A DNA stretch of 44,406 bases, taken from a virus. Its lineage: Duplodnaviria; Heunggongvirae; Uroviricota; Caudoviricetes. Below, one piece after another: positions 1 to 44,406 of this stretch. The stretch is taken from IMG/VR virus record IMGVR_UViG_3300042564_000253. One strand, 5' to 3'. Within the stretch, counting starts at the first letter, position 1, and each line of letters opens with the position of its first letter. The notes beneath the pieces are model-generated. The model did no database searches. It saw only the letters and a program-made list of their open reading frames with translations, and was not told the DNA's origin. A program made the position numbers and the translations under genes.

Positions 1-13
1 TAAACATAATCAA

Positions 14-274
14 ATGATTGCAACAGCATGGGACGTTAGTCCAGAACCAAAACAAGAAGCAGATTTACCTTTACAATCTAAACTTCACATTGAAAGACTT
101 CAATTATCAGAGAAGATTGAAAAGTTAAAAATCTTCATAACAATGAATTCTGAATTTAAAGCATTAAACTACAGACATTCACGTTTACTAGAAGAGCAAT
201 TAGCATCTATGCAAATGTATGAAGGTGTTTTAGTCCAAAGAATGGCAATATTAAATAACCCAAATCAAAATTAA
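14..274 (+). CDS. small coiled-coil phage protein, resembles the crAss001 gp48-related family
   Basis: Motif ERLQLSEKIEKLKIFI...F..L.....LLEEQL..MQ.Y..VL..R recalled from that family; 86 aa. Confidence 0.55.
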   Translation: MIATAWDVSPEPKQEADLPLQSKLHIERLQLSEKIEKLKIFITMNSEFKALNYRHSRLLEEQLASMQMYEGVLVQRMAILNNPNQN

Positions 275-275
275 C

Positions 276-539
276 ATGAATTTATTCTTTTACACAAGAG
301 AAGTAGATGGAAAGATCTACACAGACAGTTTTAACATTAACAAGGTAGTTAGGTCTATGCAAGTAGATGAAAACAAAGTAATCCTTGTATTAGATGACAT
401 ACATGAGCGTTCTGAACAAGTACCTGATGTTAAAAATGGTAAAGTGGTTGGTTCCAAAAGAGAACGTAACACTTTCCAAACAGAAATCACATTAAGTGGT
501 AACGACATTGAAAGATTCCATAACCTAGCAAATAAATAA
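276..539 (+). CDS. hypothetical protein
   Basis: 87-aa ORF tightly packed (1-nt gaps) in a co-oriented run. Confidence 0.7.
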   Translation: MNLFFYTREVDGKIYTDSFNINKVVRSMQVDENKVILVLDDIHERSEQVPDVKNGKVVGSKRERNTFQTEITLSGNDIERFHNLANK

Positions 540-540
540 A

Positions 541-822
541 ATGAAACTATTAGGAAATCGCATCTATTTAGAGATGCCAAAGCAAGATGAAGACAGTAAG
601 TTAATTGTAGATGACAACACTAAAGAAGCATTACAAAGAGAAATGCTTAAGAAGTTCTCTAAGTTAACAGTTCACACAGTGGGTGATACTATATCAAATA
701 TAAAAACAGGAGATGTAGTGTTGGTAGATCCAGGTGTATTAGCAAAAGCTCCATTAGTAGACTTATCAGAAACTGAGCAAGTATTACTAGTATCTCCATT
801 TGATGTTATAATGATTTGGTAA
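541..822 (+). CDS. groES: GroES/Cpn10-like co-chaperonin
   Basis: 93 aa; KLLGNRIYL, VHTVGD...IKTGDVVLV and LLVSPFDVIMIW follow the Cpn10 pattern; mobile loop is divergent. Confidence 0.65.
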   Translation: MKLLGNRIYLEMPKQDEDSKLIVDDNTKEALQREMLKKFSKLTVHTVGDTISNIKTGDVVLVDPGVLAKAPLVDLSETEQVLLVSPFDVIMIW

Positions 823-823
823 T

Positions 824-1594
824 ATGAACTATCCATTTATATCATGTAAGTGTATAACATATGGAAGAGTAGCCACGCTTGAGGAGAGCGTTGAGTCTTT
901 TCTCAAGCAGGACTACCCTGCAGATAAGTGCGAACTTATCATAGTAAATGACTATGCCTTACAAACTCTTGTATTTGATCACCCACAAGTTAAGGTAGTT
1001 AACCTAGTTAAGACCTTTGAGACCATAGGAGAGAAAGAAAACTATGCTACAGAACTGTGTCAAGGAGATATTATATGCCAATGGGACGATGATGATGTAG
1101 CCCTACCAAACCATCTAAATAACGTAGCTAAATACATGACAGAAGAAGTTAACATACTTCATTGGCAGATAGGTGTATTATGTCATATTACAGGTATTGA
1201 GCAAGTTGGTTGGATAGGTAATTCTGGTCTTGTGTTTAGAAAAGCAGCTTGGAAAGCAATAGGGGGACATCCTCTTGAAAATGCTGGATATGATATGACT
1301 TTCATTGAAAGACTACATAAACATGGAGGTAGACTATTTGCTACTCCACCTAAAGAAGAAGCTAGCTGGTTCTATATGTGGGGAGGAAGAGGATACCACA
1401 TGAGTGGAGAAGGTACAGATCATCCTAAAAAACTCAACGCTATACAAAGACACAGTGCTCACATTGAATCTGAAAGACGTTTAGGAAAAGTTCCTACAGG
1501 AGATGTTCAATTAAATCCCCATTGGGATAAAGATTATTCAGAATTATTAAAAGACTATTTAAAATGGCACATCCAGAACAAAGAACCTTCATGA
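824..1594 (+). CDS. GT2-family (GT-A) glycosyltransferase
   Basis: CITYGR..LEESVESFLKQDY, ELIIVND, GEKENYA, QWDDDD (DxD). Confidence 0.85.
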   Translation: MNYPFISCKCITYGRVATLEESVESFLKQDYPADKCELIIVNDYALQTLVFDHPQVKVVNLVKTFETIGEKENYATELCQGDIICQWDDDDVALPNHLNNVAKYMTEEVNILHWQIGVLCHITGIEQVGWIGNSGLVFRKAAWKAIGGHPLENAGYDMTFIERLHKHGGRLFATPPKEEASWFYMWGGRGYHMSGEGTDHPKKLNAIQRHSAHIESERRLGKVPTGDVQLNPHWDKDYSELLKDYLKWHIQNKEPS

Positions 1595-2100
1595 CTTACG
1601 TAAAGGAAAAGTTTCCTGAGAAGTTTGTCAATTGTAGAGTGTTAGATGTTGGTTCATTAGATATTAATGGAAACAATAGATATCTATTTACAAATTATAA
1701 GTACATTGGTGTAGATATTGGAGCAGGTAATAATGTAGATGTTGTATGTAGAGGACATGAGTTTAAAGACTCTGAAGGATTTGATATTGTTATATCAGCT
1801 GAATGCTTTGAGCATGATGAGTTCTGGAAGGATACAATTAAAAACTGTATTGCTTTAACTAAACCAGGAGGAGTGTTCTTATTTAGCTGTGCTACAACAG
1901 GGAGACCTGAGCATGGTACCAAGAGAAGTAATCCTCAAGACTCTCCATTTACATCCTTAATAGAAAATGATTACTATATGAATCTTACAGAACAAGATGT
2001 TCGTGAAGAGATAGATATGGAAAATCATTTCTCACAACATGAGTTTGTTGCTAGAGAAACATGGCCTCAAGATTTATATTTCTGGGGAATCAAGAAATAA
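1564..2100 (+). CDS. class I SAM-dependent methyltransferase
   Basis: VLDVGS motif I, YIGVDIGAG.NVDVV, FDIVISAECFEHD, LTKPGG. Confidence 0.85.
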   Translation: MAHPEQRTFMTYVKEKFPEKFVNCRVLDVGSLDINGNNRYLFTNYKYIGVDIGAGNNVDVVCRGHEFKDSEGFDIVISAECFEHDEFWKDTIKNCIALTKPGGVFLFSCATTGRPEHGTKRSNPQDSPFTSLIENDYYMNLTEQDVREEIDMENHFSQHEFVARETWPQDLYFWGIKK

Positions 2101-2132
2101 AAAAAGCCTCCATTTCTGGGGGCTTTTCTTTT
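2101..2132 (+). terminator. intrinsic terminator, possibly bidirectional
   Basis: aaaagcctcca-tttc-tgggggctttt stem (one G.U pair on +) followed by ttttctttt; lies between convergent genes. Confidence 0.75.
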
Positions 2133-2253
2133 CTCCCATTGGGAGCAGACCTATAATACTGAGACTATAGGGGGGAAACATTCTCCTTTAAGGGTCCCAT
2201 TCTAGACTGGGTTGCCACAACCTAAGCGTGCAGTTTTTAATTGCAGGAGGAGA
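2129..2253. ncRNA. candidate structured RNA (multi-hairpin element)
   Basis: Closing stem tctccc/gggaga encloses four hairpins in a non-coding gap that is visibly GC-richer than its flanks; family not recognised. Confidence 0.3.
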
Positions 2254-2256
2254 TAA

Positions 2257-2463
2257 TTATTTTGATAACCTCTTTTGTTTAAGAGGCCACATTTTACTTT
2301 TCAATCTAGCAGGAGTATCAGACTCCTTCATATAATTACCATTAATTGGTTTAGGAGGAGCTACCTTTGGAGCTGGTCTTGGTGTACCAGAACCTTTAGC
2401 TTTCCCTGCAGTCATTGGCTTTACTGACCTTGCTGCTTTAGTAGTTACTTTAGCTGATTTCAT
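2257..2463 (-). CDS. small Lys/Pro-rich basic protein
   Basis: ATG at 2463 overlaps the upstream stop (TAATG); 68 aa. Confidence 0.7.
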   Translation of the reverse strand: MKSAKVTTKAARSVKPMTAGKAKGSGTPRPAPKVAPPKPINGNYMKESDTPARLKSKMWPLKQKRLSK

Positions 2464-3272
2464 TAGCAACCATTTTTACATTTGCCACCTTTTTTCATCA
2501 TAGATGTACCATACTTAGCTTTAGTTAAACCTACAGCTTTTGTAGCTTTACCTGTGTAGTTTTTACCAATTTGTCTGTCATAACTACCAAGTTGCATAGA
2601 TACAGTGCCACCATGCTTATATTTCTTTTTCATACCACCTTTCTTCATAGTAGGTACCATAGAAGCAGCTTCACCACCATATTGCATTTTTTTACCAAAC
2701 TTAGCTTTTTTCTTAGCACCTGCAATCTTATCTGCAAATGTAGCACTAGGATTATTATCTACACCAGCTTTTACTGATAACATACCAAATGATGTCTTCT
2801 TTCCATTTTGAGCTTTTTTAATGATCTTACCACCTTTCTTCATTTCTCCAGCTTCACGTTTTTTAGCTACTTTATATAAAGAATCAGCTTTTGCTCTATT
2901 AGTTTTACTATTTTCAAGTTTTTCTTTCAATGTTTTACCTGTTATAGGCAATTTACGTAAAGAGTCTGAAGATTTGTAATCACGATCAGCTTGTTTAAGA
3001 TCTGCACCAGCTTTTTTAAGGCTTTTAACAATACCATTTTGTGCTTTCTTAATTATTTTACCACCTTTTTTCATAGGTTGTGCCATAGATCTTCTTTCTG
3101 CTATAGCTTTAGCTAGTCTTGGATTTTCAGCACCTCTAGCATCTCTTCTAGCATCGATTCTATTAGCTACTCTTCTAGCTCTTCCTTCATATGTTCCGTT
3201 AGATTCTTCAATTCTATCAACTCTTTTTACTTGACGATTATTAAGATTCAAAGGTTTTACAATTACTCCCAT
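2463..3272 (-). CDS. Lys-rich basic protein with repeated MKKGG/xQxG motifs (putative internal virion protein)
   Basis: MKKGGKIIKKAQNG occurs twice; also MQYGG, MKKGG, YKHGG, MMKKGG. Confidence 0.8.
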   Translation of the reverse strand: MGVIVKPLNLNNRQVKRVDRIEESNGTYEGRARRVANRIDARRDARGAENPRLAKAIAERRSMAQPMKKGGKIIKKAQNGIVKSLKKAGADLKQADRDYKSSDSLRKLPITGKTLKEKLENSKTNRAKADSLYKVAKKREAGEMKKGGKIIKKAQNGKKTSFGMLSVKAGVDNNPSATFADKIAGAKKKAKFGKKMQYGGEAASMVPTMKKGGMKKKYKHGGTVSMQLGSYDRQIGKNYTGKATKAVGLTKAKYGTSMMKKGGKCKNGC

Positions 3273-3291
3273 TTTTTATAATTTTAATTTG

Positions 3292-3711
3292 TTAACATTT
3301 CCATTTACGTAAAGACTTATTAATCCTACTGTTAGGATCATTAGCAGTCTTAGAACTTGTAAGTTTACTTTTCATACCAGACATCCTAGCACAGAATGAT
3401 TTCTTTCTAGGACCTCCTTGAGGTTGTGGTGCTTTAAGACCTGGCTTACCTGGGTTAGCTCTGTTGTAAGAGGCTCTACCTTTAGCGTTGAGACCACCTG
3501 AAGGATTTTTACCTGCCTTGCGTTGCCATGCTGGTGTTTTACCACCATTCTTTAACGATGTACCATCTTTTTTAATTAGATGACCATTAGGAACAGGTGT
3601 GATAGAACCTTTAATAGGACTTAAAGTGTCTCCATTTCTGAGAACACCTTTACCTACATAGGCTTCAGCCTTCTGTGGGTTATATACTTTTGTTTTAGGT
3701 ATTCTTGCCAT
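3292..3711 (-). CDS. basic phage protein with a widespread C-terminal domain (DUF6321-like)
   Basis: AWQRKAGKNPSGGLNAKGRASYN...KKSFCARMSGMK..LTSSKTANDPNSRINKSLRKWKC. Confidence 0.75.
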   Translation of the reverse strand: MARIPKTKVYNPQKAEAYVGKGVLRNGDTLSPIKGSITPVPNGHLIKKDGTSLKNGGKTPAWQRKAGKNPSGGLNAKGRASYNRANPGKPGLKAPQPQGGPRKKSFCARMSGMKSKLTSSKTANDPNSRINKSLRKWKC

Positions 3712-3712
3712 A

Positions 3713-3865
3713 TTATTTACCTTTTCTAGCTCTGCCCATTGCTTTAAATGTCTTAGCTAAAGCTTTACGCTTAGGAGTACATGTAGCTTTGGTCATTGGT
3801 GTACAATATCCTTTATGCTTAGGGTTAACAGCATCTTGTATCCAATTCTTTTTAGCTGTTGCCAT
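3713..3865 (-). CDS. 50-aa basic protein (not in ORF track)
   Basis: Read manually: MATAKKNWIQDAVNPKHKGYCTPMTKATCTPKRKALAKTFKAMGRARKGK; fills the gap between neighbours exactly. Confidence 0.75.
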   Translation of the reverse strand: MATAKKNWIQDAVNPKHKGYCTPMTKATCTPKRKALAKTFKAMGRARKGK

Positions 3866-3867
3866 AA

Positions 3868-4221
3868 CTATTTCTTTTTAGATTTCAACTTAGGAGCCAT
3901 TTCACCACTACGCTTCTCCACTAATTCAGATTCACGCTTTAACGCTGCTTTTCTGAAACCTGCTGGATTAACTTCTTTTGTAGCTTTTTGTTTTTTATCA
4001 AGACCATAAGACTTTTCAGAACGACCCATCTTACCACCCATTTTCATCTTAGTAGCACCTAGTTCTTTATCTCTAGTTAACTTAGCTTTGCCTTTAGCAC
4101 CTGCTAAGGTAGCTTCTTGAACTTTAGTCCAAGCACCTTGAGGATCAATAGGTCCTACACGCTTATCAGAAGCTTTCATTCCTGATAGGCTACCCATTCT
4201 ATCTTTTGTTATCTTTGCCAT
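3868..4221 (-). CDS. Lys-rich basic protein
   Basis: 117 aa, contains KMKMGGKM. Confidence 0.75.
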   Translation of the reverse strand: MAKITKDRMGSLSGMKASDKRVGPIDPQGAWTKVQEATLAGAKGKAKLTRDKELGATKMKMGGKMGRSEKSYGLDKKQKATKEVNPAGFRKAALKRESELVEKRSGEMAPKLKSKKK

Positions 4222-4223
4222 TG

Positions 4224-4664
4224 TTATTTTGTTTTAGCTTTTATTTTCTTCTCTTGTTTCAACATAGCAGCTGTAGGTTTCTTTCCAGATCCTTTGTTAG
4301 CACGAATGTTATCCCATAATCCTCTTTTAGAATAAGAACCATCAGCACGTTTTAACATGCCACCTGCTTTCATTTTGGTTTTACCACCAAACTTTTGCAT
4401 TATAACCTTACCATTTTTATCAGTTTTGTATGGGTTCTCACCTTTTTTATAGATTTTATCATCTAGTATAGGTCCTTTTTTAGGAGCTACTTTAGCTTTA
4501 GGTTTAGTTGCTGAAGCTTTTTTAGCACCTAACATCTTATCATAGTTACTATTTTCATAGTTAGACTTAGACTTTGGAATCATCTTTCCAGGAAACATTT
4601 CACTCTCAACCATTCCTTTAGGAACATTTTTGCCTGTTTGGGCTTTCTTCATAACTTTTGCCAT
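4224..4664 (-). CDS. Lys-rich basic protein
   Basis: Likely start MAKVMKK at 4664; motifs KKAQTG, MQKFGG, MKAGG; C-terminal GLWDNIRANKGSGKKP. Confidence 0.75.
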   Translation of the reverse strand: MAKVMKKAQTGKNVPKGMVESEMFPGKMIPKSKSNYENSNYDKMLGAKKASATKPKAKVAPKKGPILDDKIYKKGENPYKTDKNGKVIMQKFGGKTKMKAGGMLKRADGSYSKRGLWDNIRANKGSGKKPTAAMLKQEKKIKAKTK

Positions 4665-4668
4665 AATC

Positions 4669-4941
4669 TTATTTGTTTTCTGGAATCTCAACAATTATAC
4701 CTGATTCAACACCACTAGCTAATGTTTTTTCAAGAACATCACCAGCTTCATGTGCTAGGATAATAGTCTGTGCTTCCTTTGTACTTGTAATAGAACGTAA
4801 TGTGTTCAATAATAATCCAAAATCATTACCACTAATTGTAAAGTTTGTCTCTGGAGACCAGGCATACTTCTTTGTTGGATCAAACTTAGGACCTTGAGGT
4901 GCTTGTTTAGCAACGTCTTCGAAATTGATAATCTCTGCCAT
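4669..4941 (-). CDS. hypothetical protein
   Basis: 90-aa ORF immediately downstream of a TAnnTTTG element. Confidence 0.7.
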   Translation of the reverse strand: MAEIINFEDVAKQAPQGPKFDPTKKYAWSPETNFTISGNDFGLLLNTLRSITSTKEAQTIILAHEAGDVLEKTLASGVESGIIVEIPENK

Positions 4942-4965
4942 ATAATTATATTTTTGGTTTAGTCA

Positions 4966-4973
4966 CAAAGATA
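4966..4973 (-). promoter_or_regulatory. Bacteroidota sigma70 -7 element (TATCTTTG)
   Basis: Matches TAnnTTTG, 24 nt upstream of ATG 4941, in an intergenic gap. Confidence 0.55.
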
Positions 4974-4978
4974 TGTGT

Positions 4979-5272
4979 TTACTGCGTATCTTCCAAATTT
5001 ATTTCAAACACTATAGTTGCAGAACTCTTAATACTTTTAGATAGATTTAGTCTAATCTTGAACAGGTTGTGTAGCTTTAATATCTCCTGCAGCAACATAT
5101 CATTGTACATAGGCAATGAGGGAGCCAATCTAAAGTGATACGAGAGAGGGTTCTTAGTGACCTCTAACGTAGAAAGTTCATCAACTGAAGCAATTACTCC
5201 CTCAAGATGTGCAAAATAAGCAAGTTCGTTATCTTGCATCACTTGAGGGAAGAATTTTTTATTTACTTGCAT
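4979..5272 (-). CDS. hypothetical protein
   Basis: 97 aa, TAATG-coupled to the upstream gene. Confidence 0.7.
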   Translation of the reverse strand: MQVNKKFFPQVMQDNELAYFAHLEGVIASVDELSTLEVTKNPLSYHFRLAPSLPMYNDMLLQEILKLHNLFKIRLNLSKSIKSSATIVFEINLEDTQ

Positions 5273-5676
5273 TAAGACAAGGTTAATAAGTATTTAGTTT
5301 TTGCAGCTTCACCACTTAAGGCATCAGCTAAATTGGCTATATCATGATAGCTGTTTGCTTCACCATAGCTTTTCAATGAAGATGCAAAAGATAAAAGATT
5401 TGACACACATTCATTTCCTGTACAATTTGTAAGAGGTTCTATCTTGTATGGAGCAGGTCTTTTACCTGTATACCCCATAAGCTTCTCTATCACACCATCT
5501 TTAAAGTCTTGTACATAATCATACAATCCTCCTAGAGCTTGATGCTCAGCATAACTAGTTGTTTGCCAGTGAGTTAAATGTAATTGCTCATGAAAATATG
5601 TAAGCTTCCCAGCTATTGTTTCCAAGTTTAATTCTCCTGATTTCATCATCTCATCAGGGAATAGTGATTTTGCCAT
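5272..5676 (-). CDS. ferritin/Dps-like four-helix-bundle protein (DUF5856-like)
   Basis: HEQLHLTHWQTTSYAEHQALGGLYDYVQDFKDGVIEK resembles the Dps ferroxidase signature H..HW.....H..L..Y......D...E. Confidence 0.75.
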   Translation of the reverse strand: MAKSLFPDEMMKSGELNLETIAGKLTYFHEQLHLTHWQTTSYAEHQALGGLYDYVQDFKDGVIEKLMGYTGKRPAPYKIEPLTNCTGNECVSNLLSFASSLKSYGEANSYHDIANLADALSGEAAKTKYLLTLS

Positions 5677-5699
5677 AATTATTTAATTGGAATTATTAG

Positions 5700-6173
5700 T
5701 TATCTCGCACAACCTTCTGAATTGTTACAAGAAGCAGTTCCACCAGTGATTATAAGTCCATCATCTCCTGTTACAGCTGTAGAAGAACATACAATTGAAA
5801 TTGTATCTGCTTGAATAGCTGTAGATGTAGGTACTTCACTACCACAATCTGTATATGTGTAATCAAGTGGTCCTGCTGTTTGATTGTCTACTGTATAACA
5901 GAAACACTCAGGTCCTGCAGTAGTTGTTGTTGATGTAGTGCTTGTTGATGTGCTAGTGCTTGTTGATGTGCTAGTACTAGTAGTTGTTGTAGTCACTGGA
6001 GCCTCTGTAGTAGTGGTTGTAGTGGTTGTAGGATTACAACACTCGTTTGCATCTATCTCTTGCCAGTTACCAACCTTTGGTTTTGATCTTTGTAGTATTA
6101 AACTACCTGCTATCACACGTCCTGTACCATCGTAACGTACATACGCTTTTAATCTATTATTGCTATTTGCCAT
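5700..6173 (-). CDS. putative virion decoration protein: shared N-terminal domain, Thr/Ser linker, Cys-containing C-terminal domain
   Basis: N-terminal ~46 aa paralogous to 6185..6370; linker PTTTTTTTTEAPVTTTTTSTSTSTSTSTSTSTTSTTTT. Confidence 0.75.
   Translation of the reverse strand: MANSNNRLKAYVRYDGTGRVIAGSLILQRSKPKVGNWQEIDANECCNPTTTTTTTTEAPVTTTTTSTSTSTSTSTSTSTTSTTTTAGPECFCYTVDNQTAGPLDYTYTDCGSEVPTSTAIQADTISIVCSSTAVTGDDGLIITGGTASCNNSEGCAR
5938..5973. repeat. exact 18-bp tandem duplication
   Basis: gtgcttgttgatgtgcta x2 inside the (ST)n linker coding sequence. Confidence 0.9.
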
Positions 6174-6184
6174 GTTTATTTAAT

Positions 6185-6370
6185 TTAACGAGGTTCAGTG
6201 GTTGTTGTTGTTGTTGTAGGAACATAATTGCAGCATTCATAAGCTGGGATCTCTACCCACTTACCCACTTTTGGTTTCTTTCTTCTTAAGATTAGGCTGC
6301 TTGGAACGATTCTTCCAGTACCATCAAAGCGTACATAAGCTTTGAGAGGGCGATTAGTATTCTGGGCCAT
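6185..6370 (-). CDS. 61-aa paralog of the 5700..6173 N-terminus, ending in a poly-Thr tail
   Basis: LKAYVRFDGTGRIVPSSLILRRKKPKVGKWVEIPAYECC then PTTTTTTTEPR. Confidence 0.8.
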   Translation of the reverse strand: MAQNTNRPLKAYVRFDGTGRIVPSSLILRRKKPKVGKWVEIPAYECCNYVPTTTTTTTEPR

Positions 6371-6372
6371 AA

Positions 6373-7389
6373 TTAATAATTTATATTATATTTTGTTTTT
6401 ATTTCTATAAGTTGTGTTAGATAGTAATGATTAGCTTTTTTCTTAGTAGTCTCATCATTAAGCACCTTATCTAAATGTGTATCTAGAAAAGGATCTTTAC
6501 CTGCGTGATATGCTCCTTTATAGAAAGCAGGATATCCCATACTAGTCTGTCCTGTAATCCCTGCATTGTGTAATAATGTTGTTCTCTCTAACTTCTCTAT
6601 AGGATCTGAAGACCAACAGAATTCCAATTCAGGAATGTTCTTTGTTTCTTTCTCTCTAAGCCAAACGTTCCATAGCACAGCCCACATATCTGCACACCAG
6701 CTTTGAAACCCTTTGTCTTCATTTTTGAAGAACTCTTTATTTATATTCTGAAGGTAAACACGTATTAGTATACAGTCATTCATTACCTTCTTCCAAAACT
6801 CACTATCTATATTCTTAAGGAAGTATTGAGCTCCTCCTGAATGATCATTGTTAGCTTCAGCTATCTCTCTTGTTATACCCACTAAGCTTGTAAGCTCAGC
6901 TAAGACATCTCTAGTTCTATACTCTTCCAGTTTGTCTGGTAGAACATCTCTTTCTTTACTATCAAAATATGAAGCGTTGATATAACTGTTTGTATCAGAC
7001 AAGTAGTTTATATCATCATCTTTAAATTTATCTATATCAAACTTTTCTGTGAAGATTACATCACAATCACAGTAAAACACTGCTTTGGACACCATCTCAG
7101 GATTGTCCTGGAAATATCTCATTAAGCAATAGGGACGTAGAATAGGAATATACACTCCTAAATACTGACTAACATCTCCTGTATCCTTGTAGAAAGCAAA
7201 TTGTGCTTCTGGATACAGCTCCATTATCTTCTCCCATTTACCATTATATTCTCTGAAACTAGGTGTGTACACTAAAACAATAGCTTTGTCTGAGTGTCCA
7301 AGCTTCTTCAAGCTTTCCAACCATAGATGTACCTGCCATGTGTAGTAGACATCATCTGGTTGTGCACAGATAAATTTAAGATCCTTCAT
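6373..7389 (-). CDS. GT-A glycosyltransferase resembling plant HPAT (GT95) / peptidyl-serine galactosyltransferase (GT96)
   Basis: Collinear motifs YYTWQ, YIPILRPY, FYCDCDVIF (DxD), SGGAQY, SWCADMWA, LLHNAG. Confidence 0.7.
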   Translation of the reverse strand: MKDLKFICAQPDDVYYTWQVHLWLESLKKLGHSDKAIVLVYTPSFREYNGKWEKIMELYPEAQFAFYKDTGDVSQYLGVYIPILRPYCLMRYFQDNPEMVSKAVFYCDCDVIFTEKFDIDKFKDDDINYLSDTNSYINASYFDSKERDVLPDKLEEYRTRDVLAELTSLVGITREIAEANNDHSGGAQYFLKNIDSEFWKKVMNDCILIRVYLQNINKEFFKNEDKGFQSWCADMWAVLWNVWLREKETKNIPELEFCWSSDPIEKLERTTLLHNAGITGQTSMGYPAFYKGAYHAGKDPFLDTHLDKVLNDETTKKKANHYYLTQLIEIKTKYNINY

Positions 7390-7415
7390 ATATGTAGTTT
7401 GTTGGTTTCTCTTTA

Positions 7416-7553
7416 TTAAGGAGCAGGTGTGGTAGTTGTAGTAGTAGTCCCACCTTTATATAATATACCTGTAAGGTATTCCAATTGCTTAGATATTTGC
7501 CAAAGCAATTTAGATTTTTGACTCCAGCCTATTTGTTGTGAAGGTATTGCCAT
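7416..7553 (-). CDS. 45-aa paralog of the 7566..8423 N-terminus, ending in a poly-Thr tail (not in ORF track)
   Basis: Read manually: [45 protein letters not shown]. Confidence 0.8.
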   Translation of the reverse strand: MAIPSQQIGWSQKSKLLWQISKQLEYLTGILYKGGTTTTTTTPAP

Positions 7554-7565
7554 TATTAATATATT

Positions 7566-8423
7566 TTATCCTACTTGATTTACTGTTACAATTAGACCAG
7601 GAATAGCAGGAACATTTCCTGAAGCTACAGCTGATGTAATTGCTATTGCATTATCTGCATTACTATTTATTTCCCACTTAAGTTGAACATATTCATTAGC
7701 CACTGTTGTCTTGAAAAAGAAATTCCAAGCTGCTACAACATACACAGAGTTAGAAGGAAATCCTAATTGAGAAGCACTAGTAGGTACATCTGTACCATTT
7801 TGTGATAGCCAAATGTGTGCATGCGTTGCAGTGTTACCAGCATTTTTTACCATCTGTGCACTAAATTGTATATTATATACACCAGGATTAGCTATTGTTA
7901 TTTGATTACCAGAAACAAGTGAAACACCATTATTCCAAGAATCTGAATTAGTAAGACCCATTGTAAGAACAGCTCCTGCAAGACCTGTTTGACTTGTAGT
8001 ATCATAGAAAGATCCTAAATAACCACCAACAGCTCCATTAGCTCCACTAGTTCCAGCAGTTCCTGTAACACCAGCTGTTCCAGCTGTACCACTTACTCCT
8101 GAAGTTCCTGATTCACCTGATGTTCCTGAAGTACCATCTATACCAGAAGTTCCATCAATTCCTGAAGTACCACTTGTTCCACTAACTCCATTAGTGCCAC
8201 TAATACCATTGGTACCAGAAAGACCTGAAGTTCCAGACGTACCTACAACACCACTAGTTCCTGATGTTCCTGATAAACCAGCAGCACCACTAGTACCAGA
8301 CGTACCTGTTCCACCACCACCTGCGTTGTATGCAACACCATTTATAGCTTCTAATTGCTTAGAAATTTGCCACAAGAGGTTTTCTTCTGTTCCCCATCCT
8401 ATCTGTCTGCTTGGTATAGCCAT
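7566..8423 (-). CDS. fibre/spike protein: short anchor, (G-T-S)n triplets, C1q/BclA-CTD-like head
   Basis: Uninterrupted Gly-X-Y triplets followed by [12 protein letters not shown]...[16 protein letters not shown] beta domain. Confidence 0.8.
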
Positions 8424-8442
8424 GATTGCGAAAATTAATGTT

Positions 8443-8450
8443 CAAAGATA
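8443..8450 (-). promoter_or_regulatory. Bacteroidota sigma70 -7 element (TATCTTTG)
   Basis: TAnnTTTG 19 nt upstream of ATG 8423. Confidence 0.55.
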
Positions 8451-8524
8451 TGTTACTTTTTAATATTAACAATGACTGTCAATAATTTACAATAACAATT
8501 TTAGTTATATGTGTTTTAACTTTT

Positions 8525-8695
8525 TTAGTTAGAGAATCTTCCATCAATCTTCCACATGATTTCATTCCCTATTTTGGTCTCAAGCTCAGGATTTACCACA
8601 CTTAAAGTAAGCATAGTGAGCTGAAAGCCTAACGCAAACACTACCCAGGCAAACATAAGACGTACAAATACATCAATAAATTTTATATTTTTCAT
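8525..8695 (-). CDS. 56-aa membrane protein (not in ORF track)
   Basis: MKNIKFIDVFVRLMFAWVVFALGFQLTMLTLSVV...; ATGA overlap with the upstream gene. Confidence 0.65.
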   Translation of the reverse strand: MKNIKFIDVFVRLMFAWVVFALGFQLTMLTLSVVNPELETKIGNEIMWKIDGRFSN

Positions 8696-8814
8696 CGTCC
8701 TTGTCTGTTATAAGGTTTAGTTGCTTTGTCCTTAGGACCTTTAAACTTGGTAGCTTTGCCACATTTACGCTTACCAAATGTAATTTTTCTTGAATTACCT
8801 ACTGATTTTGCCAT
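8692..8814 (-). CDS. 40-aa basic protein (not in ORF track)
   Basis: MAKSVGNSRKITFGKRKCGKATKFKGPKDKATKPYNRQGR; a YxxQGR C-terminus is common in small phage proteins. Confidence 0.7.
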   Translation of the reverse strand: MAKSVGNSRKITFGKRKCGKATKFKGPKDKATKPYNRQGR

Positions 8815-8820
8815 ATTGGT

Positions 8821-9225
8821 TTATTTTAAACTTTGAAATTGTACTAGAATAATTGCTATTAATATAATCTTTTGAGCTAGATGGTATTTCTCCATAGTAT
8901 CTATACTACTTTCTCTTCTAAAGAAGATGTCCCTGTTAGCCTCATACTTCCATTTGTATTGCATTGCATCATAAAGCTTTCTTCCTAGACTGTCACATTT
9001 GTTTTGTAATGAGTCTATAATAAGTCTATTTGCTTGAGCATCAACCTTTAATGAATCTATTTGAAACTTATATTGTTTATATAATGTATTAATTGCATCC
9101 CCTTGTTCAATGGTCATTATCACCACAGAATCCTTACCTATCTTTCTTGTCTTTGGGTATTGGGAATAGGATGAAATTGCTACCAGTGTCAGAACTAACA
9201 CTATCAAGAGCTGCTTTAACTTCAT
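8821..9225 (-). CDS. signal peptide, coiled coil and C-terminal TM protein (spanin candidate)
   Basis: MKLKQLLIVLVLTLVAISSYS-Q SPI-like signal; C-terminal IILIAIILVQF hydrophobic run; overlaps the lipoprotein gene by 92 nt. Confidence 0.6.
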   Translation of the reverse strand: MKLKQLLIVLVLTLVAISSYSQYPKTRKIGKDSVVIMTIEQGDAINTLYKQYKFQIDSLKVDAQANRLIIDSLQNKCDSLGRKLYDAMQYKWKYEANRDIFFRRESSIDTMEKYHLAQKIILIAIILVQFQSLK

Positions 9226-9475
9226 TTAATTCTATTTTGAGAGTGGTAACCTCTTCTTTAAGGTTGGTTATGTTTTGAACTGTTTCCTTTACAATCTTCT
9301 TTTGTGTCTCAGTAGCCTGAGCTTGAACCTGTAGACTTAGTTTATTATTTGTTTCAACTTTGCTAAGAAGCTGTTCAAACTCCCTGTCTTCTTGAATAGA
9401 GCTATCAACTTTTTGAGCAGTTGTATTTTGGCATCCATATATGAGTGGTATTAATATGATTAATAAATATTTCAT
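9134..9475 (-). CDS. coiled-coil lipoprotein (o-spanin candidate)
   Basis: MKYLLIILIPLIYG-C lipoprotein-type signal; heptad-rich body; in the lysis cassette. Confidence 0.6.
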   Translation of the reverse strand: MKYLLIILIPLIYGCQNTTAQKVDSSIQEDREFEQLLSKVETNNKLSLQVQAQATETQKKIVKETVQNITNLKEEVTTLKIELNEVKAALDSVSSDTGSNFILFPIPKDKKDR

Positions 9476-9777
9476 TAGTTAAGTTTTTTGATTGCTCCCA
9501 ACTGTTGCAAAGTTTGCAACTGTGTAGTAGTTACAGCCTTAGCTGAATCACTAACTCTTAAAGATTCTTGTACTCTATCTAATCTAGTTTCTACCTTATC
9601 AATACGTACATTCTGAGAAGCTGCTTGCTCTTTGAATGTTGTACGAACATCTACGTATAGGTATGAAATAGCAATGAGCACCAAGAAAAGGGTGCCCACT
9701 ATTGGGTTTTTAGCAAACTCCTTAAAGCTTATTGGCAAAGGATTTGCTGAGATGTTTGTTTCTTTTTTCGCTGCCAT
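9475..9777 (-). CDS. single-TM coiled-coil protein (holin/antiholin candidate)
   Basis: IVGTLFLVLIAISYLYV TM; translationally coupled to the endolysin gene. Confidence 0.55.
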   Translation of the reverse strand: MAAKKETNISANPLPISFKEFAKNPIVGTLFLVLIAISYLYVDVRTTFKEQAASQNVRIDKVETRLDRVQESLRVSDSAKAVTTTQLQTLQQLGAIKKLN

Positions 9778-10382
9778 TATATACTACCATTTAAAAGGTT
9801 ATTATATTCATTGAAGTGTTTGATACGATCTGGAAGACCAATTGTTCCACCATTAACACGTTTAGTCACCTTAGTAACTACTACGTCTGTAGCCCCCTCG
9901 TCAGCAATCTTATGTAATCCATTCTTATGGAAGAACCAAGCTGCAGATAAAAGTGGGTACTTTGTAGCTACAAGATCTGGGCTAGCTATGATATCATCTT
10001 CAACTGTCTTATCAAAAGCTGCATAGTTATCCTTCCCTGTTAACTGAATGTAACCACGTCCTCTGAACTTATACCCTTCTCCAGAAGCTTGATTACCATT
10101 ACCCATACGATTAGCATACACTATATTAGCAATCCTTTCAGGCTTGCGTTCAAACTCTTTAGCACTTTCAGCTGTAAAGTATTTCTTAAAGATGCTCTGT
10201 AAACCAGCAGCTCCATAGTTTAAGTTTTCTGTAACAACTTTGAATCCACCAGATTCATGACCACATTGGGCCAAGAAATGAGCTAAACGCAAAGGTGTAT
10301 TGATTTCAAACTTATCTAATACACCAGGGATCTGTGCAATCACTGTATCAGGAACATGTCCTTTTAACTTGTCTATGTTCAT
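9777..10382 (-). CDS. GH19-family endolysin
   Basis: LAHFLAQCGHESGGF...ENLNY, YKFRGRGYIQLTGKDNY, SAAWFF, VTKRVNGG.IGL.DR. Confidence 0.93.
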   Translation of the reverse strand: MNIDKLKGHVPDTVIAQIPGVLDKFEINTPLRLAHFLAQCGHESGGFKVVTENLNYGAAGLQSIFKKYFTAESAKEFERKPERIANIVYANRMGNGNQASGEGYKFRGRGYIQLTGKDNYAAFDKTVEDDIIASPDLVATKYPLLSAAWFFHKNGLHKIADEGATDVVVTKVTKRVNGGTIGLPDRIKHFNEYNNLLNGSI

Positions 10383-10384
10383 AG

Positions 10385-10981
10385 TTATTTAATTTTCCAA
10401 TAGCTACTAAATCCATATATAACTTGGCTATTGTTGTTTATTCCAATATGTAAACCAAATATCTTATCCTTCTTAGTTTTGTAAAGTACTCCCCCCTGTA
10501 TAGTTTGAAGTTCTAGTTGTTTGGTGTTGGTGAATCCCCCACCAATAAATAGAGCTCCCTTAGCAGGAGCCTGTTTAGTGATGGTGGTTGTCACAGTAAT
10601 TGTTGGGATCTTATAGTTGTATTTATAAGACCTGTTCTGTAGCTCGTTTTTATGTACTGTATCAGCTACAGCTACATAGCCTAAGGTATCTAACTTGACA
10701 GTGTCAGCGTAGATCTTCTTTGCCAAATGGGCAACGACCAAAGCATCATATTGTGCTTTAAGCTTAGGGTAATTTGTGTCTGCTATATATTCTGGAGGTA
10801 GTGTGTCATGGATTATCTCTTTAACCTTTAACTTCTTGATAATCAATGAGTCATGATGTATCCAGGCTGTATCGTGTAACGTTACAGTATCAGCTTTTAT
10901 TTGAGGAGCATTACATCCTTTGTGTTGAAGAGCCACTGTAAACAGTAAAGCCATTACAACAAATACTAGAATTTTATTCAT
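10385..10981 (-). CDS. N-terminally anchored exported protein of the lysis region
   Basis: N-terminal TM, DTVxxHDT repeats, C-terminal beta strands ending in an aromatic-rich segment. Confidence 0.55.
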   Translation of the reverse strand: MNKILVFVVMALLFTVALQHKGCNAPQIKADTVTLHDTAWIHHDSLIIKKLKVKEIIHDTLPPEYIADTNYPKLKAQYDALVVAHLAKKIYADTVKLDTLGYVAVADTVHKNELQNRSYKYNYKIPTITVTTTITKQAPAKGALFIGGGFTNTKQLELQTIQGGVLYKTKKDKIFGLHIGINNNSQVIYGFSSYWKIK

Positions 10982-11225
10982 TATCTTCAGTTTGGTTTTT
11001 CTTATTGATAAACTTGTCTACAGAAGCAATTCCAAAACAAGCTATAGTCAAAACTTTGAATGAGTCATATATGAACTCATTGACAACCAACTCTTTATGC
11101 AATGTGCCAGTAACAATGTCTGCAATTGCAAACACTACCATGATTACAAAAGAAGCAAAGCCAATTACAGCTTTCTCATTGATTGTGTTATTGTCATCAA
11201 ATAGATCAGAGAAGAACTTTTTCAT
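10974..11225 (-). CDS. two-TM holin candidate
   Basis: Two hydrophobic helices and a charged C-terminus; upstream of the endolysin. Confidence 0.6.
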   Translation of the reverse strand: MKKFFSDLFDDNNTINEKAVIGFASFVIMVVFAIADIVTGTLHKELVVNEFIYDSFKVLTIACFGIASVDKFINKKNQTEDNE

Positions 11226-11508
11226 GTTTCTGTTTTTTTAATAGGTCTTTATTAGGCAATATTGCATAATGTGAGGTTATTGGAGACTCCTTAACTGGAA
11301 GATTAGAATAAGGAAAACTAGTTGTAGCTTTAAATACAACTCTTTCTAAATTGTCAATACGTGTCTTATCTACATTAGACTGAGCCATCAAAACTTTGAC
11401 GTCAGACTTGATTTCGTTTACATCATTCCAAATTAGCAGGGCCATTGCTGATGCTAGACTTGGAAATATCCACACTTTAAATGCGTTAATTGCAGGGGTT
11501 TCTCTCAT
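11206..11508 (-). CDS. single-TM coiled-coil protein (holin-like)
   Basis: Likely ATG 11508 (track start is TTG); WIFPSLASAMALLIW TM then EIKSDVK...RIDNLE heptads. Confidence 0.55.
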   Translation of the reverse strand: MRETPAINAFKVWIFPSLASAMALLIWNDVNEIKSDVKVLMAQSNVDKTRIDNLERVVFKATTSFPYSNLPVKESPITSHYAILPNKDLLKKQKHEKVLL

Positions 11509-11565
11509 AGCTATAAATAAAAATGCACCCAAGTTGGGTGTAGTGTTTAAGATATTTAGATTTAA

Positions 11566-11772
11566 TTACTTCTTTAGACCATACTTGATCCACTTGTACC
11601 ATATACGCTCATGGATAAAGTATTGGATGGGCTTATAGATAAGCTCAGCTACACCAAAGGCAGCTCCCACCCTTATAGAACCAGATATCCACCACATCAA
11701 AAGGAACCCTATTAGGGTACTGATTATCCTATAGCTAATAGTCTTAGCTACATGTCTTTTAATTAGGGGCAT
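11566..11772 (-). CDS. DUF2061-like small membrane protein
   Basis: RHVAKTISYRIIST...AAFGVAELIYK..QYFIHERIW; likely start ATG 11772. Confidence 0.75.
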   Translation of the reverse strand: MPLIKRHVAKTISYRIISTLIGFLLMWWISGSIRVGAAFGVAELIYKPIQYFIHERIWYKWIKYGLKK

Positions 11773-11781
11773 GCTTAGGGG

Positions 11782-11813
11782 CAAAACTAAGTAAAAAAGT
11801 TGAAACTACCAAA
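11782..11813 (-). promoter_or_regulatory. full Bacteroidota -33/-7 promoter
   Basis: TTTG (11813-11810), 20-nt spacer, TAGTTTTG (11789-11782). Confidence 0.6.
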
Positions 11814-11819
11814 TCTTTT

Positions 11820-12197
11820 TTAGTAGGGCTGATAGGACTTCTCCTCTACAAATTCAGAGCCATATTTGATATTAATATCTTTCTTAATACGTGCTCTTTG
11901 ATCATTCAATTTGTATACATTTCTAGCAAAAGCTACAAACTCTTTACCAAAGTCTTTAGCTCTCTCTAGGTCCCTGAGATCATCCTCCACCTTCCATAAC
12001 TCCTTGTTGATTTCAAACAAGTTTTTGGTAAGAGGGTAGTCAGTCATCAATGGATCTTCTGTTTTAAGAACCTCTATAAGGTATATTAATTCTTTCTTAA
12101 CATTCTCTAACTTAGTAGGGTCCTGTATCTTAGATGCTTTGATCATAAGTATAGTGTACTTGTCTACAATTTCTCCTAATGAAACTTCAATTTTCAT
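11820..12197 (-). CDS. DUF6165-like protein
   Basis: IEVSLGEIVDKYTIL.IK, N.ELW.VED.LR, ARNVYKLNDQRARIKK.IN..YGS..VEEKSY. Confidence 0.8.
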   Translation of the reverse strand: MKIEVSLGEIVDKYTILMIKASKIQDPTKLENVKKELIYLIEVLKTEDPLMTDYPLTKNLFEINKELWKVEDDLRDLERAKDFGKEFVAFARNVYKLNDQRARIKKDINIKYGSEFVEEKSYQPY

Positions 12198-12220
12198 AGC
12201 AAAATGTTTTTTATTTTAAA

Positions 12221-12228
12221 CAAAAGTA
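12221..12228 (-). promoter_or_regulatory. -7 element TACTTTTG for the leftward gene
   Basis: TAnnTTTG 23 nt upstream of ATG 12197. Confidence 0.5.
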
Positions 12229-12229
12229 G

Positions 12230-12237
12230 TACATTTG
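12230..12237 (+). promoter_or_regulatory. -7 element TACATTTG for the modification operon
   Basis: TAnnTTTG 17 nt upstream of ATG 12255; back-to-back with the minus-strand element. Confidence 0.55.
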
Positions 12238-12254
12238 TAGGAAATATCAAAGAC

Positions 12255-12692
12255 ATGATTATAGTTATTTTTGGGCAGCCTGGAGCTGGTAAAACTACAC
12301 TAGCTCAAAGACTCATATTAGAGAGATTTTATCACATAGATGGAGACAAGTTAAGAGACATTTTCAAGAACAAAGATTACAGTAAGGAGGGTAGGATTAA
12401 GAATCTAAATAGGGCTAGTGACATTGCTCACTACATAGCCTTTACAGAAGGTCGTGACGTAGTCTTATCACTAGTCTATCCTTATGAGGAAGCTAGAGAG
12501 TACTTACGTAAGTTAACTAAAGGAGTTAGATGGATCTATCTAATCTATGAAGATGATAGAAATAGAGATCAATTTAAAGTGGAAGACTTTGAACTTCCAC
12601 ATATGGACAATGTAGATTTAATCATCAATACTTCCAACACTTCAATAGAAGAAAGTATAAACAAAATCAAAAATGTATGCAGAATATTCTAG
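12255..12692 (+). CDS. cysC: adenylyl-sulfate (APS) kinase-like protein
   Basis: GQPGAGKTT P-loop, IDGDKLR, DYSKEGRIKNLNRA, SLVYPYEEAR; start moved to ATG 12255. Confidence 0.8.
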   Translation: MIIVIFGQPGAGKTTLAQRLILERFYHIDGDKLRDIFKNKDYSKEGRIKNLNRASDIAHYIAFTEGRDVVLSLVYPYEEAREYLRKLTKGVRWIYLIYEDDRNRDQFKVEDFELPHMDNVDLIINTSNTSIEESINKIKNVCRIF

Positions 12693-13069
12693 CAAAGGGT
12701 AATGGTAAAGGAAATGGTTGGGCTATGTTTATAGGTAGATGGCAACCATGGCATGAAGGACATAGATGGTTAATTGATCAACAGTTAAACCAGGGAAAGA
12801 AGGTGTGTATAGCTATTAGAGATATGGAAACTGATGAAAAGAATCCATACTCAGCAATTCAAGTGATGATGAATATCACCAATGAATTAATAGGTCTTGT
12901 AGAAGAGGGTATGATAAGAATCATGATTGTTCCTGATATAGAAAGTATTAATTTTGGACGTGGTGTTGGCTATGATATCATTGAACATATTCCTCCTGCA
13001 GAAATACATGACATCTCAGCAACAAAAATTAGAGAACAAATGAATAAGAATGAAGAAGATATTTTATAA
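12677..13069 (+). CDS. HxGH nucleotidyltransferase (cytidylyltransferase-like; possible minimal sulfate adenylyltransferase)
   Basis: FIGRWQPWHEGH and ISATKIR motifs; overlaps both the cysC-like and sulfotransferase genes. Confidence 0.75.
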   Translation: MQNILAKGNGKGNGWAMFIGRWQPWHEGHRWLIDQQLNQGKKVCIAIRDMETDEKNPYSAIQVMMNITNELIGLVEEGMIRIMIVPDIESINFGRGVGYDIIEHIPPAEIHDISATKIREQMNKNEEDIL

Positions 13070-13868
13070 CGCATCACTGCCTAGATCTGGGTCTACATTA
13101 TTGCAAAATGTGCTAGCACAAAACCCAGACATATATGCCACTCCTACTAGTGGTCTATCTACATTACTGCAATCAGCAAAAGAAACATACAGTAAGCGAG
13201 CTGAGTTTGCTGCATTAGATACAGCTCTTATGAAGAAAGCCTTCTTAGGATTTTTAAGAGGAGGTATGGAAGGGTTTACTAACAATCTTTCAGACAAGAA
13301 GTATATCTTAGATAAAAGTTTTAACTGGGGAGGTGATTACTATCTATTGAAATATATGTTCAATGGAGAGTCACCAAAGATCATCATGATGGTAAGAGAC
13401 TTAAGAGAAAGTGTAGCATCTATGGAATCACAGTATAGATTCTCTCCACAACATGTCTATCCTAAAATTGATTTAGAAACTACACAACTTACTACATTAG
13501 AGAAGAGACTTAAGTATTGGGCTGTAAGTAATCCATTTGGATTAACACTAGACTTTATCAAAGAGATATTTACAGCTAAGATAGAGAATGAGATATTCTT
13601 TATTAAGTTTGAGGAATTCTGTGCATTCCCTGAACCAGTGATGAAAGGACTGTATAACTATTTAGAGATACCATACTTTGCTCATGACTTTGATAACATT
13701 GAACAGGTGACTGATCAGAACGATGGGTTCTATATATTCAATCATAAGATAAGAAAACAACTAAGACCTGTTGAACCTAAGGCTTTAGATATACTTGGAC
13801 CAGAAGCATGTAAATGGGTGTATACAAATTACGAATGGTTCTTTAAAAAGTTTAATTATGCCTTATAG
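13050..13868 (+). CDS. PAPS-dependent sulfotransferase
   Basis: 5'-PSB loop SLPRSGSTLL; 3'-PB motif MVRDLRESVAS; IKFEEF. Confidence 0.9.
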   Translation: MKKIFYNASLPRSGSTLLQNVLAQNPDIYATPTSGLSTLLQSAKETYSKRAEFAALDTALMKKAFLGFLRGGMEGFTNNLSDKKYILDKSFNWGGDYYLLKYMFNGESPKIIMMVRDLRESVASMESQYRFSPQHVYPKIDLETTQLTTLEKRLKYWAVSNPFGLTLDFIKEIFTAKIENEIFFIKFEEFCAFPEPVMKGLYNYLEIPYFAHDFDNIEQVTDQNDGFYIFNHKIRKQLRPVEPKALDILGPEACKWVYTNYEWFFKKFNYAL

Positions 13869-14355
13869 CTCAACAGCATTCAAAGAAGAAGTAAAGCGTC
13901 ACATATTAGCTAACCTACCTCTTCATACTAAAATATTAGATGTAGGTCCTGGTGCAGGTACATATGGATCAATGTTACGTGACTACTATAATATAGATGG
14001 ATTAGAAATCCATGAGCCTTATATAGATAAGTTTAACCTTAGAAGTATATACAACAAAGTAATGGTGGGAAACATTCTAGCATTTGACGTCTCTCCATAT
14101 GATTATATTATATTAGGAGATGTACTAGAGCACATACCAAAGTATGAAGCTATCAATCTGGTAGCTAAGATTAACTCTGCAGATAAGAAGTGTTTAATAG
14201 CTGTACCTTATATGTATGAGCAAGGAGAGTATGATGGTAATGTACATGAGATACATCATCAACCAGACTTAACAAATGAAATATTCCTAGAGAGATATCC
14301 AAGCATGCACTTGTTATATAAAGATGCAGGATATGGATACTATATAAACTATTAA
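13858..14355 (+). CDS. class I SAM-dependent methyltransferase
   Basis: ILDVGPGAGTYG, DGLEI, YDYIILGDVLEH; start moved to ATG 13858. Confidence 0.85.
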   Translation: MPYSSTAFKEEVKRHILANLPLHTKILDVGPGAGTYGSMLRDYYNIDGLEIHEPYIDKFNLRSIYNKVMVGNILAFDVSPYDYIILGDVLEHIPKYEAINLVAKINSADKKCLIAVPYMYEQGEYDGNVHEIHHQPDLTNEIFLERYPSMHLLYKDAGYGYYINY

Positions 14356-14356
14356 T

Positions 14357-15007
14357 ATGAACAACATAGAAACTTTATATCCCCATGGTGGATACATATT
14401 TAAACTACACTTTGATTTTGATTGGAAAACATTATATCCAATATGCAAAGAGTTAGTTAACTCAGAACTTGCATACTCTCCACTAGTAAAGAATGGTAAG
14501 AGTTCACATATGAACAAGCTATCTCCTCATAAGATAGAAGAATTTAGGCCATATTATATGTGGTTGTCTTCTTTAATTAAAGAAATCTTTACAAAGAATT
14601 GTCAATACTCTGATGATGTAATGGAGTATTTTGTTGCTAACAGTTGGGTGAATGTGCAGGGATATGGTGGTCACACTACAGTGCACAATCATGCTAATGT
14701 TTTTATGGTAGCTGCTGCTTATCTAAACCTACCTAAAGATGGTGGGTTCTTTGAATGCGTAGATCCATTAGAGTATAACAAAAGTAATCAGTATCATGAT
14801 GATCCTAATTGGATGTGGAAAGAAGTGCCTGCAATAACTGGTGATGTGTTAGTGTTTCCTGGTTGGTTAAAACATAGAACACAAGTGAACAATGCTCACT
14901 CTAAATTACTTATTGATGACAATGGTGTAGGACGTGAGGAAAACTCATCTGAAGATAGATGGGTTTTGACTACAAACTTTACACAAGAATTTAAAGAAAT
15001 AGTATAA
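14357..15007 (+). CDS. 2OG-Fe(II) oxygenase, TIGR02466-like
   Basis: SWVN, HNH metal motif, AAYL, VFPGWLKH, RWVLTTN. Confidence 0.85.
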   Translation: MNNIETLYPHGGYIFKLHFDFDWKTLYPICKELVNSELAYSPLVKNGKSSHMNKLSPHKIEEFRPYYMWLSSLIKEIFTKNCQYSDDVMEYFVANSWVNVQGYGGHTTVHNHANVFMVAAAYLNLPKDGGFFECVDPLEYNKSNQYHDDPNWMWKEVPAITGDVLVFPGWLKHRTQVNNAHSKLLIDDNGVGREENSSEDRWVLTTNFTQEFKEIV

Positions 15008-15960
15008 TGAAACCAGTCTGTTTAAACTTAGAAGAATGTAATGGGTTAGGTGACCTTATATGTGCCACCCCCACCATCAAGAAACTACATGATGCATACC
15101 AAAGAAAGATCATTGTCATCTCTAAGATGCCTGAGCTATTCAAGATGAATCCTTATGTAGAGAAGAGCTATAAAGCTAGTTCAATGGATATGGATTATTT
15201 CAAAGCTAATTATATAATGCACAACTCTTTCTATCTAGTAGGTAAGAAAGATGAGCGTGGTATAGAGATGAAGCATAATATGATGGACATCAGACAGTTC
15301 CATGCTATACACCTAGGCTTTATGCTTGGACAAGATGAACTAGAATGTTATTACAAACCTACAGAAGAAGATGCTTGTACAGATGGATTTAGTGATAAAA
15401 GTACATCTGGTACCAAAAGATATATAGTGATACATCCTGTTAACAGCTGGCCTAATAGAACATGGTCACAAGAGAACTGGTTAAACTTATCTAAAGAATT
15501 GATTAAATGGGGATATAATGTAGTGGCTGTAGGAAAAGATAGCTCTGAGACAGGGTTCTTTAATGTACAGAAACCTGTACATGAGATGGACAATAACATT
15601 ACTAATCTAATGAATAAGACATCCATATCTCAAACGTGGTATCTGATTAATAATGCTGCAGCTGTTATCACCATGGACTCAGGTATTCTTCATCTAGCAG
15701 GTACAACAGAAACACCTATAATTGAATTAGGATCTCCTATCAACCCTGAGTTTCGTAGACCATATAGAAAGACTAGTAAGCATATATACGTAAGAGGAGG
15801 CTGTGGATTACACTGCAGTTCTAACATGAAGTATGCTCTTGAGTATTGGCCTACGATAGACTACGTACAACCATTGATTGGATGTCTAGAGAAGAAAGAA
15901 ACATTTGAATGTCATCCATCTGTAGAACAAGTAATTCATGCAATTAACAATAACATATGA
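15007..15960 (+). CDS. GT9-family (heptosyltransferase-like) glycosyltransferase with C-terminal Cys cluster
   Basis: GLGDLICATP, IVIHP...RTWSQENW, ITMDSGILHLAG; C..HC...C...EC. Confidence 0.85.
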   Translation: MKPVCLNLEECNGLGDLICATPTIKKLHDAYQRKIIVISKMPELFKMNPYVEKSYKASSMDMDYFKANYIMHNSFYLVGKKDERGIEMKHNMMDIRQFHAIHLGFMLGQDELECYYKPTEEDACTDGFSDKSTSGTKRYIVIHPVNSWPNRTWSQENWLNLSKELIKWGYNVVAVGKDSSETGFFNVQKPVHEMDNNITNLMNKTSISQTWYLINNAAAVITMDSGILHLAGTTETPIIELGSPINPEFRRPYRKTSKHIYVRGGCGLHCSSNMKYALEYWPTIDYVQPLIGCLEKKETFECHPSVEQVIHAINNNI

Positions 15961-18620
15961 AAAAACTATTAATCATCACTCCTCACCTATCAACAGGAGG
16001 AGCACCACAGGTAACTGTAAATAAAGTAGAATTGTTACGAGAACACTTTGAAATCAAGGTGGTAGAGTATGCATTCTTAGCATGGCAGTTTGTTGTACAA
16101 AGAAATAGAATCATTGACATGCTTACAGAAGGAGTTAACTTCCATTCATTAGGGGATAATAAGTACGATGAACTGTTGCAAATTCTGCAAGACTTCAAAC
16201 CAGATGTAATCTCTATGGAAGAATTCCCTGAGATGTTTATGAATGAAGAATGTGCTGACTATATATATGATGCAGAGAGGCCATGGAAGGTTGTAGAAAC
16301 TACACATGATAGTTCATTCAATCCTAAAAACAAATACTATCTACCTGATAAGTTTGTATTTGTTAGCTCATATAACTCGTTCCAATACATTACATTAAAT
16401 GTACCTACAGAGGTAATTGAATATCCTATTGATAAGAAGGTTAGAAATAAAGTAGAGAGACAGCAACAACTTGGCTTAGATCCTGAGTACAAACACTTTG
16501 TAACTGTAGGGTTGTTTACTCCTAGAAAGAACCAAGCATATGCATTCCAACTAGCAGAAAGACTTAAGAACCACAAGGTTAAGTTTCACTTCCTAGGTAA
16601 CCAAGCTGGTAACTTTGCTAACTATTGGCAACCATTGATGGCTAACAAACCAGACAACTGTGTTGTGTGGGGAGAGCGTAATGATGTAAGTGAATTCTTA
16701 GAAGCATGTGATGTGTTTTTGTTCCCATCTAAAGGAGACAGAGGTAATAAGGAGTTAAATCCTATTGCTATTAAGGAAGCCATGGAATATGATGACTTGA
16801 TCAAAGTGATGTACAATCTAGACGTATACTGTAACAAGTATAATGATGAGGAGAATATGGTTTATTTAACTGGAGATCTTGGTAGTGATGCTACCAATAT
16901 CATCAAAAAATTAAACCTAGATGTATTAGATGAAGAGTGTATCATCTTGGGCACCTATCCAAATATTAAGGACAGAGTGCAATGGACCAAGGATACCATA
17001 CTGTCTCTAAAGCCATTAGGTAGAAAGATTATACTAGTATCTCACTATCCTGTAGACCAGGACATACAACGTATGGTGGATTACTATATCTATGATAAAC
17101 ACAACCCCTTGACTCACCACAGTTACTACACTAGGTTTTATCATGATACACCAGAGTACTTTGCTGAGATCAATATCAATGGATTGAAGGATAGCAATCA
17201 GTCCCTTACAGTGCTAGTAAACATGTTCAATGCAGCTAAGGTTGCTAAAGAGCTTGGATTCAAGAGATTCTTCTATACTACGTATGATGTTATGTTAGAT
17301 CCTAGAGACATACCTGCAGTGAATGAAGCATTTAGAACAGATAAAAAGTTATATGCTGCTACACTACCTACACCACAGGGTAAAGGTATTCAGACCAATG
17401 GTATTATGTTTGACACAGACTTCTTCTTAAAAGAGTTTGATGATGTGCGTACAGCAGAAGAATGGAACGCTGTATGTAAGAAAAGAAAATGTGAGAACTA
17501 TCTAGAAGACTATTTGTCCAAGGTTATCTTTAGCTTCAATCCTAATGATATTCAAGTGGTTACAACTGACAAGGATACTATGTTGATACACAGTGGGTTA
17601 GGTGTAGCATCTAATAGTGAGTATTATTCTATCATCCCTGTTGTTGGAAAACCAAACACTTATGTGTTCTATTTCTTTACATATAACAGAGACTTTAGAA
17701 ACATTTATATATCTATTGAAGATTACATGTGGAAAAGAATCATACCAGCTAAGAACCATGAACTTCTTTATCAGTTTGAATTCAAAGGAGAACCTATTAA
17801 TGTAAGAATGGATTTCTATGATGGTGATATAACTTATAAGGTGGAAGAGTTTATAATAAACAAAGACACATTACCTCTATACAAAAATACAGGTAAGTTT
17901 CAATGGAAGAAGAAGGATAGACCTAAGATTAAATTAGTTCATATACAAACCACACTAAATGATGAAAGAGAAAGAGCAAGTAGAGACTCCCTTATCAGCG
18001 TTGTCAACCATGGATGGGAATATAAGTTACATCTTAACCAGCCCTATAAGTCATTACCACCATCATATAACTGTCTCAGACCCAGTTGTGTTTCAATGGA
18101 ACTCTTCAATGAGGAGCAAGTTCGACAGTATGGCACTGCACTTACCCCAGCACATTATGGATGCTATCAAGCATTCAAAGATGCCATCTTAAGTGAATTC
18201 AATAACTGTGACTACTTGATAGTGTGTGAAGGTGATTGTATTATTGAGACAGACATACACTTTTTCGTACAAAAAGTTGAGGAATGTGCACACTTATTGG
18301 GACCAAACAACATAGAGTTTATGTCCTTTGGAGATAAAGATACATTAGAACATGGATGGCCTCAGAGTCCTGTCATCAAAGATGTGAACGATGATATGTA
18401 TGTCACTAATCATCTTATAGGTTTACAATGTATCATGTTCCCTGCACATGTATCTCCATGGTTAAAAGAAACTTTAAGAATGCACAAATGGGATGCTGCT
18501 GATATGTATTTTAATAATATCTTTGCAGGAGACAAAATGGGTATAGTTAAGAAAAGACTTACCACACAGGCAGATGGATTTTCTTTAATAGACAACATGC
18601 AAAAAACATTTAGAAAATGA
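15957..18620 (+). CDS. three-domain glycosyltransferase (GT4, uncharacterised GT-A-like, GT25-like)
   Basis: HLSTGGA, GLFTPRKNQ, DVFLFPS..ELNPIAIKEA (GT4); middle IILVSHYP..YYIYD domain; C-terminal AHYGCYQAF..LIVCEGD. Confidence 0.8.
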   Translation: MKKLLIITPHLSTGGAPQVTVNKVELLREHFEIKVVEYAFLAWQFVVQRNRIIDMLTEGVNFHSLGDNKYDELLQILQDFKPDVISMEEFPEMFMNEECADYIYDAERPWKVVETTHDSSFNPKNKYYLPDKFVFVSSYNSFQYITLNVPTEVIEYPIDKKVRNKVERQQQLGLDPEYKHFVTVGLFTPRKNQAYAFQLAERLKNHKVKFHFLGNQAGNFANYWQPLMANKPDNCVVWGERNDVSEFLEACDVFLFPSKGDRGNKELNPIAIKEAMEYDDLIKVMYNLDVYCNKYNDEENMVYLTGDLGSDATNIIKKLNLDVLDEECIILGTYPNIKDRVQWTKDTILSLKPLGRKIILVSHYPVDQDIQRMVDYYIYDKHNPLTHHSYYTRFYHDTPEYFAEININGLKDSNQSLTVLVNMFNAAKVAKELGFKRFFYTTYDVMLDPRDIPAVNEAFRTDKKLYAATLPTPQGKGIQTNGIMFDTDFFLKEFDDVRTAEEWNAVCKKRKCENYLEDYLSKVIFSFNPNDIQVVTTDKDTMLIHSGLGVASNSEYYSIIPVVGKPNTYVFYFFTYNRDFRNIYISIEDYMWKRIIPAKNHELLYQFEFKGEPINVRMDFYDGDITYKVEEFIINKDTLPLYKNTGKFQWKKKDRPKIKLVHIQTTLNDERERASRDSLISVVNHGWEYKLHLNQPYKSLPPSYNCLRPSCVSMELFNEEQVRQYGTALTPAHYGCYQAFKDAILSEFNNCDYLIVCEGDCIIETDIHFFVQKVEECAHLLGPNNIEFMSFGDKDTLEHGWPQSPVIKDVNDDMYVTNHLIGLQCIMFPAHVSPWLKETLRMHKWDAADMYFNNIFAGDKMGIVKKRLTTQADGFSLIDNMQKTFRK

Positions 18621-19630
18621 GAATAGTACACGTAGCTACAGGACTAATAACCATACCACCAAATGGATGGGGTGCTGTAGAAAGACTTATATGGGAATAC
18701 AAACAAGGACTTGAGAAGCTTGGTGATGTTGTAGACATCAGATATATGAATGAGCTAGAGAGATGGCCTGATACTATTGTACATGCACATCTAGCCAACC
18801 AGGCTTTGTATTGTAGAGACAAAGGTATACCTTATGTATACTCTCTACATGATCATCATACAGAATGGTATGGCAAAGATAGCTGGGTATATAAGCAAAA
18901 CCTAGAGGCTATGAAACATAGTATTATATCTTTTACACATGCTGAGTATCTGATAGACTATTTCAGTGAGACTGATAAGTTGTTCTATCTAAGACATGGA
19001 GCCAACACAGAATTCTTCACACCAGAATATAGAATGGGTCCACATAAACTATTGATGATAGCCAACAATGGACTAGCAGGTGACTCAGGGTTTGATAGAA
19101 AAGGATTTAGATATGGTATAGAAGCAGCTAGAGAACTAGATCTTCCTATCACCATTGCTGGTCATCCTAATAATGAGAAGTTCTTTGATATACATATAGA
19201 GTTAATGAACTATAAAAAGTTAACTTTAAAGTTAACAAATCCTACAGATGAAGAAGTCAGAGAATTGTATCAAGATCATAGCATCTTCTTACATCCATCT
19301 ATGCTAGAAGCAGGACATCCTAACCTTACATTATGTGAAGCAGCTAGCTCTTGTATACCTATTGTAGGAACCTACAGAGGATCTAAACACTTTCCTGGTA
19401 TGTGGGTGTTACCAAACATCAGTACAGAGAGTGTAATGCTTGGCATTACAGAGACAATCAAGACATACGAGCATCGTGTAAAAGAAATGCAAGATGCACG
19501 TGACTATCATAGCTGGGACAATGTAGCTAAGACATTACATAAATACTATGAGAATATTTCTAAGATAACTGAAGGATATGACTCAGAGAAGACAAAACAA
19601 TTATACATCAATTTATACAATAATTTATGA
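18617..19630 (+). CDS. GT4-family glycosyltransferase
   Basis: PPNGWGAVE, RKGFRYGIEAA, IFLHPSMLEAGHPNLTLCEAA. Confidence 0.9.
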   Translation: MRIVHVATGLITIPPNGWGAVERLIWEYKQGLEKLGDVVDIRYMNELERWPDTIVHAHLANQALYCRDKGIPYVYSLHDHHTEWYGKDSWVYKQNLEAMKHSIISFTHAEYLIDYFSETDKLFYLRHGANTEFFTPEYRMGPHKLLMIANNGLAGDSGFDRKGFRYGIEAARELDLPITIAGHPNNEKFFDIHIELMNYKKLTLKLTNPTDEEVRELYQDHSIFLHPSMLEAGHPNLTLCEAASSCIPIVGTYRGSKHFPGMWVLPNISTESVMLGITETIKTYEHRVKEMQDARDYHSWDNVAKTLHKYYENISKITEGYDSEKTKQLYINLYNNL

Positions 19631-20223
19631 GAGTAGAAATGTTATCAATTGCAGACTTCTACAGTAACGTAGATGAAGTGAGAAACTTTGCAATGCAACA
19701 AGAATTCCTTGGTGAAGAAGCTCACTTCCCAGGTAAGAGAACTAAATCATTTTTAAATGATAGTGTTAAAGAGATAATTCAAAGTACCATGAGACCATTT
19801 GCAGGAGACGTTACGTGGTGGGGAGATCACAACTCTGGAGCATTTCAATACACTACAGCAGCAGACAGATCGTGGATACACTCTGATGGTAATGCTGATT
19901 GGGCAGCTGTATGTTATTTAACTCCTGATGCACCATTGAGTGCAGGTACAGGAATATTTAAACATAAAGCAACTGGTCTTAGAAACTGGATATATAAAGA
20001 TCATTTTACAGAAGAAGATAAATATGGTGTTAAAGACGCACCTCATCGTGGTGCTGATTCTGTTGACTATACCAAGTGGGAGATGGTGGATAGAATAGGT
20101 AATATGTATAATAGACTTATAATATATAGAGGTGATCTATTTCATGTATCTTTGGATTACTTTGGTAGAGATTTACAAACAGGAAGATTGTTTCAAACAT
20201 TCTTTTTTAATACAGAGAAATGA
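19627..20223 (+). CDS. 2OG-Fe(II) oxygenase (DUF6445-like)
   Basis: SWIHSD (HxD), WAAVCYLTPDAP..GT.IF, YNRLIIY.G.LFH, RLFQTFF. Confidence 0.85.
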   Translation: MRVEMLSIADFYSNVDEVRNFAMQQEFLGEEAHFPGKRTKSFLNDSVKEIIQSTMRPFAGDVTWWGDHNSGAFQYTTAADRSWIHSDGNADWAAVCYLTPDAPLSAGTGIFKHKATGLRNWIYKDHFTEEDKYGVKDAPHRGADSVDYTKWEMVDRIGNMYNRLIIYRGDLFHVSLDYFGRDLQTGRLFQTFFFNTEK

Positions 20224-21317
20224 TAATATATAATGTACACCATGTTAATGGTTTGTTCTTTGAGCTACTAGACGATGGTGGCAAGAACAGAGAATATGAT
20301 ATACAGTTTGTAGATAGGAAGGGTAAGGTGGAAGGTATGCTTACAGATCAACATGTAACTATCTATGAAACAAAACTAAAGGTAGGTGCATGGGCTAGAC
20401 TTAGTAGAAAGTATCTATCTGACATAGCTATATTTGTTAAATATGAAGGACGTGTAGTTAAGCAAATAAACTTATTAGATGAGTTTAAAGATAAGAGAGT
20501 GTTTATTGTATTTGAGTCTAAGAGTCTTGGAGATAGCATAGCTTGGATACCATACTGTTTAGAGTTTCAGGAAGTTTATAAATGCAAAGTAATTGTATCT
20601 ACATTCAAGAATGATTTGTTTGAGAGTGTATATCCTGAACTAGAGTTTGCAGGCAGAGGAACGACAGTTGAGAATCTCAAAGCAATGGTTGAACTAGGTT
20701 GGTTTTGGGATAAGGAAAAAGAACCTACACATCCTGCTACCATTCCTTTACAACAAGCAGCAAGTAATGCATTAGCTTTACCATTTAGAGAGATCTCACC
20801 TAGAATAGCTTTCACACCAGGAGAAAGACCTGTAGTAAATGAATACATATGTATATCAACTAGATCTACAGCACAATGTAAACACTGGTACTACTGGCCA
20901 GAGCTAATTCAAAAACTAAAAAGCTGGGGATACAGAGTGTTTGAGATGTCTCAAGAAGCTGATGACTATGGAGCAGAGACATTAGAAGATAAATCATTAC
21001 AGAACGTGATGAACTATCTACATCATGCTGAATTATTTGTAGGATTATCTAGTGGTATCAGCTGGTTGAACTGGGGAATTGGTAAGAAGACAGTGATGAT
21101 TTCTAACTTCACTACACCAGATCATGAGTTCCAATCCAATTGTATACGCATAATTAATAAAGATGTGTGTAATGGCTGTTGGAATAATCCTGTGTTCAAG
21201 TTTAATAAAGGAGATTGGAATTGGTGCCCTGAGCACGAAGATACTCCTAGACACTTTGAGTGTCATAAGTCAATCACTGTAGATACAGTATTACAAACAA
21301 TAAAAGATAATTTATGA
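20220..21317 (+). CDS. TibC/AAH-type autotransporter O-heptosyltransferase homolog
   Basis: SLGDSIAW catalytic-Asp motif; FVGLSSGISWL; VCNGCWN...WCPEH..T.RHFECHKSI four-Cys iron site. Confidence 0.88.
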   Translation: MIIYNVHHVNGLFFELLDDGGKNREYDIQFVDRKGKVEGMLTDQHVTIYETKLKVGAWARLSRKYLSDIAIFVKYEGRVVKQINLLDEFKDKRVFIVFESKSLGDSIAWIPYCLEFQEVYKCKVIVSTFKNDLFESVYPELEFAGRGTTVENLKAMVELGWFWDKEKEPTHPATIPLQQAASNALALPFREISPRIAFTPGERPVVNEYICISTRSTAQCKHWYYWPELIQKLKSWGYRVFEMSQEADDYGAETLEDKSLQNVMNYLHHAELFVGLSSGISWLNWGIGKKTVMISNFTTPDHEFQSNCIRIINKDVCNGCWNNPVFKFNKGDWNWCPEHEDTPRHFECHKSITVDTVLQTIKDNL

Positions 21318-21961
21318 AAGGAGAAGTATTTGGGATATTCCCAACACCAGTTTTGAAATTCAAAATGGATAGAGACTTTACTAAAGAGGAATTAGATTTT
21401 GTAGATCTTTATAAAGATAAAGTTCCTCAACCTCCTTACTTCATACATCTAGGAAACAATGGCACAACTGATAAAAAGATCCTTGAGCATCCAGAGATGG
21501 CTGGTTTAAAGAAGATTGTAGAAGACTGTTTAAATCAATGGTGTATTAATGTTTATGCTCCTCGTAACCCTGAGTCTTTTAAACTAAAGATAACACAATC
21601 TTGGCTAAACTATACAGAGCCAGACGAGCATCATGATAGACACTATCATCCAAATAGTATAGTGAGTGGTGCTATTTATATAGATACTAATCCAGTGAAG
21701 GATCAAATTACATTTAACTCTGGTAAGATGTATGATTACTATATACCATGGATTGCTTTGAATCAATTCAACTCTATGGAATCCACTATTACTTTAACTA
21801 AGAAAGATATAGTTTTATTTCCTTCTAATTTAAATCATTCTGTTCCAAAGAACATAGGATCAAATACAAGGATTAGTTTAGCATTTAATTCTTTCTTTGA
21901 GGGATCTCTTGGTGTAAATAAAGATGAACCAAACTACGTACAATTCAATAGTGTAGAATAA
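21314..21961 (+). CDS. 2OG-Fe(II) oxygenase, TIGR02466-like
   Basis: ITQSWLN, HYHPNSIVSGAIY, LFPSNLNHSV, RISLAFN. Confidence 0.9.
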   Translation: MKGEVFGIFPTPVLKFKMDRDFTKEELDFVDLYKDKVPQPPYFIHLGNNGTTDKKILEHPEMAGLKKIVEDCLNQWCINVYAPRNPESFKLKITQSWLNYTEPDEHHDRHYHPNSIVSGAIYIDTNPVKDQITFNSGKMYDYYIPWIALNQFNSMESTITLTKKDIVLFPSNLNHSVPKNIGSNTRISLAFNSFFEGSLGVNKDEPNYVQFNSVE

Positions 21962-21988
21962 AAAAGGGGCTAATTAAAGCCCCTTTTT
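21961..21988. terminator. bidirectional intrinsic terminator
   Basis: Perfect inverted repeat aaaaaggggct-aattaa-agccccttttt between convergent genes. Confidence 0.9.
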
Positions 21989-21996
21989 AATATATC

Positions 21997-22590
21997 TTAT
22001 TTATAATGTCCTCCTCCCACCCAGAGAACAAATGAACGTCTCACTCCTTTAGTAACAGGTGTCACTCTATGCATCATGTAAGAAGGGAATATAAATACCA
22101 CTCCTTTTCCTCTTGGTGCTTTTTGTATATCTTGACCACCTTTCCAGTATTCAAGATCACCTCCTTCATATTCATCAGGACCTGATAACTGAACTGTAAT
22201 ACTTACCTTTCTTGTAGATAGAGCACCAGGACCAATGTCTTGATGCCATCCATAATGTCCATCATTAGTTGCATGGTATTCTGTATATTGAATGTCATCT
22301 AACACTGAATACAGATCAAAGTTCCAAACATTATCATTGGCTTCTATGATCATAGCCATCATCTTATCATATAACCATCCCCACTCTTTATCTTTTGGAA
22401 TCCATTTAACAGATGAAGATCTTATGCTTTTATCTTGGCAATTCTCTGGACCAGTTCCTGCACTTATAAATGGAATTGTAGCAACATCTTTATATATCTT
22501 ATCTAGTTCTTCATCAGTAAATCCCTTCTCAAAGAAATAATAATTTTGAGTATCTATTAACTTTGGTTCAAATAATACATTGGAATGCAT
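21997..22590 (-). CDS. prolyl-hydroxylase-like (PKHD/P4Hc type) 2OG-Fe(II) oxygenase
   Basis: YGWHQD (HxD), RKVSITVQLS..DEYEGGDL, FPSYMMHRVTPVTKGVRRSFV.W. Confidence 0.9.
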   Translation of the reverse strand: MHSNVLFEPKLIDTQNYYFFEKGFTDEELDKIYKDVATIPFISAGTGPENCQDKSIRSSSVKWIPKDKEWGWLYDKMMAMIIEANDNVWNFDLYSVLDDIQYTEYHATNDGHYGWHQDIGPGALSTRKVSITVQLSGPDEYEGGDLEYWKGGQDIQKAPRGKGVVFIFPSYMMHRVTPVTKGVRRSFVLWVGGGHYK

Positions 22591-22610
22591 AAAAAAGATT
22601 TTAGTTCCTA

Positions 22611-22618
22611 CAAAGATA
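22611..22618 (-). promoter_or_regulatory. Bacteroidota -7 element (TATCTTTG)
   Basis: TAnnTTTG 20 nt upstream of ATG 22590. Confidence 0.55.
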
Positions 22619-22626
22619 CGTACAAA

Positions 22627-23934
22627 TTAAATATAAAGTTTTTCTTTTTCTGCTAATTTAGCATCTAGCTCTTGAAGAGCTTTTATCATTACACCTAATG
22701 AAGAGTTAATATCAATTCTATCATGTTTACTTGTAGCTAGTTCTTCTGGAGTATCTTCAGCTATGAAACCTATTCTAGTTGTATCATCCTGTCCATCTAG
22801 TTCATATTTATATGTAACTATCTCTGTACTATCTATTAGATCCATAGCAGATGCTGTAAATGGTTCTATATTAGTCTTAACTTCTTCTGTAGATACAGTG
22901 AAGAAATAAGTAGATCCTATCGAAGCAAATGTATACCATCCAAATCCTTCTCCAAAGAATGTTGGAGTTGAAGGACTTATCATTCCTCTATGACCACCTT
23001 GGTAAAATCTATTTGCAGTATACCATTGACTTGTTGTAATACCTCCTTCAAAAACTGCATTATTACTAGCATTTAATGTTTGGTTATTACTATTTGCAGG
23101 ACCTTGAGGTCCTTGGGGTCCTTGAGGTCCTTGGGGTCCTTGTGCTCCTGGTGCTCCTGTTGGTCCTTGTGGACCAGTAGGTCCTTGTACTCCTGTTGGT
23201 CCTTGTCCTCCTGGAGCACCTGTTCCACCATTGACTCCAGATACACCTGATGTACCTGATGATCCTGTAAATCCTTGTAAGCCTTGTGGACCTGTAGGAC
23301 CTGTAGCTCCAGTGGGACCAGTTCCACCATTCACTGCAGATGTACCAGATGATCCATTAGTACCTGATGATCCTGACGTTCCTGAGGAACCAGACGATCC
23401 ACTTCCACCTGATACACCTGTTGTAGCAGAAGAACCATTAGTTCCACTGCTTCCTGATGTACCACTCACTGCAGCTGTTCCTGAAGACCCACTCGTTCCT
23501 GATGTTCCAGTTGTACTAGACAAAGCAGATAGTCCTGCTGTTCCAGATGACCCTGCTACTCCTGTTGAACCAGAATCTGCACTTGTACCAGAGGTTGCAC
23601 TGGTTCCAGATGTAGCAGATGTACCACCACTTCCTGATGTACCTGATGATGCAGATGTACCTGAGGTAGCACTAGTTCCAGCAGTAGCTGAGATACTAGA
23701 TGTACCTGATGTAGCAGCTGTTCCATTGTATCCAGTTAAAGATACAGTCCAGCTATTATATGTTCCAGAACCTTTATAGTCATATGGAGTGATTACTAAT
23801 ACACCAGTACCAGTATCATAAGATACAACTCTACCAATTATATAATTATTAGTATCATGACTTGCTTGGACGAAGTCATTGACAACAAAGGCAAGCCCTG
23901 TACTAACATTAAATGTCATATTAGAGTATGGCAT
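22627..23934 (-). CDS. collagen-like tail fibre with S74 intramolecular chaperone
   Basis: N-terminal beta domain, (G-T/S-S)n then (GPT/GPQ)n, C-terminal STEEVKTNI...IGFIAED...IKALQEL. Confidence 0.9.
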   Translation of the reverse strand: MPYSNMTFNVSTGLAFVVNDFVQASHDTNNYIIGRVVSYDTGTGVLVITPYDYKGSGTYNSWTVSLTGYNGTAATSGTSSISATAGTSATSGTSASSGTSGSGGTSATSGTSATSGTSADSGSTGVAGSSGTAGLSALSSTTGTSGTSGSSGTAAVSGTSGSSGTNGSSATTGVSGGSGSSGSSGTSGSSGTNGSSGTSAVNGGTGPTGATGPTGPQGLQGFTGSSGTSGVSGVNGGTGAPGGQGPTGVQGPTGPQGPTGAPGAQGPQGPQGPQGPQGPANSNNQTLNASNNAVFEGGITTSQWYTANRFYQGGHRGMISPSTPTFFGEGFGWYTFASIGSTYFFTVSTEEVKTNIEPFTASAMDLIDSTEIVTYKYELDGQDDTTRIGFIAEDTPEELATSKHDRIDINSSLGVMIKALQELDAKLAEKEKLYI

Positions 23935-23936
23935 AA

Positions 23937-24305
23937 TTACTGATTGTTATTTTGTAACCAAGTTGGTTTAATTAAAACAACTTTTGGATTTACTTTATCC
24001 TCAAGTCTTTTATCTATCATGTTAGCTTTTATCCAAGCCATGTTTCTTTTCTTTCTATTCTCACTAATCTCAACCCACGATTGAAGTGCTTGAGGAGTCA
24101 ATTGCTCAAAGGGAATAAATTCACCAGGAGCAACATCAGATTTAATAGTAGTGGTAGCAGAGTATCTTTCTTCATGCAGTGTACCTGCAGTATCAACTGC
24201 TGTACCAACTAAAAACCAACTGATCTTTAATACAACTTGAGAATGACCCTCTAATGATGGTGCTACATGCAAATCATCAAGTATGAAATTATAATTAACT
24301 ACCAT
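23937..24305 (-). CDS. small fibre-associated protein (assembly/chaperone-like)
   Basis: VV..I.W...G...FIPFEQLT....SWV pattern often seen beside S74 fibres; sits between two fibre genes. Confidence 0.6.
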   Translation of the reverse strand: MVVNYNFILDDLHVAPSLEGHSQVVLKISWFLVGTAVDTAGTLHEERYSATTTIKSDVAPGEFIPFEQLTPQALQSWVEISENRKKRNMAWIKANMIDKRLEDKVNPKVVLIKPTWLQNNNQ

Positions 24306-24315
24306 ATTTTTTATT

Positions 24316-25608
24316 TTATAAATTATCTATTTTTTTATTCAGTTCTTGTAATGCTTTTAAAGCAACACCTATACTGTTAGTAATATCCATTCTATCATGA
24401 TTTGGACCAGCAAATTCTTCAGCTGTATCATCTGCAATGAATCCTAACTTTACATGATTGTATATTGGATTCTCAAGTTCATATTCAACTATATCTACAG
24501 TGTTTATTAAATCAATTGCACATGCTTGATAAGGTTTAATATCTGTCTTATATATTGATGAAGATGTACCAAAGTAGTTACTAGATCCCACCACACCAGC
24601 AGAAACCCAGTTACCATTACTGTACCAATACGCTCCTTGGTTAGCACTACATGCTGCCTGATTTTGAATTCTCCAACCACCACCTGAATATGCTTCATTT
24701 TGAGTAACTGTGTCACTAAATTGTACAGCATCTCCTTGGTTTAATGATTGGTTATAAATAGTTTGAGGACCTTGTCCACCAGCAGGTCCTTGAGCACCAG
24801 CAGGTCCTGTTGGACCCTGTGCACCTTGGGGACCTGTACCTCCTTGAGGACCAGTTCCACCTGCAGGGCCTTGACCTCCAGTGGGACCCTGAGGTCCTGT
24901 AGGTCCATTTGCACCACTTGCACCAGATGTTCCTCCAGCTCCTTGTGGACCTCTAGCACCCTGAGGTCCTGTTGGACCTGTAACACCTTGAGGACCTGTT
25001 GCTCCATTAGCACCAGAGACACCACTTGATCCACTTGTTGTACTTGCACCAGAAACACCACTTCCACCAGATGAACCTGATGTACCATTAGATCCTGAAG
25101 CACCACTACCACCAGAGGTTCCAGAGCTACCACTACTACCATTTGAACCAGAGGTTCCTGATGTTCTACTATTACCAGAACTACCATTAGCTCCAGCAAC
25201 ACCACTAGATGCAGATGTGCCACTTGTACCAGTTGTACCTGAGGTACCTGTACTACCAGCAGTTCCTGAATCACCAGCTGTTGCAGAACTTCCTGAATCA
25301 CCAGAACTTCCTGATGTACCAGACGAACCATCATTAGCAGATGTACCAGCTGTTCCTTCATTTCCTGAAGACCCACTAGAAGCAGATGTTCCAGAAGATC
25401 CAGGTAAACCAGTTAGATTAACTGTCCATGTACTATATGTACCACTACCTTTCCAAGCAAGAGGAGTTAATGTTATTGAACCTGTTACTTTATCATACGA
25501 TACAACATTGCCTATGACATAGTTATCAGCATCATAGCTAAGTTGTACATTATCACCTGCTTGATAAGCTAGTCCAGTATTTATAGTGAAGGTCATATTA
25601 GCTGGCAT
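24316..25608 (-). CDS. collagen-like tail fibre with S74 chaperone
   Basis: Same architecture; SSSIYKTDI...LGFIADD...LKALQEL. Confidence 0.9.
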
Positions 25609-26926
25609 TGTTCTTCTTATTTTGTAGGTTTACAATTCTTGCGTCAATCTCTTGTATAGCTTTTAAAACAAATGCTAAGGTACAACTTATTTCCATTTGA
25701 TTTTTTGTATCAGTGGATAATTCTTTGGGAGTATTTTCAGCAATAAATCCTATTCTCTTATCCTCATCACATTGTTCTATCTCTAAATTATAAGATACTA
25801 TATCAACTTGTTTTAATAAATCCACTGCAGAAGGAGCATATGATTGGATGTTAGTCTTAGTATCTCTAGTTGATGTAATATAAAAACTAGCAGCACCTAA
25901 TGATGCAGGGGTATACCAACCTGGACCAAAGCCTGTCCAACCTGCACCTTGGTTTGCACCTTGTACAAATTGACGATAGTTATTAAAATATGTTCTATAA
26001 TTTATTGTAGGAGCTGTTGCACCAGCAAAGTTTGTAAAAACCATTGTTGGGCCTGCATTAATATTCAAGTTTTGATTATAAGAAGCAGATGTACCTGTTG
26101 GGCCTTGAGCACCTGTTGGTCCTTGACCACCTGCACCACCTTGAGGACCTTGAGCTCCAAGAGGACCTGTTGCTCCCTGAGGACCTTGTCCACCTGCTGG
26201 ACCTTGTGGTCCTGTTGGACCTGTGGCACCTGATGATCCAGATGTTCCTTGTGGACCTCTAACACCTGTAATCCCACCTGGACCTGTTGCTCCCTGAGGA
26301 CCTGTTGGTCCTTGTGGACCTGTTGCTCCATTTGTTCCAGAAGAACCTGAAACTCTACCAGCACCAGCAGCACCACTAGACCCTGAAGTTCCTGATGAAC
26401 CACTTGTGCCTGATCCACCTGATGTACCTGTGGATGCAGAACTACCACTAGATCCAGATGTACCTGTGGTTCCTGATGAACCATCTGTTCCAGAACTACC
26501 TATTACACCAGAGGTACCAGAGCTAGCTGAGGTACCTGCACTTCCACTAGAATTACTTTCTGCAGAGGTTCCACTTGTAGCAGAACTTCCTGAACTGCCA
26601 TCTGTTCCAGATGAACCAGTGGTTCCACTAGACCCACTAGAAGCACTAGTTCCACTAGATGCACTTGTGCCTGCTGTACCTGTTGTTCCAGAGGAACCAG
26701 ACGTACTAGAACTGCCATTATATCCTGTAAGAGTTGCTGTCCAGCTACTAAATGTACCTGATCCAACAGACTCATAAGGAGTAACAACTAAATCACCAGT
26801 GGAAGGATTGTAAGATACAACCCTACCAGTGATGTAGTTATTCCCATCATGAGCCACTTTGACAAAGTCATTAGTATTGAACTCTTTGTTCAGGGAAATA
26901 TTAAAAGTTAAATTACTGTAAGGCAT
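25598..26926 (-). CDS. collagen-like tail fibre with S74 chaperone
   Basis: Same architecture; STRDTKTNI...IGFIAEN...LKAIQEI. Confidence 0.9.
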
Positions 26927-26935
26927 ATTTATTTA

Positions 26936-28603
26936 TTAAGCAGGAGGTAATGTTTCTGTTGTTCCACTTGTTCCTGAGTATATTGTTGTTTCACCTGATG
27001 TTGCTGCAGTTCCAGAGGAAGCACTTGTACCTGCTGAGGCACTTGTACCACTTGTTCCTGTTGTTCCACTAGATCCTGATGATGCACTTGTTCCTGAAGA
27101 AGCACTTGTTCCAGAGCTTCCATCAGTTCCTGATGTACCACTAGATCCAGATGTACCACTAGTTCCAGAAGAACCATTTGTACCTGATGTAGCATCTTGT
27201 CCACTTGTACCAGCAGATGCTGATGTACCAGCAGTACCAGATGATCCACTTAATCCTACAAAGTTAAAATAGAATTCTGTTAAGTTAGCAGGATCACTAC
27301 CACTTGCTGCAATTTGTACAACATCAAAGTTTTCAAATCCACTTACCAATGGTGTAGTGGCTGTAATCTTTAAGAATTTATAATTAGATTTATCAGTAAC
27401 GTTGGTAAGTCTAATGATAGATCCTGTTTGTAATGAGTCTAAATATGTAGATAGGTTAATATTTGGATCGTATGCAGTGTTATTAATTGCAATTGATGTA
27501 GTGCTACCTCCCCAAGATGCAGAGTCTAATGTAAAATTAGTTGATCCAGGGTTGATTGTTGTATCTTGTGTTGTATCATTGAATCTCCATATAGCTAAGT
27601 TACCATCAATACCAGCCAATCCACTTGTACCACTAGATGCAGAAGTTCCACTAGAACCATTAGTTCCACTTGTGCCACTAGTTCCACTAGTACCAGAAGA
27701 TGCACTCGTACCACTAGATCCACCAGTACCTGATGTTCCACTAGATCCATCAGTACCTGCAGTGGCAGATGATCCACTAGAGCCTGAAGTACCTGAGGTA
27801 CCATCACCTCCTGCAGCACCTCCTAAGTTAACTTCCCATACAGTATATGTACCACTACCTGAGGTAGCTGTGACATTAACAGACATTGCACCTGTAGCAG
27901 GATTGTAAGAAAGAAGATTACCACCCATAGCATTACTTGGATCATAAGCAATAACTATAGCTTGTCCTACAGTGTACGCAAGTCCTATAGAAACAGTAAA
28001 ATTCTGTGTACCTGTACCTATTGTTAATGAAGTAGCAGAAGTTGTTTTATACAAGTCTCCAGAGTTACCTGAAGTACCAGCTGTTCCTGCTGTGCCTGAA
28101 CTTCCATCAGTGCCTGCTGTTCCAGAGGTTCCAGAAGAACCATCTGTACCAGACGTTCCACTTGAAGCAGAGGTACCACTAGAGCCATCAGTACCAGTGG
28201 TACCTGACGTGCCACTAGAGCCATCTGTTCCTGTTGTACCACTTGATCCACTTGATCCACTGGTACCATTTGTACCTGAGGTTCCAGTTGTACCAGAAGA
28301 TCCATTAGAACCATCTGTTCCTGAGCTACCATCAGTACCACTAGAACCATTGGTTCCACTAGAACCATCAGTACCAGACGTACCACTTGATCCTGGAATA
28401 CCTGAACCAATTACAGTCCAAGTGTTATATGTACCACTACCAACATAGTTGGTTGGTTCAAATGTTAAACTTCCTGTAATTGAATCATATATAACCACTT
28501 GACCATATAAGAAATTATTCTCATCATTAATCACTTGGATGTACTGACCAAGAACAAAGTTCAAATTAGGTTGTACTGTTATTGTAATATTAGCGTAAGG
28601 CAT
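26936..28603 (-). CDS. fibre protein: beta domains separated by three (G-T/S-S/D)n tracts
   Basis: Two copies of the shared beta domain, one larger beta-rich domain, no S74. Confidence 0.85.
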   Translation of the reverse strand: MPYANITITVQPNLNFVLGQYIQVINDENNFLYGQVVIYDSITGSLTFEPTNYVGSGTYNTWTVIGSGIPGSSGTSGTDGSSGTNGSSGTDGSSGTDGSNGSSGTTGTSGTNGTSGSSGSSGTTGTDGSSGTSGTTGTDGSSGTSASSGTSGTDGSSGTSGTAGTDGSSGTAGTAGTSGNSGDLYKTTSATSLTIGTGTQNFTVSIGLAYTVGQAIVIAYDPSNAMGGNLLSYNPATGAMSVNVTATSGSGTYTVWEVNLGGAAGGDGTSGTSGSSGSSATAGTDGSSGTSGTGGSSGTSASSGTSGTSGTSGTNGSSGTSASSGTSGLAGIDGNLAIWRFNDTTQDTTINPGSTNFTLDSASWGGSTTSIAINNTAYDPNINLSTYLDSLQTGSIIRLTNVTDKSNYKFLKITATTPLVSGFENFDVVQIAASGSDPANLTEFYFNFVGLSGSSGTAGTSASAGTSGQDATSGTNGSSGTSGTSGSSGTSGTDGSSGTSASSGTSASSGSSGTTGTSGTSASAGTSASSGTAATSGETTIYSGTSGTTETLPPA

Positions 28604-28625
28604 TTATATTTATTTTATACGTTTA

Positions 28626-30359
28626 TTAAGGGAGAGTAGTGGTTGTAGTTGTTGTAGCTTCAGCAGGAGGAATAGTGATTGCACTACCACTTGTACCTAA
28701 TGTACTTGTTGATGTACCAGAAGTTCCTGTTGTACCTGTTGTACCAGCAGTGCCTGCTGTTCCACTAGATCCATCAGTTCCAGTTGTGCCACTTGTTCCA
28801 CTAGAGCCATCAGTGCCTGAAGTTCCTGCAGTACCTGAACTACCACTAGTTCCACTTGTACCACTGGTTCCACTTGTACCAGTTGTTCCTGAAGATCCAT
28901 CAGTACCACTTGAGCCATCTGTTCCACTAGACCCATCTGTACCAGAAGATCCAGAAGATCCACTTGATGCTGATGTACCTGAAGAACCAGATGTACCTGC
29001 AGTACCTGTAGTTCCAGTAGTACCTGATGTTCCTGTAGTACCAGATGAACCATCTGTACCACTTGATCCATCAGTTCCAGATGAACCATCAGTTCCTGTA
29101 GTTCCACTTGAACCACTTGACGCACTTGTACCAGATGAAGCAGACGTACCTGAACTCGCAGATGTACCAGAGCTACCAGAGCTTCCTGAAGTTCCAGAGC
29201 TTCCAGAACTACCTGATGTGCCTGAGCTTCCAGATGTGCCACTTGAACCATCAGTACCAGTTGTTCCACTCGTACCTGTAGTACCAGAAGATCCATCAGA
29301 TCCAGAAGTACCAGCAGTTGCAGAAGAACCTGAGGTTCCTGCTGTTCCACTAGTTCCTGTTGAGCCTGACGTACCACTTGTACCTGTAGTTCCACTTGAT
29401 CCATCAGTGCCACTTGTGCCTGCAGTTCCAGAAGAACCTGACGTTCCTGAACTAGCACTAGTTCCAGAAGAACCAGAAGTTCCTGAAGAACCATCACCAC
29501 CTGTTGCACCTTGTAAGTTTACAGACCATGCACCATATGTACCACCTCCCACTGTTAATGTAGGAGCAGTGAATTGTAATAAACCACTAACTGGTGAGTA
29601 ACTTATAACTACACTCTCTTGATAGTTACTTGAGTCATAAGCAATAAGAATTGATTGACCAGGAGTGTATGCTAAACCTATACCTACAACTATTGTTGCA
29701 CCAGTGCCTAATGTAAATGCTGTATTTGAGTTTGTTGCATATCTATCACCTGTTAATCCAGAAGAGCCAGATGTACCAGCACTTCCACTAGATCCAGAAG
29801 AAGCAGATGAACCTGACGTACCTGCAGAACCAGAGGTACCTGCAGAACCTGATGTACCACTTGAACCAGAGGAGCCTGAGCTACCACTAGTACCTGCACT
29901 ACCTGATGTACCAGAAAATCCTGAGCTACCTGATGTACCTGTTGTACCATTTGTACCAGAAGTACCAGTGGTACCATTTGTACCTGATCTACCACTAGAC
30001 CCACTAGACCCTGATGAGCCTGAAGATCCTGATGTTCCAGCAGTTCCATTTCTACCTGAACTACCAGACGTTGCTGAACTTCCACTAGAACCAGAAGATC
30101 CTGAAGATGCTGATGTACCATTGGTGCCTGACTGACCACTAGATCCTGAAACTCCATTAGTTCCATTTCTTCCAGAAGAGCCACTAGTACCAGACGTACC
30201 ATAGCCTGCTGATGCAAAGGCTGCATCAATTAACTGTAATGCAGTTTGTAAATTATCATTTGTGTTAATATGGGTGTATACAAGATAGGGGCCTTCGTAG
30301 AATACGCAGGTCGAATCCAGTATTACTGGGCAAGGGATTGCTTGGCAGGTAACGTTCAT
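28626..30359 (-). CDS. fibre protein: Cys-containing N-terminal domain, two very long (G-T/S-X)n tracts, poly-Thr C-terminus
   Basis: CQAIPCPVILDSTCVFYEG N-terminus; internal shared beta domain; ends PPAEATTTTTTTLP. Confidence 0.85.
   Translation of the reverse strand: MNVTCQAIPCPVILDSTCVFYEGPYLVYTHINTNDNLQTALQLIDAAFASAGYGTSGTSGSSGRNGTNGVSGSSGQSGTNGTSASSGSSGSSGSSATSGSSGRNGTAGTSGSSGSSGSSGSSGRSGTNGTTGTSGTNGTTGTSGSSGFSGTSGSAGTSGSSGSSGSSGTSGSAGTSGSAGTSGSSASSGSSGSAGTSGSSGLTGDRYATNSNTAFTLGTGATIVVGIGLAYTPGQSILIAYDSSNYQESVVISYSPVSGLLQFTAPTLTVGGGTYGAWSVNLQGATGGDGSSGTSGSSGTSASSGTSGSSGTAGTSGTDGSSGTTGTSGTSGSTGTSGTAGTSGSSATAGTSGSDGSSGTTGTSGTTGTDGSSGTSGSSGTSGSSGSSGTSGSSGSSGTSASSGTSASSGTSASSGSSGTTGTDGSSGTDGSSGTDGSSGTTGTSGTTGTTGTAGTSGSSGTSASSGSSGSSGTDGSSGTDGSSGTDGSSGTTGTSGTSGTSGTSGSSGTAGTSGTDGSSGTSGTTGTDGSSGTAGTAGTTGTTGTSGTSTSTLGTSGSAITIPPAEATTTTTTTLP
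28680..29510 (-). repeat. longest Gly-X-Y ([12 protein letters not shown]) coding tract, codon-degenerate 9-bp period
   Basis: Visible periodic accac/ttcctga/gtacc units; boundaries approximate. Confidence 0.9.
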
Positions 30360-30410
30360 GTTTTTAGATTGTAATGTTATAACAATTTTTTGCTATACAT
30401 ATGTGTATGA

Positions 30411-30455
30411 TATACAAGAAGGTGCATAACTAGCCATAGCATATGCACCTGTATA
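30411..30455 (-). promoter_or_regulatory. long hairpin at the predicted 5' leader of the fibre operon
   Basis: tatac/gtata (5 bp), aggtgcata/tatgcacct (9 bp) and inner cta/tag (3 bp). Confidence 0.4.
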
Positions 30456-30457
30456 AG

Positions 30458-30465
30458 CAAAAATA
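30458..30465 (-). promoter_or_regulatory. Bacteroidota -7 element (TATTTTTG)
   Basis: TAnnTTTG in the intergenic gap upstream of the fibre operon. Confidence 0.45.
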
Positions 30466-30524
30466 GTGAATTTAATTTATTTTCAATGAGTTAGGAAAAG
30501 TATTACTACATAATATAGCAATAA

Positions 30525-33500
30525 CTATCTAACAAATCCATATTGTGCTTGGGCCCTAATTCCTAAGTCTTTAGCTGCTTGAGGATAGAACATTGGTAGC
30601 CAAGATGCAAACTGATTCAAACCAGGAACAGCTTTCATACCATACTTGATTACAAAGTTTTTATCTGCAGCTTTTTCATCTCCTGTAACTATGTAGTAGT
30701 TTTCTAACATGAAATTGTTAAAGAACTTTGCATAGTTTTCAATAAGACCTTTTGCTGGGAAGAAACCTTGTGAAACTAGATTAAGTATGCTTGTAGGATT
30801 ATAGAAATATAAAAGCTCATCCTTAAGTTTATCTGTTGCTTTGACAAAGAATCTGTGTTGGTTTTTGCTAAGTTCATCATCATCTGGAGCGTATGCTTTA
30901 ACTCCAGCATATAAAGAAACTAATGTTAATAAGAAGATGGTATCAAGTAACTGAGCCTTAACGTTCTTTACATTTAAATCCATGAATGCCACTTCATCCA
31001 TTTCTAGTTCCTTACCTGTATCTGATTCATAGTCAGCCTTTTTCTTTTCAAAAAGCTTTCTCATAAAGTCTACACCTTTCTCATTACCTTGTAGTGTGTT
31101 GTATAGATTTGATAATGAACCTCTTACATCTTCAGACATAATTCTAAATACATTTCTCATTCTTCCCCACTCATAGGCATCAGATCCAGCGTTGAATTTC
31201 AAGTTACCATATCTTACATCTACAAGTCTAGGAATCCAGTTCTTAAATAACATAAAAGACTTACCATATATATTTAGGTTGATCTTTCTAATATCATCTT
31301 CAGATAAGTTACCTAATGCAGCTTTACTTAAAGACTGCACTTTTCTTCTTAGTTCTAATACGCTATCAGAAGATCTTTCTACACCAGGAATTTCTAATTT
31401 ACCATCTTTAATAGTAGCAACCTTCATGATTCCTTTATCTTCAATTAGCTTTTTAACATCATCTTCAAACTTCTGTTTGAAAGCTTTTTGTTCTTCAGCT
31501 GTTCCTTGATATTTCTTTTGATAATCTGGTTGCTTTCTTAAATACTCTCTAGCATTTACCACCTCACCATCTACTATAATAGTATTACTTAAGAAGCTAA
31601 AGAAGTTAGCTGACTGTACATACAAGTCTGACTTTCTCATTAAGATCATTAAAAACTCTTGAATATTCTCCTGACTTAACTTACTAATAGACAGTGTCTT
31701 AGCAATTTCTTTATTGTAATTATCTGTTAAAGGAAGGAAGTATTCTAATGCTGCAATTCTCTTATCCTTATCATTACCAGTCATCTTACCTAACGTCATC
31801 CAATACTCAGTGGCTGCAAACTCTTCATGTGTAAAGTATGTACCAGCATTGATAATAGACTGAGCTGTACCACCAAATAAGTTAGAAAGAGCTGATAGAA
31901 CGTTGAATCCTAATGCATTAATTTGATATGTATTATTAATTTGATTAAGTACCTTGTTTACGCTGAACTGTCTACTAGCTATGTTCTCTGGAAATATTCT
32001 ACTATTAATACCTAATTTAGCAAGACCATTATTAAGCGATTCACCAAAGTTACCCATCTTACCTAATAACTGATCAAAGGTTTCGCTTTCTATATACTTC
32101 TGTCCATACACAATACCCTTTACCATATCTTCTAATAGCTGAGTGTTCTCAGTGTTATCTGGTGTATATTCTAACTCACCTTTTTCATTTGTTATAGTCT
32201 TGCCATATCTAGATGTAGCAATAGCTTTCTTGTTTCTTTCTACACTAATAAGTAATCTAGCTTGTGCTTCTATATCAGACATTTGTTTAAACTTAATAGC
32301 CATCTCATTATAAAGAGCCATGTTTCTAAACAAGTCTGTACTATAATCTGTTTCTAGTTCTCTAGTTAAATAGATTGGAACTCTGTTCACTGGTCTACCT
32401 GTTAGAGGATCAGTCTCACCATATCCTAAATCACCTTCATCTACAGATATGTTTCTTAAGAACTGTTCACCTATAGCTATCTTACCACCAAAGATTAACT
32501 TCTCCATCATTCCTTTTCTAACCCAAGGAAGGAACACCCTTGCTTCTTTTGCGTGGATATATCCAATAGATTGGTAGTAGTTATTTCTTTCTATAATGTA
32601 ATCATAGAAATCTTTAGCTGGTTTAACGTTCTTAAGTTCTTTCCATTCAGCAGATTCCCATTTCTCTTTAGGAAACTTTTTGATAAGATCATATTGTAAC
32701 CACCCAAGACCTTCAGTTGTAGAAGTGTCATACATTCTTTCAGCTTTAGTAATCTCTTGCTGAATAGCTTTTTCTCTTGCTTCTCCTTCTTCTACTCTAG
32801 CCTTTTCATTAATGTATTCAGTTTCTTTCTCAAGTCTTTCTTTTAAGAACTTATTATATTCAGAAATATCAATATTGTCTTTAATCCAATCAAAGTTTTT
32901 CTCACCTACATTTTTAGTAAGTTCTTTATAAAACTGAGGATCATATTGATCAATTAATTTATTCTCTCCTTTCTTCATCAAGATATCAAAGTAGTTCTTA
33001 GGAACAAGTCCTTTAGACTTAGCCCATTCTTCATATGCAGTTTGAAGAGTTTGTAACTTTTTAGTTTCATCAAGTGTTTGTTGAGCACCTATACCAAATG
33101 CTTTATTTGCCATTCTATATAAAACCTGTATAGCCTTAACCTGTGTTATTGATGTAGAAGAAAACCACTTGGCAAACCCTCTAACAATCTTCTCAGGTTT
33201 AAGTATATCAGATATACCTTGTCTATTAGCAACAATTTTATCAGCAAACTCATCCATTACTTCTAGTAGTTCTGTGTTTAGATCCCTAGCATTATCAGCA
33301 GCATCTCTTAAGTCTTCTCTTAATTTCTTATCTTCTTCAGATAACTCTCCTTGGAATAAGAATTTAAGATCTGTATCTAATGTAGCATAAGTTTGAATAG
33401 CTTCTTGTGCTCCTATAATTGAATCAGTGAATTCATCTATTTCTTCCATAGAGAAAGACTTAGGATCTGTACCTTTCCATTTACTATTATATGTATCAAT

Positions 33501-35486
33501 GGTAGTTTGAATCTGTTTGTTCAATACCTTAGCTTGATATATCAATGGTACAATGTTCTGCTTCATCTGTAATTGCCTAATAGCAGAGAACAATGCGTTT
33601 AACTGTTCAGCTTTAGATAGTTTCTGAGAAGGAAGAGCTTTAATATTAGATATCTGTTTGTATACAGCGTTAAGCTTTTCTAATAACTTGTCAATCTTTT
33701 TATTACCTGTTTCTTCTTTTTCAAGACCTACAGGAATTAAATAGTTTTCTTGTATATTCTGTATATTAACATCTCCAATCTCCACTGAAGTTAATATAGG
33801 AAGTACATTCTCTTTAGCACTACCTCCTTCATATACTGCTCTGATAGGAATCATTCTTGTTTGTTTAAAGTCTTTATCCTTTAAACTGAACATTGTTTTA
33901 ATAATAGATTTGTATTGGTCCATTTGTAGGTTCCAAGAATTAACCTTGTACCAAGGAATATCTCCTTTAGATTTTTCAAGATTAATATCCATAAACTTCC
34001 AATCTAAGATGTTTACCTTACCTGATTCTTCAATAGCTAAGAAATCCACTGTGCCTGCAATTCCTCTTTTCTCATCATATATTGTAACCTCAGCCATGAA
34101 TCTTGTATTTGGAGGGAAAGAATTTAATCTTGCCTCCAAGTTATCTCTAAGGATTTCATAGTAGTCTCTGTTGTATGGATCAAGTTGAGACGTGTAATCA
34201 GAATCATCTAACATTTTAGGACGTAAGTATCCATTCTCATCTACAAATCTGCTGAATGCATATTGAATATCAGAATGTCCTTTTGTACCTTTCTCCATTC
34301 TAAACTCATCTAATGATTTAGCATATTCACTTTTAGTTAAATCACTAGCTTTAAATCTTCTAGTGTACCAATCTTGTACAAGATCACTTACCCTTCTAGG
34401 AACTTTCTTTCCATTAATATAATAGAAAGTTTTTATTGTTCCATCAGATTGTACTTCATCTTTAGTAGTAACTTGATTCTGTAAGTTTTTAATTCCTTGA
34501 TATACAGCAGCTTGTGAGTTACCAGGAGTCTGTAAAAAGAACTCTCCCTCTTCAGCTCTAATATCTTCAGCTGTACCAATACCTTCTCCTGTAAGAACCT
34601 TTATTGCAGCTGTGTCAAATCCACTTTCTACAAATAAGTTCTTAAAGAAATTAATAATCTTTTGCCACCAAGTTTCTGCTTTAGCCATAAGCTCAGGCTT
34701 CTCAACAACACCTTCAGCTTTACCTATTACTACCTCAGCTAATACTTTGGCAATAGCTTCTTTCTTTAACTTTCTGATGTTAGGTTTACCATCAGCAGTT
34801 TGATAATTTGGATCAGAGCTATATTGATCTATTACTTGTTGTAACATTCTATAGCTACCAATCTCTTTTAATAATTGATTAAACAATGCAGGATCTTTTT
34901 GTTCTAAGATCTCTACAGCAAAGTGCATAGCTTCCTCAGGAAGTGCAATGTCATCTTTACCTTCTACAACTTGTAATAGCTTTTGCATTATCAACGCAGC
35001 ACCATTAGCATCTTGTCTCACACCATCTACAACAATCTTATCTACAGTCTGCATGTCTACTCCTATTCTATTTAAGAAGTCTTTAATGACTGCTAATGTT
35101 TTAGGAGAAGCTTTAGAGCTTTCTAATTGTCCTTTCTTAGAGAACAATACTTGCTGTGGGTTTAGTTTATTAAATTCTTTTTCAGCAATAGGGTGAACAT
35201 CAATAGTTATCTTTGAATTCATTCCTGATGATGTGGTCTTAAGCTTTACTATATTTCCACCATACTTCTTATTGATGCTATCAATAAGGTTTCTTTGCTT
35301 TTGATTTTGTGCTGTACCAGAAGAAGAGAATAAATAGGTAGCGTCATCACCATCCCCATACTTTCTAAATAGCTTAGAGCTAGTGATTTCCTTCCAAGCA
35401 TCATTGTAGATGGTTGTAAGTCTATCAGCTAGTGCAGGATATTTCTTTCTGTATTGATTCTCTATGTATCTTACTTTACAAATCAT
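30525..35486 (-). CDS. large virion/ejection-type protein with PD-(D/E)XK nuclease domain
   Basis: 1653 aa; KGTKGH...EVTIYD..GIAGTVDFL...ILDWK; degenerate zincin-like EEAMH; long helical C-terminal half; adjacent to the RNAP gene. Confidence 0.75.
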   Translation of the reverse strand: MICKVRYIENQYRKKYPALADRLTTIYNDAWKEITSSKLFRKYGDGDDATYLFSSSGTAQNQKQRNLIDSINKKYGGNIVKLKTTSSGMNSKITIDVHPIAEKEFNKLNPQQVLFSKKGQLESSKASPKTLAVIKDFLNRIGVDMQTVDKIVVDGVRQDANGAALIMQKLLQVVEGKDDIALPEEAMHFAVEILEQKDPALFNQLLKEIGSYRMLQQVIDQYSSDPNYQTADGKPNIRKLKKEAIAKVLAEVVIGKAEGVVEKPELMAKAETWWQKIINFFKNLFVESGFDTAAIKVLTGEGIGTAEDIRAEEGEFFLQTPGNSQAAVYQGIKNLQNQVTTKDEVQSDGTIKTFYYINGKKVPRRVSDLVQDWYTRRFKASDLTKSEYAKSLDEFRMEKGTKGHSDIQYAFSRFVDENGYLRPKMLDDSDYTSQLDPYNRDYYEILRDNLEARLNSFPPNTRFMAEVTIYDEKRGIAGTVDFLAIEESGKVNILDWKFMDINLEKSKGDIPWYKVNSWNLQMDQYKSIIKTMFSLKDKDFKQTRMIPIRAVYEGGSAKENVLPILTSVEIGDVNIQNIQENYLIPVGLEKEETGNKKIDKLLEKLNAVYKQISNIKALPSQKLSKAEQLNALFSAIRQLQMKQNIVPLIYQAKVLNKQIQTTIDTYNSKWKGTDPKSFSMEEIDEFTDSIIGAQEAIQTYATLDTDLKFLFQGELSEEDKKLREDLRDAADNARDLNTELLEVMDEFADKIVANRQGISDILKPEKIVRGFAKWFSSTSITQVKAIQVLYRMANKAFGIGAQQTLDETKKLQTLQTAYEEWAKSKGLVPKNYFDILMKKGENKLIDQYDPQFYKELTKNVGEKNFDWIKDNIDISEYNKFLKERLEKETEYINEKARVEEGEAREKAIQQEITKAERMYDTSTTEGLGWLQYDLIKKFPKEKWESAEWKELKNVKPAKDFYDYIIERNNYYQSIGYIHAKEARVFLPWVRKGMMEKLIFGGKIAIGEQFLRNISVDEGDLGYGETDPLTGRPVNRVPIYLTRELETDYSTDLFRNMALYNEMAIKFKQMSDIEAQARLLISVERNKKAIATSRYGKTITNEKGELEYTPDNTENTQLLEDMVKGIVYGQKYIESETFDQLLGKMGNFGESLNNGLAKLGINSRIFPENIASRQFSVNKVLNQINNTYQINALGFNVLSALSNLFGGTAQSIINAGTYFTHEEFAATEYWMTLGKMTGNDKDKRIAALEYFLPLTDNYNKEIAKTLSISKLSQENIQEFLMILMRKSDLYVQSANFFSFLSNTIIVDGEVVNAREYLRKQPDYQKKYQGTAEEQKAFKQKFEDDVKKLIEDKGIMKVATIKDGKLEIPGVERSSDSVLELRRKVQSLSKAALGNLSEDDIRKINLNIYGKSFMLFKNWIPRLVDVRYGNLKFNAGSDAYEWGRMRNVFRIMSEDVRGSLSNLYNTLQGNEKGVDFMRKLFEKKKADYESDTGKELEMDEVAFMDLNVKNVKAQLLDTIFLLTLVSLYAGVKAYAPDDDELSKNQHRFFVKATDKLKDELLYFYNPTSILNLVSQGFFPAKGLIENYAKFFNNFMLENYYIVTGDEKAADKNFVIKYGMKAVPGLNQFASWLPMFYPQAAKDLGIRAQAQYGFVR

Positions 35487-35489
35487 GCT

Positions 35490-38400
35490 TTATTGTTTTG
35501 TTCCACAAGGGGTAGGGTTATCAGATCCTTCTGTATCATTTGTATTGACATCTTCAAATTCTATATCTATTACACTAGGAATGCCACCTAGTTTTTCAAA
35601 TGCTGCAACTGTAGCTCTAGTTTCAATATCAACCTTATCATCTGTTAATAAGTCTTTACCATTCTTCCAGTATACATCTATATCATTATTTTCAACATGG
35701 TCTTTCTCATGTAATACTAAGAAGTTAATAATTTTATCAACACTGTTTAATATAGTCTTAATAACATCAAGGGTATATCCTTTGTCAGCTAACTTATTTA
35801 AAACCTTAGCTTTTTGTTCAGACGTAGGTCCACCTTCTTTACCTTCAAGGTAGTTAAAGAACTCATCCACACTCTTAGGAGGATTGATTGTAATAGTACC
35901 AAGCTTACTTGCCTGTGCAAATCTCTTAGTGCCATCAGCATTCTTTAATTTAGTATCTGTCACGTATTCTGGAATTTGAATATATGGTTCTGTTGATTGC
36001 GAAGATACAGGATTTTGTCCACCTAATTCATTAAAATATTGACGAATATTATCATCAGAAATCTCATTCTCAATCTTCTCTGTGCCATTATTTAATACAG
36101 ACTTTCTAGTGTCAGTATAGTATTCAGATACTAATCTACCATCTCCATATAAGTTAATAAGTTTATAAACATGCTTATTAATTACCTCACCTTTGTAGGT
36201 TGTAGTTTGATATGTTACAGGAGTACCATCATCATAGTATACTTTCTTATAACCATATACATTCTTTAATGACATATCTCCTTGGTTCTTTCTCTCTACA
36301 TAGCTGTAGTTTGTAATAGATAATCCTGTTTGCATATCTACTCTTTCACCATATTTTGTTGTTACCACTCTAGGTACTAACAAGTAATCATTGCTAAGAT
36401 AGAAACTATCATACTCTTCACTTAAAGCTAATATTCTTCTGTCTGTGGAAAGACCAAACTTATCAATGCTAGGGAAATAATCAGAGGATTGATATTGATA
36501 AATGTCACCAATAATATCACCAAAGTCATTTACCTGTACATCTACTGGAGCTTCATCAGCTAACCAAAACTTAGGTTCAAACTTTTTAAATACCTTATTG
36601 TCTTTCCAGTTGTTTCTTTGGAAACCTCCATCTGCAAAGGCATCTAATGATTCATCATATACTAAAGGTGCCATGATAGGAGCAACATATTTACTAGAAT
36701 CCTCAATAGGAATAATGCTAGCAATACTTATACCATTCTCATATGTACCTTGTAAGAGAGCCATCTTAACTAAGTCTTTATATAAAGCATTAGTACTAGG
36801 AGTATCTCTTAGTTGTCTCATATATCCTATGTATAAGTTTTTATCATATGCACTTCCTTTAATATTCACAGTCAACTTAACACTCATTACACCATCTGGT
36901 CTTGGAGAACTAATCACCTTAAAATCATTCAAGATAGGATTAGAACTTATCTTCTTAGCTTCTTCTAACTGAGCAGATACAGATGTCTTTGGATTTACAA
37001 ACAATTTATTAATCTCTAAGTTAAATCCTGTCTTTGTTTGTATAATATAATCTAAGAAGCTGGCTTTCAATTTGTTAGCTATTCTTTCAAAGTCATCTGC
37101 ACCAACATATTTATTTCTAGCATATGGTTTTAATAATGGGTCAATTACATTAATTCTAAATTGATCTTGCTCAAGCTTTAATATTACTCCCATTCCTTCC
37201 ATAGATAAGTCAAGAAGGTGTCTTTGCTTAGCAATAAATATCTTAGGATTCTCAGGATCTAATAGTTCAGCAATACCACTAAATGGACTTCTTGTTATAG
37301 TTATATCAGTTCTAACTTGCTTCTTAAACAATGTATCACCACTTCTATATCTAGTGGTATCATAGTTAATAGCCTGTGTAAGATCAAAGTTGTATTCAGC
37401 TAACTTAGCATACTTCAAGAACTCATCAAGAATTTTATGTTGTTCAGCATTTCTTTCAGTACCTAATTCGCTACCTGCATAGTAATCAGCAATGTTTGCC
37501 TCTAAGTTGTTTATATCTATTCTTGCTGTTTCAATTGCTTTTGATGTAGTGATAAATCTACTTTTAATAGCCTCAATACTAAGTTTACTAAATAGACCCT
37601 TTTTGTTTTGGCTATCAAGTTGTTTTAAGTATTCTCTAATAATAGGCTGGCTCATAAAAATACCAGTGTATTCACCTGCACCTATTCTCTCTAAGAACAT
37701 AAAGGTACCTACAGATAAGTCACTAGTAACAAGTTCAACAATATATGGTTTATTAGCTACGTCCACAAATGATGTACCATATCCAGATAGTCTAGATGAT
37801 ATGTATTGTTTTTTACCATCAGCTGTCTTAGTTCCTGATAATGAAGCATATTCTTTATCACCAATCTTCACTTTGTTATGAGGCAAGATAATACTACCAT
37901 CTCCAATAAATTTTCTATCTTGCTGTGGTAACATGAAGAATCTTTCTGGGTTCAAATATATCTGACCCTTTTGGAATAGAGAGTGACTTGTAATATTTGT
38001 AGCAGCAATACCTATCCATCTTTTAGCTGTTACAAAGTAGTGTCTTAACTTAGTCATAAAGTTTCTGTTAAGAATCTTGTTCTTAACTTGATCACCTTTA
38101 GGATTAACTAGTTTGCCTATTCTAACAGAAAGCTTTTCTAATCCAGCATCATTTACAGGAGAAATAAGTCTTTCAAAGTTCTCAGGTAGAGTTAATAACT
38201 CTTCCATGCTATCATAGTACTCATTCTCAAGAGAACGCTTATACATATCTTTTACATAATCTTCTCTAAGAGAATTACTAAGTATATCCTTTGTTAGCTT
38301 TTCTTTATTAATAGATAAGTCTTCAATTTGCTTATTCATGTAATCTACAGCTGTAAGATCTTTTTGTGCAGCTTGATCAGTGATTGCTTTGAATATAGAT

Positions 38401-41400
38401 AAACGATCGTAGAAGAAGTCAAGCTCAGAAGGAGTAAGTGCACTCTCCAAAGATTCTGGACTGGCAGCACCTTCTATTCTTTCTAGCTTTGATAATACAT
38501 CTACTAATTTACTTCTGAATTCTTCAAACTCTTCAATTTTATCTATGTCTCTTTGGATGGTATCTTTATATACACCTCTGAAGAAGTCTTTTGTAGCTTC
38601 CTCAGAACCTAACCACTTTACTAAACGTATGTTACCATTCACATCTATGTATATAGATTTCAAATATGTATTTAACTTATCTATATCAAAGTCAGATCCA
38701 GCAAGAGTAGTGATTTCAGAAGGTACAACAACAGATTCTCCCATGAATTGAGGTAAGAACTTTTTCACTCTGAATGTTACCAGAGAGCTTAATTCTTGTG
38801 CAGGAACACGAAATCCTATACCTCTTAAGATAGATTTACCTTCCTCTGTAATATTTAAGTAGTTAATGATTTCTTCATCAGTCTTATACTTAGTAGTCTT
38901 TCTAAGCGTATCACCAAACCAATGAGGCAACATGATTTCCATGTATGGATCATCTTTGGTATAAAACTTAAGTGTATCATCTGTTAATACTACCTTCTTC
39001 TTCTCCTCATCAGATAGTTTGTCATAGTCTTCTCTAGATATTTCTTTATATCCATCCTCAGTTTTGATAGCTAATCTTCTTCCTTTCTCTAAGTTTTCCC
39101 ATCCTGTAACACTCACCTGTACCTTAGGACCACCATTCACTTTAGGAGAAACCATAGTCTTTTGTACAACAGAGTATAGGATATCTTTAATTTGCTTGTA
39201 AGAAGGAGACGCTTCAAAAGGAATAGGGAACTCACCTTTACTATCTAATTGAACTGTATCCTTAGCATTCTCATCTAACTCTCTTCTAAGCATCTCATAT
39301 ACTAATGTATTAGATACAGCTTGTTTGTTTGCTAATATAAACTCAGTGCCTAAATCCTCAATACCTAATCTTTCTAACAAAACATTATATGCATTCTCAT
39401 GCATTAAGTCCAATATATTATTGTTTCTATCTGTTGCTTCTTTAGCTTTTTGACTAACAGGCACACCATTATCAAATAAGTCTACAGTTACTAACTTAGT
39501 AGGTTGACTACCACGTGTTTGTGCTTTGACAACATCATAGTTAGTTTCTACTTGGATGCCATAAGCTTTCCAAGGAACTTGAACTAAGTTGTTAAATGGT
39601 TCTGGGTTTAACTTACCATCTTTGTATAAGTCAAATGCTTCTGTTGTACCCATCTTTCTACCACTCTCTAAAATAGCATAACCAATCTTCTCTTCCCACA
39701 TCTTTATATAAAGTCCTTCTAATGTAGTTCCTTCAATAGCTTGATAATACAAAGGCAGTTGTGAGAACTTATCTAGTACTAATTCAAAGTATGTCTTACC
39801 TAACTTGTTACCAGTTACAATAGGCTTCAATACTTCTACACCATATTTAGGTACAGGAGTTTCAATTAATGCTGCGTCTTGTTTTTTAAGTGTATCATTG
39901 GTATATGTATATTTACCTTTGGCAGCCATTCTGTTTCTAGTGTAAGCCATTTGCCATTGGTGGAATATTTCTGCTTCATCTGTCCACTGAGCGTTCTTTA
40001 ACTTCACCTCTCTGTTTGTAGTATCCATGATCCAAGACTGAGCATCTGCTTCTTTTGTTCTGCCCATTAACCCACCTTCCACATATATCTCTTTGATAGT
40101 CACTGTGTTAGTATGAGATTTATGTTCATGATAACCAAGATCATCAGGTGTTAATTCAATCTCACCAGCTTTATTAAATTCATTGTTAAGGAACTCATTA
40201 TATTCTGGGCTATCAAATGTTGTTCTTCTTGGAGATAAGAAAGACTTAATACGTTTAGTTTCTTCTGACTCACCTTCTTTTAAAGCAAACTGATATGGAT
40301 CACCAAATAAGATCTTATGGAATTCAATGTTGCTTATGACATAGTTAATGTTTACATACTCAATAAGGTTTCTTAACTTCTCATCTGTAAGACCATATCT
40401 ATTGATTCCAGAGTTCTTAGCAAATACACTATTAAGCATTGGATACATCCAAGCTTTCTTATTTGCAGTGGGAACTACTTGCTTATATTCTTTAAGCGTA
40501 GCAATTGTAGTGTTTATATATTCGTCAAAATATCCTTTTATAGAACCATTGATCTCCTCTTCATTCTCAGCTATAAACGCAATTACTTCCTCATCAGAAG
40601 CAGACTTCATTACTAATTCAGTATTGATCTTAGCTAACATATCTTCAGATAGAATGTCTTTGAAGAAACGTAAATCATAAGCTCTATCACCTATATTCTT
40701 AAGTTTCTTTCTTACATCAGCATCTTTAGCTAAAGCTATGTCATCTTTCAAATATCCTTGGAATATCTTATATGTATTATCCCATCCTACTTTTGTACCA
40801 AATTGTTTAAATGGAACATTTACACCAAGGTCCATTTCCCATTCTGTACTACTTTCAGCAGGAAGTAATATATAGAATCTACCATTAACGTTCTCATTAA
40901 TCTCTTGTGTATATCTATTACCAAGTGTTAGTTTACTTGTAGAAGTACCATCATCTGTATCAATATCTTTAGTACCTTGAATATATGATATCTTAAGATC
41001 TTTCTTAATTTTACCATCTTCATCAATATATAATCCATCTTTTTTCAAGACAAGACTATTTGTAGAGAATGGATCATTTAATTCTGGTCTAGCTTGCTTA
41101 AGGTTTTCTAATGTACCAGCTTCCTTCCATTCGTTCTCAAATACAGAAGGATTGTTATTTTCTGAATAGCCATTAGTTTTCTCTCCCTCTACATTAGTAT
41201 GTGTAGGATCAAAGTTAGGATTAGTAACTCTAACTAACATTTCACCCATGGCATTTAATGGTCCCTTGATGTCTAATAACTTACTAGTAATACTACTTAG
41301 TATATCACTCTTACTACGAAGAGATGTTAAAAGGCCTCCCACTGATCTACCAAATACATTCTTTTCTCTAGTGGTAAGTTTATTGTATATATCAATTGGA

Positions 41401-44400
41401 AAGATTACACCTATATTACCTAAAAACTCTACCATTTGCTCAGGGTTCTTAATCTCTATATTAGATAGGTCACCTACCTTATAAACCTTATTTGGTTTAT
41501 CAAGAACAATAAGAGACTTACTATCTTTAGATAAAGCTTTGATACCTTCAATCCAACCTTCTACTACATCATCTATAGCATCAGATAATTCTGCAGATCC
41601 TGTATATACCTCATCATCAGAAACATATTGTATACGTGCATTAGGATGTTGCTTAGTAAATGTTTGATAGAAGTTAATAAATAATCTCCAGTCATGAGCT
41701 TTAAACTTAGAATAGTCCATAGCTGTTTCTTTATTCTCAGCATCCAACTTATCTATAGTTCCACCAAGCTTAGACCATAATCTTACATAGTTACTATCTT
41801 GTTTAGCTAAAGTAAGTAGTTTATCTACCACCTTACCTACAGAAGAAGTATTAGAAATCTTATTCAATATAGTGGCAAACGCTCTACTAAAGTTCAATAA
41901 CATAAAGCCTTTTGCACTACCTGAAATTACTTCATCAGGCATTTGTAAACGCAATGCATTCTCTTGGTTAGTAGGCACAGTTAAAACTAATGACCCTACA
42001 GTAATCTTGATTGGGAAACTAGATTGTTTCTTCCAGTCTACAGAGAATGGTTCTGGTGCATAGTCACGATTAGTATTATCATCATTATTAAAAACAATAA
42101 CATTATTCTCATCAAATTGAATCTTAAATGTGCGTAAGAACTCTCTTGATTTCTTAACCAGCTGACTCCAACCTTCTTCACCTAACACATCTAGCTTTCC
42201 TTCCTCAGCAAATTCTTCTTTGATTGTATCAAATATCTCAGGAGAAGTTAATAACTTAGGATTATATAAGTCCATGTTTTTGCTAAACACTTCAAAGAAG
42301 AATCTAGCAGCTACGTCTTGAACTGACTCATGTGTTGTAGTTTCATCAAGACCAGGGATAACACTCCACTGTGTAAGTTGATTATATACAGCAGGGTTTA
42401 ACTTAGTATCTTTAAATTTACCAGCATCAATAGCTTTGAATAACTCATCTTTCTTGGATGGCTTATTTACAAACTCTCTAACAAATTGTATGATACTTCT
42501 GAAGAATTTTAATATTCTTTCACCAATACTTTTAGCAGGTAACTTACCTAATCTAAAGTCAGCAAAATCATCAGCTATTCTTTCCTCAGCTTGTTGATCT
42601 GTAGCTTCCTCATAATAGATCATACTACCTGTAGCCCTATCTTTGAACTTACCAGATTTAGATTTAAACTCATCAAAAATAAGCTGTCTTTCTTCTGCAC
42701 TTAAGAAGCCACCAAAGATACCATGGAATATCTCATGATACTCTGTACCTCTAGCTGCAGACTTATAGAACTTAGCTACACCATTCTCAAATACTCCCCA
42801 TGCTTGTCTACCATCATTAGTAGTCATTACACGTTGCAACACTTCAAATGGAATACCAGCAGCATTCTTAGCATGCCACTCTTTAAATAACTGAAGCTCA
42901 GCGTCAGTCATTCTAGGAACATCTAATCCTGCAATCTCTCTATAACGTTTCTTTGGTGCTTTTGTTTTGCCAAGGGCATTAACCTTCTCAGCTATTTGTC
43001 TATTGATCTCATCCTCAAGAGCTTTCTCTTGAGCATCGTCAACAGTATCTTCTAATTGTTCTAACTTCTCAACGTTCTCTTGAACAGTTGGAGCAGGAGC
43101 TATATCATCTACTAAGCCACCTATTGTTGTTCTAGATGTAGCACCTGTATGATATATAGTAAATTTAGCACCTATCTCTTGTAAGTAATCTATAAACTGA
43201 ATATCTACTCCTGGCATATCTCCTACAACAAATTCTGCACCATTTAAATTAGCTTGTCTAATTTGTTCTTTTGTTTCAGCTCTAAGAGCTTTTCCAGAAA
43301 GAGATCCATTTCTAGCAAGCATTATAACTTTATCCCCTTCTTTAGGTAATCCTACTTCTCCTAAACTAGTTTTTGATGAAGAATCTTTATTAGATGCAAG
43401 TTCAACAATTGCACCATTTGCAACTTGTCTCATTGCTTTATCTTTACCATCACCTTGAACAGTACCTTTACCTGTATTTTCAAACCCACCTTTATATCCT
43501 TGGAAACCTTTCTCATTAGAAACTACAGGAGTTGGTTGAGCTGCAGGAGCTGTCTCAGCATTCTTCATCTTATTCAATTGATTAGCAATTGCTATAGATG
43601 CAAAATCATACATTAGTTCTTGCTCACTTCTTGTAGCATCAAATAAAGATTTACCACTAGCATCCTTATTGTTTTTTAAGAAGTCAAAATAAGGAGCTGT
43701 CTTAGCTGGGTCTGCTACAATAGATTCTAAGTTTTCTATTGTATCAACTGTAACTGCTGGAACACCATTAGAGTTTAATCTAGCTGTGAACGTTACATTA
43801 CCAAGAGCTTTAAGTTCTCTTGTATGTGTTGTTGTACCATCCATCTTATATCCACCAATCTCTGTGGCACCACCTTTAGCTACAGGAGCTACAGGTTTAG
43901 TAATCTTCTGTACAGCAAGTTCTAATCCACCTAACGTTACATACTTCTGTCTGTAGTTATATGGAACTCGATCAGATGGTTTTGTTACAGATGTAGATAG
44001 TGGTGTATCTTTAATTGATCTTCCTTTACCATTAGGAAGTTTACTAGATAACAAATAGCTTTGATAATTAGGCCATTGTCTATCTTTTAAATATTTATCC
44101 TCAAAGTAAAGTTCTGTAAATTCTTCATCATTCTTTTTAACAGAGTCATTGTTAACTGTGTTAAATGTATTCTGAAGCTGACTAACTATTTCTTTCTCAG
44201 AGATAGCTAAGTTAGCAAAGTTATATTTCTTACCACCAAGATATAGATCCATTGTTCTATCATCTATATACATTTGGTTGTTCTTAGTATCAGCCCCCTT
44301 CTTCCAGAACAATACATTCTGTAAGAAGTTAGCATACAATGGATTAAACTCAACATCCTTACCATCTTTAGCTTTCTTTTGAACATCTTCTGACATCAAT

Positions 44401-44405
44401 CTTAA
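35490..44405 (-). CDS. virion-packaged two-barrel RNA polymerase of crAss-like type (5'-truncated)
   Basis: AGSDFDIDKL at 38679-38693, upstream GFRVPAQ..SS, downstream K..IGIAA; two HExxH motifs; frame stays open to the window edge. Confidence 0.88.
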   Translation of the reverse strand, partial: LRLMSEDVQKKAKDGKDVEFNPLYANFLQNVLFWKKGADTKNNQMYIDDRTMDLYLGGKKYNFANLAISEKEIVSQLQNTFNTVNNDSVKKNDEEFTELYFEDKYLKDRQWPNYQSYLLSSKLPNGKGRSIKDTPLSTSVTKPSDRVPYNYRQKYVTLGGLELAVQKITKPVAPVAKGGATEIGGYKMDGTTTHTRELKALGNVTFTARLNSNGVPAVTVDTIENLESIVADPAKTAPYFDFLKNNKDASGKSLFDATRSEQELMYDFASIAIANQLNKMKNAETAPAAQPTPVVSNEKGFQGYKGGFENTGKGTVQGDGKDKAMRQVANGAIVELASNKDSSSKTSLGEVGLPKEGDKVIMLARNGSLSGKALRAETKEQIRQANLNGAEFVVGDMPGVDIQFIDYLQEIGAKFTIYHTGATSRTTIGGLVDDIAPAPTVQENVEKLEQLEDTVDDAQEKALEDEINRQIAEKVNALGKTKAPKKRYREIAGLDVPRMTDAELQLFKEWHAKNAAGIPFEVLQRVMTTNDGRQAWGVFENGVAKFYKSAARGTEYHEIFHGIFGGFLSAEERQLIFDEFKSKSGKFKDRATGSMIYYEEATDQQAEERIADDFADFRLGKLPAKSIGERILKFFRSIIQFVREFVNKPSKKDELFKAIDAGKFKDTKLNPAVYNQLTQWSVIPGLDETTTHESVQDVAARFFFEVFSKNMDLYNPKLLTSPEIFDTIKEEFAEEGKLDVLGEEGWSQLVKKSREFLRTFKIQFDENNVIVFNNDDNTNRDYAPEPFSVDWKKQSSFPIKITVGSLVLTVPTNQENALRLQMPDEVISGSAKGFMLLNFSRAFATILNKISNTSSVGKVVDKLLTLAKQDSNYVRLWSKLGGTIDKLDAENKETAMDYSKFKAHDWRLFINFYQTFTKQHPNARIQYVSDDEVYTGSAELSDAIDDVVEGWIEGIKALSKDSKSLIVLDKPNKVYKVGDLSNIEIKNPEQMVEFLGNIGVIFPIDIYNKLTTREKNVFGRSVGGLLTSLRSKSDILSSITSKLLDIKGPLNAMGEMLVRVTNPNFDPTHTNVEGEKTNGYSENNNPSVFENEWKEAGTLENLKQARPELNDPFSTNSLVLKKDGLYIDEDGKIKKDLKISYIQGTKDIDTDDGTSTSKLTLGNRYTQEINENVNGRFYILLPAESSTEWEMDLGVNVPFKQFGTKVGWDNTYKIFQGYLKDDIALAKDADVRKKLKNIGDRAYDLRFFKDILSEDMLAKINTELVMKSASDEEVIAFIAENEEEINGSIKGYFDEYINTTIATLKEYKQVVPTANKKAWMYPMLNSVFAKNSGINRYGLTDEKLRNLIEYVNINYVISNIEFHKILFGDPYQFALKEGESEETKRIKSFLSPRRTTFDSPEYNEFLNNEFNKAGEIELTPDDLGYHEHKSHTNTVTIKEIYVEGGLMGRTKEADAQSWIMDTTNREVKLKNAQWTDEAEIFHQWQMAYTRNRMAAKGKYTYTNDTLKKQDAALIETPVPKYGVEVLKPIVTGNKLGKTYFELVLDKFSQLPLYYQAIEGTTLEGLYIKMWEEKIGYAILESGRKMGTTEAFDLYKDGKLNPEPFNNLVQVPWKAYGIQVETNYDVVKAQTRGSQPTKLVTVDLFDNGVPVSQKAKEATDRNNNILDLMHENAYNVLLERLGIEDLGTEFILANKQAVSNTLVYEMLRRELDENAKDTVQLDSKGEFPIPFEASPSYKQIKDILYSVVQKTMVSPKVNGGPKVQVSVTGWENLEKGRRLAIKTEDGYKEISREDYDKLSDEEKKKVVLTDDTLKFYTKDDPYMEIMLPHWFGDTLRKTTKYKTDEEIINYLNITEEGKSILRGIGFRVPAQELSSLVTFRVKKFLPQFMGESVVVPSEITTLAGSDFDIDKLNTYLKSIYIDVNGNIRLVKWLGSEEATKDFFRGVYKDTIQRDIDKIEEFEEFRSKLVDVLSKLERIEGAASPESLESALTPSELDFFYDRLSIFKAITDQAAQKDLTAVDYMNKQIEDLSINKEKLTKDILSNSLREDYVKDMYKRSLENEYYDSMEELLTLPENFERLISPVNDAGLEKLSVRIGKLVNPKGDQVKNKILNRNFMTKLRHYFVTAKRWIGIAATNITSHSLFQKGQIYLNPERFFMLPQQDRKFIGDGSIILPHNKVKIGDKEYASLSGTKTADGKKQYISSRLSGYGTSFVDVANKPYIVELVTSDLSVGTFMFLERIGAGEYTGIFMSQPIIREYLKQLDSQNKKGLFSKLSIEAIKSRFITTSKAIETARIDINNLEANIADYYAGSELGTERNAEQHKILDEFLKYAKLAEYNFDLTQAINYDTTRYRSGDTLFKKQVRTDITITRSPFSGIAELLDPENPKIFIAKQRHLLDLSMEGMGVILKLEQDQFRINVIDPLLKPYARNKYVGADDFERIANKLKASFLDYIIQTKTGFNLEINKLFVNPKTSVSAQLEEAKKISSNPILNDFKVISSPRPDGVMSVKLTVNIKGSAYDKNLYIGYMRQLRDTPSTNALYKDLVKMALLQGTYENGISIASIIPIEDSSKYVAPIMAPLVYDESLDAFADGGFQRNNWKDNKVFKKFEPKFWLADEAPVDVQVNDFGDIIGDIYQYQSSDYFPSIDKFGLSTDRRILALSEEYDSFYLSNDYLLVPRVVTTKYGERVDMQTGLSITNYSYVERKNQGDMSLKNVYGYKKVYYDDGTPVTYQTTTYKGEVINKHVYKLINLYGDGRLVSEYYTDTRKSVLNNGTEKIENEISDDNIRQYFNELGGQNPVSSQSTEPYIQIPEYVTDTKLKNADGTKRFAQASKLGTITINPPKSVDEFFNYLEGKEGGPTSEQKAKVLNKLADKGYTLDVIKTILNSVDKIINFLVLHEKDHVENNDIDVYWKNGKDLLTDDKVDIETRATVAAFEKLGGIPSVIDIEFEDVNTNDTEGSDNPTPCGTKQ

Positions 44406-44406
44406 T

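What the first reader, a model, noticed from the sequence alone, without database searches (positions are those of the whole stretch)
6373..7389. Plant-type HPAT/SERGT-like protein O-glycosyltransferase sitting among its four likely substrates
Seen: the 338-aa protein has YYTWQ, YIPILRP, CDCDVIF, GGAQY, SWCADMW and LLH in order. From memory these align with plant hydroxyproline O-arabinosyltransferase (YxxWQ, YxVLNRP, EPDHVF, GWVLEMY, IIH) and peptidyl-serine galactosyltransferase SERGT1 (YFDWQ, YPAINKP, LDADMI, GWISEMY), which modify extensins. The gene is flanked on both sides by proteins carrying poly-Thr or GTS tracts (5700, 6185, 7416, 7566). Inference: a phage member of a family known mainly from plants and algae, initiating O-glycosylation on Thr runs. 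It is separate from the main operon.
Basis: partly seen in the sequence, partly recalled or inferred. Interest (0 to 1): 0.86.

Follow-up and report, generated by a model that had tools for sequence, protein, structure and literature searches.

The report
Phage sugar-transferase beside poly-threonine tagged proteins
A phage gene of no named family encodes a sugar-adding enzyme folded most like the plant enzymes that glycosylate cell-wall proteins, and in many unrelated phages it travels with threonine-run tails on phage proteins, so it very probably sugar-coats those tails, although no sugar has been shown.

Summary
The ORF and all six motifs are real (338 aa, 6373-7389, minus strand). It has no Pfam hit and matches only phrog_4417, a family of unknown function. 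An AF2 model (pLDDT 96.9) is a soluble DxD GT-A fold. Its best annotated structural matches are Arabidopsis SERGT1 and HPAT1-3 (TM 0.58-0.62), ahead of GT8 (0.44-0.50). The Pfam HPAT profile does not detect it, so it is HPAT/SERGT-like, not a member.

The substrate inference is well supported by comparison:
- In 63 distinct relatives, 69% of ORFs next to the enzyme carry T6+ runs, against 3% of the other ORFs.
- In 8 of 8 distant phages the gene follows the major capsid or tail-tube gene, and those proteins end in poly-Thr tails.
- Five close relatives that lack the enzyme have the same capsid and tail cores without the tails.
- Homologues in Bacteroidota chromosomes sit in lanthipeptide clusters, which argues independently for peptide acceptors.

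Three of the four proposed substrates have Thr runs. The fourth, a BclA-like collagen fibre, is unsupported as a substrate. No glycan, donor sugar or acceptor residue has been demonstrated.

This scan reached the same reading earlier on other DNA. I found no paper on this family. The closest precedent is mycobacteriophage virion glycosylation.

The parts
6373..7389 (-). Glycosyltransferase, 338 aa (P0001). Soluble GT-A fold with DxD (D108, D110), Q188, H274 and K291. Member of phrog_4417.
   Evidence: ORF and translation. PHROG match 8e-55. No Pfam hit. AF2 model pLDDT 96.9. Fold matches. Invariant residues. No hydrophobic segment (maximum KD19 0.71).
7416..7553 (-). A' protein, 45 aa: about 30 aa of the conserved N-terminal helix domain shared with the 285-aa fibre, then T7-PAP. 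Candidate acceptor and glycan carrier.
   Evidence: 35 distinct orthologues keep the N-domain and one or two T7-9 runs. It is the ORF immediately upstream of the enzyme in most relatives.
7566..8423 (-). A protein, 285 aa: the same N-terminal domain, about 100 aa of G-T-S collagen-like triplets, and a BclA/C1q-like C-terminal head. A trimeric fibre-type protein. Its status as a substrate is unsupported.
   Evidence: Pfam Collagen 2e-13. PHROG tail-fibre families. C-terminal domain pLDDT 80-92. Foldseek to F-BclA and BclA, TM by target 0.64-0.75. In relatives the N-domain is joined to at least 7 different C-terminal heads.
6185..6370 (-). B' protein, 61 aa: conserved 47-aa N-domain ending in ECCN, then T7-EPR. 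Candidate acceptor.
   Evidence: 40 distinct orthologues show T7-8 runs separated by x-x-P spacers. It lies immediately downstream of the enzyme in most relatives.
5700..6173 (-). B protein, 157 aa: the same N-domain, a T8 run plus a long T/S tract, and a Cys-rich C-terminal part. Candidate acceptor.
   Evidence: The orthologue in a relative whose enzyme is 89% identical also carries long T runs.
28626..30359 (-). Collagen-like tail fibre, 577 aa, whose C-terminus ends in a T7 run followed by LP. A possible fifth acceptor, 21 kb from the enzyme.
12204..21961 (+). Separate glycan-tailoring operon: APS-kinase-like, cytidylyltransferase-like, sulfotransferase, methyltransferase, three 2OG oxygenase-type proteins, two GT9-like and two GT4-type transferases. 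These could extend or decorate a glycan that the enzyme starts (inference).

Best explanation
The gene encodes a soluble, metal-dependent (DxD) GT-A glycosyltransferase of an uncharacterised family, phrog_4417. The enzyme most likely works in the infected cell's cytoplasm. Using a host nucleotide sugar, it most likely puts the first sugar on the hydroxyl groups of threonine runs ('poly-Thr tags') carried by phage proteins.

In this phage the tags sit on two short proteins (45 and 61 aa) and one longer one (157 aa) that flank the gene, and probably on the C-terminus of one tail fibre. The short proteins are an anchor-like domain plus a Thr tail, so they would act as mucin-like glycan carriers.

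Shown: the fold, the conserved catalytic-type residues, and the co-occurrence and co-loss of enzyme and tag.

Inferred: that a sugar is transferred at all, that Thr is the acceptor, that this enzyme initiates rather than extends, the retaining chemistry (by likeness to GT8, GT95 and GT96), and that the tagged proteins end up on the virion.
For: 1. Enzyme.
- The AF2 model has pLDDT 96.9.
- Best matches are SERGT1 and the HPATs at TM 0.58-0.62, and HPAT-like domain proteins at 0.55-0.65, against GT8 at 0.43-0.48.
- Among solved structures, glycogenin scores Z 14.5, the Skp1 alpha-galactosyltransferase 14.1, LgtC 13.9, GlyE 13.0 and the PBCV-1 capsid transferase A64R 11.3.
- D108, D110, Q188, H274 and K291 are invariant.
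- Relatives are fused to GT2, GT6, GT7C, GT25, GT32 and methyltransferase domains.

2. Tag next to enzyme within the clade.
- In 63 loci with distinct enzyme sequences, 87 of 126 adjacent ORFs have a T6+ run, against 39 of 1231 other same-strand ORFs (odds ratio 68).

3. Distant phages at 25-36% identity: Enterococcus phiFL1A, Lactococcus bIL285, Lacticaseibacillus R3.3, Lactobacillus Iacchus, Mammaliicoccus vB-SscS-F1, Arcanobacterium TPWB06, Clostridium phiCTP1 and Chryseobacterium MA9V-3.
- In the seven annotated Gram-positive phages the gene follows the major head or major tail gene, with at most one small ORF between. MA9V-3 is unannotated.
- All eight carry poly-Thr tracts. In the seven they are C-terminal tails on capsid, tail-tube or adjacent small proteins; in MA9V-3 they lie in the two upstream proteins.

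4. Natural experiment.
- Streptococcus phages Javan47, 315.6 and Javan377 (tail tube 55-60% identical to phiFL1A) and Lactobacillus phages phiJL-1 and ATCC8014 (same genus as R3.3) have the same capsid and tail-tube cores.
- They have no Thr tail and no enzyme anywhere in the record (0 of 5; positive control 4 of 4).

5. Reverse test.
- Of 67 IMG/VR stretches with an in-frame T8+ run, 5 hold the enzyme.
- In all 5 it lies directly downstream of the poly-Thr ORF.

6. Initiator role.
- In phiFL1A the only T5+ runs are the capsid and tail-tube tails.
- Four small siphophages have no GT2 or GT1/GT4 gene, while controls ring in 14 of 14 genomes (annotation).

7. Peptide acceptors elsewhere.
- Homologues in Chitinophaga, Sphingobacterium, Longitalea and Mucilaginibacter, with every invariant residue kept, lie between HlyD/ABC-type or C39-ABC exporters, LanB dehydratase and LanC-like cyclase genes.
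Against: - No experiment on any member of the family was found, so glycosylation itself is unproven.
- The Pfam HPAT profile does not recognise the protein. The tie to known peptide O-glycosyltransferases therefore rests on predicted folds with TM about 0.6.
- The best solved matches are GT8-type enzymes, several of which act on sugars rather than proteins.
- Most poly-Thr proteins in IMG/VR (62 of 67) have no such enzyme in the stretch held.
- The chromosomal homologues have no Thr run within 3 kb. The pairing is therefore neither universal nor exclusive.
- The clade statistics count related genomes, not independent events.
Confidence: 0.72

Rival explanations
1. The enzyme extends a glycan rather than starting it. 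A host enzyme or another phage enzyme attaches the first sugar to Thr, and this enzyme adds the next one, as GlyE (GT8) does on the pneumococcal serine-rich protein.
For: GT8-type solved structures, including GlyE at Z 13.0, are the best solved matches. This phage has at least six other transferase genes. Many relatives are fused to a second transferase domain.
Against: Four small siphophages with Thr-tailed capsid or tail-tube proteins encode no GT2 or GT1/GT4 enzyme, so this is their only recognisable transferase. The enzyme and the tag are gained and lost together. That is expected for the enzyme that recognises the peptide.
Confidence: 0.1
2. In this phage the acceptor is hydroxyproline or serine/threonine within the collagen-like fibres, as with plant HPAT on Hyp or the glycosylated collagen region of BclA. 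The Thr runs would then be only linkers.
For: The fold is closest to the HPATs. A prolyl-hydroxylase-type 2OG oxygenase (PF13640) lies at 21997-22590, beside five collagen-like fibre genes with G-P-Q and G-P-T triplets. The 285-aa neighbour is BclA-like. Thr runs are usually bounded by Pro.
Against: The feature shared across the family's phage contexts is the Thr run, not collagen repeats or a hydroxylase. phiFL1A, bIL285, R3.3 and phiCTP1 have Thr tails on capsid or tail-tube proteins and no collagen fibre beside the gene. In relatives, the long A-family proteins often lack collagen repeats while the Thr-tailed short ORF is kept.
Confidence: 0.06
3. The enzyme acts on a non-protein target: host envelope polysaccharide or teichoic acid (to change receptors), or phage DNA bases.
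For: Phage transferases of these kinds are well known (papers found). The GT-A fold alone does not fix the acceptor.
Against: The gene sits inside head and tail morphogenesis modules, not lysogeny or replication modules. The protein has no membrane segment. The DNA-modifying phage GT-A enzymes described have other motifs (R...DDD...EDY/F) and lie next to cytosine methyltransferase with 5mYOX, or ThyS, genes. None of these lies next to this gene in the window or in phiFL1A. Neither target explains the co-loss of the Thr tails.
Confidence: 0.05
4. The pairing is structural or regulatory rather than catalytic. The Thr tails would be unmodified flexible spacers, and the enzyme-like protein an assembly factor or inactive relic.
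For: No glycan has been shown. Thr and Pro-rich linkers exist without glycosylation.
Against: The DxD, Q, H and K catalytic-type residues are invariant over relatives down to 25-30% identity, in both phage and bacterial contexts. That argues for a working enzyme.
Confidence: 0.03

Closest known systems
Plant hydroxyproline O-arabinosyltransferases (HPAT1-3, PLENTY, RDN1/2, NOD3; CAZy GT95; Pfam PF23452) and peptidyl-serine alpha-galactosyltransferase SERGT1/SGT1 (GT96)
   Same: These are the best annotated structural matches over the whole domain: TM 0.58-0.62, query residues 1-337, with HPAT-like domain proteins next in the AFDB clusters. Both have a GT-A fold with DxD. From established knowledge, they put the first sugar directly on hydroxy-amino acids in repetitive, low-complexity peptides, which is the role inferred here. 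Atlas feature neighbours include phage and bacterial clusters in which 10-58% of members carry PF23452 (a lead only).
   Different: There is no significant sequence match to the HPAT profile, and identity in the structural alignments is 11-13%. The phage protein has no membrane anchor and is cytoplasmic, not Golgi. The inferred acceptor is Thr runs, not Hyp or Ser of Ser-Hyp4. The donor sugar is unknown.
Mycobacteriophage virion O-glycosylation (Che8, Corndog, Myrna; Freeman et al. 2023, Cell Host Microbe; known here only through citing papers PMC12619734 and PMC12363180)
   Same: Phage-encoded transferases modify C-terminal extensions of capsid and tail-tube subunits. That is the arrangement seen for this family in phiFL1A, R3.3, phiCTP1, TPWB06 and others.
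   Different: The enzyme family differs: tblastn with this protein finds no Mycobacterium phage among 77 records. Here the tag is a recognisable Thr run. In this phage the tag sits on small dedicated proteins rather than on capsid or tail-tube subunits. Nothing has been shown experimentally for this family.
GT8-clan retaining GT-A enzymes (glycogenin, LgtC, GlyE; also GT24 UGGT, the GT77 Skp1 alpha-galactosyltransferase, GT6)
   Same: These are the best solved structures: Z 13-14.5, 218-247 residues aligned at 3.7-4.5 A (Foldseek). The protein has DxD plus a C-terminal His...Gly...Lys arrangement. Glycogenin, UGGT, the Skp1 enzyme and GlyE all act on proteins or protein-borne glycans.
   Different: There is no Pfam Glyco_transf_8 hit. 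TM to GT8 models (0.44-0.50) is lower than to HPAT/SERGT. The protein has about 80 extra residues of helical insertions.
BclA-type collagen-like glycoprotein fibres of Bacillus exosporium (for the 285-aa neighbour)
   Same: The architecture matches: an N-terminal anchor, G-X-X collagen repeats rich in Thr, and a C1q-like head (TM by target 0.64-0.75). From established knowledge, the BclA collagen region is O-glycosylated on Thr.
   Different: Sequence identity is 12-23%. Nothing here shows that this fibre is glycosylated. Its counterparts in related phages swap heads and often lack collagen repeats.

Membership tests
PHROG phrog_4417 (unknown function) | Significant full-length match to the family profile | tested here: met
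   E 8.1e-55, residues 4-324 on profile positions 1-285 of 293.
GT-A fold, metal-dependent nucleotide-sugar transferases | Rossmann-like GT-A fold with a DxD motif | tested here: met
   Model pLDDT 96.9. 101 solved chains score Z 8 or more, and the top 17 rows are all glycosyltransferases. D108-x-D110 is invariant in 125 relatives.
HPAT family (Pfam PF23452; CAZy GT95) | Match to the family's sequence profile at or above the curated cut-off (23.9 bits) | tested here: not met
   No hit at E up to 1 for this protein. Sub-threshold hits in 1 of 50 relatives (E 0.013) and 2 of 76 (best E 0.012). No match at E up to 10 in five phage records that hold a homologue; that search rang in no control genome either, so it counts for little.
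HPAT family (Pfam PF23452; CAZy GT95) | Same fold over the whole catalytic domain | tested here: met
   HPAT1-3, PLENTY, RDN1/2 and NOD3 give TM 0.58-0.62 over query residues 1-332. HPAT-like domain proteins give TM 0.55-0.65. Both sides are predicted models.
HPAT family (Pfam PF23452; CAZy GT95) | Type II membrane anchor (Golgi enzyme) | tested here: not met
   The maximum 19-residue Kyte-Doolittle mean is 0.71, and the catalytic fold starts at residue 4.
HPAT family (Pfam PF23452; CAZy GT95) | Transfers L-arabinofuranose to hydroxyproline | not testable with these tools
   Needs an enzyme assay. Context points to Thr runs instead.
SERGT1 / SGT1 (CAZy GT96) | Fold likeness to the catalytic domain | tested here: met
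   Arabidopsis SERGT1 is the top Swiss-Prot hit (E 7.1e-10, TM by query 0.62, hit residues 391-702). Chlamydomonas SGT1 gives TM 0.52.
   No plant sequence or GT96 profile could be obtained. Foldseek reports 11-13% identity only.
GT8 (Pfam Glyco_transf_8) | Match to the family profile | tested here: not met
   No Pfam hit for this protein, and none for GT8 in 125 relatives.
GT8 (Pfam Glyco_transf_8) | Fold and DxD ... H-x-x-G-x-x-K nucleotide-sugar site | tested here: inconclusive
   Glycogenin Z 14.5 and LgtC Z 13.9. DxD is present. H274 and G277 are followed by K291 only after a 13-residue insert. No residue-level superposition was available.
Phage virion protein O-glycosylation systems (Che8 type) | Phage transferase encoded with capsid or tail genes whose products carry C-terminal acceptor extensions | tested here: met
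   Met in 7 of 8 distant relatives: the seven annotated Gram-positive phages. The eighth, MA9V-3, is unannotated. In this window the neighbours are fibre-type and small tagged proteins rather than capsid or tail-tube proteins.
Phage virion protein O-glycosylation systems (Che8 type) | Homology to the Che8, Corndog or Myrna transferases | tested here: not met
   tblastn at E 1e-3 finds 77 phage records, none from Mycobacterium phages.
Phage virion protein O-glycosylation systems (Che8 type) | Glycan shown on the proteins | not testable with these tools
   Needs mass spectrometry or glycan staining of virions.

The most novel reading that the evidence does not exclude
phrog_4417 is a prokaryotic and viral sister lineage of the plant extensin-glycosylating enzymes (GT95/GT96). 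It works as a portable 'write a sugar coat on any Thr run' system.
- Phages attach a T7-8 tag to capsid, tail-tube or fibre proteins, or to small anchor-only carrier proteins, and the enzyme turns the tag into a mucin-like glycan brush on the virion.
- The same enzyme family tailors lanthipeptide-type peptides in Bacteroidota.

If so, poly-Thr tails would predict glycosylated virions across many Gram-positive and Bacteroidota phages, including therapy candidates and dairy phages.
Probability: 0.35. Interest if true: 0.85.

Novelty: new variant of a known kind. Interest (0 to 1): 0.72.

Why it matters
Virion glycosylation has been shown in only a few mycobacteriophages, where it shields particles from antibodies.

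- An unrelated, much more widespread enzyme family paired with an easily recognised Thr-run tag would make glycosylated virions predictable from sequence. That covers Enterococcus, Lactococcus, Lactobacillus, Staphylococcus-group, Clostridium and Bacteroidota phages, which matters for phage therapy, dairy fermentations and receptor biology.
- It would supply a compact enzyme-plus-tag pair for protein glycoengineering.
- It would give the plant HPAT/SERGT enzymes their first microbial structural relatives with a clear biological context.
- The link to lanthipeptide clusters suggests an unexplored class of glycosylated peptide natural products.

All of this can be tested directly with inducible prophages of laboratory strains.

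Tried and rejected
- **Sequence search of solved structures.** The single protein and the 50-sequence profile gave nothing meaningful.
- **Alignment-based locus search.** It failed for lack of a conserved stretch, so the single protein was used instead.
- **Nucleotide search of the phage collection.** 25 kb of the window gave no match.
- **The window's own assembly.** It is not held.
- **Pfam HPAT profile.** Run over five phage records that carry a homologue, it found nothing. It rang in no control genome either, so this says little.
- **Complex prediction.** Enzyme plus the 61-aa Thr-tailed protein scored 0.01 against a mark of 0.32, which is no verdict. It is not evidence either way.
- **Promoter and terminator scan.** The counts were at the level of shuffled sequence.
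- **Literature.** Searches for this family, for poly-threonine phage tags and for HPAT in phages returned no paper on the subject. The primary mycobacteriophage paper is not held.
- **DNA glycosylation** was considered and set aside.
- **Profile-profile comparison with HPAT/SERGT1.** It could not be run, because no plant sequences could be brought in.
Full report
**1. The observation**

The minus-strand ORF 6373-7389 encodes 338 aa.

These motifs are the family's conserved core. In alignments of 50 and 76 diverse relatives, Y80, D108, D110, H274 and K291 are invariant. W18, R85, G185, G186, Q188 and D234 are at least 90% conserved.

The four neighbours are as described. The Thr runs use mixed ACA, ACT and ACC codons, so they are kept at the protein level and are not slippage repeats.

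**2. What the protein is**

Sequence searches:
- Pfam gives no hit at E up to 1.
- PHROGs places the protein in phrog_4417, function unknown, at E 8e-55.
- Sequence searches of solved structures find nothing.

The family is large. There are 2143 hits in the 90%-clustered protein set and 769 representatives at 50% clustering, many of them 500-1000 aa. Sampled long forms are fused to GT2, GT6, GT7C, GT25, GT32, methyltransferase and, once, radical-SAM/SPASM domains.

An AF2 model built on 50 relatives has pLDDT 96.9 and pTM 0.93. Structural comparisons:

| Library | Best matches | Score |
|---|---|---|
| Swiss-Prot models | Arabidopsis SERGT1; HPAT1-3, PLENTY, RDN1/2, NOD3; Chlamydomonas SGT1 | TM by query 0.62; 0.58-0.62; 0.52 (E 7e-10 to 1e-6) |
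| Swiss-Prot models | GT8-type (Gnt1, galactinol synthase, glycogenin, GATL) | TM 0.39-0.50 |
| AFDB clusters | Three family members | TM 0.77-0.81 |
| AFDB clusters | Mostly 'HPAT-like domain-containing' proteins | TM 0.55-0.65 |
| AFDB clusters | GT8 | TM 0.43-0.48 |
| Solved chains (VIA-align) | Glycogenin, Skp1 alpha-galactosyltransferase, LgtC, UGGT, GlyE, PBCV-1 A64R | Z 14.5, 14.1, 13.9, 13.7, 13.0, 11.3 |

Foldseek against the PDB agrees with the last row.

The protein has no hydrophobic segment, so it is a soluble cytoplasmic enzyme.

The Pfam HPAT model (PF23452) is in the library, but it detects only 3 of 125 relatives, at E about 0.012. It finds nothing in five phage records that carry a homologue. 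An Atlas feature search puts phage and bacterial clusters with partial PF23452 coverage (10% and 58% of members) among the nearest neighbours. It also lists a PqqD+HPAT fusion cluster further off. These are leads only.

The protein is therefore HPAT/SERGT-like in fold and lies in the retaining GT8-type part of GT-A space. It is not a demonstrable member of GT95, GT96 or GT8.

**3. The neighbours**

The gene order on the minus strand is A (285 aa), A' (45 aa), enzyme, B' (61 aa), B (157 aa).

- **A and A'** share a 30-aa N-terminal helix domain. A' then ends in T7-PAP.
- **B and B'** share a 47-aa domain ending in ECCN, followed by Thr runs.
- **A** has collagen-like G-T-S triplets (Pfam Collagen 2e-13). 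Its C-terminal domain is modelled at pLDDT 80-92 and matches F-BclA and BclA heads at TM by target 0.64-0.75.
- **In related phages** the A anchor domain is joined to at least seven different C-terminal heads, the pattern of exchangeable fibre tips.
- **A' and B'** are conserved genes. There are 35 and 40 distinct versions, each keeping the N-domain and one to three T7-9 runs separated by x-x-P spacers.
- **A further fibre** (28626-30359) ends in a T7 run.

**4. Does the enzyme go with the tag?**

*Within the clade.* I compared 80 IMG/VR loci whose enzyme is 65-94% identical. Among 63 loci with distinct enzyme sequences and both flanks present, 56 have a T6+ ORF directly next to the gene. 87 of 126 adjacent ORFs carry such a run, against 39 of 1231 other same-strand ORFs. 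These genomes are related, so this describes conservation and is not a count of independent events.

*Across distant phages.* Eight phages with enzymes 25-36% identical were examined.
- In the seven annotated Gram-positive phages the gene follows the major tail or tail-tube gene (phiFL1A, Iacchus, phiCTP1, TPWB06, vB-SscS-F1), with at most one small ORF between, or the major head gene (bIL285, R3.3; the R3.3 head gene is assigned by its end, as the record names no products).
- The eighth, Chryseobacterium phage MA9V-3, has no functional annotation.
- All eight carry poly-Thr tracts. In the seven these are C-terminal tails on capsid, tail-tube or adjacent small proteins. In MA9V-3 they lie in the two upstream proteins.

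*A natural experiment.* I compared phages with and without the enzyme that share the same structural proteins.
- The phiFL1A capsid and tail-tube proteins end in long Thr tails.
- Streptococcus phages Javan47, 315.6 and Javan377 have tail tubes 55-60% identical and the same capsid C-terminal core, but stop without any Thr run.
- R3.3 has the tails, whereas phiJL-1 and ATCC8014 of the same genus do not.
- The family profile finds no enzyme anywhere in those five records. It finds it in 4 of 4 positive controls.
- In the whole phiFL1A genome, the only T5+ runs are those two tails.

*The reverse direction.* A scan of IMG/VR for nine consecutive ACN codons gave 67 stretches with an in-frame T8+ run. 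Five of them contain the enzyme, and in all five it lies directly downstream of the poly-Thr ORF. Most poly-Thr proteins therefore lack this enzyme nearby. When the enzyme is present, it is adjacent.

**5. Initiator or extender?**

phiFL1A, bIL285, R3.3 and phiCTP1 have no GT2 or GT1/GT4 family gene, while the same searches ring in 14 of 14 control genomes. The phiFL1A annotation lists no other transferase. This enzyme is thus the only recognisable phage transferase in those genomes. That favours a role in attaching the first sugar, although a host enzyme cannot be excluded.

In the window's phage, further enzymes could extend or decorate a glycan. These are an operon at 12.2-22 kb (APS-kinase-like, sulfotransferase, methyltransferase, GT9-like and GT4-type enzymes, 2OG oxygenases) and a GT2-methyltransferase pair at 824-2100.

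**6. Independent support for peptide acceptors**

A scan of species-representative genomes found close copies on phage-like contigs binned with Sediminibacterium, Cytophagales and Saprospiraceae. This points to a Bacteroidota host.

It also found chromosomal homologues of 530-760 aa in Chitinophaga, Sphingobacterium, Longitalea and Mucilaginibacter. These keep every invariant residue. Their neighbours are lanthipeptide-type genes:
- *Sphingobacterium detergens*: LanB N- and C-terminal domains, HlyD, and a C39-peptidase ABC exporter.
- *Chitinophaga niastensis*, *Longitalea arenae* and *Mucilaginibacter oryzae*: a LanC-like gene directly downstream of the enzyme.

No Thr runs lie within 3 kb of the enzyme in these clusters. 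Bacteroidetes class I lanthipeptide clusters with C39 proteases are documented (PMC7268733), but that paper does not describe this enzyme.

**7. Rivals**

- *Extension rather than initiation* remains possible (section 5).
- *Hydroxyproline or collagen-repeat acceptors* are suggested here by a prolyl-hydroxylase-type oxygenase (PF13640, 21997-22590) lying beside five collagen-like fibres. The distant phages share only the Thr run, not collagen or a hydroxylase.
- *DNA or envelope targets* do not fit three things: the gene's place in morphogenesis modules, the lack of a membrane segment, and the different motifs and neighbours of the known DNA-modifying phage GT-A enzymes.
- *An inactive protein* does not fit the invariant catalytic-type residues.

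**8. Known or new?**

The kind of system is known from mycobacteriophages: a phage transferase modifying C-terminal extensions of virion proteins (Freeman et al. 2023, as cited in PMC12619734 and PMC12363180). This enzyme family is unrelated to those at tblastn level.

I found no paper on it. The Thr-run tag, the small carrier proteins, the HPAT/SERGT-like fold and the lanthipeptide link are all undescribed in what I could search.

Earlier reports of this scan reached the same main reading on other genomes. I re-derived it here. I added the enzyme-less control phages, the reverse scan, the test for other transferase families, and the lanthipeptide context.

**9. Verdict**

The best explanation is an initiating protein O-glycosyltransferase for poly-Thr tags (confidence 0.72). 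All of the chemistry is still to be shown.

Noticed in passing
L220:3001-4743, L221:2995-4596, L225:2995-4740, L227:2995-4692 (Bacteroidota chromosomes): Two-domain homologues of the enzyme lie inside lanthipeptide-type clusters (LanB, LanC-like, HlyD, C39-ABC exporter). This suggests glycosylated lanthipeptides in Chitinophaga, Sphingobacterium, Longitalea and Mucilaginibacter. The precursor peptides were not identified.
   Followed up: partly
window 12204-21961 (+) and 824-2100 (+): A large modification operon: APS-kinase-like, cytidylyltransferase-like, sulfotransferase, methyltransferase, three 2OG oxygenase-type proteins, two GT9-like and two GT4-type transferases. A GT2 and methyltransferase pair lies at 824-2100. 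Together these hint at a sulfated and methylated glycan made by the phage.
   Followed up: partly
window 21997-22590 (-) and 22627-30359 (-): A prolyl-hydroxylase-type 2OG oxygenase (PF13640) sits next to five collagen-like tail-fibre genes with G-P-Q and G-P-T triplets. The phage may hydroxylate its own collagen repeats.
   Followed up: no
window 28626-30359 (-): The 577-aa collagen-like fibre ends in a T7 run followed by LP. This is the same tag as on the small proteins beside the enzyme, 21 kb away.
   Followed up: partly
L003-L085 (ORFs upstream of the short A' gene): The 30-aa A anchor domain is joined to at least seven unrelated C-terminal heads in related phages (BclA-like and others, 130-996 aa). 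This looks like cassette exchange of fibre tips.
   Followed up: partly
L003-L085 (A' and B' orthologues): Thr runs are strikingly uniform at 7-9 residues and are separated by x-x-P spacers (AAP, VAP, ATP, VPP). The number of units varies from 1 to 3 or more. The reason for the fixed run length is unexplained.
   Followed up: no
window 30525-44405 (-): Two giant ORFs (1653 aa, and more than 2969 aa running off the window) have no PHROG match at 1e-5.
   Followed up: partly
Enterococcus phage phiFL2A, records GQ478084.1 / NC_013643.1, 23415-24131: The enzyme match covers only residues 4-270 and lies under a feature annotated as 'major tail protein'. This may be a truncated or fused copy.
   Followed up: no
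L092-L171 (IMG/VR stretches with nine ACN codons): 62 of 67 in-frame T8+ proteins, including several on giant-virus contigs, have no phrog_4417 enzyme in the stretch held. Other enzymes, or none, may serve those tracts.
   Followed up: no
window 5272-5676 (-): A DUF5856 / Dps-like 'starvation-inducible regulator' PHROG protein lies directly downstream of the module. It keeps this position in relatives (L003 and others).
   Followed up: no

Follow-up and report, generated by a model that had tools for sequence, protein, structure and literature searches.

A phage operon encoding a TibC/Aah-family glycosyltransferase as a candidate system for O-glycosylation of collagen-like fibres

What does a phage modify with an operon of sugar-transferring enzymes that converges on its collagen-like fibre genes? 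The window (the whole 44,406-nt stretch of DNA that was analysed) derives from a crAss-like phage from lake water. Its operon, already described in the first-pass annotation of this DNA, comprises 11 plus-strand ORFs spanning 12204/12255 to 21961 with neighbours overlapping by 1-20 nt. The operon genes, with families assigned by Pfam and NCBIfam, and the adjoining features are:

11820..12197, minus strand: DUF6165 protein, 125 aa, divergent from the operon (PF19662 1.2e-10)
12255-21961, plus strand: operon of 11 overlap-coupled genes
12255..12692, plus strand: APS-kinase-like P-loop kinase (PF01583 5.8e-11)
12677..13069, plus strand: HxGH nucleotidyltransferase, 130 aa (NF002243 7.6e-9, PF01467 5e-4)
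13050..13868, plus strand: PAPS-type sulfotransferase (PF13469 2.1e-12, PF00685 1.3e-8)
13858..14355, plus strand: class-I SAM methyltransferase (PF13489 3.3e-5, weak and under the gathering score; LDVGPGAG motif)
14357..15007, plus strand: 2OG-Fe(II) oxygenase of the TIGR02466/PF13759 type (PF13759 2.2e-12, TIGR02466 2.1e-11)
15007..15960, plus strand: GT9 glycosyltransferase (PF01075 2.6e-23; PDB 1psw 5e-10)
15957..18620, plus strand: predicted triple glycosyltransferase, 887 aa (PF00534 at aa 168-278)
18617..19630, plus strand: GT4 (GT-B) glycosyltransferase (PF00534 1.1e-6)
19627..20223, plus strand: DUF6445 protein (PF20043 6e-13; HSD motif)
20220..21317, plus strand: TibC/Aah-family (BAHT) protein O-glycosyltransferase, 365 aa (TIGR04414 240.4 bits)
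21314..21961, plus strand: 2OG-Fe(II) oxygenase, last gene of the operon (PF13759 1.8e-19, phrog_81 1.3e-32)
21961-21988, no strand: bidirectional intrinsic-terminator-like hairpin (11-bp stem with 5 GC pairs, A-run and T-run flanks)

The operon encodes six glycosyltransferase domains, carried by the GT9, 887-aa, GT4 and TibC/Aah-family proteins, which bears out the earlier count of three or more types. The remaining products are a PAPS-type sulfotransferase, an APS-kinase-like kinase, the small nucleotidyltransferase, a methyltransferase and two clear and one probable 2OG oxygenase. No 19-residue Kyte-Doolittle window exceeds 1.3 in any of these enzymes, so they show no transmembrane helix or signal-peptide-like core, as had also been noted before.

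The protein encoded at 20220-21317 is, judged by its sequence, a bona fide member of the TibC/Aah family. It exceeds the 200-bit equivalog cut-off of TIGR04414, the NCBIfam model for TibC/Aah O-heptosyltransferases, and it matches TibC (4rap) at 1.5e-46 with alignment of the LGD motif (encoded at 20526-20534) and of the four-Cys cluster CxxC...WC...EC (21168-21263). The earlier identification of a protein O-heptosyltransferase homologue is thereby upheld, with heptose as a possible sugar. To our knowledge every family member characterised so far is a cytoplasmic enzyme that glycosylates Ser in proteins, and protein serines are the only acceptors known. The GT9 at 15007..15960, in contrast, is by its scores (TIGR02195 56 bits vs TIGR04414 34 bits) a generic enzyme closest to LPS heptosyltransferase II and not a member of the TibC subfamily.

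The 887-aa protein is assigned from sequence and modelling as an N-terminal GT-B domain (GT4-like), a middle GT-A domain and a C-terminal GT-A domain (GT25-like). An atlas search with the C-terminal domain returned PF01755 in 92 of 100 matches (score 0.96). The AF2 model of aa 320-887 (pLDDT 79.8) contains two GT-A domains by VIA (Z 13.7-15.1), and its best Foldseek matches are COLGALT1, LH3 and Mimivirus R699 (about 2e-10).

The strong hairpin at 21961-21988 separates the operon from a convergent unit, and the earlier description of this unit as a prolyl-hydroxylase-like gene and five fibre genes holds:

21997..22590, minus strand: prolyl-4-hydroxylase-like 2OG oxygenase (PF13640 5.6e-13, phrog_61 1e-30)
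22627..23934, minus strand: fibre 1 (Collagen 1.9e-17, Peptidase_S74 1.5e-7; tail-fibre PHROGs)
23937..24305, minus strand: DUF7936 small protein between fibre genes (PF25590 9e-8)
24316..25608, minus strand: fibre 2, architecture as fibre 1 (Collagen 5.6e-21, S74 1.5e-3)
25598..26926, minus strand: fibre 3, architecture as fibre 1 (Collagen 2.2e-19, S74 4.8e-5)
26936..28603, minus strand: fibre 4 (Collagen 9.2e-28)
28626..30359, minus strand: fibre 5 (Collagen 1.9e-53)

All five fibres match Pfam Collagen (1.9e-17 to 1.9e-53) and three of the five end in a Peptidase_S74 chaperone. Fibre 1 consists of an N-terminal domain, a Ser/Thr tract, a GPQ/GPT collagen tract and the C-terminal S74 chaperone. 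The repeats had been described as almost all Gly, Ser and Thr, which applies fully to fibres 4 and 5 and only to the N-terminal half of fibres 1-3, because in the latter a classical GPQ/GPT tract, which has Pro at X, comes after the Ser/Thr tracts. The triplets of fibres 4 and 5 are nearly only G-T/S-S/T/D/N/A. Fibre 4 has 65 triplets in runs of at least six with a single Pro (X position: T 40, S 20; Y position: S 40, D 10, N 5), and its runs are interrupted by globular inserts, which fibre 5 also contains. Fibre 5 has 126 Pro-free Ser/Thr triplets in such runs, is 48% Ser plus Thr and lacks Lys. A scan for the G-T-S pattern gave 14 matches in the window vs 0 in 100 shuffles. The fibres match tail-fibre PHROGs and lie in a structural and cargo block that adjoins a homologue of the crAss-type virion RNAP; the DUF7936 protein is kept beside fibres in related loci. 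Very large uncharacterised proteins of 1653 aa and 2969 aa are encoded downstream in the window.

Since a TibC-like enzyme lies beside such fibres and tracks fibres of this kind across public viral contigs, the most likely reading is that the phage coats its own fibres with sugar. This reading is drawn from homology and gene neighbourhood and has strong comparative support. In the forward direction, 22 TibC loci from IMG/VR, each complete for 10 kb on both sides, were searched for collagen ORFs that are Pro-poor and Ser/Thr-rich (at least 0.65), and 19/22 have one within 10 kb of TibC. The outcome that the first-pass annotation had named as speaking against fibre modification, an operon common in phages lacking Ser/Thr-rich structural proteins, was thus not seen. 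Such an ORF likewise flanks the TibC homologue of Microcystis phage Mel-JY01 and that of the megaphage LR756501. In L012, L071, L073 and LR756504 the examined flanks of the TibC homologue contain no Ser/Thr-rich collagen ORF; the collagen ORFs of L012 fall under the Ser/Thr cut-off.

The co-occurrence check proposed in the first-pass annotation was strongly positive in the reverse direction as well. Among 74 IMG/VR records chosen solely by a G-T-[ST]-G-[ST]-[ST] DNA pattern, 23 encode a TibC homologue, vs 1 of 92 Pro-type controls (0/47 Pro-type collagen records and 1/45 from an AT-wobble Pro-type pattern; p=1.4e-8), and for records of at least 60 kb the counts are 19/24 vs 0/19 (p=5e-8), the p values being subject to the sampled records not being phylogenetically independent. 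About 20% of the large Ser/Thr-collagen records lack a TibC homologue. Of 20 sampled records with a TibC homologue that were inspected, covering many phage types, GC contents of 0.26-0.55 and sizes of 20 to 548 kb, 15 have a Ser/Thr-rich collagen ORF no more than 10 kb from that homologue and often abutting it. In 12/20 the TibC domain is encoded in a single ORF with a homologue of the GT4 or of the 887-aa GT-B domain, including GT4-TibC fusions of 698-721 aa in 5/20; by the Rosetta-stone argument these fusions tie TibC to the GT-B enzymes of the operon. Homologues of the 887-aa protein occur in nearly all TibC loci.

An alternative is that the operon serves host takeover as an auxiliary cassette which, during infection, remodels the host envelope (LPS core or O-chain, capsule or surface glycoproteins), for example to block superinfection, with its adjacency to fibres reflecting only the hypervariable tail-fibre region. 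The making of LPS and capsule typically employs enzymes of the GT9, GT4, GT25-like and GT2 families, PHROGs class related oxygenases and a glycosyltransferase as 'moron/AMG', and glycosyltransferase clusters in the tail-fibre hypervariable regions of pelagimyophages were read as modifying the host O-chain (PMC7029224). It may also be that the cassette just travels as one block through such regions. However, both collagen types mark tail-fibre regions and the TibC-like gene follows the Ser/Thr type and not the Pro type, while the fusions and the abutment to collagen ORFs recur in unrelated genome backgrounds. Pfam families and hydropathy reveal no flippase, polymerase, Gtr-type component or membrane-anchored enzyme in the operon. 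We know of no TibC-family enzyme that acts on lipid-linked or envelope glycans, and envelope remodelling is considered rather unlikely.

The TibC-like enzyme might instead modify another protein, with the collagen tracts as mere neighbours; candidate acceptors would be the capsid, the 1653-aa or 2969-aa proteins, poly-Thr stubs, the globular fibre inserts or a host protein. Known BAHT acceptors are folded beta-helical strand-loop-strand motifs of autotransporters, whereas the acceptors proposed here are collagen triplets. Both the inserts of fibres 4 and 5 and the very large downstream proteins would offer other targets, and mycobacteriophage glycans are located on the C-termini of capsid and tail-tube proteins (Freeman 2023, as cited in PMC12619734). 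Against this, the Ser/Thr collagen ORF is the sole feature found to recur beside TibC across very different phages, and homologues of the 1653-aa protein are missing from most distant TibC loci. A different acceptor is thus judged improbable.

Fibre modification also has precedents. SgtA, whose gene adjoins bclA3, O-glycosylates Thr in collagen GPT repeats (PMC7157674), and Mimivirus L230 modifies viral collagen-like proteins (PMC9614988). Virion glycosylation and collagen glycosylation are both known already; for the pairing of the TibC/Aah family with collagen-like proteins, a literature search found no earlier paper.

It is therefore considered reasonably probable that the operon is a phage-encoded cytoplasmic O-glycosylation cassette acting on the phage's own Ser/Thr-rich collagen-like fibres, an interpretation partly supported as a whole, in which TibC identity, co-occurrence and fusions stand. 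Family membership, predicted enzyme solubility, gene order, genome-wide co-occurrence with and adjacency to Ser/Thr collagen ORFs, and fusions are observed, and the following course is proposed around them. Late in infection, the soluble TibC/Aah-family enzyme would add a first sugar to Ser (perhaps Thr) of the G-T-S/G-S-S tracts, before or during fibre trimerisation. If the family donor is kept, host ADP-heptose would provide heptose as this sugar; gmhA and rfaE-II are absent from five near-complete relatives and the host is only presumed to be a member of the Bacteroidota, so the supply of heptose is uncertain and another donor may be used. The GT-B and GT-A domains of the 887-aa protein, the GT4 and the WaaF-like GT9 could then lengthen the sugar into an oligosaccharide, the GT9 possibly supplying a second heptose. 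Lastly, accessory genes that vary between phages (sulfotransferase, kinase and nucleotidyltransferase, methyltransferase, PF13759 and DUF6445 oxygenases) may decorate the glycan or the fibre, and the P4H-like enzyme may act on the GPQ/GPT tracts. The product might then be placed on the virion as the 'virion glycocalyx' envisaged earlier, possibly sulfated or methylated, where it might serve the shielding, stability or mimicry suggested there.

The link of these sulfotransferase, methyltransferase and oxygenase genes to the fibres is weaker, because they are present in only some related loci and missing from many TibC loci. What had been called a PAPS module retains its sulfotransferase, with a 5'-PSB loop PRSGST at aa 11, and its kinase, which falls below NCBIfam equivalog cut-offs (NF004041 54 bits vs 127 bits). 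The ORF of the kinase opens at 12204 and its likely start is the Met right before the GQPGAGK P-loop. The 130-aa nucleotidyltransferase is at most a putative ATP sulfurylase: it is closest to archaeal NMN adenylyltransferase (7.6e-9). It may act in sulfate activation, and several loci have it together with the kinase and the sulfotransferase. The claimed methyltransferase keeps its motif and a weak family match, and has homologues in many TibC loci. For the three oxygenases claimed, two are clear PF13759 members and DUF6445 is probably the third, with PF13640 atlas look-alikes as a lead (score 0.91). In the P4H-like protein the HQD motif is found at aa 116 and the distal His at aa 174.

DNA hypermodification by phage glycosyltransferases and 2OG (TET/JBP) oxygenases, with glycosylated hydroxymethyl bases that evade restriction, is known and is the default reading of phage glycosyltransferases in several papers. 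Here it is very improbable: the oxygenases belong to PF13759, PF13640 and DUF6445 with no TET/JBP, hydroxymethylase or base-modifying family detected, the key enzyme falls in a protein-Ser glycosyltransferase family, and the operon, which is placed in the structural block rather than among the replication genes, varies together with a fibre type.

The divergent DUF6165 gene is conserved alongside the TibC-like gene, with tblastn matches in most TibC loci, distant ones included. Its product is a predicted four-helix bundle (AF2 model, pLDDT 88.6), and AFDB contains fusions of homologous domains to FkbM methyltransferase and GT9 proteins. Outside 11566-30359 the window holds further glycan genes, a GT2 at 824-1594 and a methyltransferase at 1564-2100.

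It is on balance probable that the phage encodes a protein O-glycosyltransferase cassette dedicated to its Ser/Thr collagen-like fibres, a reading drawn from sequence that rests on family membership, gene adjacency, domain fusion and controlled co-occurrence. The first-pass annotation had gone further and envisaged a possibly sulfated and methylated glycan on the phage's own fibres; its interpretation is supported in part, as far as the probable dedicated cassette goes, and a 'glycocalyx' with sulfate and methyl groups is speculation, as is any function of it. The cassette comprises 11 plus-strand ORFs that run from 12204 or 12255 to 21961, with overlaps of 1-20 nt between most neighbours. A strong hairpin with flanking A and T runs (21961-21988) closes the operon where it meets the oppositely oriented unit on the minus strand, and the observation of 11 overlap-coupled genes converging on the fibres is confirmed. 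A scan for sigma-70-type promoters is uninformative, with fewer matches than in shuffled sequence (42 vs 53.5). No operon enzyme exceeds 1.3 in a Kyte-Doolittle 19-mer scan, and all are thus predicted to be soluble, in line with the earlier claim that they have neither signal peptide nor transmembrane segment.

Genes of the modification operon and of the converging fibre unit
Operon gene 1, plus strand: APS-kinase-like P-loop kinase, below the NCBIfam equivalog cut-offs
12677-13069, plus strand: 130-aa HxGH nucleotidyltransferase with a GRWQPWHEGH motif, nearest to archaeal NMN adenylyltransferases
Operon gene 3, plus strand: sulfotransferase, PF13469 at 48 bits (cut-off 27), with a PRSGST PAPS (PSB) loop
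Operon gene 4, plus strand: class-I methyltransferase, weak match
Operon gene 5, plus strand: 2OG oxygenase, PF13759
15007-15960, plus strand: GT9, PF01075 at 83 bits (cut-off 22), nearest to LPS heptosyltransferase II
Operon gene 7, plus strand: 887-aa protein, GT-B plus two predicted GT-A domains
Operon gene 8, plus strand: GT4, between the 887-aa and DUF6445 genes
Operon gene 9, plus strand: DUF6445 protein with an HSD motif and, as a lead, PF13640 look-alikes in the atlas
20220-21317, plus strand: TibC-like 365-aa enzyme, TIGR04414, operon gene 10
Operon gene 11 (last), plus strand: second PF13759 2OG oxygenase
21997-22590, minus strand: P4H-like 2OG oxygenase, PF13640 at 50.1 bits (cut-off 27), HxD...H iron triad with HQD (aa 116) and His (aa 174)
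22627-23934, minus strand: fibre 1
24316-25608, minus strand: fibre 2
25598-26926, minus strand: fibre 3
26936-28603, minus strand: fibre 4
28626-30359, minus strand: fibre 5

The TibC-like enzyme had been called a protein O-heptosyltransferase homologue and proves to be a true member of the TibC/Aah-type O-heptosyltransferase (BAHT) family. It scores 240.4 bits against TIGR04414 ('autotransporter strand-loop-strand O-heptosyltransferase'), for which the curated equivalog cut-off is 200, over profile positions 24-372 of 374, and matches the sequence of the TibC crystal structure (PDB 4rap) at 1.5e-46. Its LGD at aa 103-105 is aligned with the LGD of TibC, which we take to be the site of the catalytic Asp, and CNGC...WC...EC at aa 317-348 is aligned with the CYGC...WC...EC of TibC, a four-Cys cluster near the C-terminus that presumably binds iron. 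Homologues are abundant in metagenomes (>1000). BAHT enzymes use ADP-heptose as donor, assemble into dodecamers and modify a neighbouring autotransporter in its beta-helical passenger. A search of the window for an autotransporter that could serve as acceptor found none, which places the enzyme within the BAHT family but outside the TibC-TibA type of system. In addition, gmhA (GmhA) and rfaE-II (the RfaE adenylyltransferase domain) are absent from five near-complete relatives of 100-117 kb, and the donor would therefore be supplied by the host or be some other sugar.

All five fibres match PF01391 (Collagen) at 63-178 bits, well over the gathering cut-off of 27.2, and all match tail-fibre PHROGs, with a C-terminal Peptidase_S74 chaperone in three of them. 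Fibres 4 and 5 are built nearly exclusively of G-T/S-S/T/D/N/A triplets, with 65 and 126 triplets respectively in runs of at least six and a single Pro; Ser and Thr make up 48% of fibre 5, which contains no Lys. Fibres 1-3 begin with a Ser/Thr tract that is followed by GPQ/GPT collagen, where Pro occupies the X position 12-14 times. It is the Pro of these G-P-Q and G-P-T triplets that the P4H-like oxygenase would take as its substrate. The Ser/Thr tracts themselves are nearly devoid of Pro and include occasional Gly-to-Ala positions (G-T-S-A-S-S), which makes them imperfect collagens. In the fibres within 22627-26926 on the minus strand, regular G-T-S-A-S-S hexads disrupt the strict Gly-X-Y register. 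Many contig joints of the DNA run X3 fall within the fibre repeats, pointing to repeat-length variants or to assembly collapse.

The association between enzyme and fibre holds across IMG/VR in both directions. Scanning the database with the TibC-like protein yielded 75 loci at 35-88% identity, nearly all of which encode homologues of the 887-aa protein and many of which encode GT4, GT9 and DUF6165; the kinase, sulfotransferase, methyltransferase and oxygenases are found in only some. A Pro-poor collagen-like ORF rich in Ser/Thr (at least 0.65) is present in 19 of the 22 loci that include both 10-kb flanks, and the opposite case, an operon common in phages that lack Ser/Thr-rich structural proteins, was not found. 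In GenBank, the 735-kb megaphage LR756501 carries pieces of the 887-aa protein, GT4 and TibC immediately adjoining a Ser/Thr collagen ORF, and LR756504 is an exception to the pairing. Microcystis phage Mel-JY01 has its TibC domain at the C-terminal end of an annotated 'FkbM methyltransferase' of 1226 aa, the CDS of which lies downstream, by 1.7 kb, from a G-T-S ORF of 1016 aa that is not annotated. This open frame (PP395634.1, our locus L077, 2-3049, plus strand) contains 202 triplets of the G-T-S type and overlaps annotated CDSs at 1-651 (minus), 739-2298 (minus) and 2519-3052 (plus), of which at least the two on the minus strand are probably shadow ORFs of the repeat. The frame is open at the start of the record, so the true gene may wrap around.

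A reverse search with fibre 1 alone recovered 10 close relatives of the same lineage, with TibC in all but one cut contig; as only one lineage was reached, this search is of no use as a control, and records were sampled by DNA pattern instead. Whole IMG/VR records with DNA encoding G-T-[ST]-G-[ST]-[ST] twice were searched for TibC homologues, which occur in 23 of 74 such records and in six of the seven that are at least 90% complete. Records sampled with a Pro-type (G-P-x)4 pattern contain none (0/47). A second Pro-type control, restricted to A/T wobble bases to remove the confound of GC content and habitat, gives 1/45, and the Ser/Thr pattern is found in none of its records. Overall, the 23/74 compares with 1/92 (p=1.4e-8), and for records of at least 60 kb 19/24 compares with 0/19 (p=5e-8), in both cases for records that are not phylogenetically independent. 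Inspection of 20 kb around 20 of the pattern-sampled TibC homologues, in genomes of 20 to 548 kb and GC 0.26-0.55, showed that 15 of the regions have a collagen ORF rich in Ser/Thr and free of Pro no more than 10 kb away, in several cases only a few dozen bases. Twelve of the 20 encode the TibC domain in one ORF with a homologue either of the GT4 or of the 887-aa protein's GT-B domain, and these fusions tie the glycosyltransferases of the operon into one pathway. Such TibC domains lie in ORFs of 683-1527 aa in the fetched loci L325-L343 (from sampled records G002-G071), the largest of which have extra unidentified N-terminal regions; one case of 1379 aa lies in a stretch of 55% GC. The TibC and Ser/Thr collagen cassette may travel as a unit.

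The 887-aa protein begins with a GT-B domain of the GT4 type, and Pfam and PDB sequence searches with its middle and C-terminal parts returned nothing. Folding of aa 320-887 from an alignment of 21 sequences (pLDDT 79.8) predicts two GT-A domains, and the top Foldseek hits of this model, all near 2e-10, are the human collagen galactosyltransferase COLGALT1 (2.2e-10, TM about 0.25), the lysyl hydroxylase LH3 and R699 of Mimivirus. In the atlas, 92 of 100 look-alikes of the C-terminal domain carry PF01755 (GT25), for which Pfam itself gives no match. VIA-align scores COLGALT1 at Z 14.2 across both domains and GnT-I at Z 15.1, with POMGNT1 and glycogenin on par. The notion that the protein is a 'collagen galactosyltransferase' was therefore rejected, since these Z scores tie COLGALT1 with generic GT-A enzymes and since Lys acceptors are nearly absent from the Ser/Thr tracts (fibre 5 has no Lys, and fibre 4 has four over its full length). 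On the predicted model, the protein is a triple glycosyltransferase in which the two GT-A domains are arranged in tandem much as in COLGALT1. Counted by domain, the operon encodes six glycosyltransferase modules, which is consistent with a multi-step glycan. The GT9 falls far under all WaaC, WaaF and WaaQ equivalog cut-offs (best TIGR02195, 56 vs 134.6), and by its profile matches it is a generic member whose best signals are to LPS heptosyltransferase II models. The DUF6445 protein matched nothing in Pfam and PDB sequence searches; judging from its HSD motif and atlas look-alikes it is probably a third 2OG oxygenase.

Of the 'PAPS module with sulfotransferase' suggested at first pass, the sulfotransferase is upheld by PF13469 and the PSB loop, the kinase is only APS-kinase-like, and no recognised ATP sulfurylase was found among the operon genes with NCBIfam and Pfam profiles, the 130-aa nucleotidyltransferase being NMNAT-like. 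At the fetched loci L003, L007, L008, L022 and L059-L061 the latter has the sulfotransferase and the APS-kinase-like kinase as companions, and it is a candidate for a minimal enzyme of sulfate activation. Its assignment as a heptose-1-phosphate adenylyltransferase was rejected, as it gives no TIGR02199 signal and travels with the kinase and sulfotransferase.

DUF6165 (11820-12197, minus strand) is predicted to form a four-helix bundle and recurs together with the TibC-like gene in phages that include distant ones. In AFDB, homologues of the domain occur in fusion with FkbM methyltransferases and with GT9 proteins, and DUF6165 could serve the glycosylation machinery as an adaptor or accessory domain. 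PDB matches of its model were discarded, none being significant and all of them noise for a four-helix bundle. Outside the region covered by the first-pass annotation lie a GT2 (824-1594, plus strand) and a second SAM methyltransferase (phrog_32762; 1564-2100, plus strand), and the glycan toolkit of the phage hence exceeds the operon.

The TibC/TibA and Aah/AIDA-I pairs share with this system the curated family, the LGD and four-Cys patterns, an enzyme that is predicted here to be soluble and cytoplasmic, and a gene position beside a long, repetitive Ser-rich surface protein that is a putative multi-site acceptor. Here, however, the enzyme is phage-encoded without an autotransporter, and a collagen-like fibre of G-T/S-S/T triplets takes the place of the beta-helix as candidate acceptor. 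BAHT structures are available in the PDB (4rap, 4rb4), and the known acceptors are beta-helical loops, not collagen triplets. Further differences are that the phage relatives examined lack heptose-synthesis genes and that in phages the TibC domain is often fused to GT-B and embedded in a multi-glycosyltransferase operon, for which reason an oligosaccharide is expected rather than a single heptose.

The nearest functional analogues would be SgtA/BclA3 and BclA, in which a glycosyltransferase gene likewise adjoins the gene of a collagen-like filament. SgtA of Clostridioides difficile, encoded next to bclA3, is a soluble enzyme that O-glycosylates Thr of collagen repeats, with Ser also accepted, prior to assembly, and the first sugar is then extended to an oligosaccharide (PMC7157674). 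BclA of Bacillus anthracis is described as an O-glycosylated collagen-like exosporium filament (cited in PMC9614988). SgtA differs in being a GT-A/TPR O-GlcNAc transferase that acts on GPT repeats of a spore protein, whereas a BAHT enzyme, Pro-free G-T-S/G-S-S repeats and a virion are concerned here. Mimivirus too combines collagen-like proteins with its own 2OG-oxygenase and glycosyltransferase enzymes (L230 and R699), and L230 is a lysyl hydroxylase and glucosyltransferase that acts on viral collagen-like proteins (PMC9614988); giant viruses also have fibrils that are glycosylated. The predicted tandem GT-A of the 887-aa protein adds to this likeness through its top Foldseek matches, with VIA Z scores that are generic; the Mimivirus enzymes, however, act on hydroxylysine and belong to a virus of eukaryotes, and the phage Ser/Thr tracts are essentially free of Lys.

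Among phages, mycobacteriophages use their own glycosyltransferases to modify structural proteins in the cytoplasm, the acceptors being the C-termini of capsid and tail-tube subunits, according to the citing paper (Freeman et al. 2023, in PMC12619734). This is the only experimentally shown glycosylation of phage-particle proteins found cited, and it differs in its glycosyltransferase families and in having no collagen-like fibres, BAHT enzyme or sulfotransferase. Glycosyltransferase clusters beside the tail fibres of aquatic phages have usually been dismissed as modifiers of the host surface or of DNA. In pelagimyophages and cyanomyophages, several glycosyltransferases lie beside tail-fibre and collagen-repeat genes in a hypervariable region, an arrangement like the present one; those clusters were read as modifiers of the host O-chain, with no BAHT link reported (PMC7029224). 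The association statistics argue for the fibre as substrate, at least for the TibC-containing cassette. Literature searches on a link of BAHT enzymes to collagen-like proteins or to phages, and on glycosyltransferases and collagen of crAss-like phages, retrieved no earlier description, within a coverage that leaves out most subscription journals.

A protein-Ser glycosyltransferase family thus appears to be tied specifically to Ser/Thr-type collagen-like fibres in many phage lineages. If true, the BAHT family extends beyond autotransporters, functional proline-free 'collagen' tracts are explained, and a virus-made glycan layer underlies the host recognition, stability and antigenicity of many lake and environmental phages, including crAss-like phages and megaphages. 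Experimental work is feasible with Mel-JY01, a cultured carrier. Decidedly more doubtful is the broad proposal of a widespread mobile cassette of Ser/Thr collagen fibre, BAHT and GT-B, found in aquatic phages from 66 kb to 548-kb megaphages, that would define a second, hitherto unrecognised TibC/Aah substrate class. Its Pro-free tracts would be densely O-glycosylated, and here also sulfated and methylated, and the glycans would replace Pro and hydroxyproline in stabilising extended or triple-helical fibres, with glycan-coated host recognition as the outcome for many environmental phages.

The window is phage DNA of about 34% GC. Whole-region megablast against GenBank phages gave no nucleotide match; among public records the nearest is in IMG/VR, a contig of 60 kb that is 95% identical across the operon, and near-identical DNA is contained in lake-water metagenomes of at least 16 studies. 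Contigs of two lake metatranscriptome runs from one study span short pieces of operon and fibres, some with 0 mismatches; they were not counted as evidence of expression, as they carry neither strand nor level and DNA carry-over is possible. On the minus strand, 35490-44399 encodes 2969 aa with similarity (4e-27) to the 'putative RNA polymerase' of crAss-like phages, Bacteroides phage crAss001 among them, and the fibre genes accordingly follow a crAss-type RNA-polymerase homologue and a 1653-aa ORF on the same strand. The window also encodes a sixth collagen-repeat fibre (7566-8423, minus strand; PF01391 2e-13), which is shorter than the five in the cluster and is situated away from them, upstream of the endolysin block. 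A 338-aa protein (6373-7389, minus strand) has no Pfam match and belongs to phrog_4417; its homologues adjoin the major-tail-protein genes of Enterococcus, Lactococcus and Lactobacillus phages.

Follow-up and report, generated by a model that had tools for sequence, protein, structure and literature searches.

A TibC-like O-glycosyltransferase of a crAss-like phage, probably directed at the collagen-like tail fibres encoded beside it

The window, i.e., the whole stretch of 44,406 nucleotides that was analysed, contains an open reading frame at 20220-21317 (+ strand), whose 365-residue product P0001 was originally predicted to be an iron-binding heptosyltransferase of the TibC/AAH type. This raises the question of what such an enzyme would glycosylate in a phage, since TibC and Aah have, to our knowledge, been described only in connection with virulence, as glycosylating enzymes of autotransporter adhesins. 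The large ORFs of the window contain neither autotransporter nor AIDA domains, in agreement with the prediction that the usual target is lacking. A giant ORF matches the virion RNA polymerases of crAss001 and phi14:2, which identifies the phage as crAss-like, so that the predicted Bacteroidota host can fairly be assumed. The P0001 gene lies within an 11-gene modification operon, is coupled to both flanking genes by ATGA overlaps, and is arranged with its neighbours and the fibre genes as follows.

7566..8423, −: sixth fibre-like protein; contains a (GTS)n tract
12204..13868, +: APS-kinase-like P-loop kinase, 130-aa HxGH-type nucleotidyltransferase and sulfotransferase, a candidate sulfation module
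13795..14355, +: SAM-dependent methyltransferase-like protein
14357..15007, +: 2OG-Fe(II) oxygenase (PF13759)
15007..15960, +: second GT9 enzyme, P0002, 317 aa; no N-terminal barrel; LGD at residues 14-16; CxxxC...C...FECH finger
15957..18620, +: glycosyltransferase, 887 aa; GT4 domain in residues 168-278; its GT25-like C-terminal part is a lead only
18617..19630, +: GT4 glycosyltransferase, 337 aa
19627..20223, +: DUF6445 protein, 198 aa; its gene and the P0001 gene are translationally coupled
20220..21317, +: TibC-like protein O-glycosyltransferase P0001, 365 aa; N-terminal β-barrel, GT-B core with LGD, four-Cys finger, short thumb
21314..21961, +: 2OG-Fe(II) oxygenase (PF13759), final operon gene
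21961..21988: GC-rich hairpin of 11 pairs with A and T runs on its flanks, where operon and fibre block converge
21997..22590, −: prolyl-4-hydroxylase-type 2OG-Fe(II) oxygenase (PF13640); its gene immediately follows the fibre gene 22627-23934, downstream and in the same orientation
22627-23934, 24316-25608, 25598-26926, 26936-28603 and 28626-30359, −: five tail-fibre genes, the proposed acceptors
23937-24305: small ORF within the fibre block (22627..30359, −)

The TIGR04414 profile (hepto_Aah_TibC) gave 240.4 bits for P0001 against a curated cut-off of 200, with the match extending over residues 30-362 of 365, and TibC (4RAP) was matched by sequence at E 1.5e-46. Pfam GT9 scored 22.3 bits (cut-off 22), the WaaC/WaaF-side profile TIGR02193 stayed below its cut-off (18.8 versus 185 bits), and a PHROGs search with P0001 and P0002 assigned no family. 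Functional residues of TibC, as described by Yao et al. 2014 (PMC4358343), were mapped onto P0001. The catalytic D110 corresponds to D105 within S-L-G-D, the β-phosphate contacts T226 and K230 to T217 and K221, the heptose O4 contact W305 to W282, and the Fe ligands C339, C342, C358 and C370 to C317, C320, C336 and C348 (CNGC...WC...FEC). G104, D105, K221 and W282 are invariant in a 74-sequence alignment, and at least 90% of 74-76 sequences share T217 and the four Cys, which indicates that these motifs are family signatures and not chance occurrences. The positions of a four-Cys (1Fe-0S)-type finger are hence all present, with iron binding itself being predicted. P0001 is an intact enzyme of the TibC/Aah type and a true relative of E. 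coli TibC, as had been proposed.

The AF2 model of P0001 (pLDDT 95) was aligned with TibC 4RAP over the whole length (384 alignment columns) at TM 0.83 and E 8e-31, and exhibited the TibC protomer fold composed of an N-terminal β-barrel, an atypical GT-B core and the finger. It reached only TM 0.44-0.52 against WaaC and WaaF, so that the best structural match is TibC and not the LPS-core type whose finding had been named as counting against the prediction. This bears on an alternative in which P0001 would act away from the fibres, on LPS or surface glycans of the host or on host proteins, remodelling the cell surface for superinfection exclusion in the manner of WaaC/WaaF. Phage glycosyltransferases that alter the host serotype exist, P0001 is a member of the GT9 family, and the neighbouring P0002 is nearest by sequence to WaaF. 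The fold and HMM are nevertheless of the protein-directed TibC type, including the N-terminal barrel and the metal finger, both of which contact the protein substrate; the gene is located among the structural (fibre) genes of a virulent-type crAss-like genome; and GTS-repeat partners, described below, are recurrent in bacteria and phages. We consider such a target very improbable.

The P0001 model differs from TibC in the thumb region, which comprises 22 aa instead of 33, i.e., it is 11 residues shorter, and its hairpin is absent (residues 243-259). This β-hairpin builds the dodecamer ring of TibC. A dodecamer of that type is therefore unlikely for P0001, and the processive ring mechanism is not simply transferable to it. 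A two-copy complex prediction scored 0.00, which speaks neither for nor against oligomerisation.

The genomic neighbourhoods of the family were compared for 81 TibC-like loci, comprising 80 bacterial genome loci (one of them lost from the alignment) and two plasmid reference loci. An AIDA-type autotransporter gene adjoins the enzyme gene in 28 loci, all of which encode a thumb of 32-33 aa. A gene for a secreted protein or lipoprotein carrying a (GTS/GSS/GTT)n tract was located within ~1.5 kb in 20 loci by a strict regex and in 6 more by eye, and the thumb is 24-30 aa in all of the GTS-partnered loci. The two kinds of partner were found together in none of the 81 loci (Fisher p 7e-5). A tree constructed by a quick IQ-TREE search with midpoint root split the autotransporter-linked and GTS-linked classes (SH-aLRT 100, branch length 1.0) and placed P0001 on the GTS side. 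No sister-clade locus among the 81 has an AIDA-like neighbour; the bacterial partners there are small secreted (Gly-Thr/Ser-Ser)n proteins. P0001 is hence outside the strict autotransporter heptosyltransferases (BAHT) and is placed in an old sister clade. In Proteobacteria and phages alike, the partner conserved beside the genes of this clade is a (Gly-Ser/Thr-Ser/Thr)n repeat protein. Roughly half of the sampled family tree has such a triplet-repeat partner instead of an autotransporter.

The same type of repeat occurs in the fibres of this phage. Besides long proline-free (Gly-Thr/Ser-Ser/Thr/Asp/Ala)n tracts, these proteins have true GPQ/GPT collagen as well as a chaperone end of the Peptidase_S74 type, and five fibres with sister-clade-type triplets are encoded 1.3-9 kb from the P0001 gene. 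The arrangement of cassette and fibre is repeated in other phages at 33-76% enzyme identity, and the pairing of enzyme and GTS repeat was also observed for the cultured Microcystis phage Mel-JY01 and the megaphage LR756501. In the reverse direction, the enzyme was encoded in 17 of 46 IMG/VR records chosen solely by a (GTS)6 pattern, which do not represent 17 independent events because the viral records are partly interrelated; the comparison rate was 4 of the 50,697 records of a phage collection. A megablast search of the operon against phage records gave no match, and a literature search on phage or collagen-linked O-heptosyltransferases returned nothing relevant. Taken together, the bacterial partners, the triplets of the five fibres and the 17 of 46 viral contigs support fibre Ser/Thr as the acceptor, and the fibres appear to be the best acceptor candidate in the window. 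The predicted use of fibre Ser residues is thus favoured by the genomic pairing, whereas a recent repurposing from autotransporter enzymes is not, as the clade is an old one.

The presence of three or four 2OG-Fe(II) oxygenases adjoining several glycosyltransferases recalls DNA hypermodification, in which both would act on bases and P0001 would be a DNA glycosyltransferase. Virus-encoded glycosyltransferases that hypermodify DNA are known, according to work cited in PMC12619734. The oxygenases of this phage, however, belong to PF13759 and PF13640, i.e., the prolyl-hydroxylase type and not TET/JBP, and the GTS-repeat pairing also occurs in non-phage bacterial loci that show no DNA-modification logic. 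Moreover, we know of no member of the TibC family that acts on DNA. This possibility can hardly be given credence.

The sugar donor was examined through the heptose-pathway genes. None of the operon proteins scanned in the window is a gmh/hld equivalog, as originally stated, and heptose-pathway genes are likewise absent from five related phage genomes with a completeness of 92% or more, so that the donor supply depends on a host which is itself only assumed. Outside the phages, GmhA, HldA-like and HldC-like genes were found in 5 of 5 Bacteroidota bins with cassette contigs, where the phage contigs may have been placed by binning and not by infection. An HldC equivalog scored above the cut-off in 127 of 201 sampled Bacteroidota genomes, with 74 lacking one, and B. 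thetaiotaomicron, used as a control, gave no HldC match at E 1e-30. A literature search on ADP-heptose in Bacteroidetes provided no useful statement. The recommended search for gmh/hld genes was therefore negative in the five related phage genomes and positive in the candidate-host bins, and the premise that a Bacteroidota host would lack the donor finds no support in these bins and genomes. In addition, three huge phages that encode a TibC-like enzyme carry a gmhA or hldA-like gene; by tblastn, their gmhA matched 12 and their hldA-like gene 6 of the 50,697 phage-collection records, and heptose genes are absent from 38 of the 39 other TibC-like-positive viral records. The kinase and nucleotidyltransferase pair at 12204-13069 was considered as a hidden HldE-like route and rejected, as it scored 54 bits for APS kinase and 35 bits for NMN adenylyltransferase, both below cut-off, with no rfaE match.

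A second indication concerning the donor is the residue contacting adenine N1, which is R286 in TibC and V263 in P0001. The R286-to-Ala mutant of TibC loses activity, and the contact was described as weak in a structure of 3.9 Å (PMC4358343). Arg occupies the equivalent position in 26 of the 28 autotransporter-linked enzymes; the phage clade has Val there, and most sister-clade members have Val, Ile, Thr or Met. One GTS-partnered subgroup retains the Arg, indicating that its loss does not track the acceptor class, and the change to Val hence does not cleanly mark a donor switch. A nucleotide sugar other than ADP-heptose, transferred to the same fibre Ser/Thr, would be compatible with the lost Arg, with the heptose genes missing from related phages and other viral records, and with the Bacteroidota genomes that lack an HldC equivalog. 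The retained Arg of that subgroup, the weakness of the contact in TibC, the gmhA, hldA and hldC genes of candidate hosts and the pathway genes of the three huge phages argue against it, as does the conservation of W282, K221, T217 and D105, which vary little or not at all in either clade. The "different donor" originally suggested is accordingly not borne out, for the sugar and phosphate contacts are kept and only the adenine-contact Arg, at a column that varies in the sister clade irrespective of the acceptor, is lost; we judge a donor switch unlikely.

The neighbouring genes provide candidates for further steps. P0002 scored 83 bits with Pfam GT9 and aligned to P0001 at E 1e-4; the alignment showed a corresponding CxxxC...C...FECH set, which is retained in two orthologues, so that the second GT9 enzyme with a similar Cys cluster was correctly recognised; it may plausibly extend or duplicate the step of P0001. 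The 887-aa glycosyltransferase, for which a PDB sequence search gave no match, is the steadiest companion of the TibC-like gene across related cassettes. None of the trio at 12204..13868 is an HldE, HldC or GmhA equivalog. Any of the four or five other glycosyltransferases of the cassette could instead be the initiating enzyme.

Since its sister branch adjoins Gly-Ser/Thr triplet-repeat proteins in bacteria and phages, the enzyme would most likely add a sugar coat to the fibres of its phage. We consider it probable that P0001 is an active O-glycosyltransferase of the thumb-less clade of the TibC superfamily, which would place the first sugar on many Ser/Thr residues of the proline-free (Gly-Thr/Ser-Ser)n fibre tracts. 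This would occur in the cytoplasm during infection, before or during virion assembly, in the same way that TibC and Aah attach heptose to TibA and AIDA-I while these are still in the cytoplasm and not yet exported. The donor would most likely be ADP-heptose made by the host, and P0002, the two GT4 enzymes, the methyltransferase and the sulfotransferase may then extend and decorate the glycan. A more far-reaching version, which we offer tentatively and hold to be on the doubtful side, is that the crAss-like phage builds a proteoglycan-like fibre coat by a self-encoded multi-step pathway. Here, the thumb-less enzyme would heptosylate hundreds of Ser/Thr in the proline-free collagen-like tracts, the finger-bearing WaaF-like GT9 and the GT4 (and possibly GT25-like) enzymes would extend the glycan, the methyltransferase and a phage PAPS/sulfotransferase module would cap it, and the prolyl-hydroxylase-type oxygenases would target the true collagen next to these tracts. 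The same clade would then define an undescribed bacterial glycoprotein class, namely the (GTS)n proteins secreted by Methylococcales, Arenicellales and other bacteria.

The Gly-Ser/Thr triplet partners span environmental bacteria and many phage lineages, including crAss-like phages, megaphages and the cultured Microcystis phage. If fibre glycosylation is confirmed, heavily O-glycosylated tail fibres would be widespread among abundant aquatic phages, a trait that has not been studied so far, with bearing on host recognition, fibre stability and shielding against proteases or grazers. It would also imply a new class of bacterial surface glycoproteins and constitute a natural experiment on how a single glycosyltransferase scaffold recognises two repeat architectures that differ greatly. 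A direct test is within reach, as both Mel-JY01 and its host are cultured and ADP-heptose is produced by E. coli.

Modification of a phage's own virion proteins by its glycosyltransferases was demonstrated experimentally for mycobacteriophages, where, according to Freeman et al. 2023 as cited in PMC12619734, unrelated glycosyltransferase families act on the C-termini of capsid and tail-tube subunits. The present system, deduced from genomics alone, instead pairs a TibC-type enzyme with collagen-like fibre tracts. Its closest counterparts are TibC of ETEC H10407 and Aah (AAH) of DAEC 2787, the bacterial autotransporter heptosyltransferases (BAHT; TIGR04414; PDB 4RAP, 4RB4). They share with P0001 the whole-length fold of β-barrel, GT-B core and metal finger, the LGD Asp, the Thr/Lys β-phosphate contacts, the Trp heptose contact and four equally spaced Cys, as well as a presumed cytoplasmic location and a gene beside a highly repetitive Ser-rich protein destined for the cell exterior. 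P0001 differs in its sister-clade position, the Val replacing the adenine-contact Arg, the thumb without a modelled hairpin, and its encoding by a phage within an 11-gene modification operon; its partner is a (Gly-Ser/Thr-Ser/Thr)n collagen-like tract, whereas that of TibC/Aah is the 19-residue β-helix repeat of an autotransporter. WaaC and WaaF, the LPS heptosyltransferases I and II of GT9 (PDB 2H1H, 1PSW), resemble P0001 in the GT-B core and presumably in an ADP-heptose-type donor site, but they lack both the N-terminal barrel and the metal finger and act on a sugar attached to a lipid; P0002 also differs from them in its TibC-type FECH finger. On the acceptor side, BclA of Bacillus anthracis carries O-linked sugars on the Gly-X-Thr collagen-like repeats of a surface filament, though this bacterial, spore-associated system employs enzymes and sugars other than those of P0001.

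For the ORF at 35490–44399 (>2,969 aa), the only matches are virion RNA polymerases, from crAss001, other Bacteroides crAss-like phages, and Cellulophaga phage phi14:2, and the window is judged from its sequence to be part of a crAss-like phage. An operon of modification genes ends at a strong hairpin, on which oxygenase and fibre genes of the opposite strand converge:

12204–21961, + strand, modification operon of 11 genes
14357–15007 and 21314–21961, + strand, PF13759 oxygenases within the operon
15007–15960, + strand, second GT9 enzyme (P0002), with LGD at residues 14–16 and no N-terminal barrel
20220–21317, + strand, TibC-like enzyme (P0001), an open ORF of 365 aa
21961–21988, strong hairpin at the operon end
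21997–22590, − strand, prolyl-4-hydroxylase-type oxygenase (PF13640), immediately 3′ of the first collagen-like fibre gene
22627–30359, − strand, five tail-fibre genes

The operon encodes, in order, an APS-kinase-like kinase, a small nucleotidyltransferase, a sulfotransferase, a methyltransferase, a 2OG oxygenase, P0002, an 887-aa GT4-containing protein, a second GT4, a DUF6445 protein, P0001, and a further 2OG oxygenase. The P0001 gene shares an ATGA overlap with the DUF6445 gene before it, and its own stop codon runs into the ATG of the gene that follows, so it is an internal, translationally coupled operon member. The fibres contain long proline-free tracts (for example, one of 18 protein letters, not shown) that lead into true GPQ/GPT collagen and a C-terminal Peptidase_S74 chaperone, and Ser plus Thr reach 48% in the longest. 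No autotransporter domain was found among the large ORFs of the window, as the original prediction had it. Hydroxylation of the GPQ/GPT part by the neighbouring oxygenases is an obvious hypothesis; the operon has two PF13759 oxygenases, and relatives carry up to five.

Several other genes were noted. The kinase, nucleotidyltransferase, and sulfotransferase genes (12204–13868, +) overlap serially, and their order is kept in a related 112-kb contig; they may constitute a phage sulfation module. The kinase is an APS-kinase-like P-loop protein (54 bits, under cut-off), and the 130-aa HxGH nucleotidyltransferase best matches NMN adenylyltransferase (35 bits). For residues 330–887 of the 887-aa protein (15957–18620, +), its C-terminal two thirds, no Pfam or PDB sequence match was obtained; a protein-atlas feature search returned viral clusters (score 0.96), some with GT25, the collagen galactosyltransferase family, which serves as a lead only. 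Outside the main operon lie a GT2 glycosyltransferase gene (824–1594, +) and a gene for a 338-aa phrog_4417 protein (6373–7389, −), whose nearest relatives in phages, those of Enterococcus and Lactococcus, sit beside genes for the major tail protein.

P0001 scored 240 bits against TIGR04414 (NCBIfam hepto_Aah_TibC; cut-off 200), barely passed the generic Pfam GT9 threshold, and matched TibC (PDB 4RAP, 4RB4) at E 1.5e-46. In TibC, D110 is the catalytic base, T226 and K230 contact the β-phosphate, W305 contacts heptose O4, and C339, C342, C358, and C370 bind iron (PMC4358343). These correspond in P0001 to D105 (within S-L-G-D), T217 and K221, W282, and C317, C320, C336, and C348, all invariant or at least 90% conserved in a 74-sequence alignment. 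An AlphaFold2 model (mean pLDDT 95, pTM 0.92) was fitted to TibC over its full length, including the N-terminal β-barrel (TM 0.83, E 8e-31), versus TM 0.44–0.52 for WaaC and WaaF, which are therefore not its best structural match. Profile, residue mapping, and model thus bear out the predicted LGD motif and four-Cys set, and P0001 is confirmed, at the level of sequence and model, as a real and intact TibC/Aah-type enzyme. The similar Cys cluster proposed for P0002 was also recovered: this protein, closest by sequence to WaaF (1PSW, E 5e-10), nevertheless shows an equivalent CxxxC...C...FECH set when aligned with P0001, and orthologues at 80% and 67% identity retain it. By likeness to WaaC and WaaF, one may speculate that it adds a second heptose.

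The acceptor was approached through the neighbourhoods of TibC-like genes at 80 loci, drawn from bacterial and archaeal assemblies (one genome per species), plus two plasmid reference loci. By tblastn with AIDA-I and an AIDA-repeat protein from these true Aah reference loci, an autotransporter neighbour was detected at 28 loci. A small ORF with at least six Ser/Thr-rich Gly-X-Y triplets in a run was detected by regular expression at 20 loci, with six more by eye, and the two kinds of neighbour never occurred at one locus (Fisher p 7e-5). The triplet-tract ORFs lie within approximately 1.5 kb of the enzyme gene in bacterial loci (within about 2.5 kb at L007, a phage-cassette locus) and encode a signal peptide or lipobox followed by a tract such as (GTS)50, (GSS)n, or (GTT)40; their hosts include Methylococcales, Arenicellales, Burkholderiales, and Pseudobdellovibrionaceae. 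The two classes are cleanly separated by the length of the thumb (32–33 aa with autotransporters, 24–30 aa with GTS tracts). The maximum-likelihood tree falls into two halves with full support (SH-aLRT 100, branch length 1.0), one holding all autotransporter-linked enzymes and the other all GTS-linked enzymes, multidomain metagenomic forms, and phage enzymes including P0001.

In seven Methylococcales loci (L012, L017, L022, L024, L026, L028, L034), the TibC-like gene adjoins a gene for a small secreted protein of a conserved family (MK.TKHKE.ALLLVGSLA...FAKNGADDG, then (GTS)n, then a globular C-terminal domain), whose members may represent a class of bacterial glycoproteins not yet described. 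Near-identical TibC-like genes, all beside the same GTS-repeat gene, were seen at L035, L036, L037, and L072, in bins classified as Burkholderiales, Oxalobacteraceae, Bradyrhizobium, and Paceibacteria, which points to a mobile element or a phage, if not to mis-binning. Two sister-clade members, from a Nisaea bin (L021) and a Pacearchaeota bin (L030), keep D, K, and W without aligned metal-finger Cys and may represent a finger-less form of the enzyme.

The enzyme–fibre pairing recurs in the 112-kb contig (L002; 76% enzyme identity, gene order unchanged), in remoter cassettes (33–56% identity) located in Bacteroidota bins, and in Microcystis phage Mel-JY01 and megaphage LR756501. In a reverse test, IMG/VR was scanned with a degenerate (GTS)6 DNA pattern, and 17 of 46 records searched, mostly fragments, contained the enzyme at E 1e-10 or better, against 4 of 50,697 records in a phage collection; the viral records are partly related, so that 17/46 is an enrichment and not a count of independent events. 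Together, bacterial neighbours, tree, phage pairing, and reverse test make a fibre acceptor for P0001 well supported by comparative genomics. The original prediction of an enzyme repurposed for fibre Ser residues is thus supported for the acceptor and not for a recent origin from an autotransporter enzyme: by sequence, P0001 belongs to a sister clade that is old and that specialises in collagen-like triplet repeats rich in Ser/Thr. Literature searches returned neither an account of this branch nor one of heptosylation of phage fibres.

At positions 1–3052 of Mel-JY01 (L003, PP395634.1), plus-strand frame 2–3049 consists of repeated blocks (27 protein letters, not shown) and reads as a collagen-like fibre. 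The two minus-strand CDS annotated there (1–651 and 739–2298) give low-complexity repeats of the PVPE type and seem to have been called on the wrong strand. A 1,226-aa 'FkbM methyltransferase', the C-terminal third of which is a TibC-like domain, follows 1.7 kb downstream of the fibre end.

Regarding the donor, gmhA and rfaE domains I and II had no match in five related genomes (CheckV 92–100% complete), consistent with a donor that would not be phage-made. The operon kinase and nucleotidyltransferase were rejected as an HldE-like pair, being APS-kinase-like and NMNAT-like. Three huge phages with the enzyme each carry one heptose-pathway gene: gmhA in LR756504.1 (430182–430640, 251 bits, over cut-off, 27 kb from the TibC-like gene), and an hldA-like kinase gene in LR756501.1 (209213–210175, 306 bits) and in IMG/VR fragment G219 (43710–44648, 319 bits, 21 kb from the TibC-like gene). 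By tblastn, 12 of 50,697 phage records matched the phage gmhA and 6 the hldA-like gene; among 39 other viral records that have the enzyme, none matched gmhA and one matched the hldA-like gene. The original prediction, in which heptose is often missing from Bacteroidota and another donor may serve, agrees with the five related phage genomes but not with the host side: all five Bacteroidota bins with cassette contigs hold GmhA (194–234 bits), a full-length HldA-like kinase (294–331 bits), and HldC (176–192 bits, four over cut-off). Of 201 Bacteroidota genomes sampled evenly, 127 had an HldC equivalog above its curated cut-off; B. thetaiotaomicron was among those without a strong match. The sugar-contact residues are invariant across both clades, and the Arg column varies inside the GTS-linked clade, whose 24-aa-thumb subgroup keeps Arg. 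Host ADP-heptose is therefore rated as the most likely donor, and use of a changed donor by P0001 as a minority possibility.

P0001 differs from TibC and Aah in three respects. The thumb segment has 22 residues in P0001 versus 33 in genuine autotransporter-linked enzymes, and the model has no hairpin at this position, where a β-hairpin of TibC joins dimers into a dodecamer. R286 of TibC, which contacts adenine N1, is replaced by Val. The closest relatives of P0001 below 55% identity are mostly domains within 500–2,000-aa proteins, fused to GT4, GT2, GT25, or FkbM-methyltransferase domains; for this same set of activities the phage has separate genes. P0001 is predicted to work like TibC/Aah, yet it departs from four defining features of autotransporter heptosyltransferases, namely the thumb, the Arg contact, the autotransporter partner, and the clade placement.
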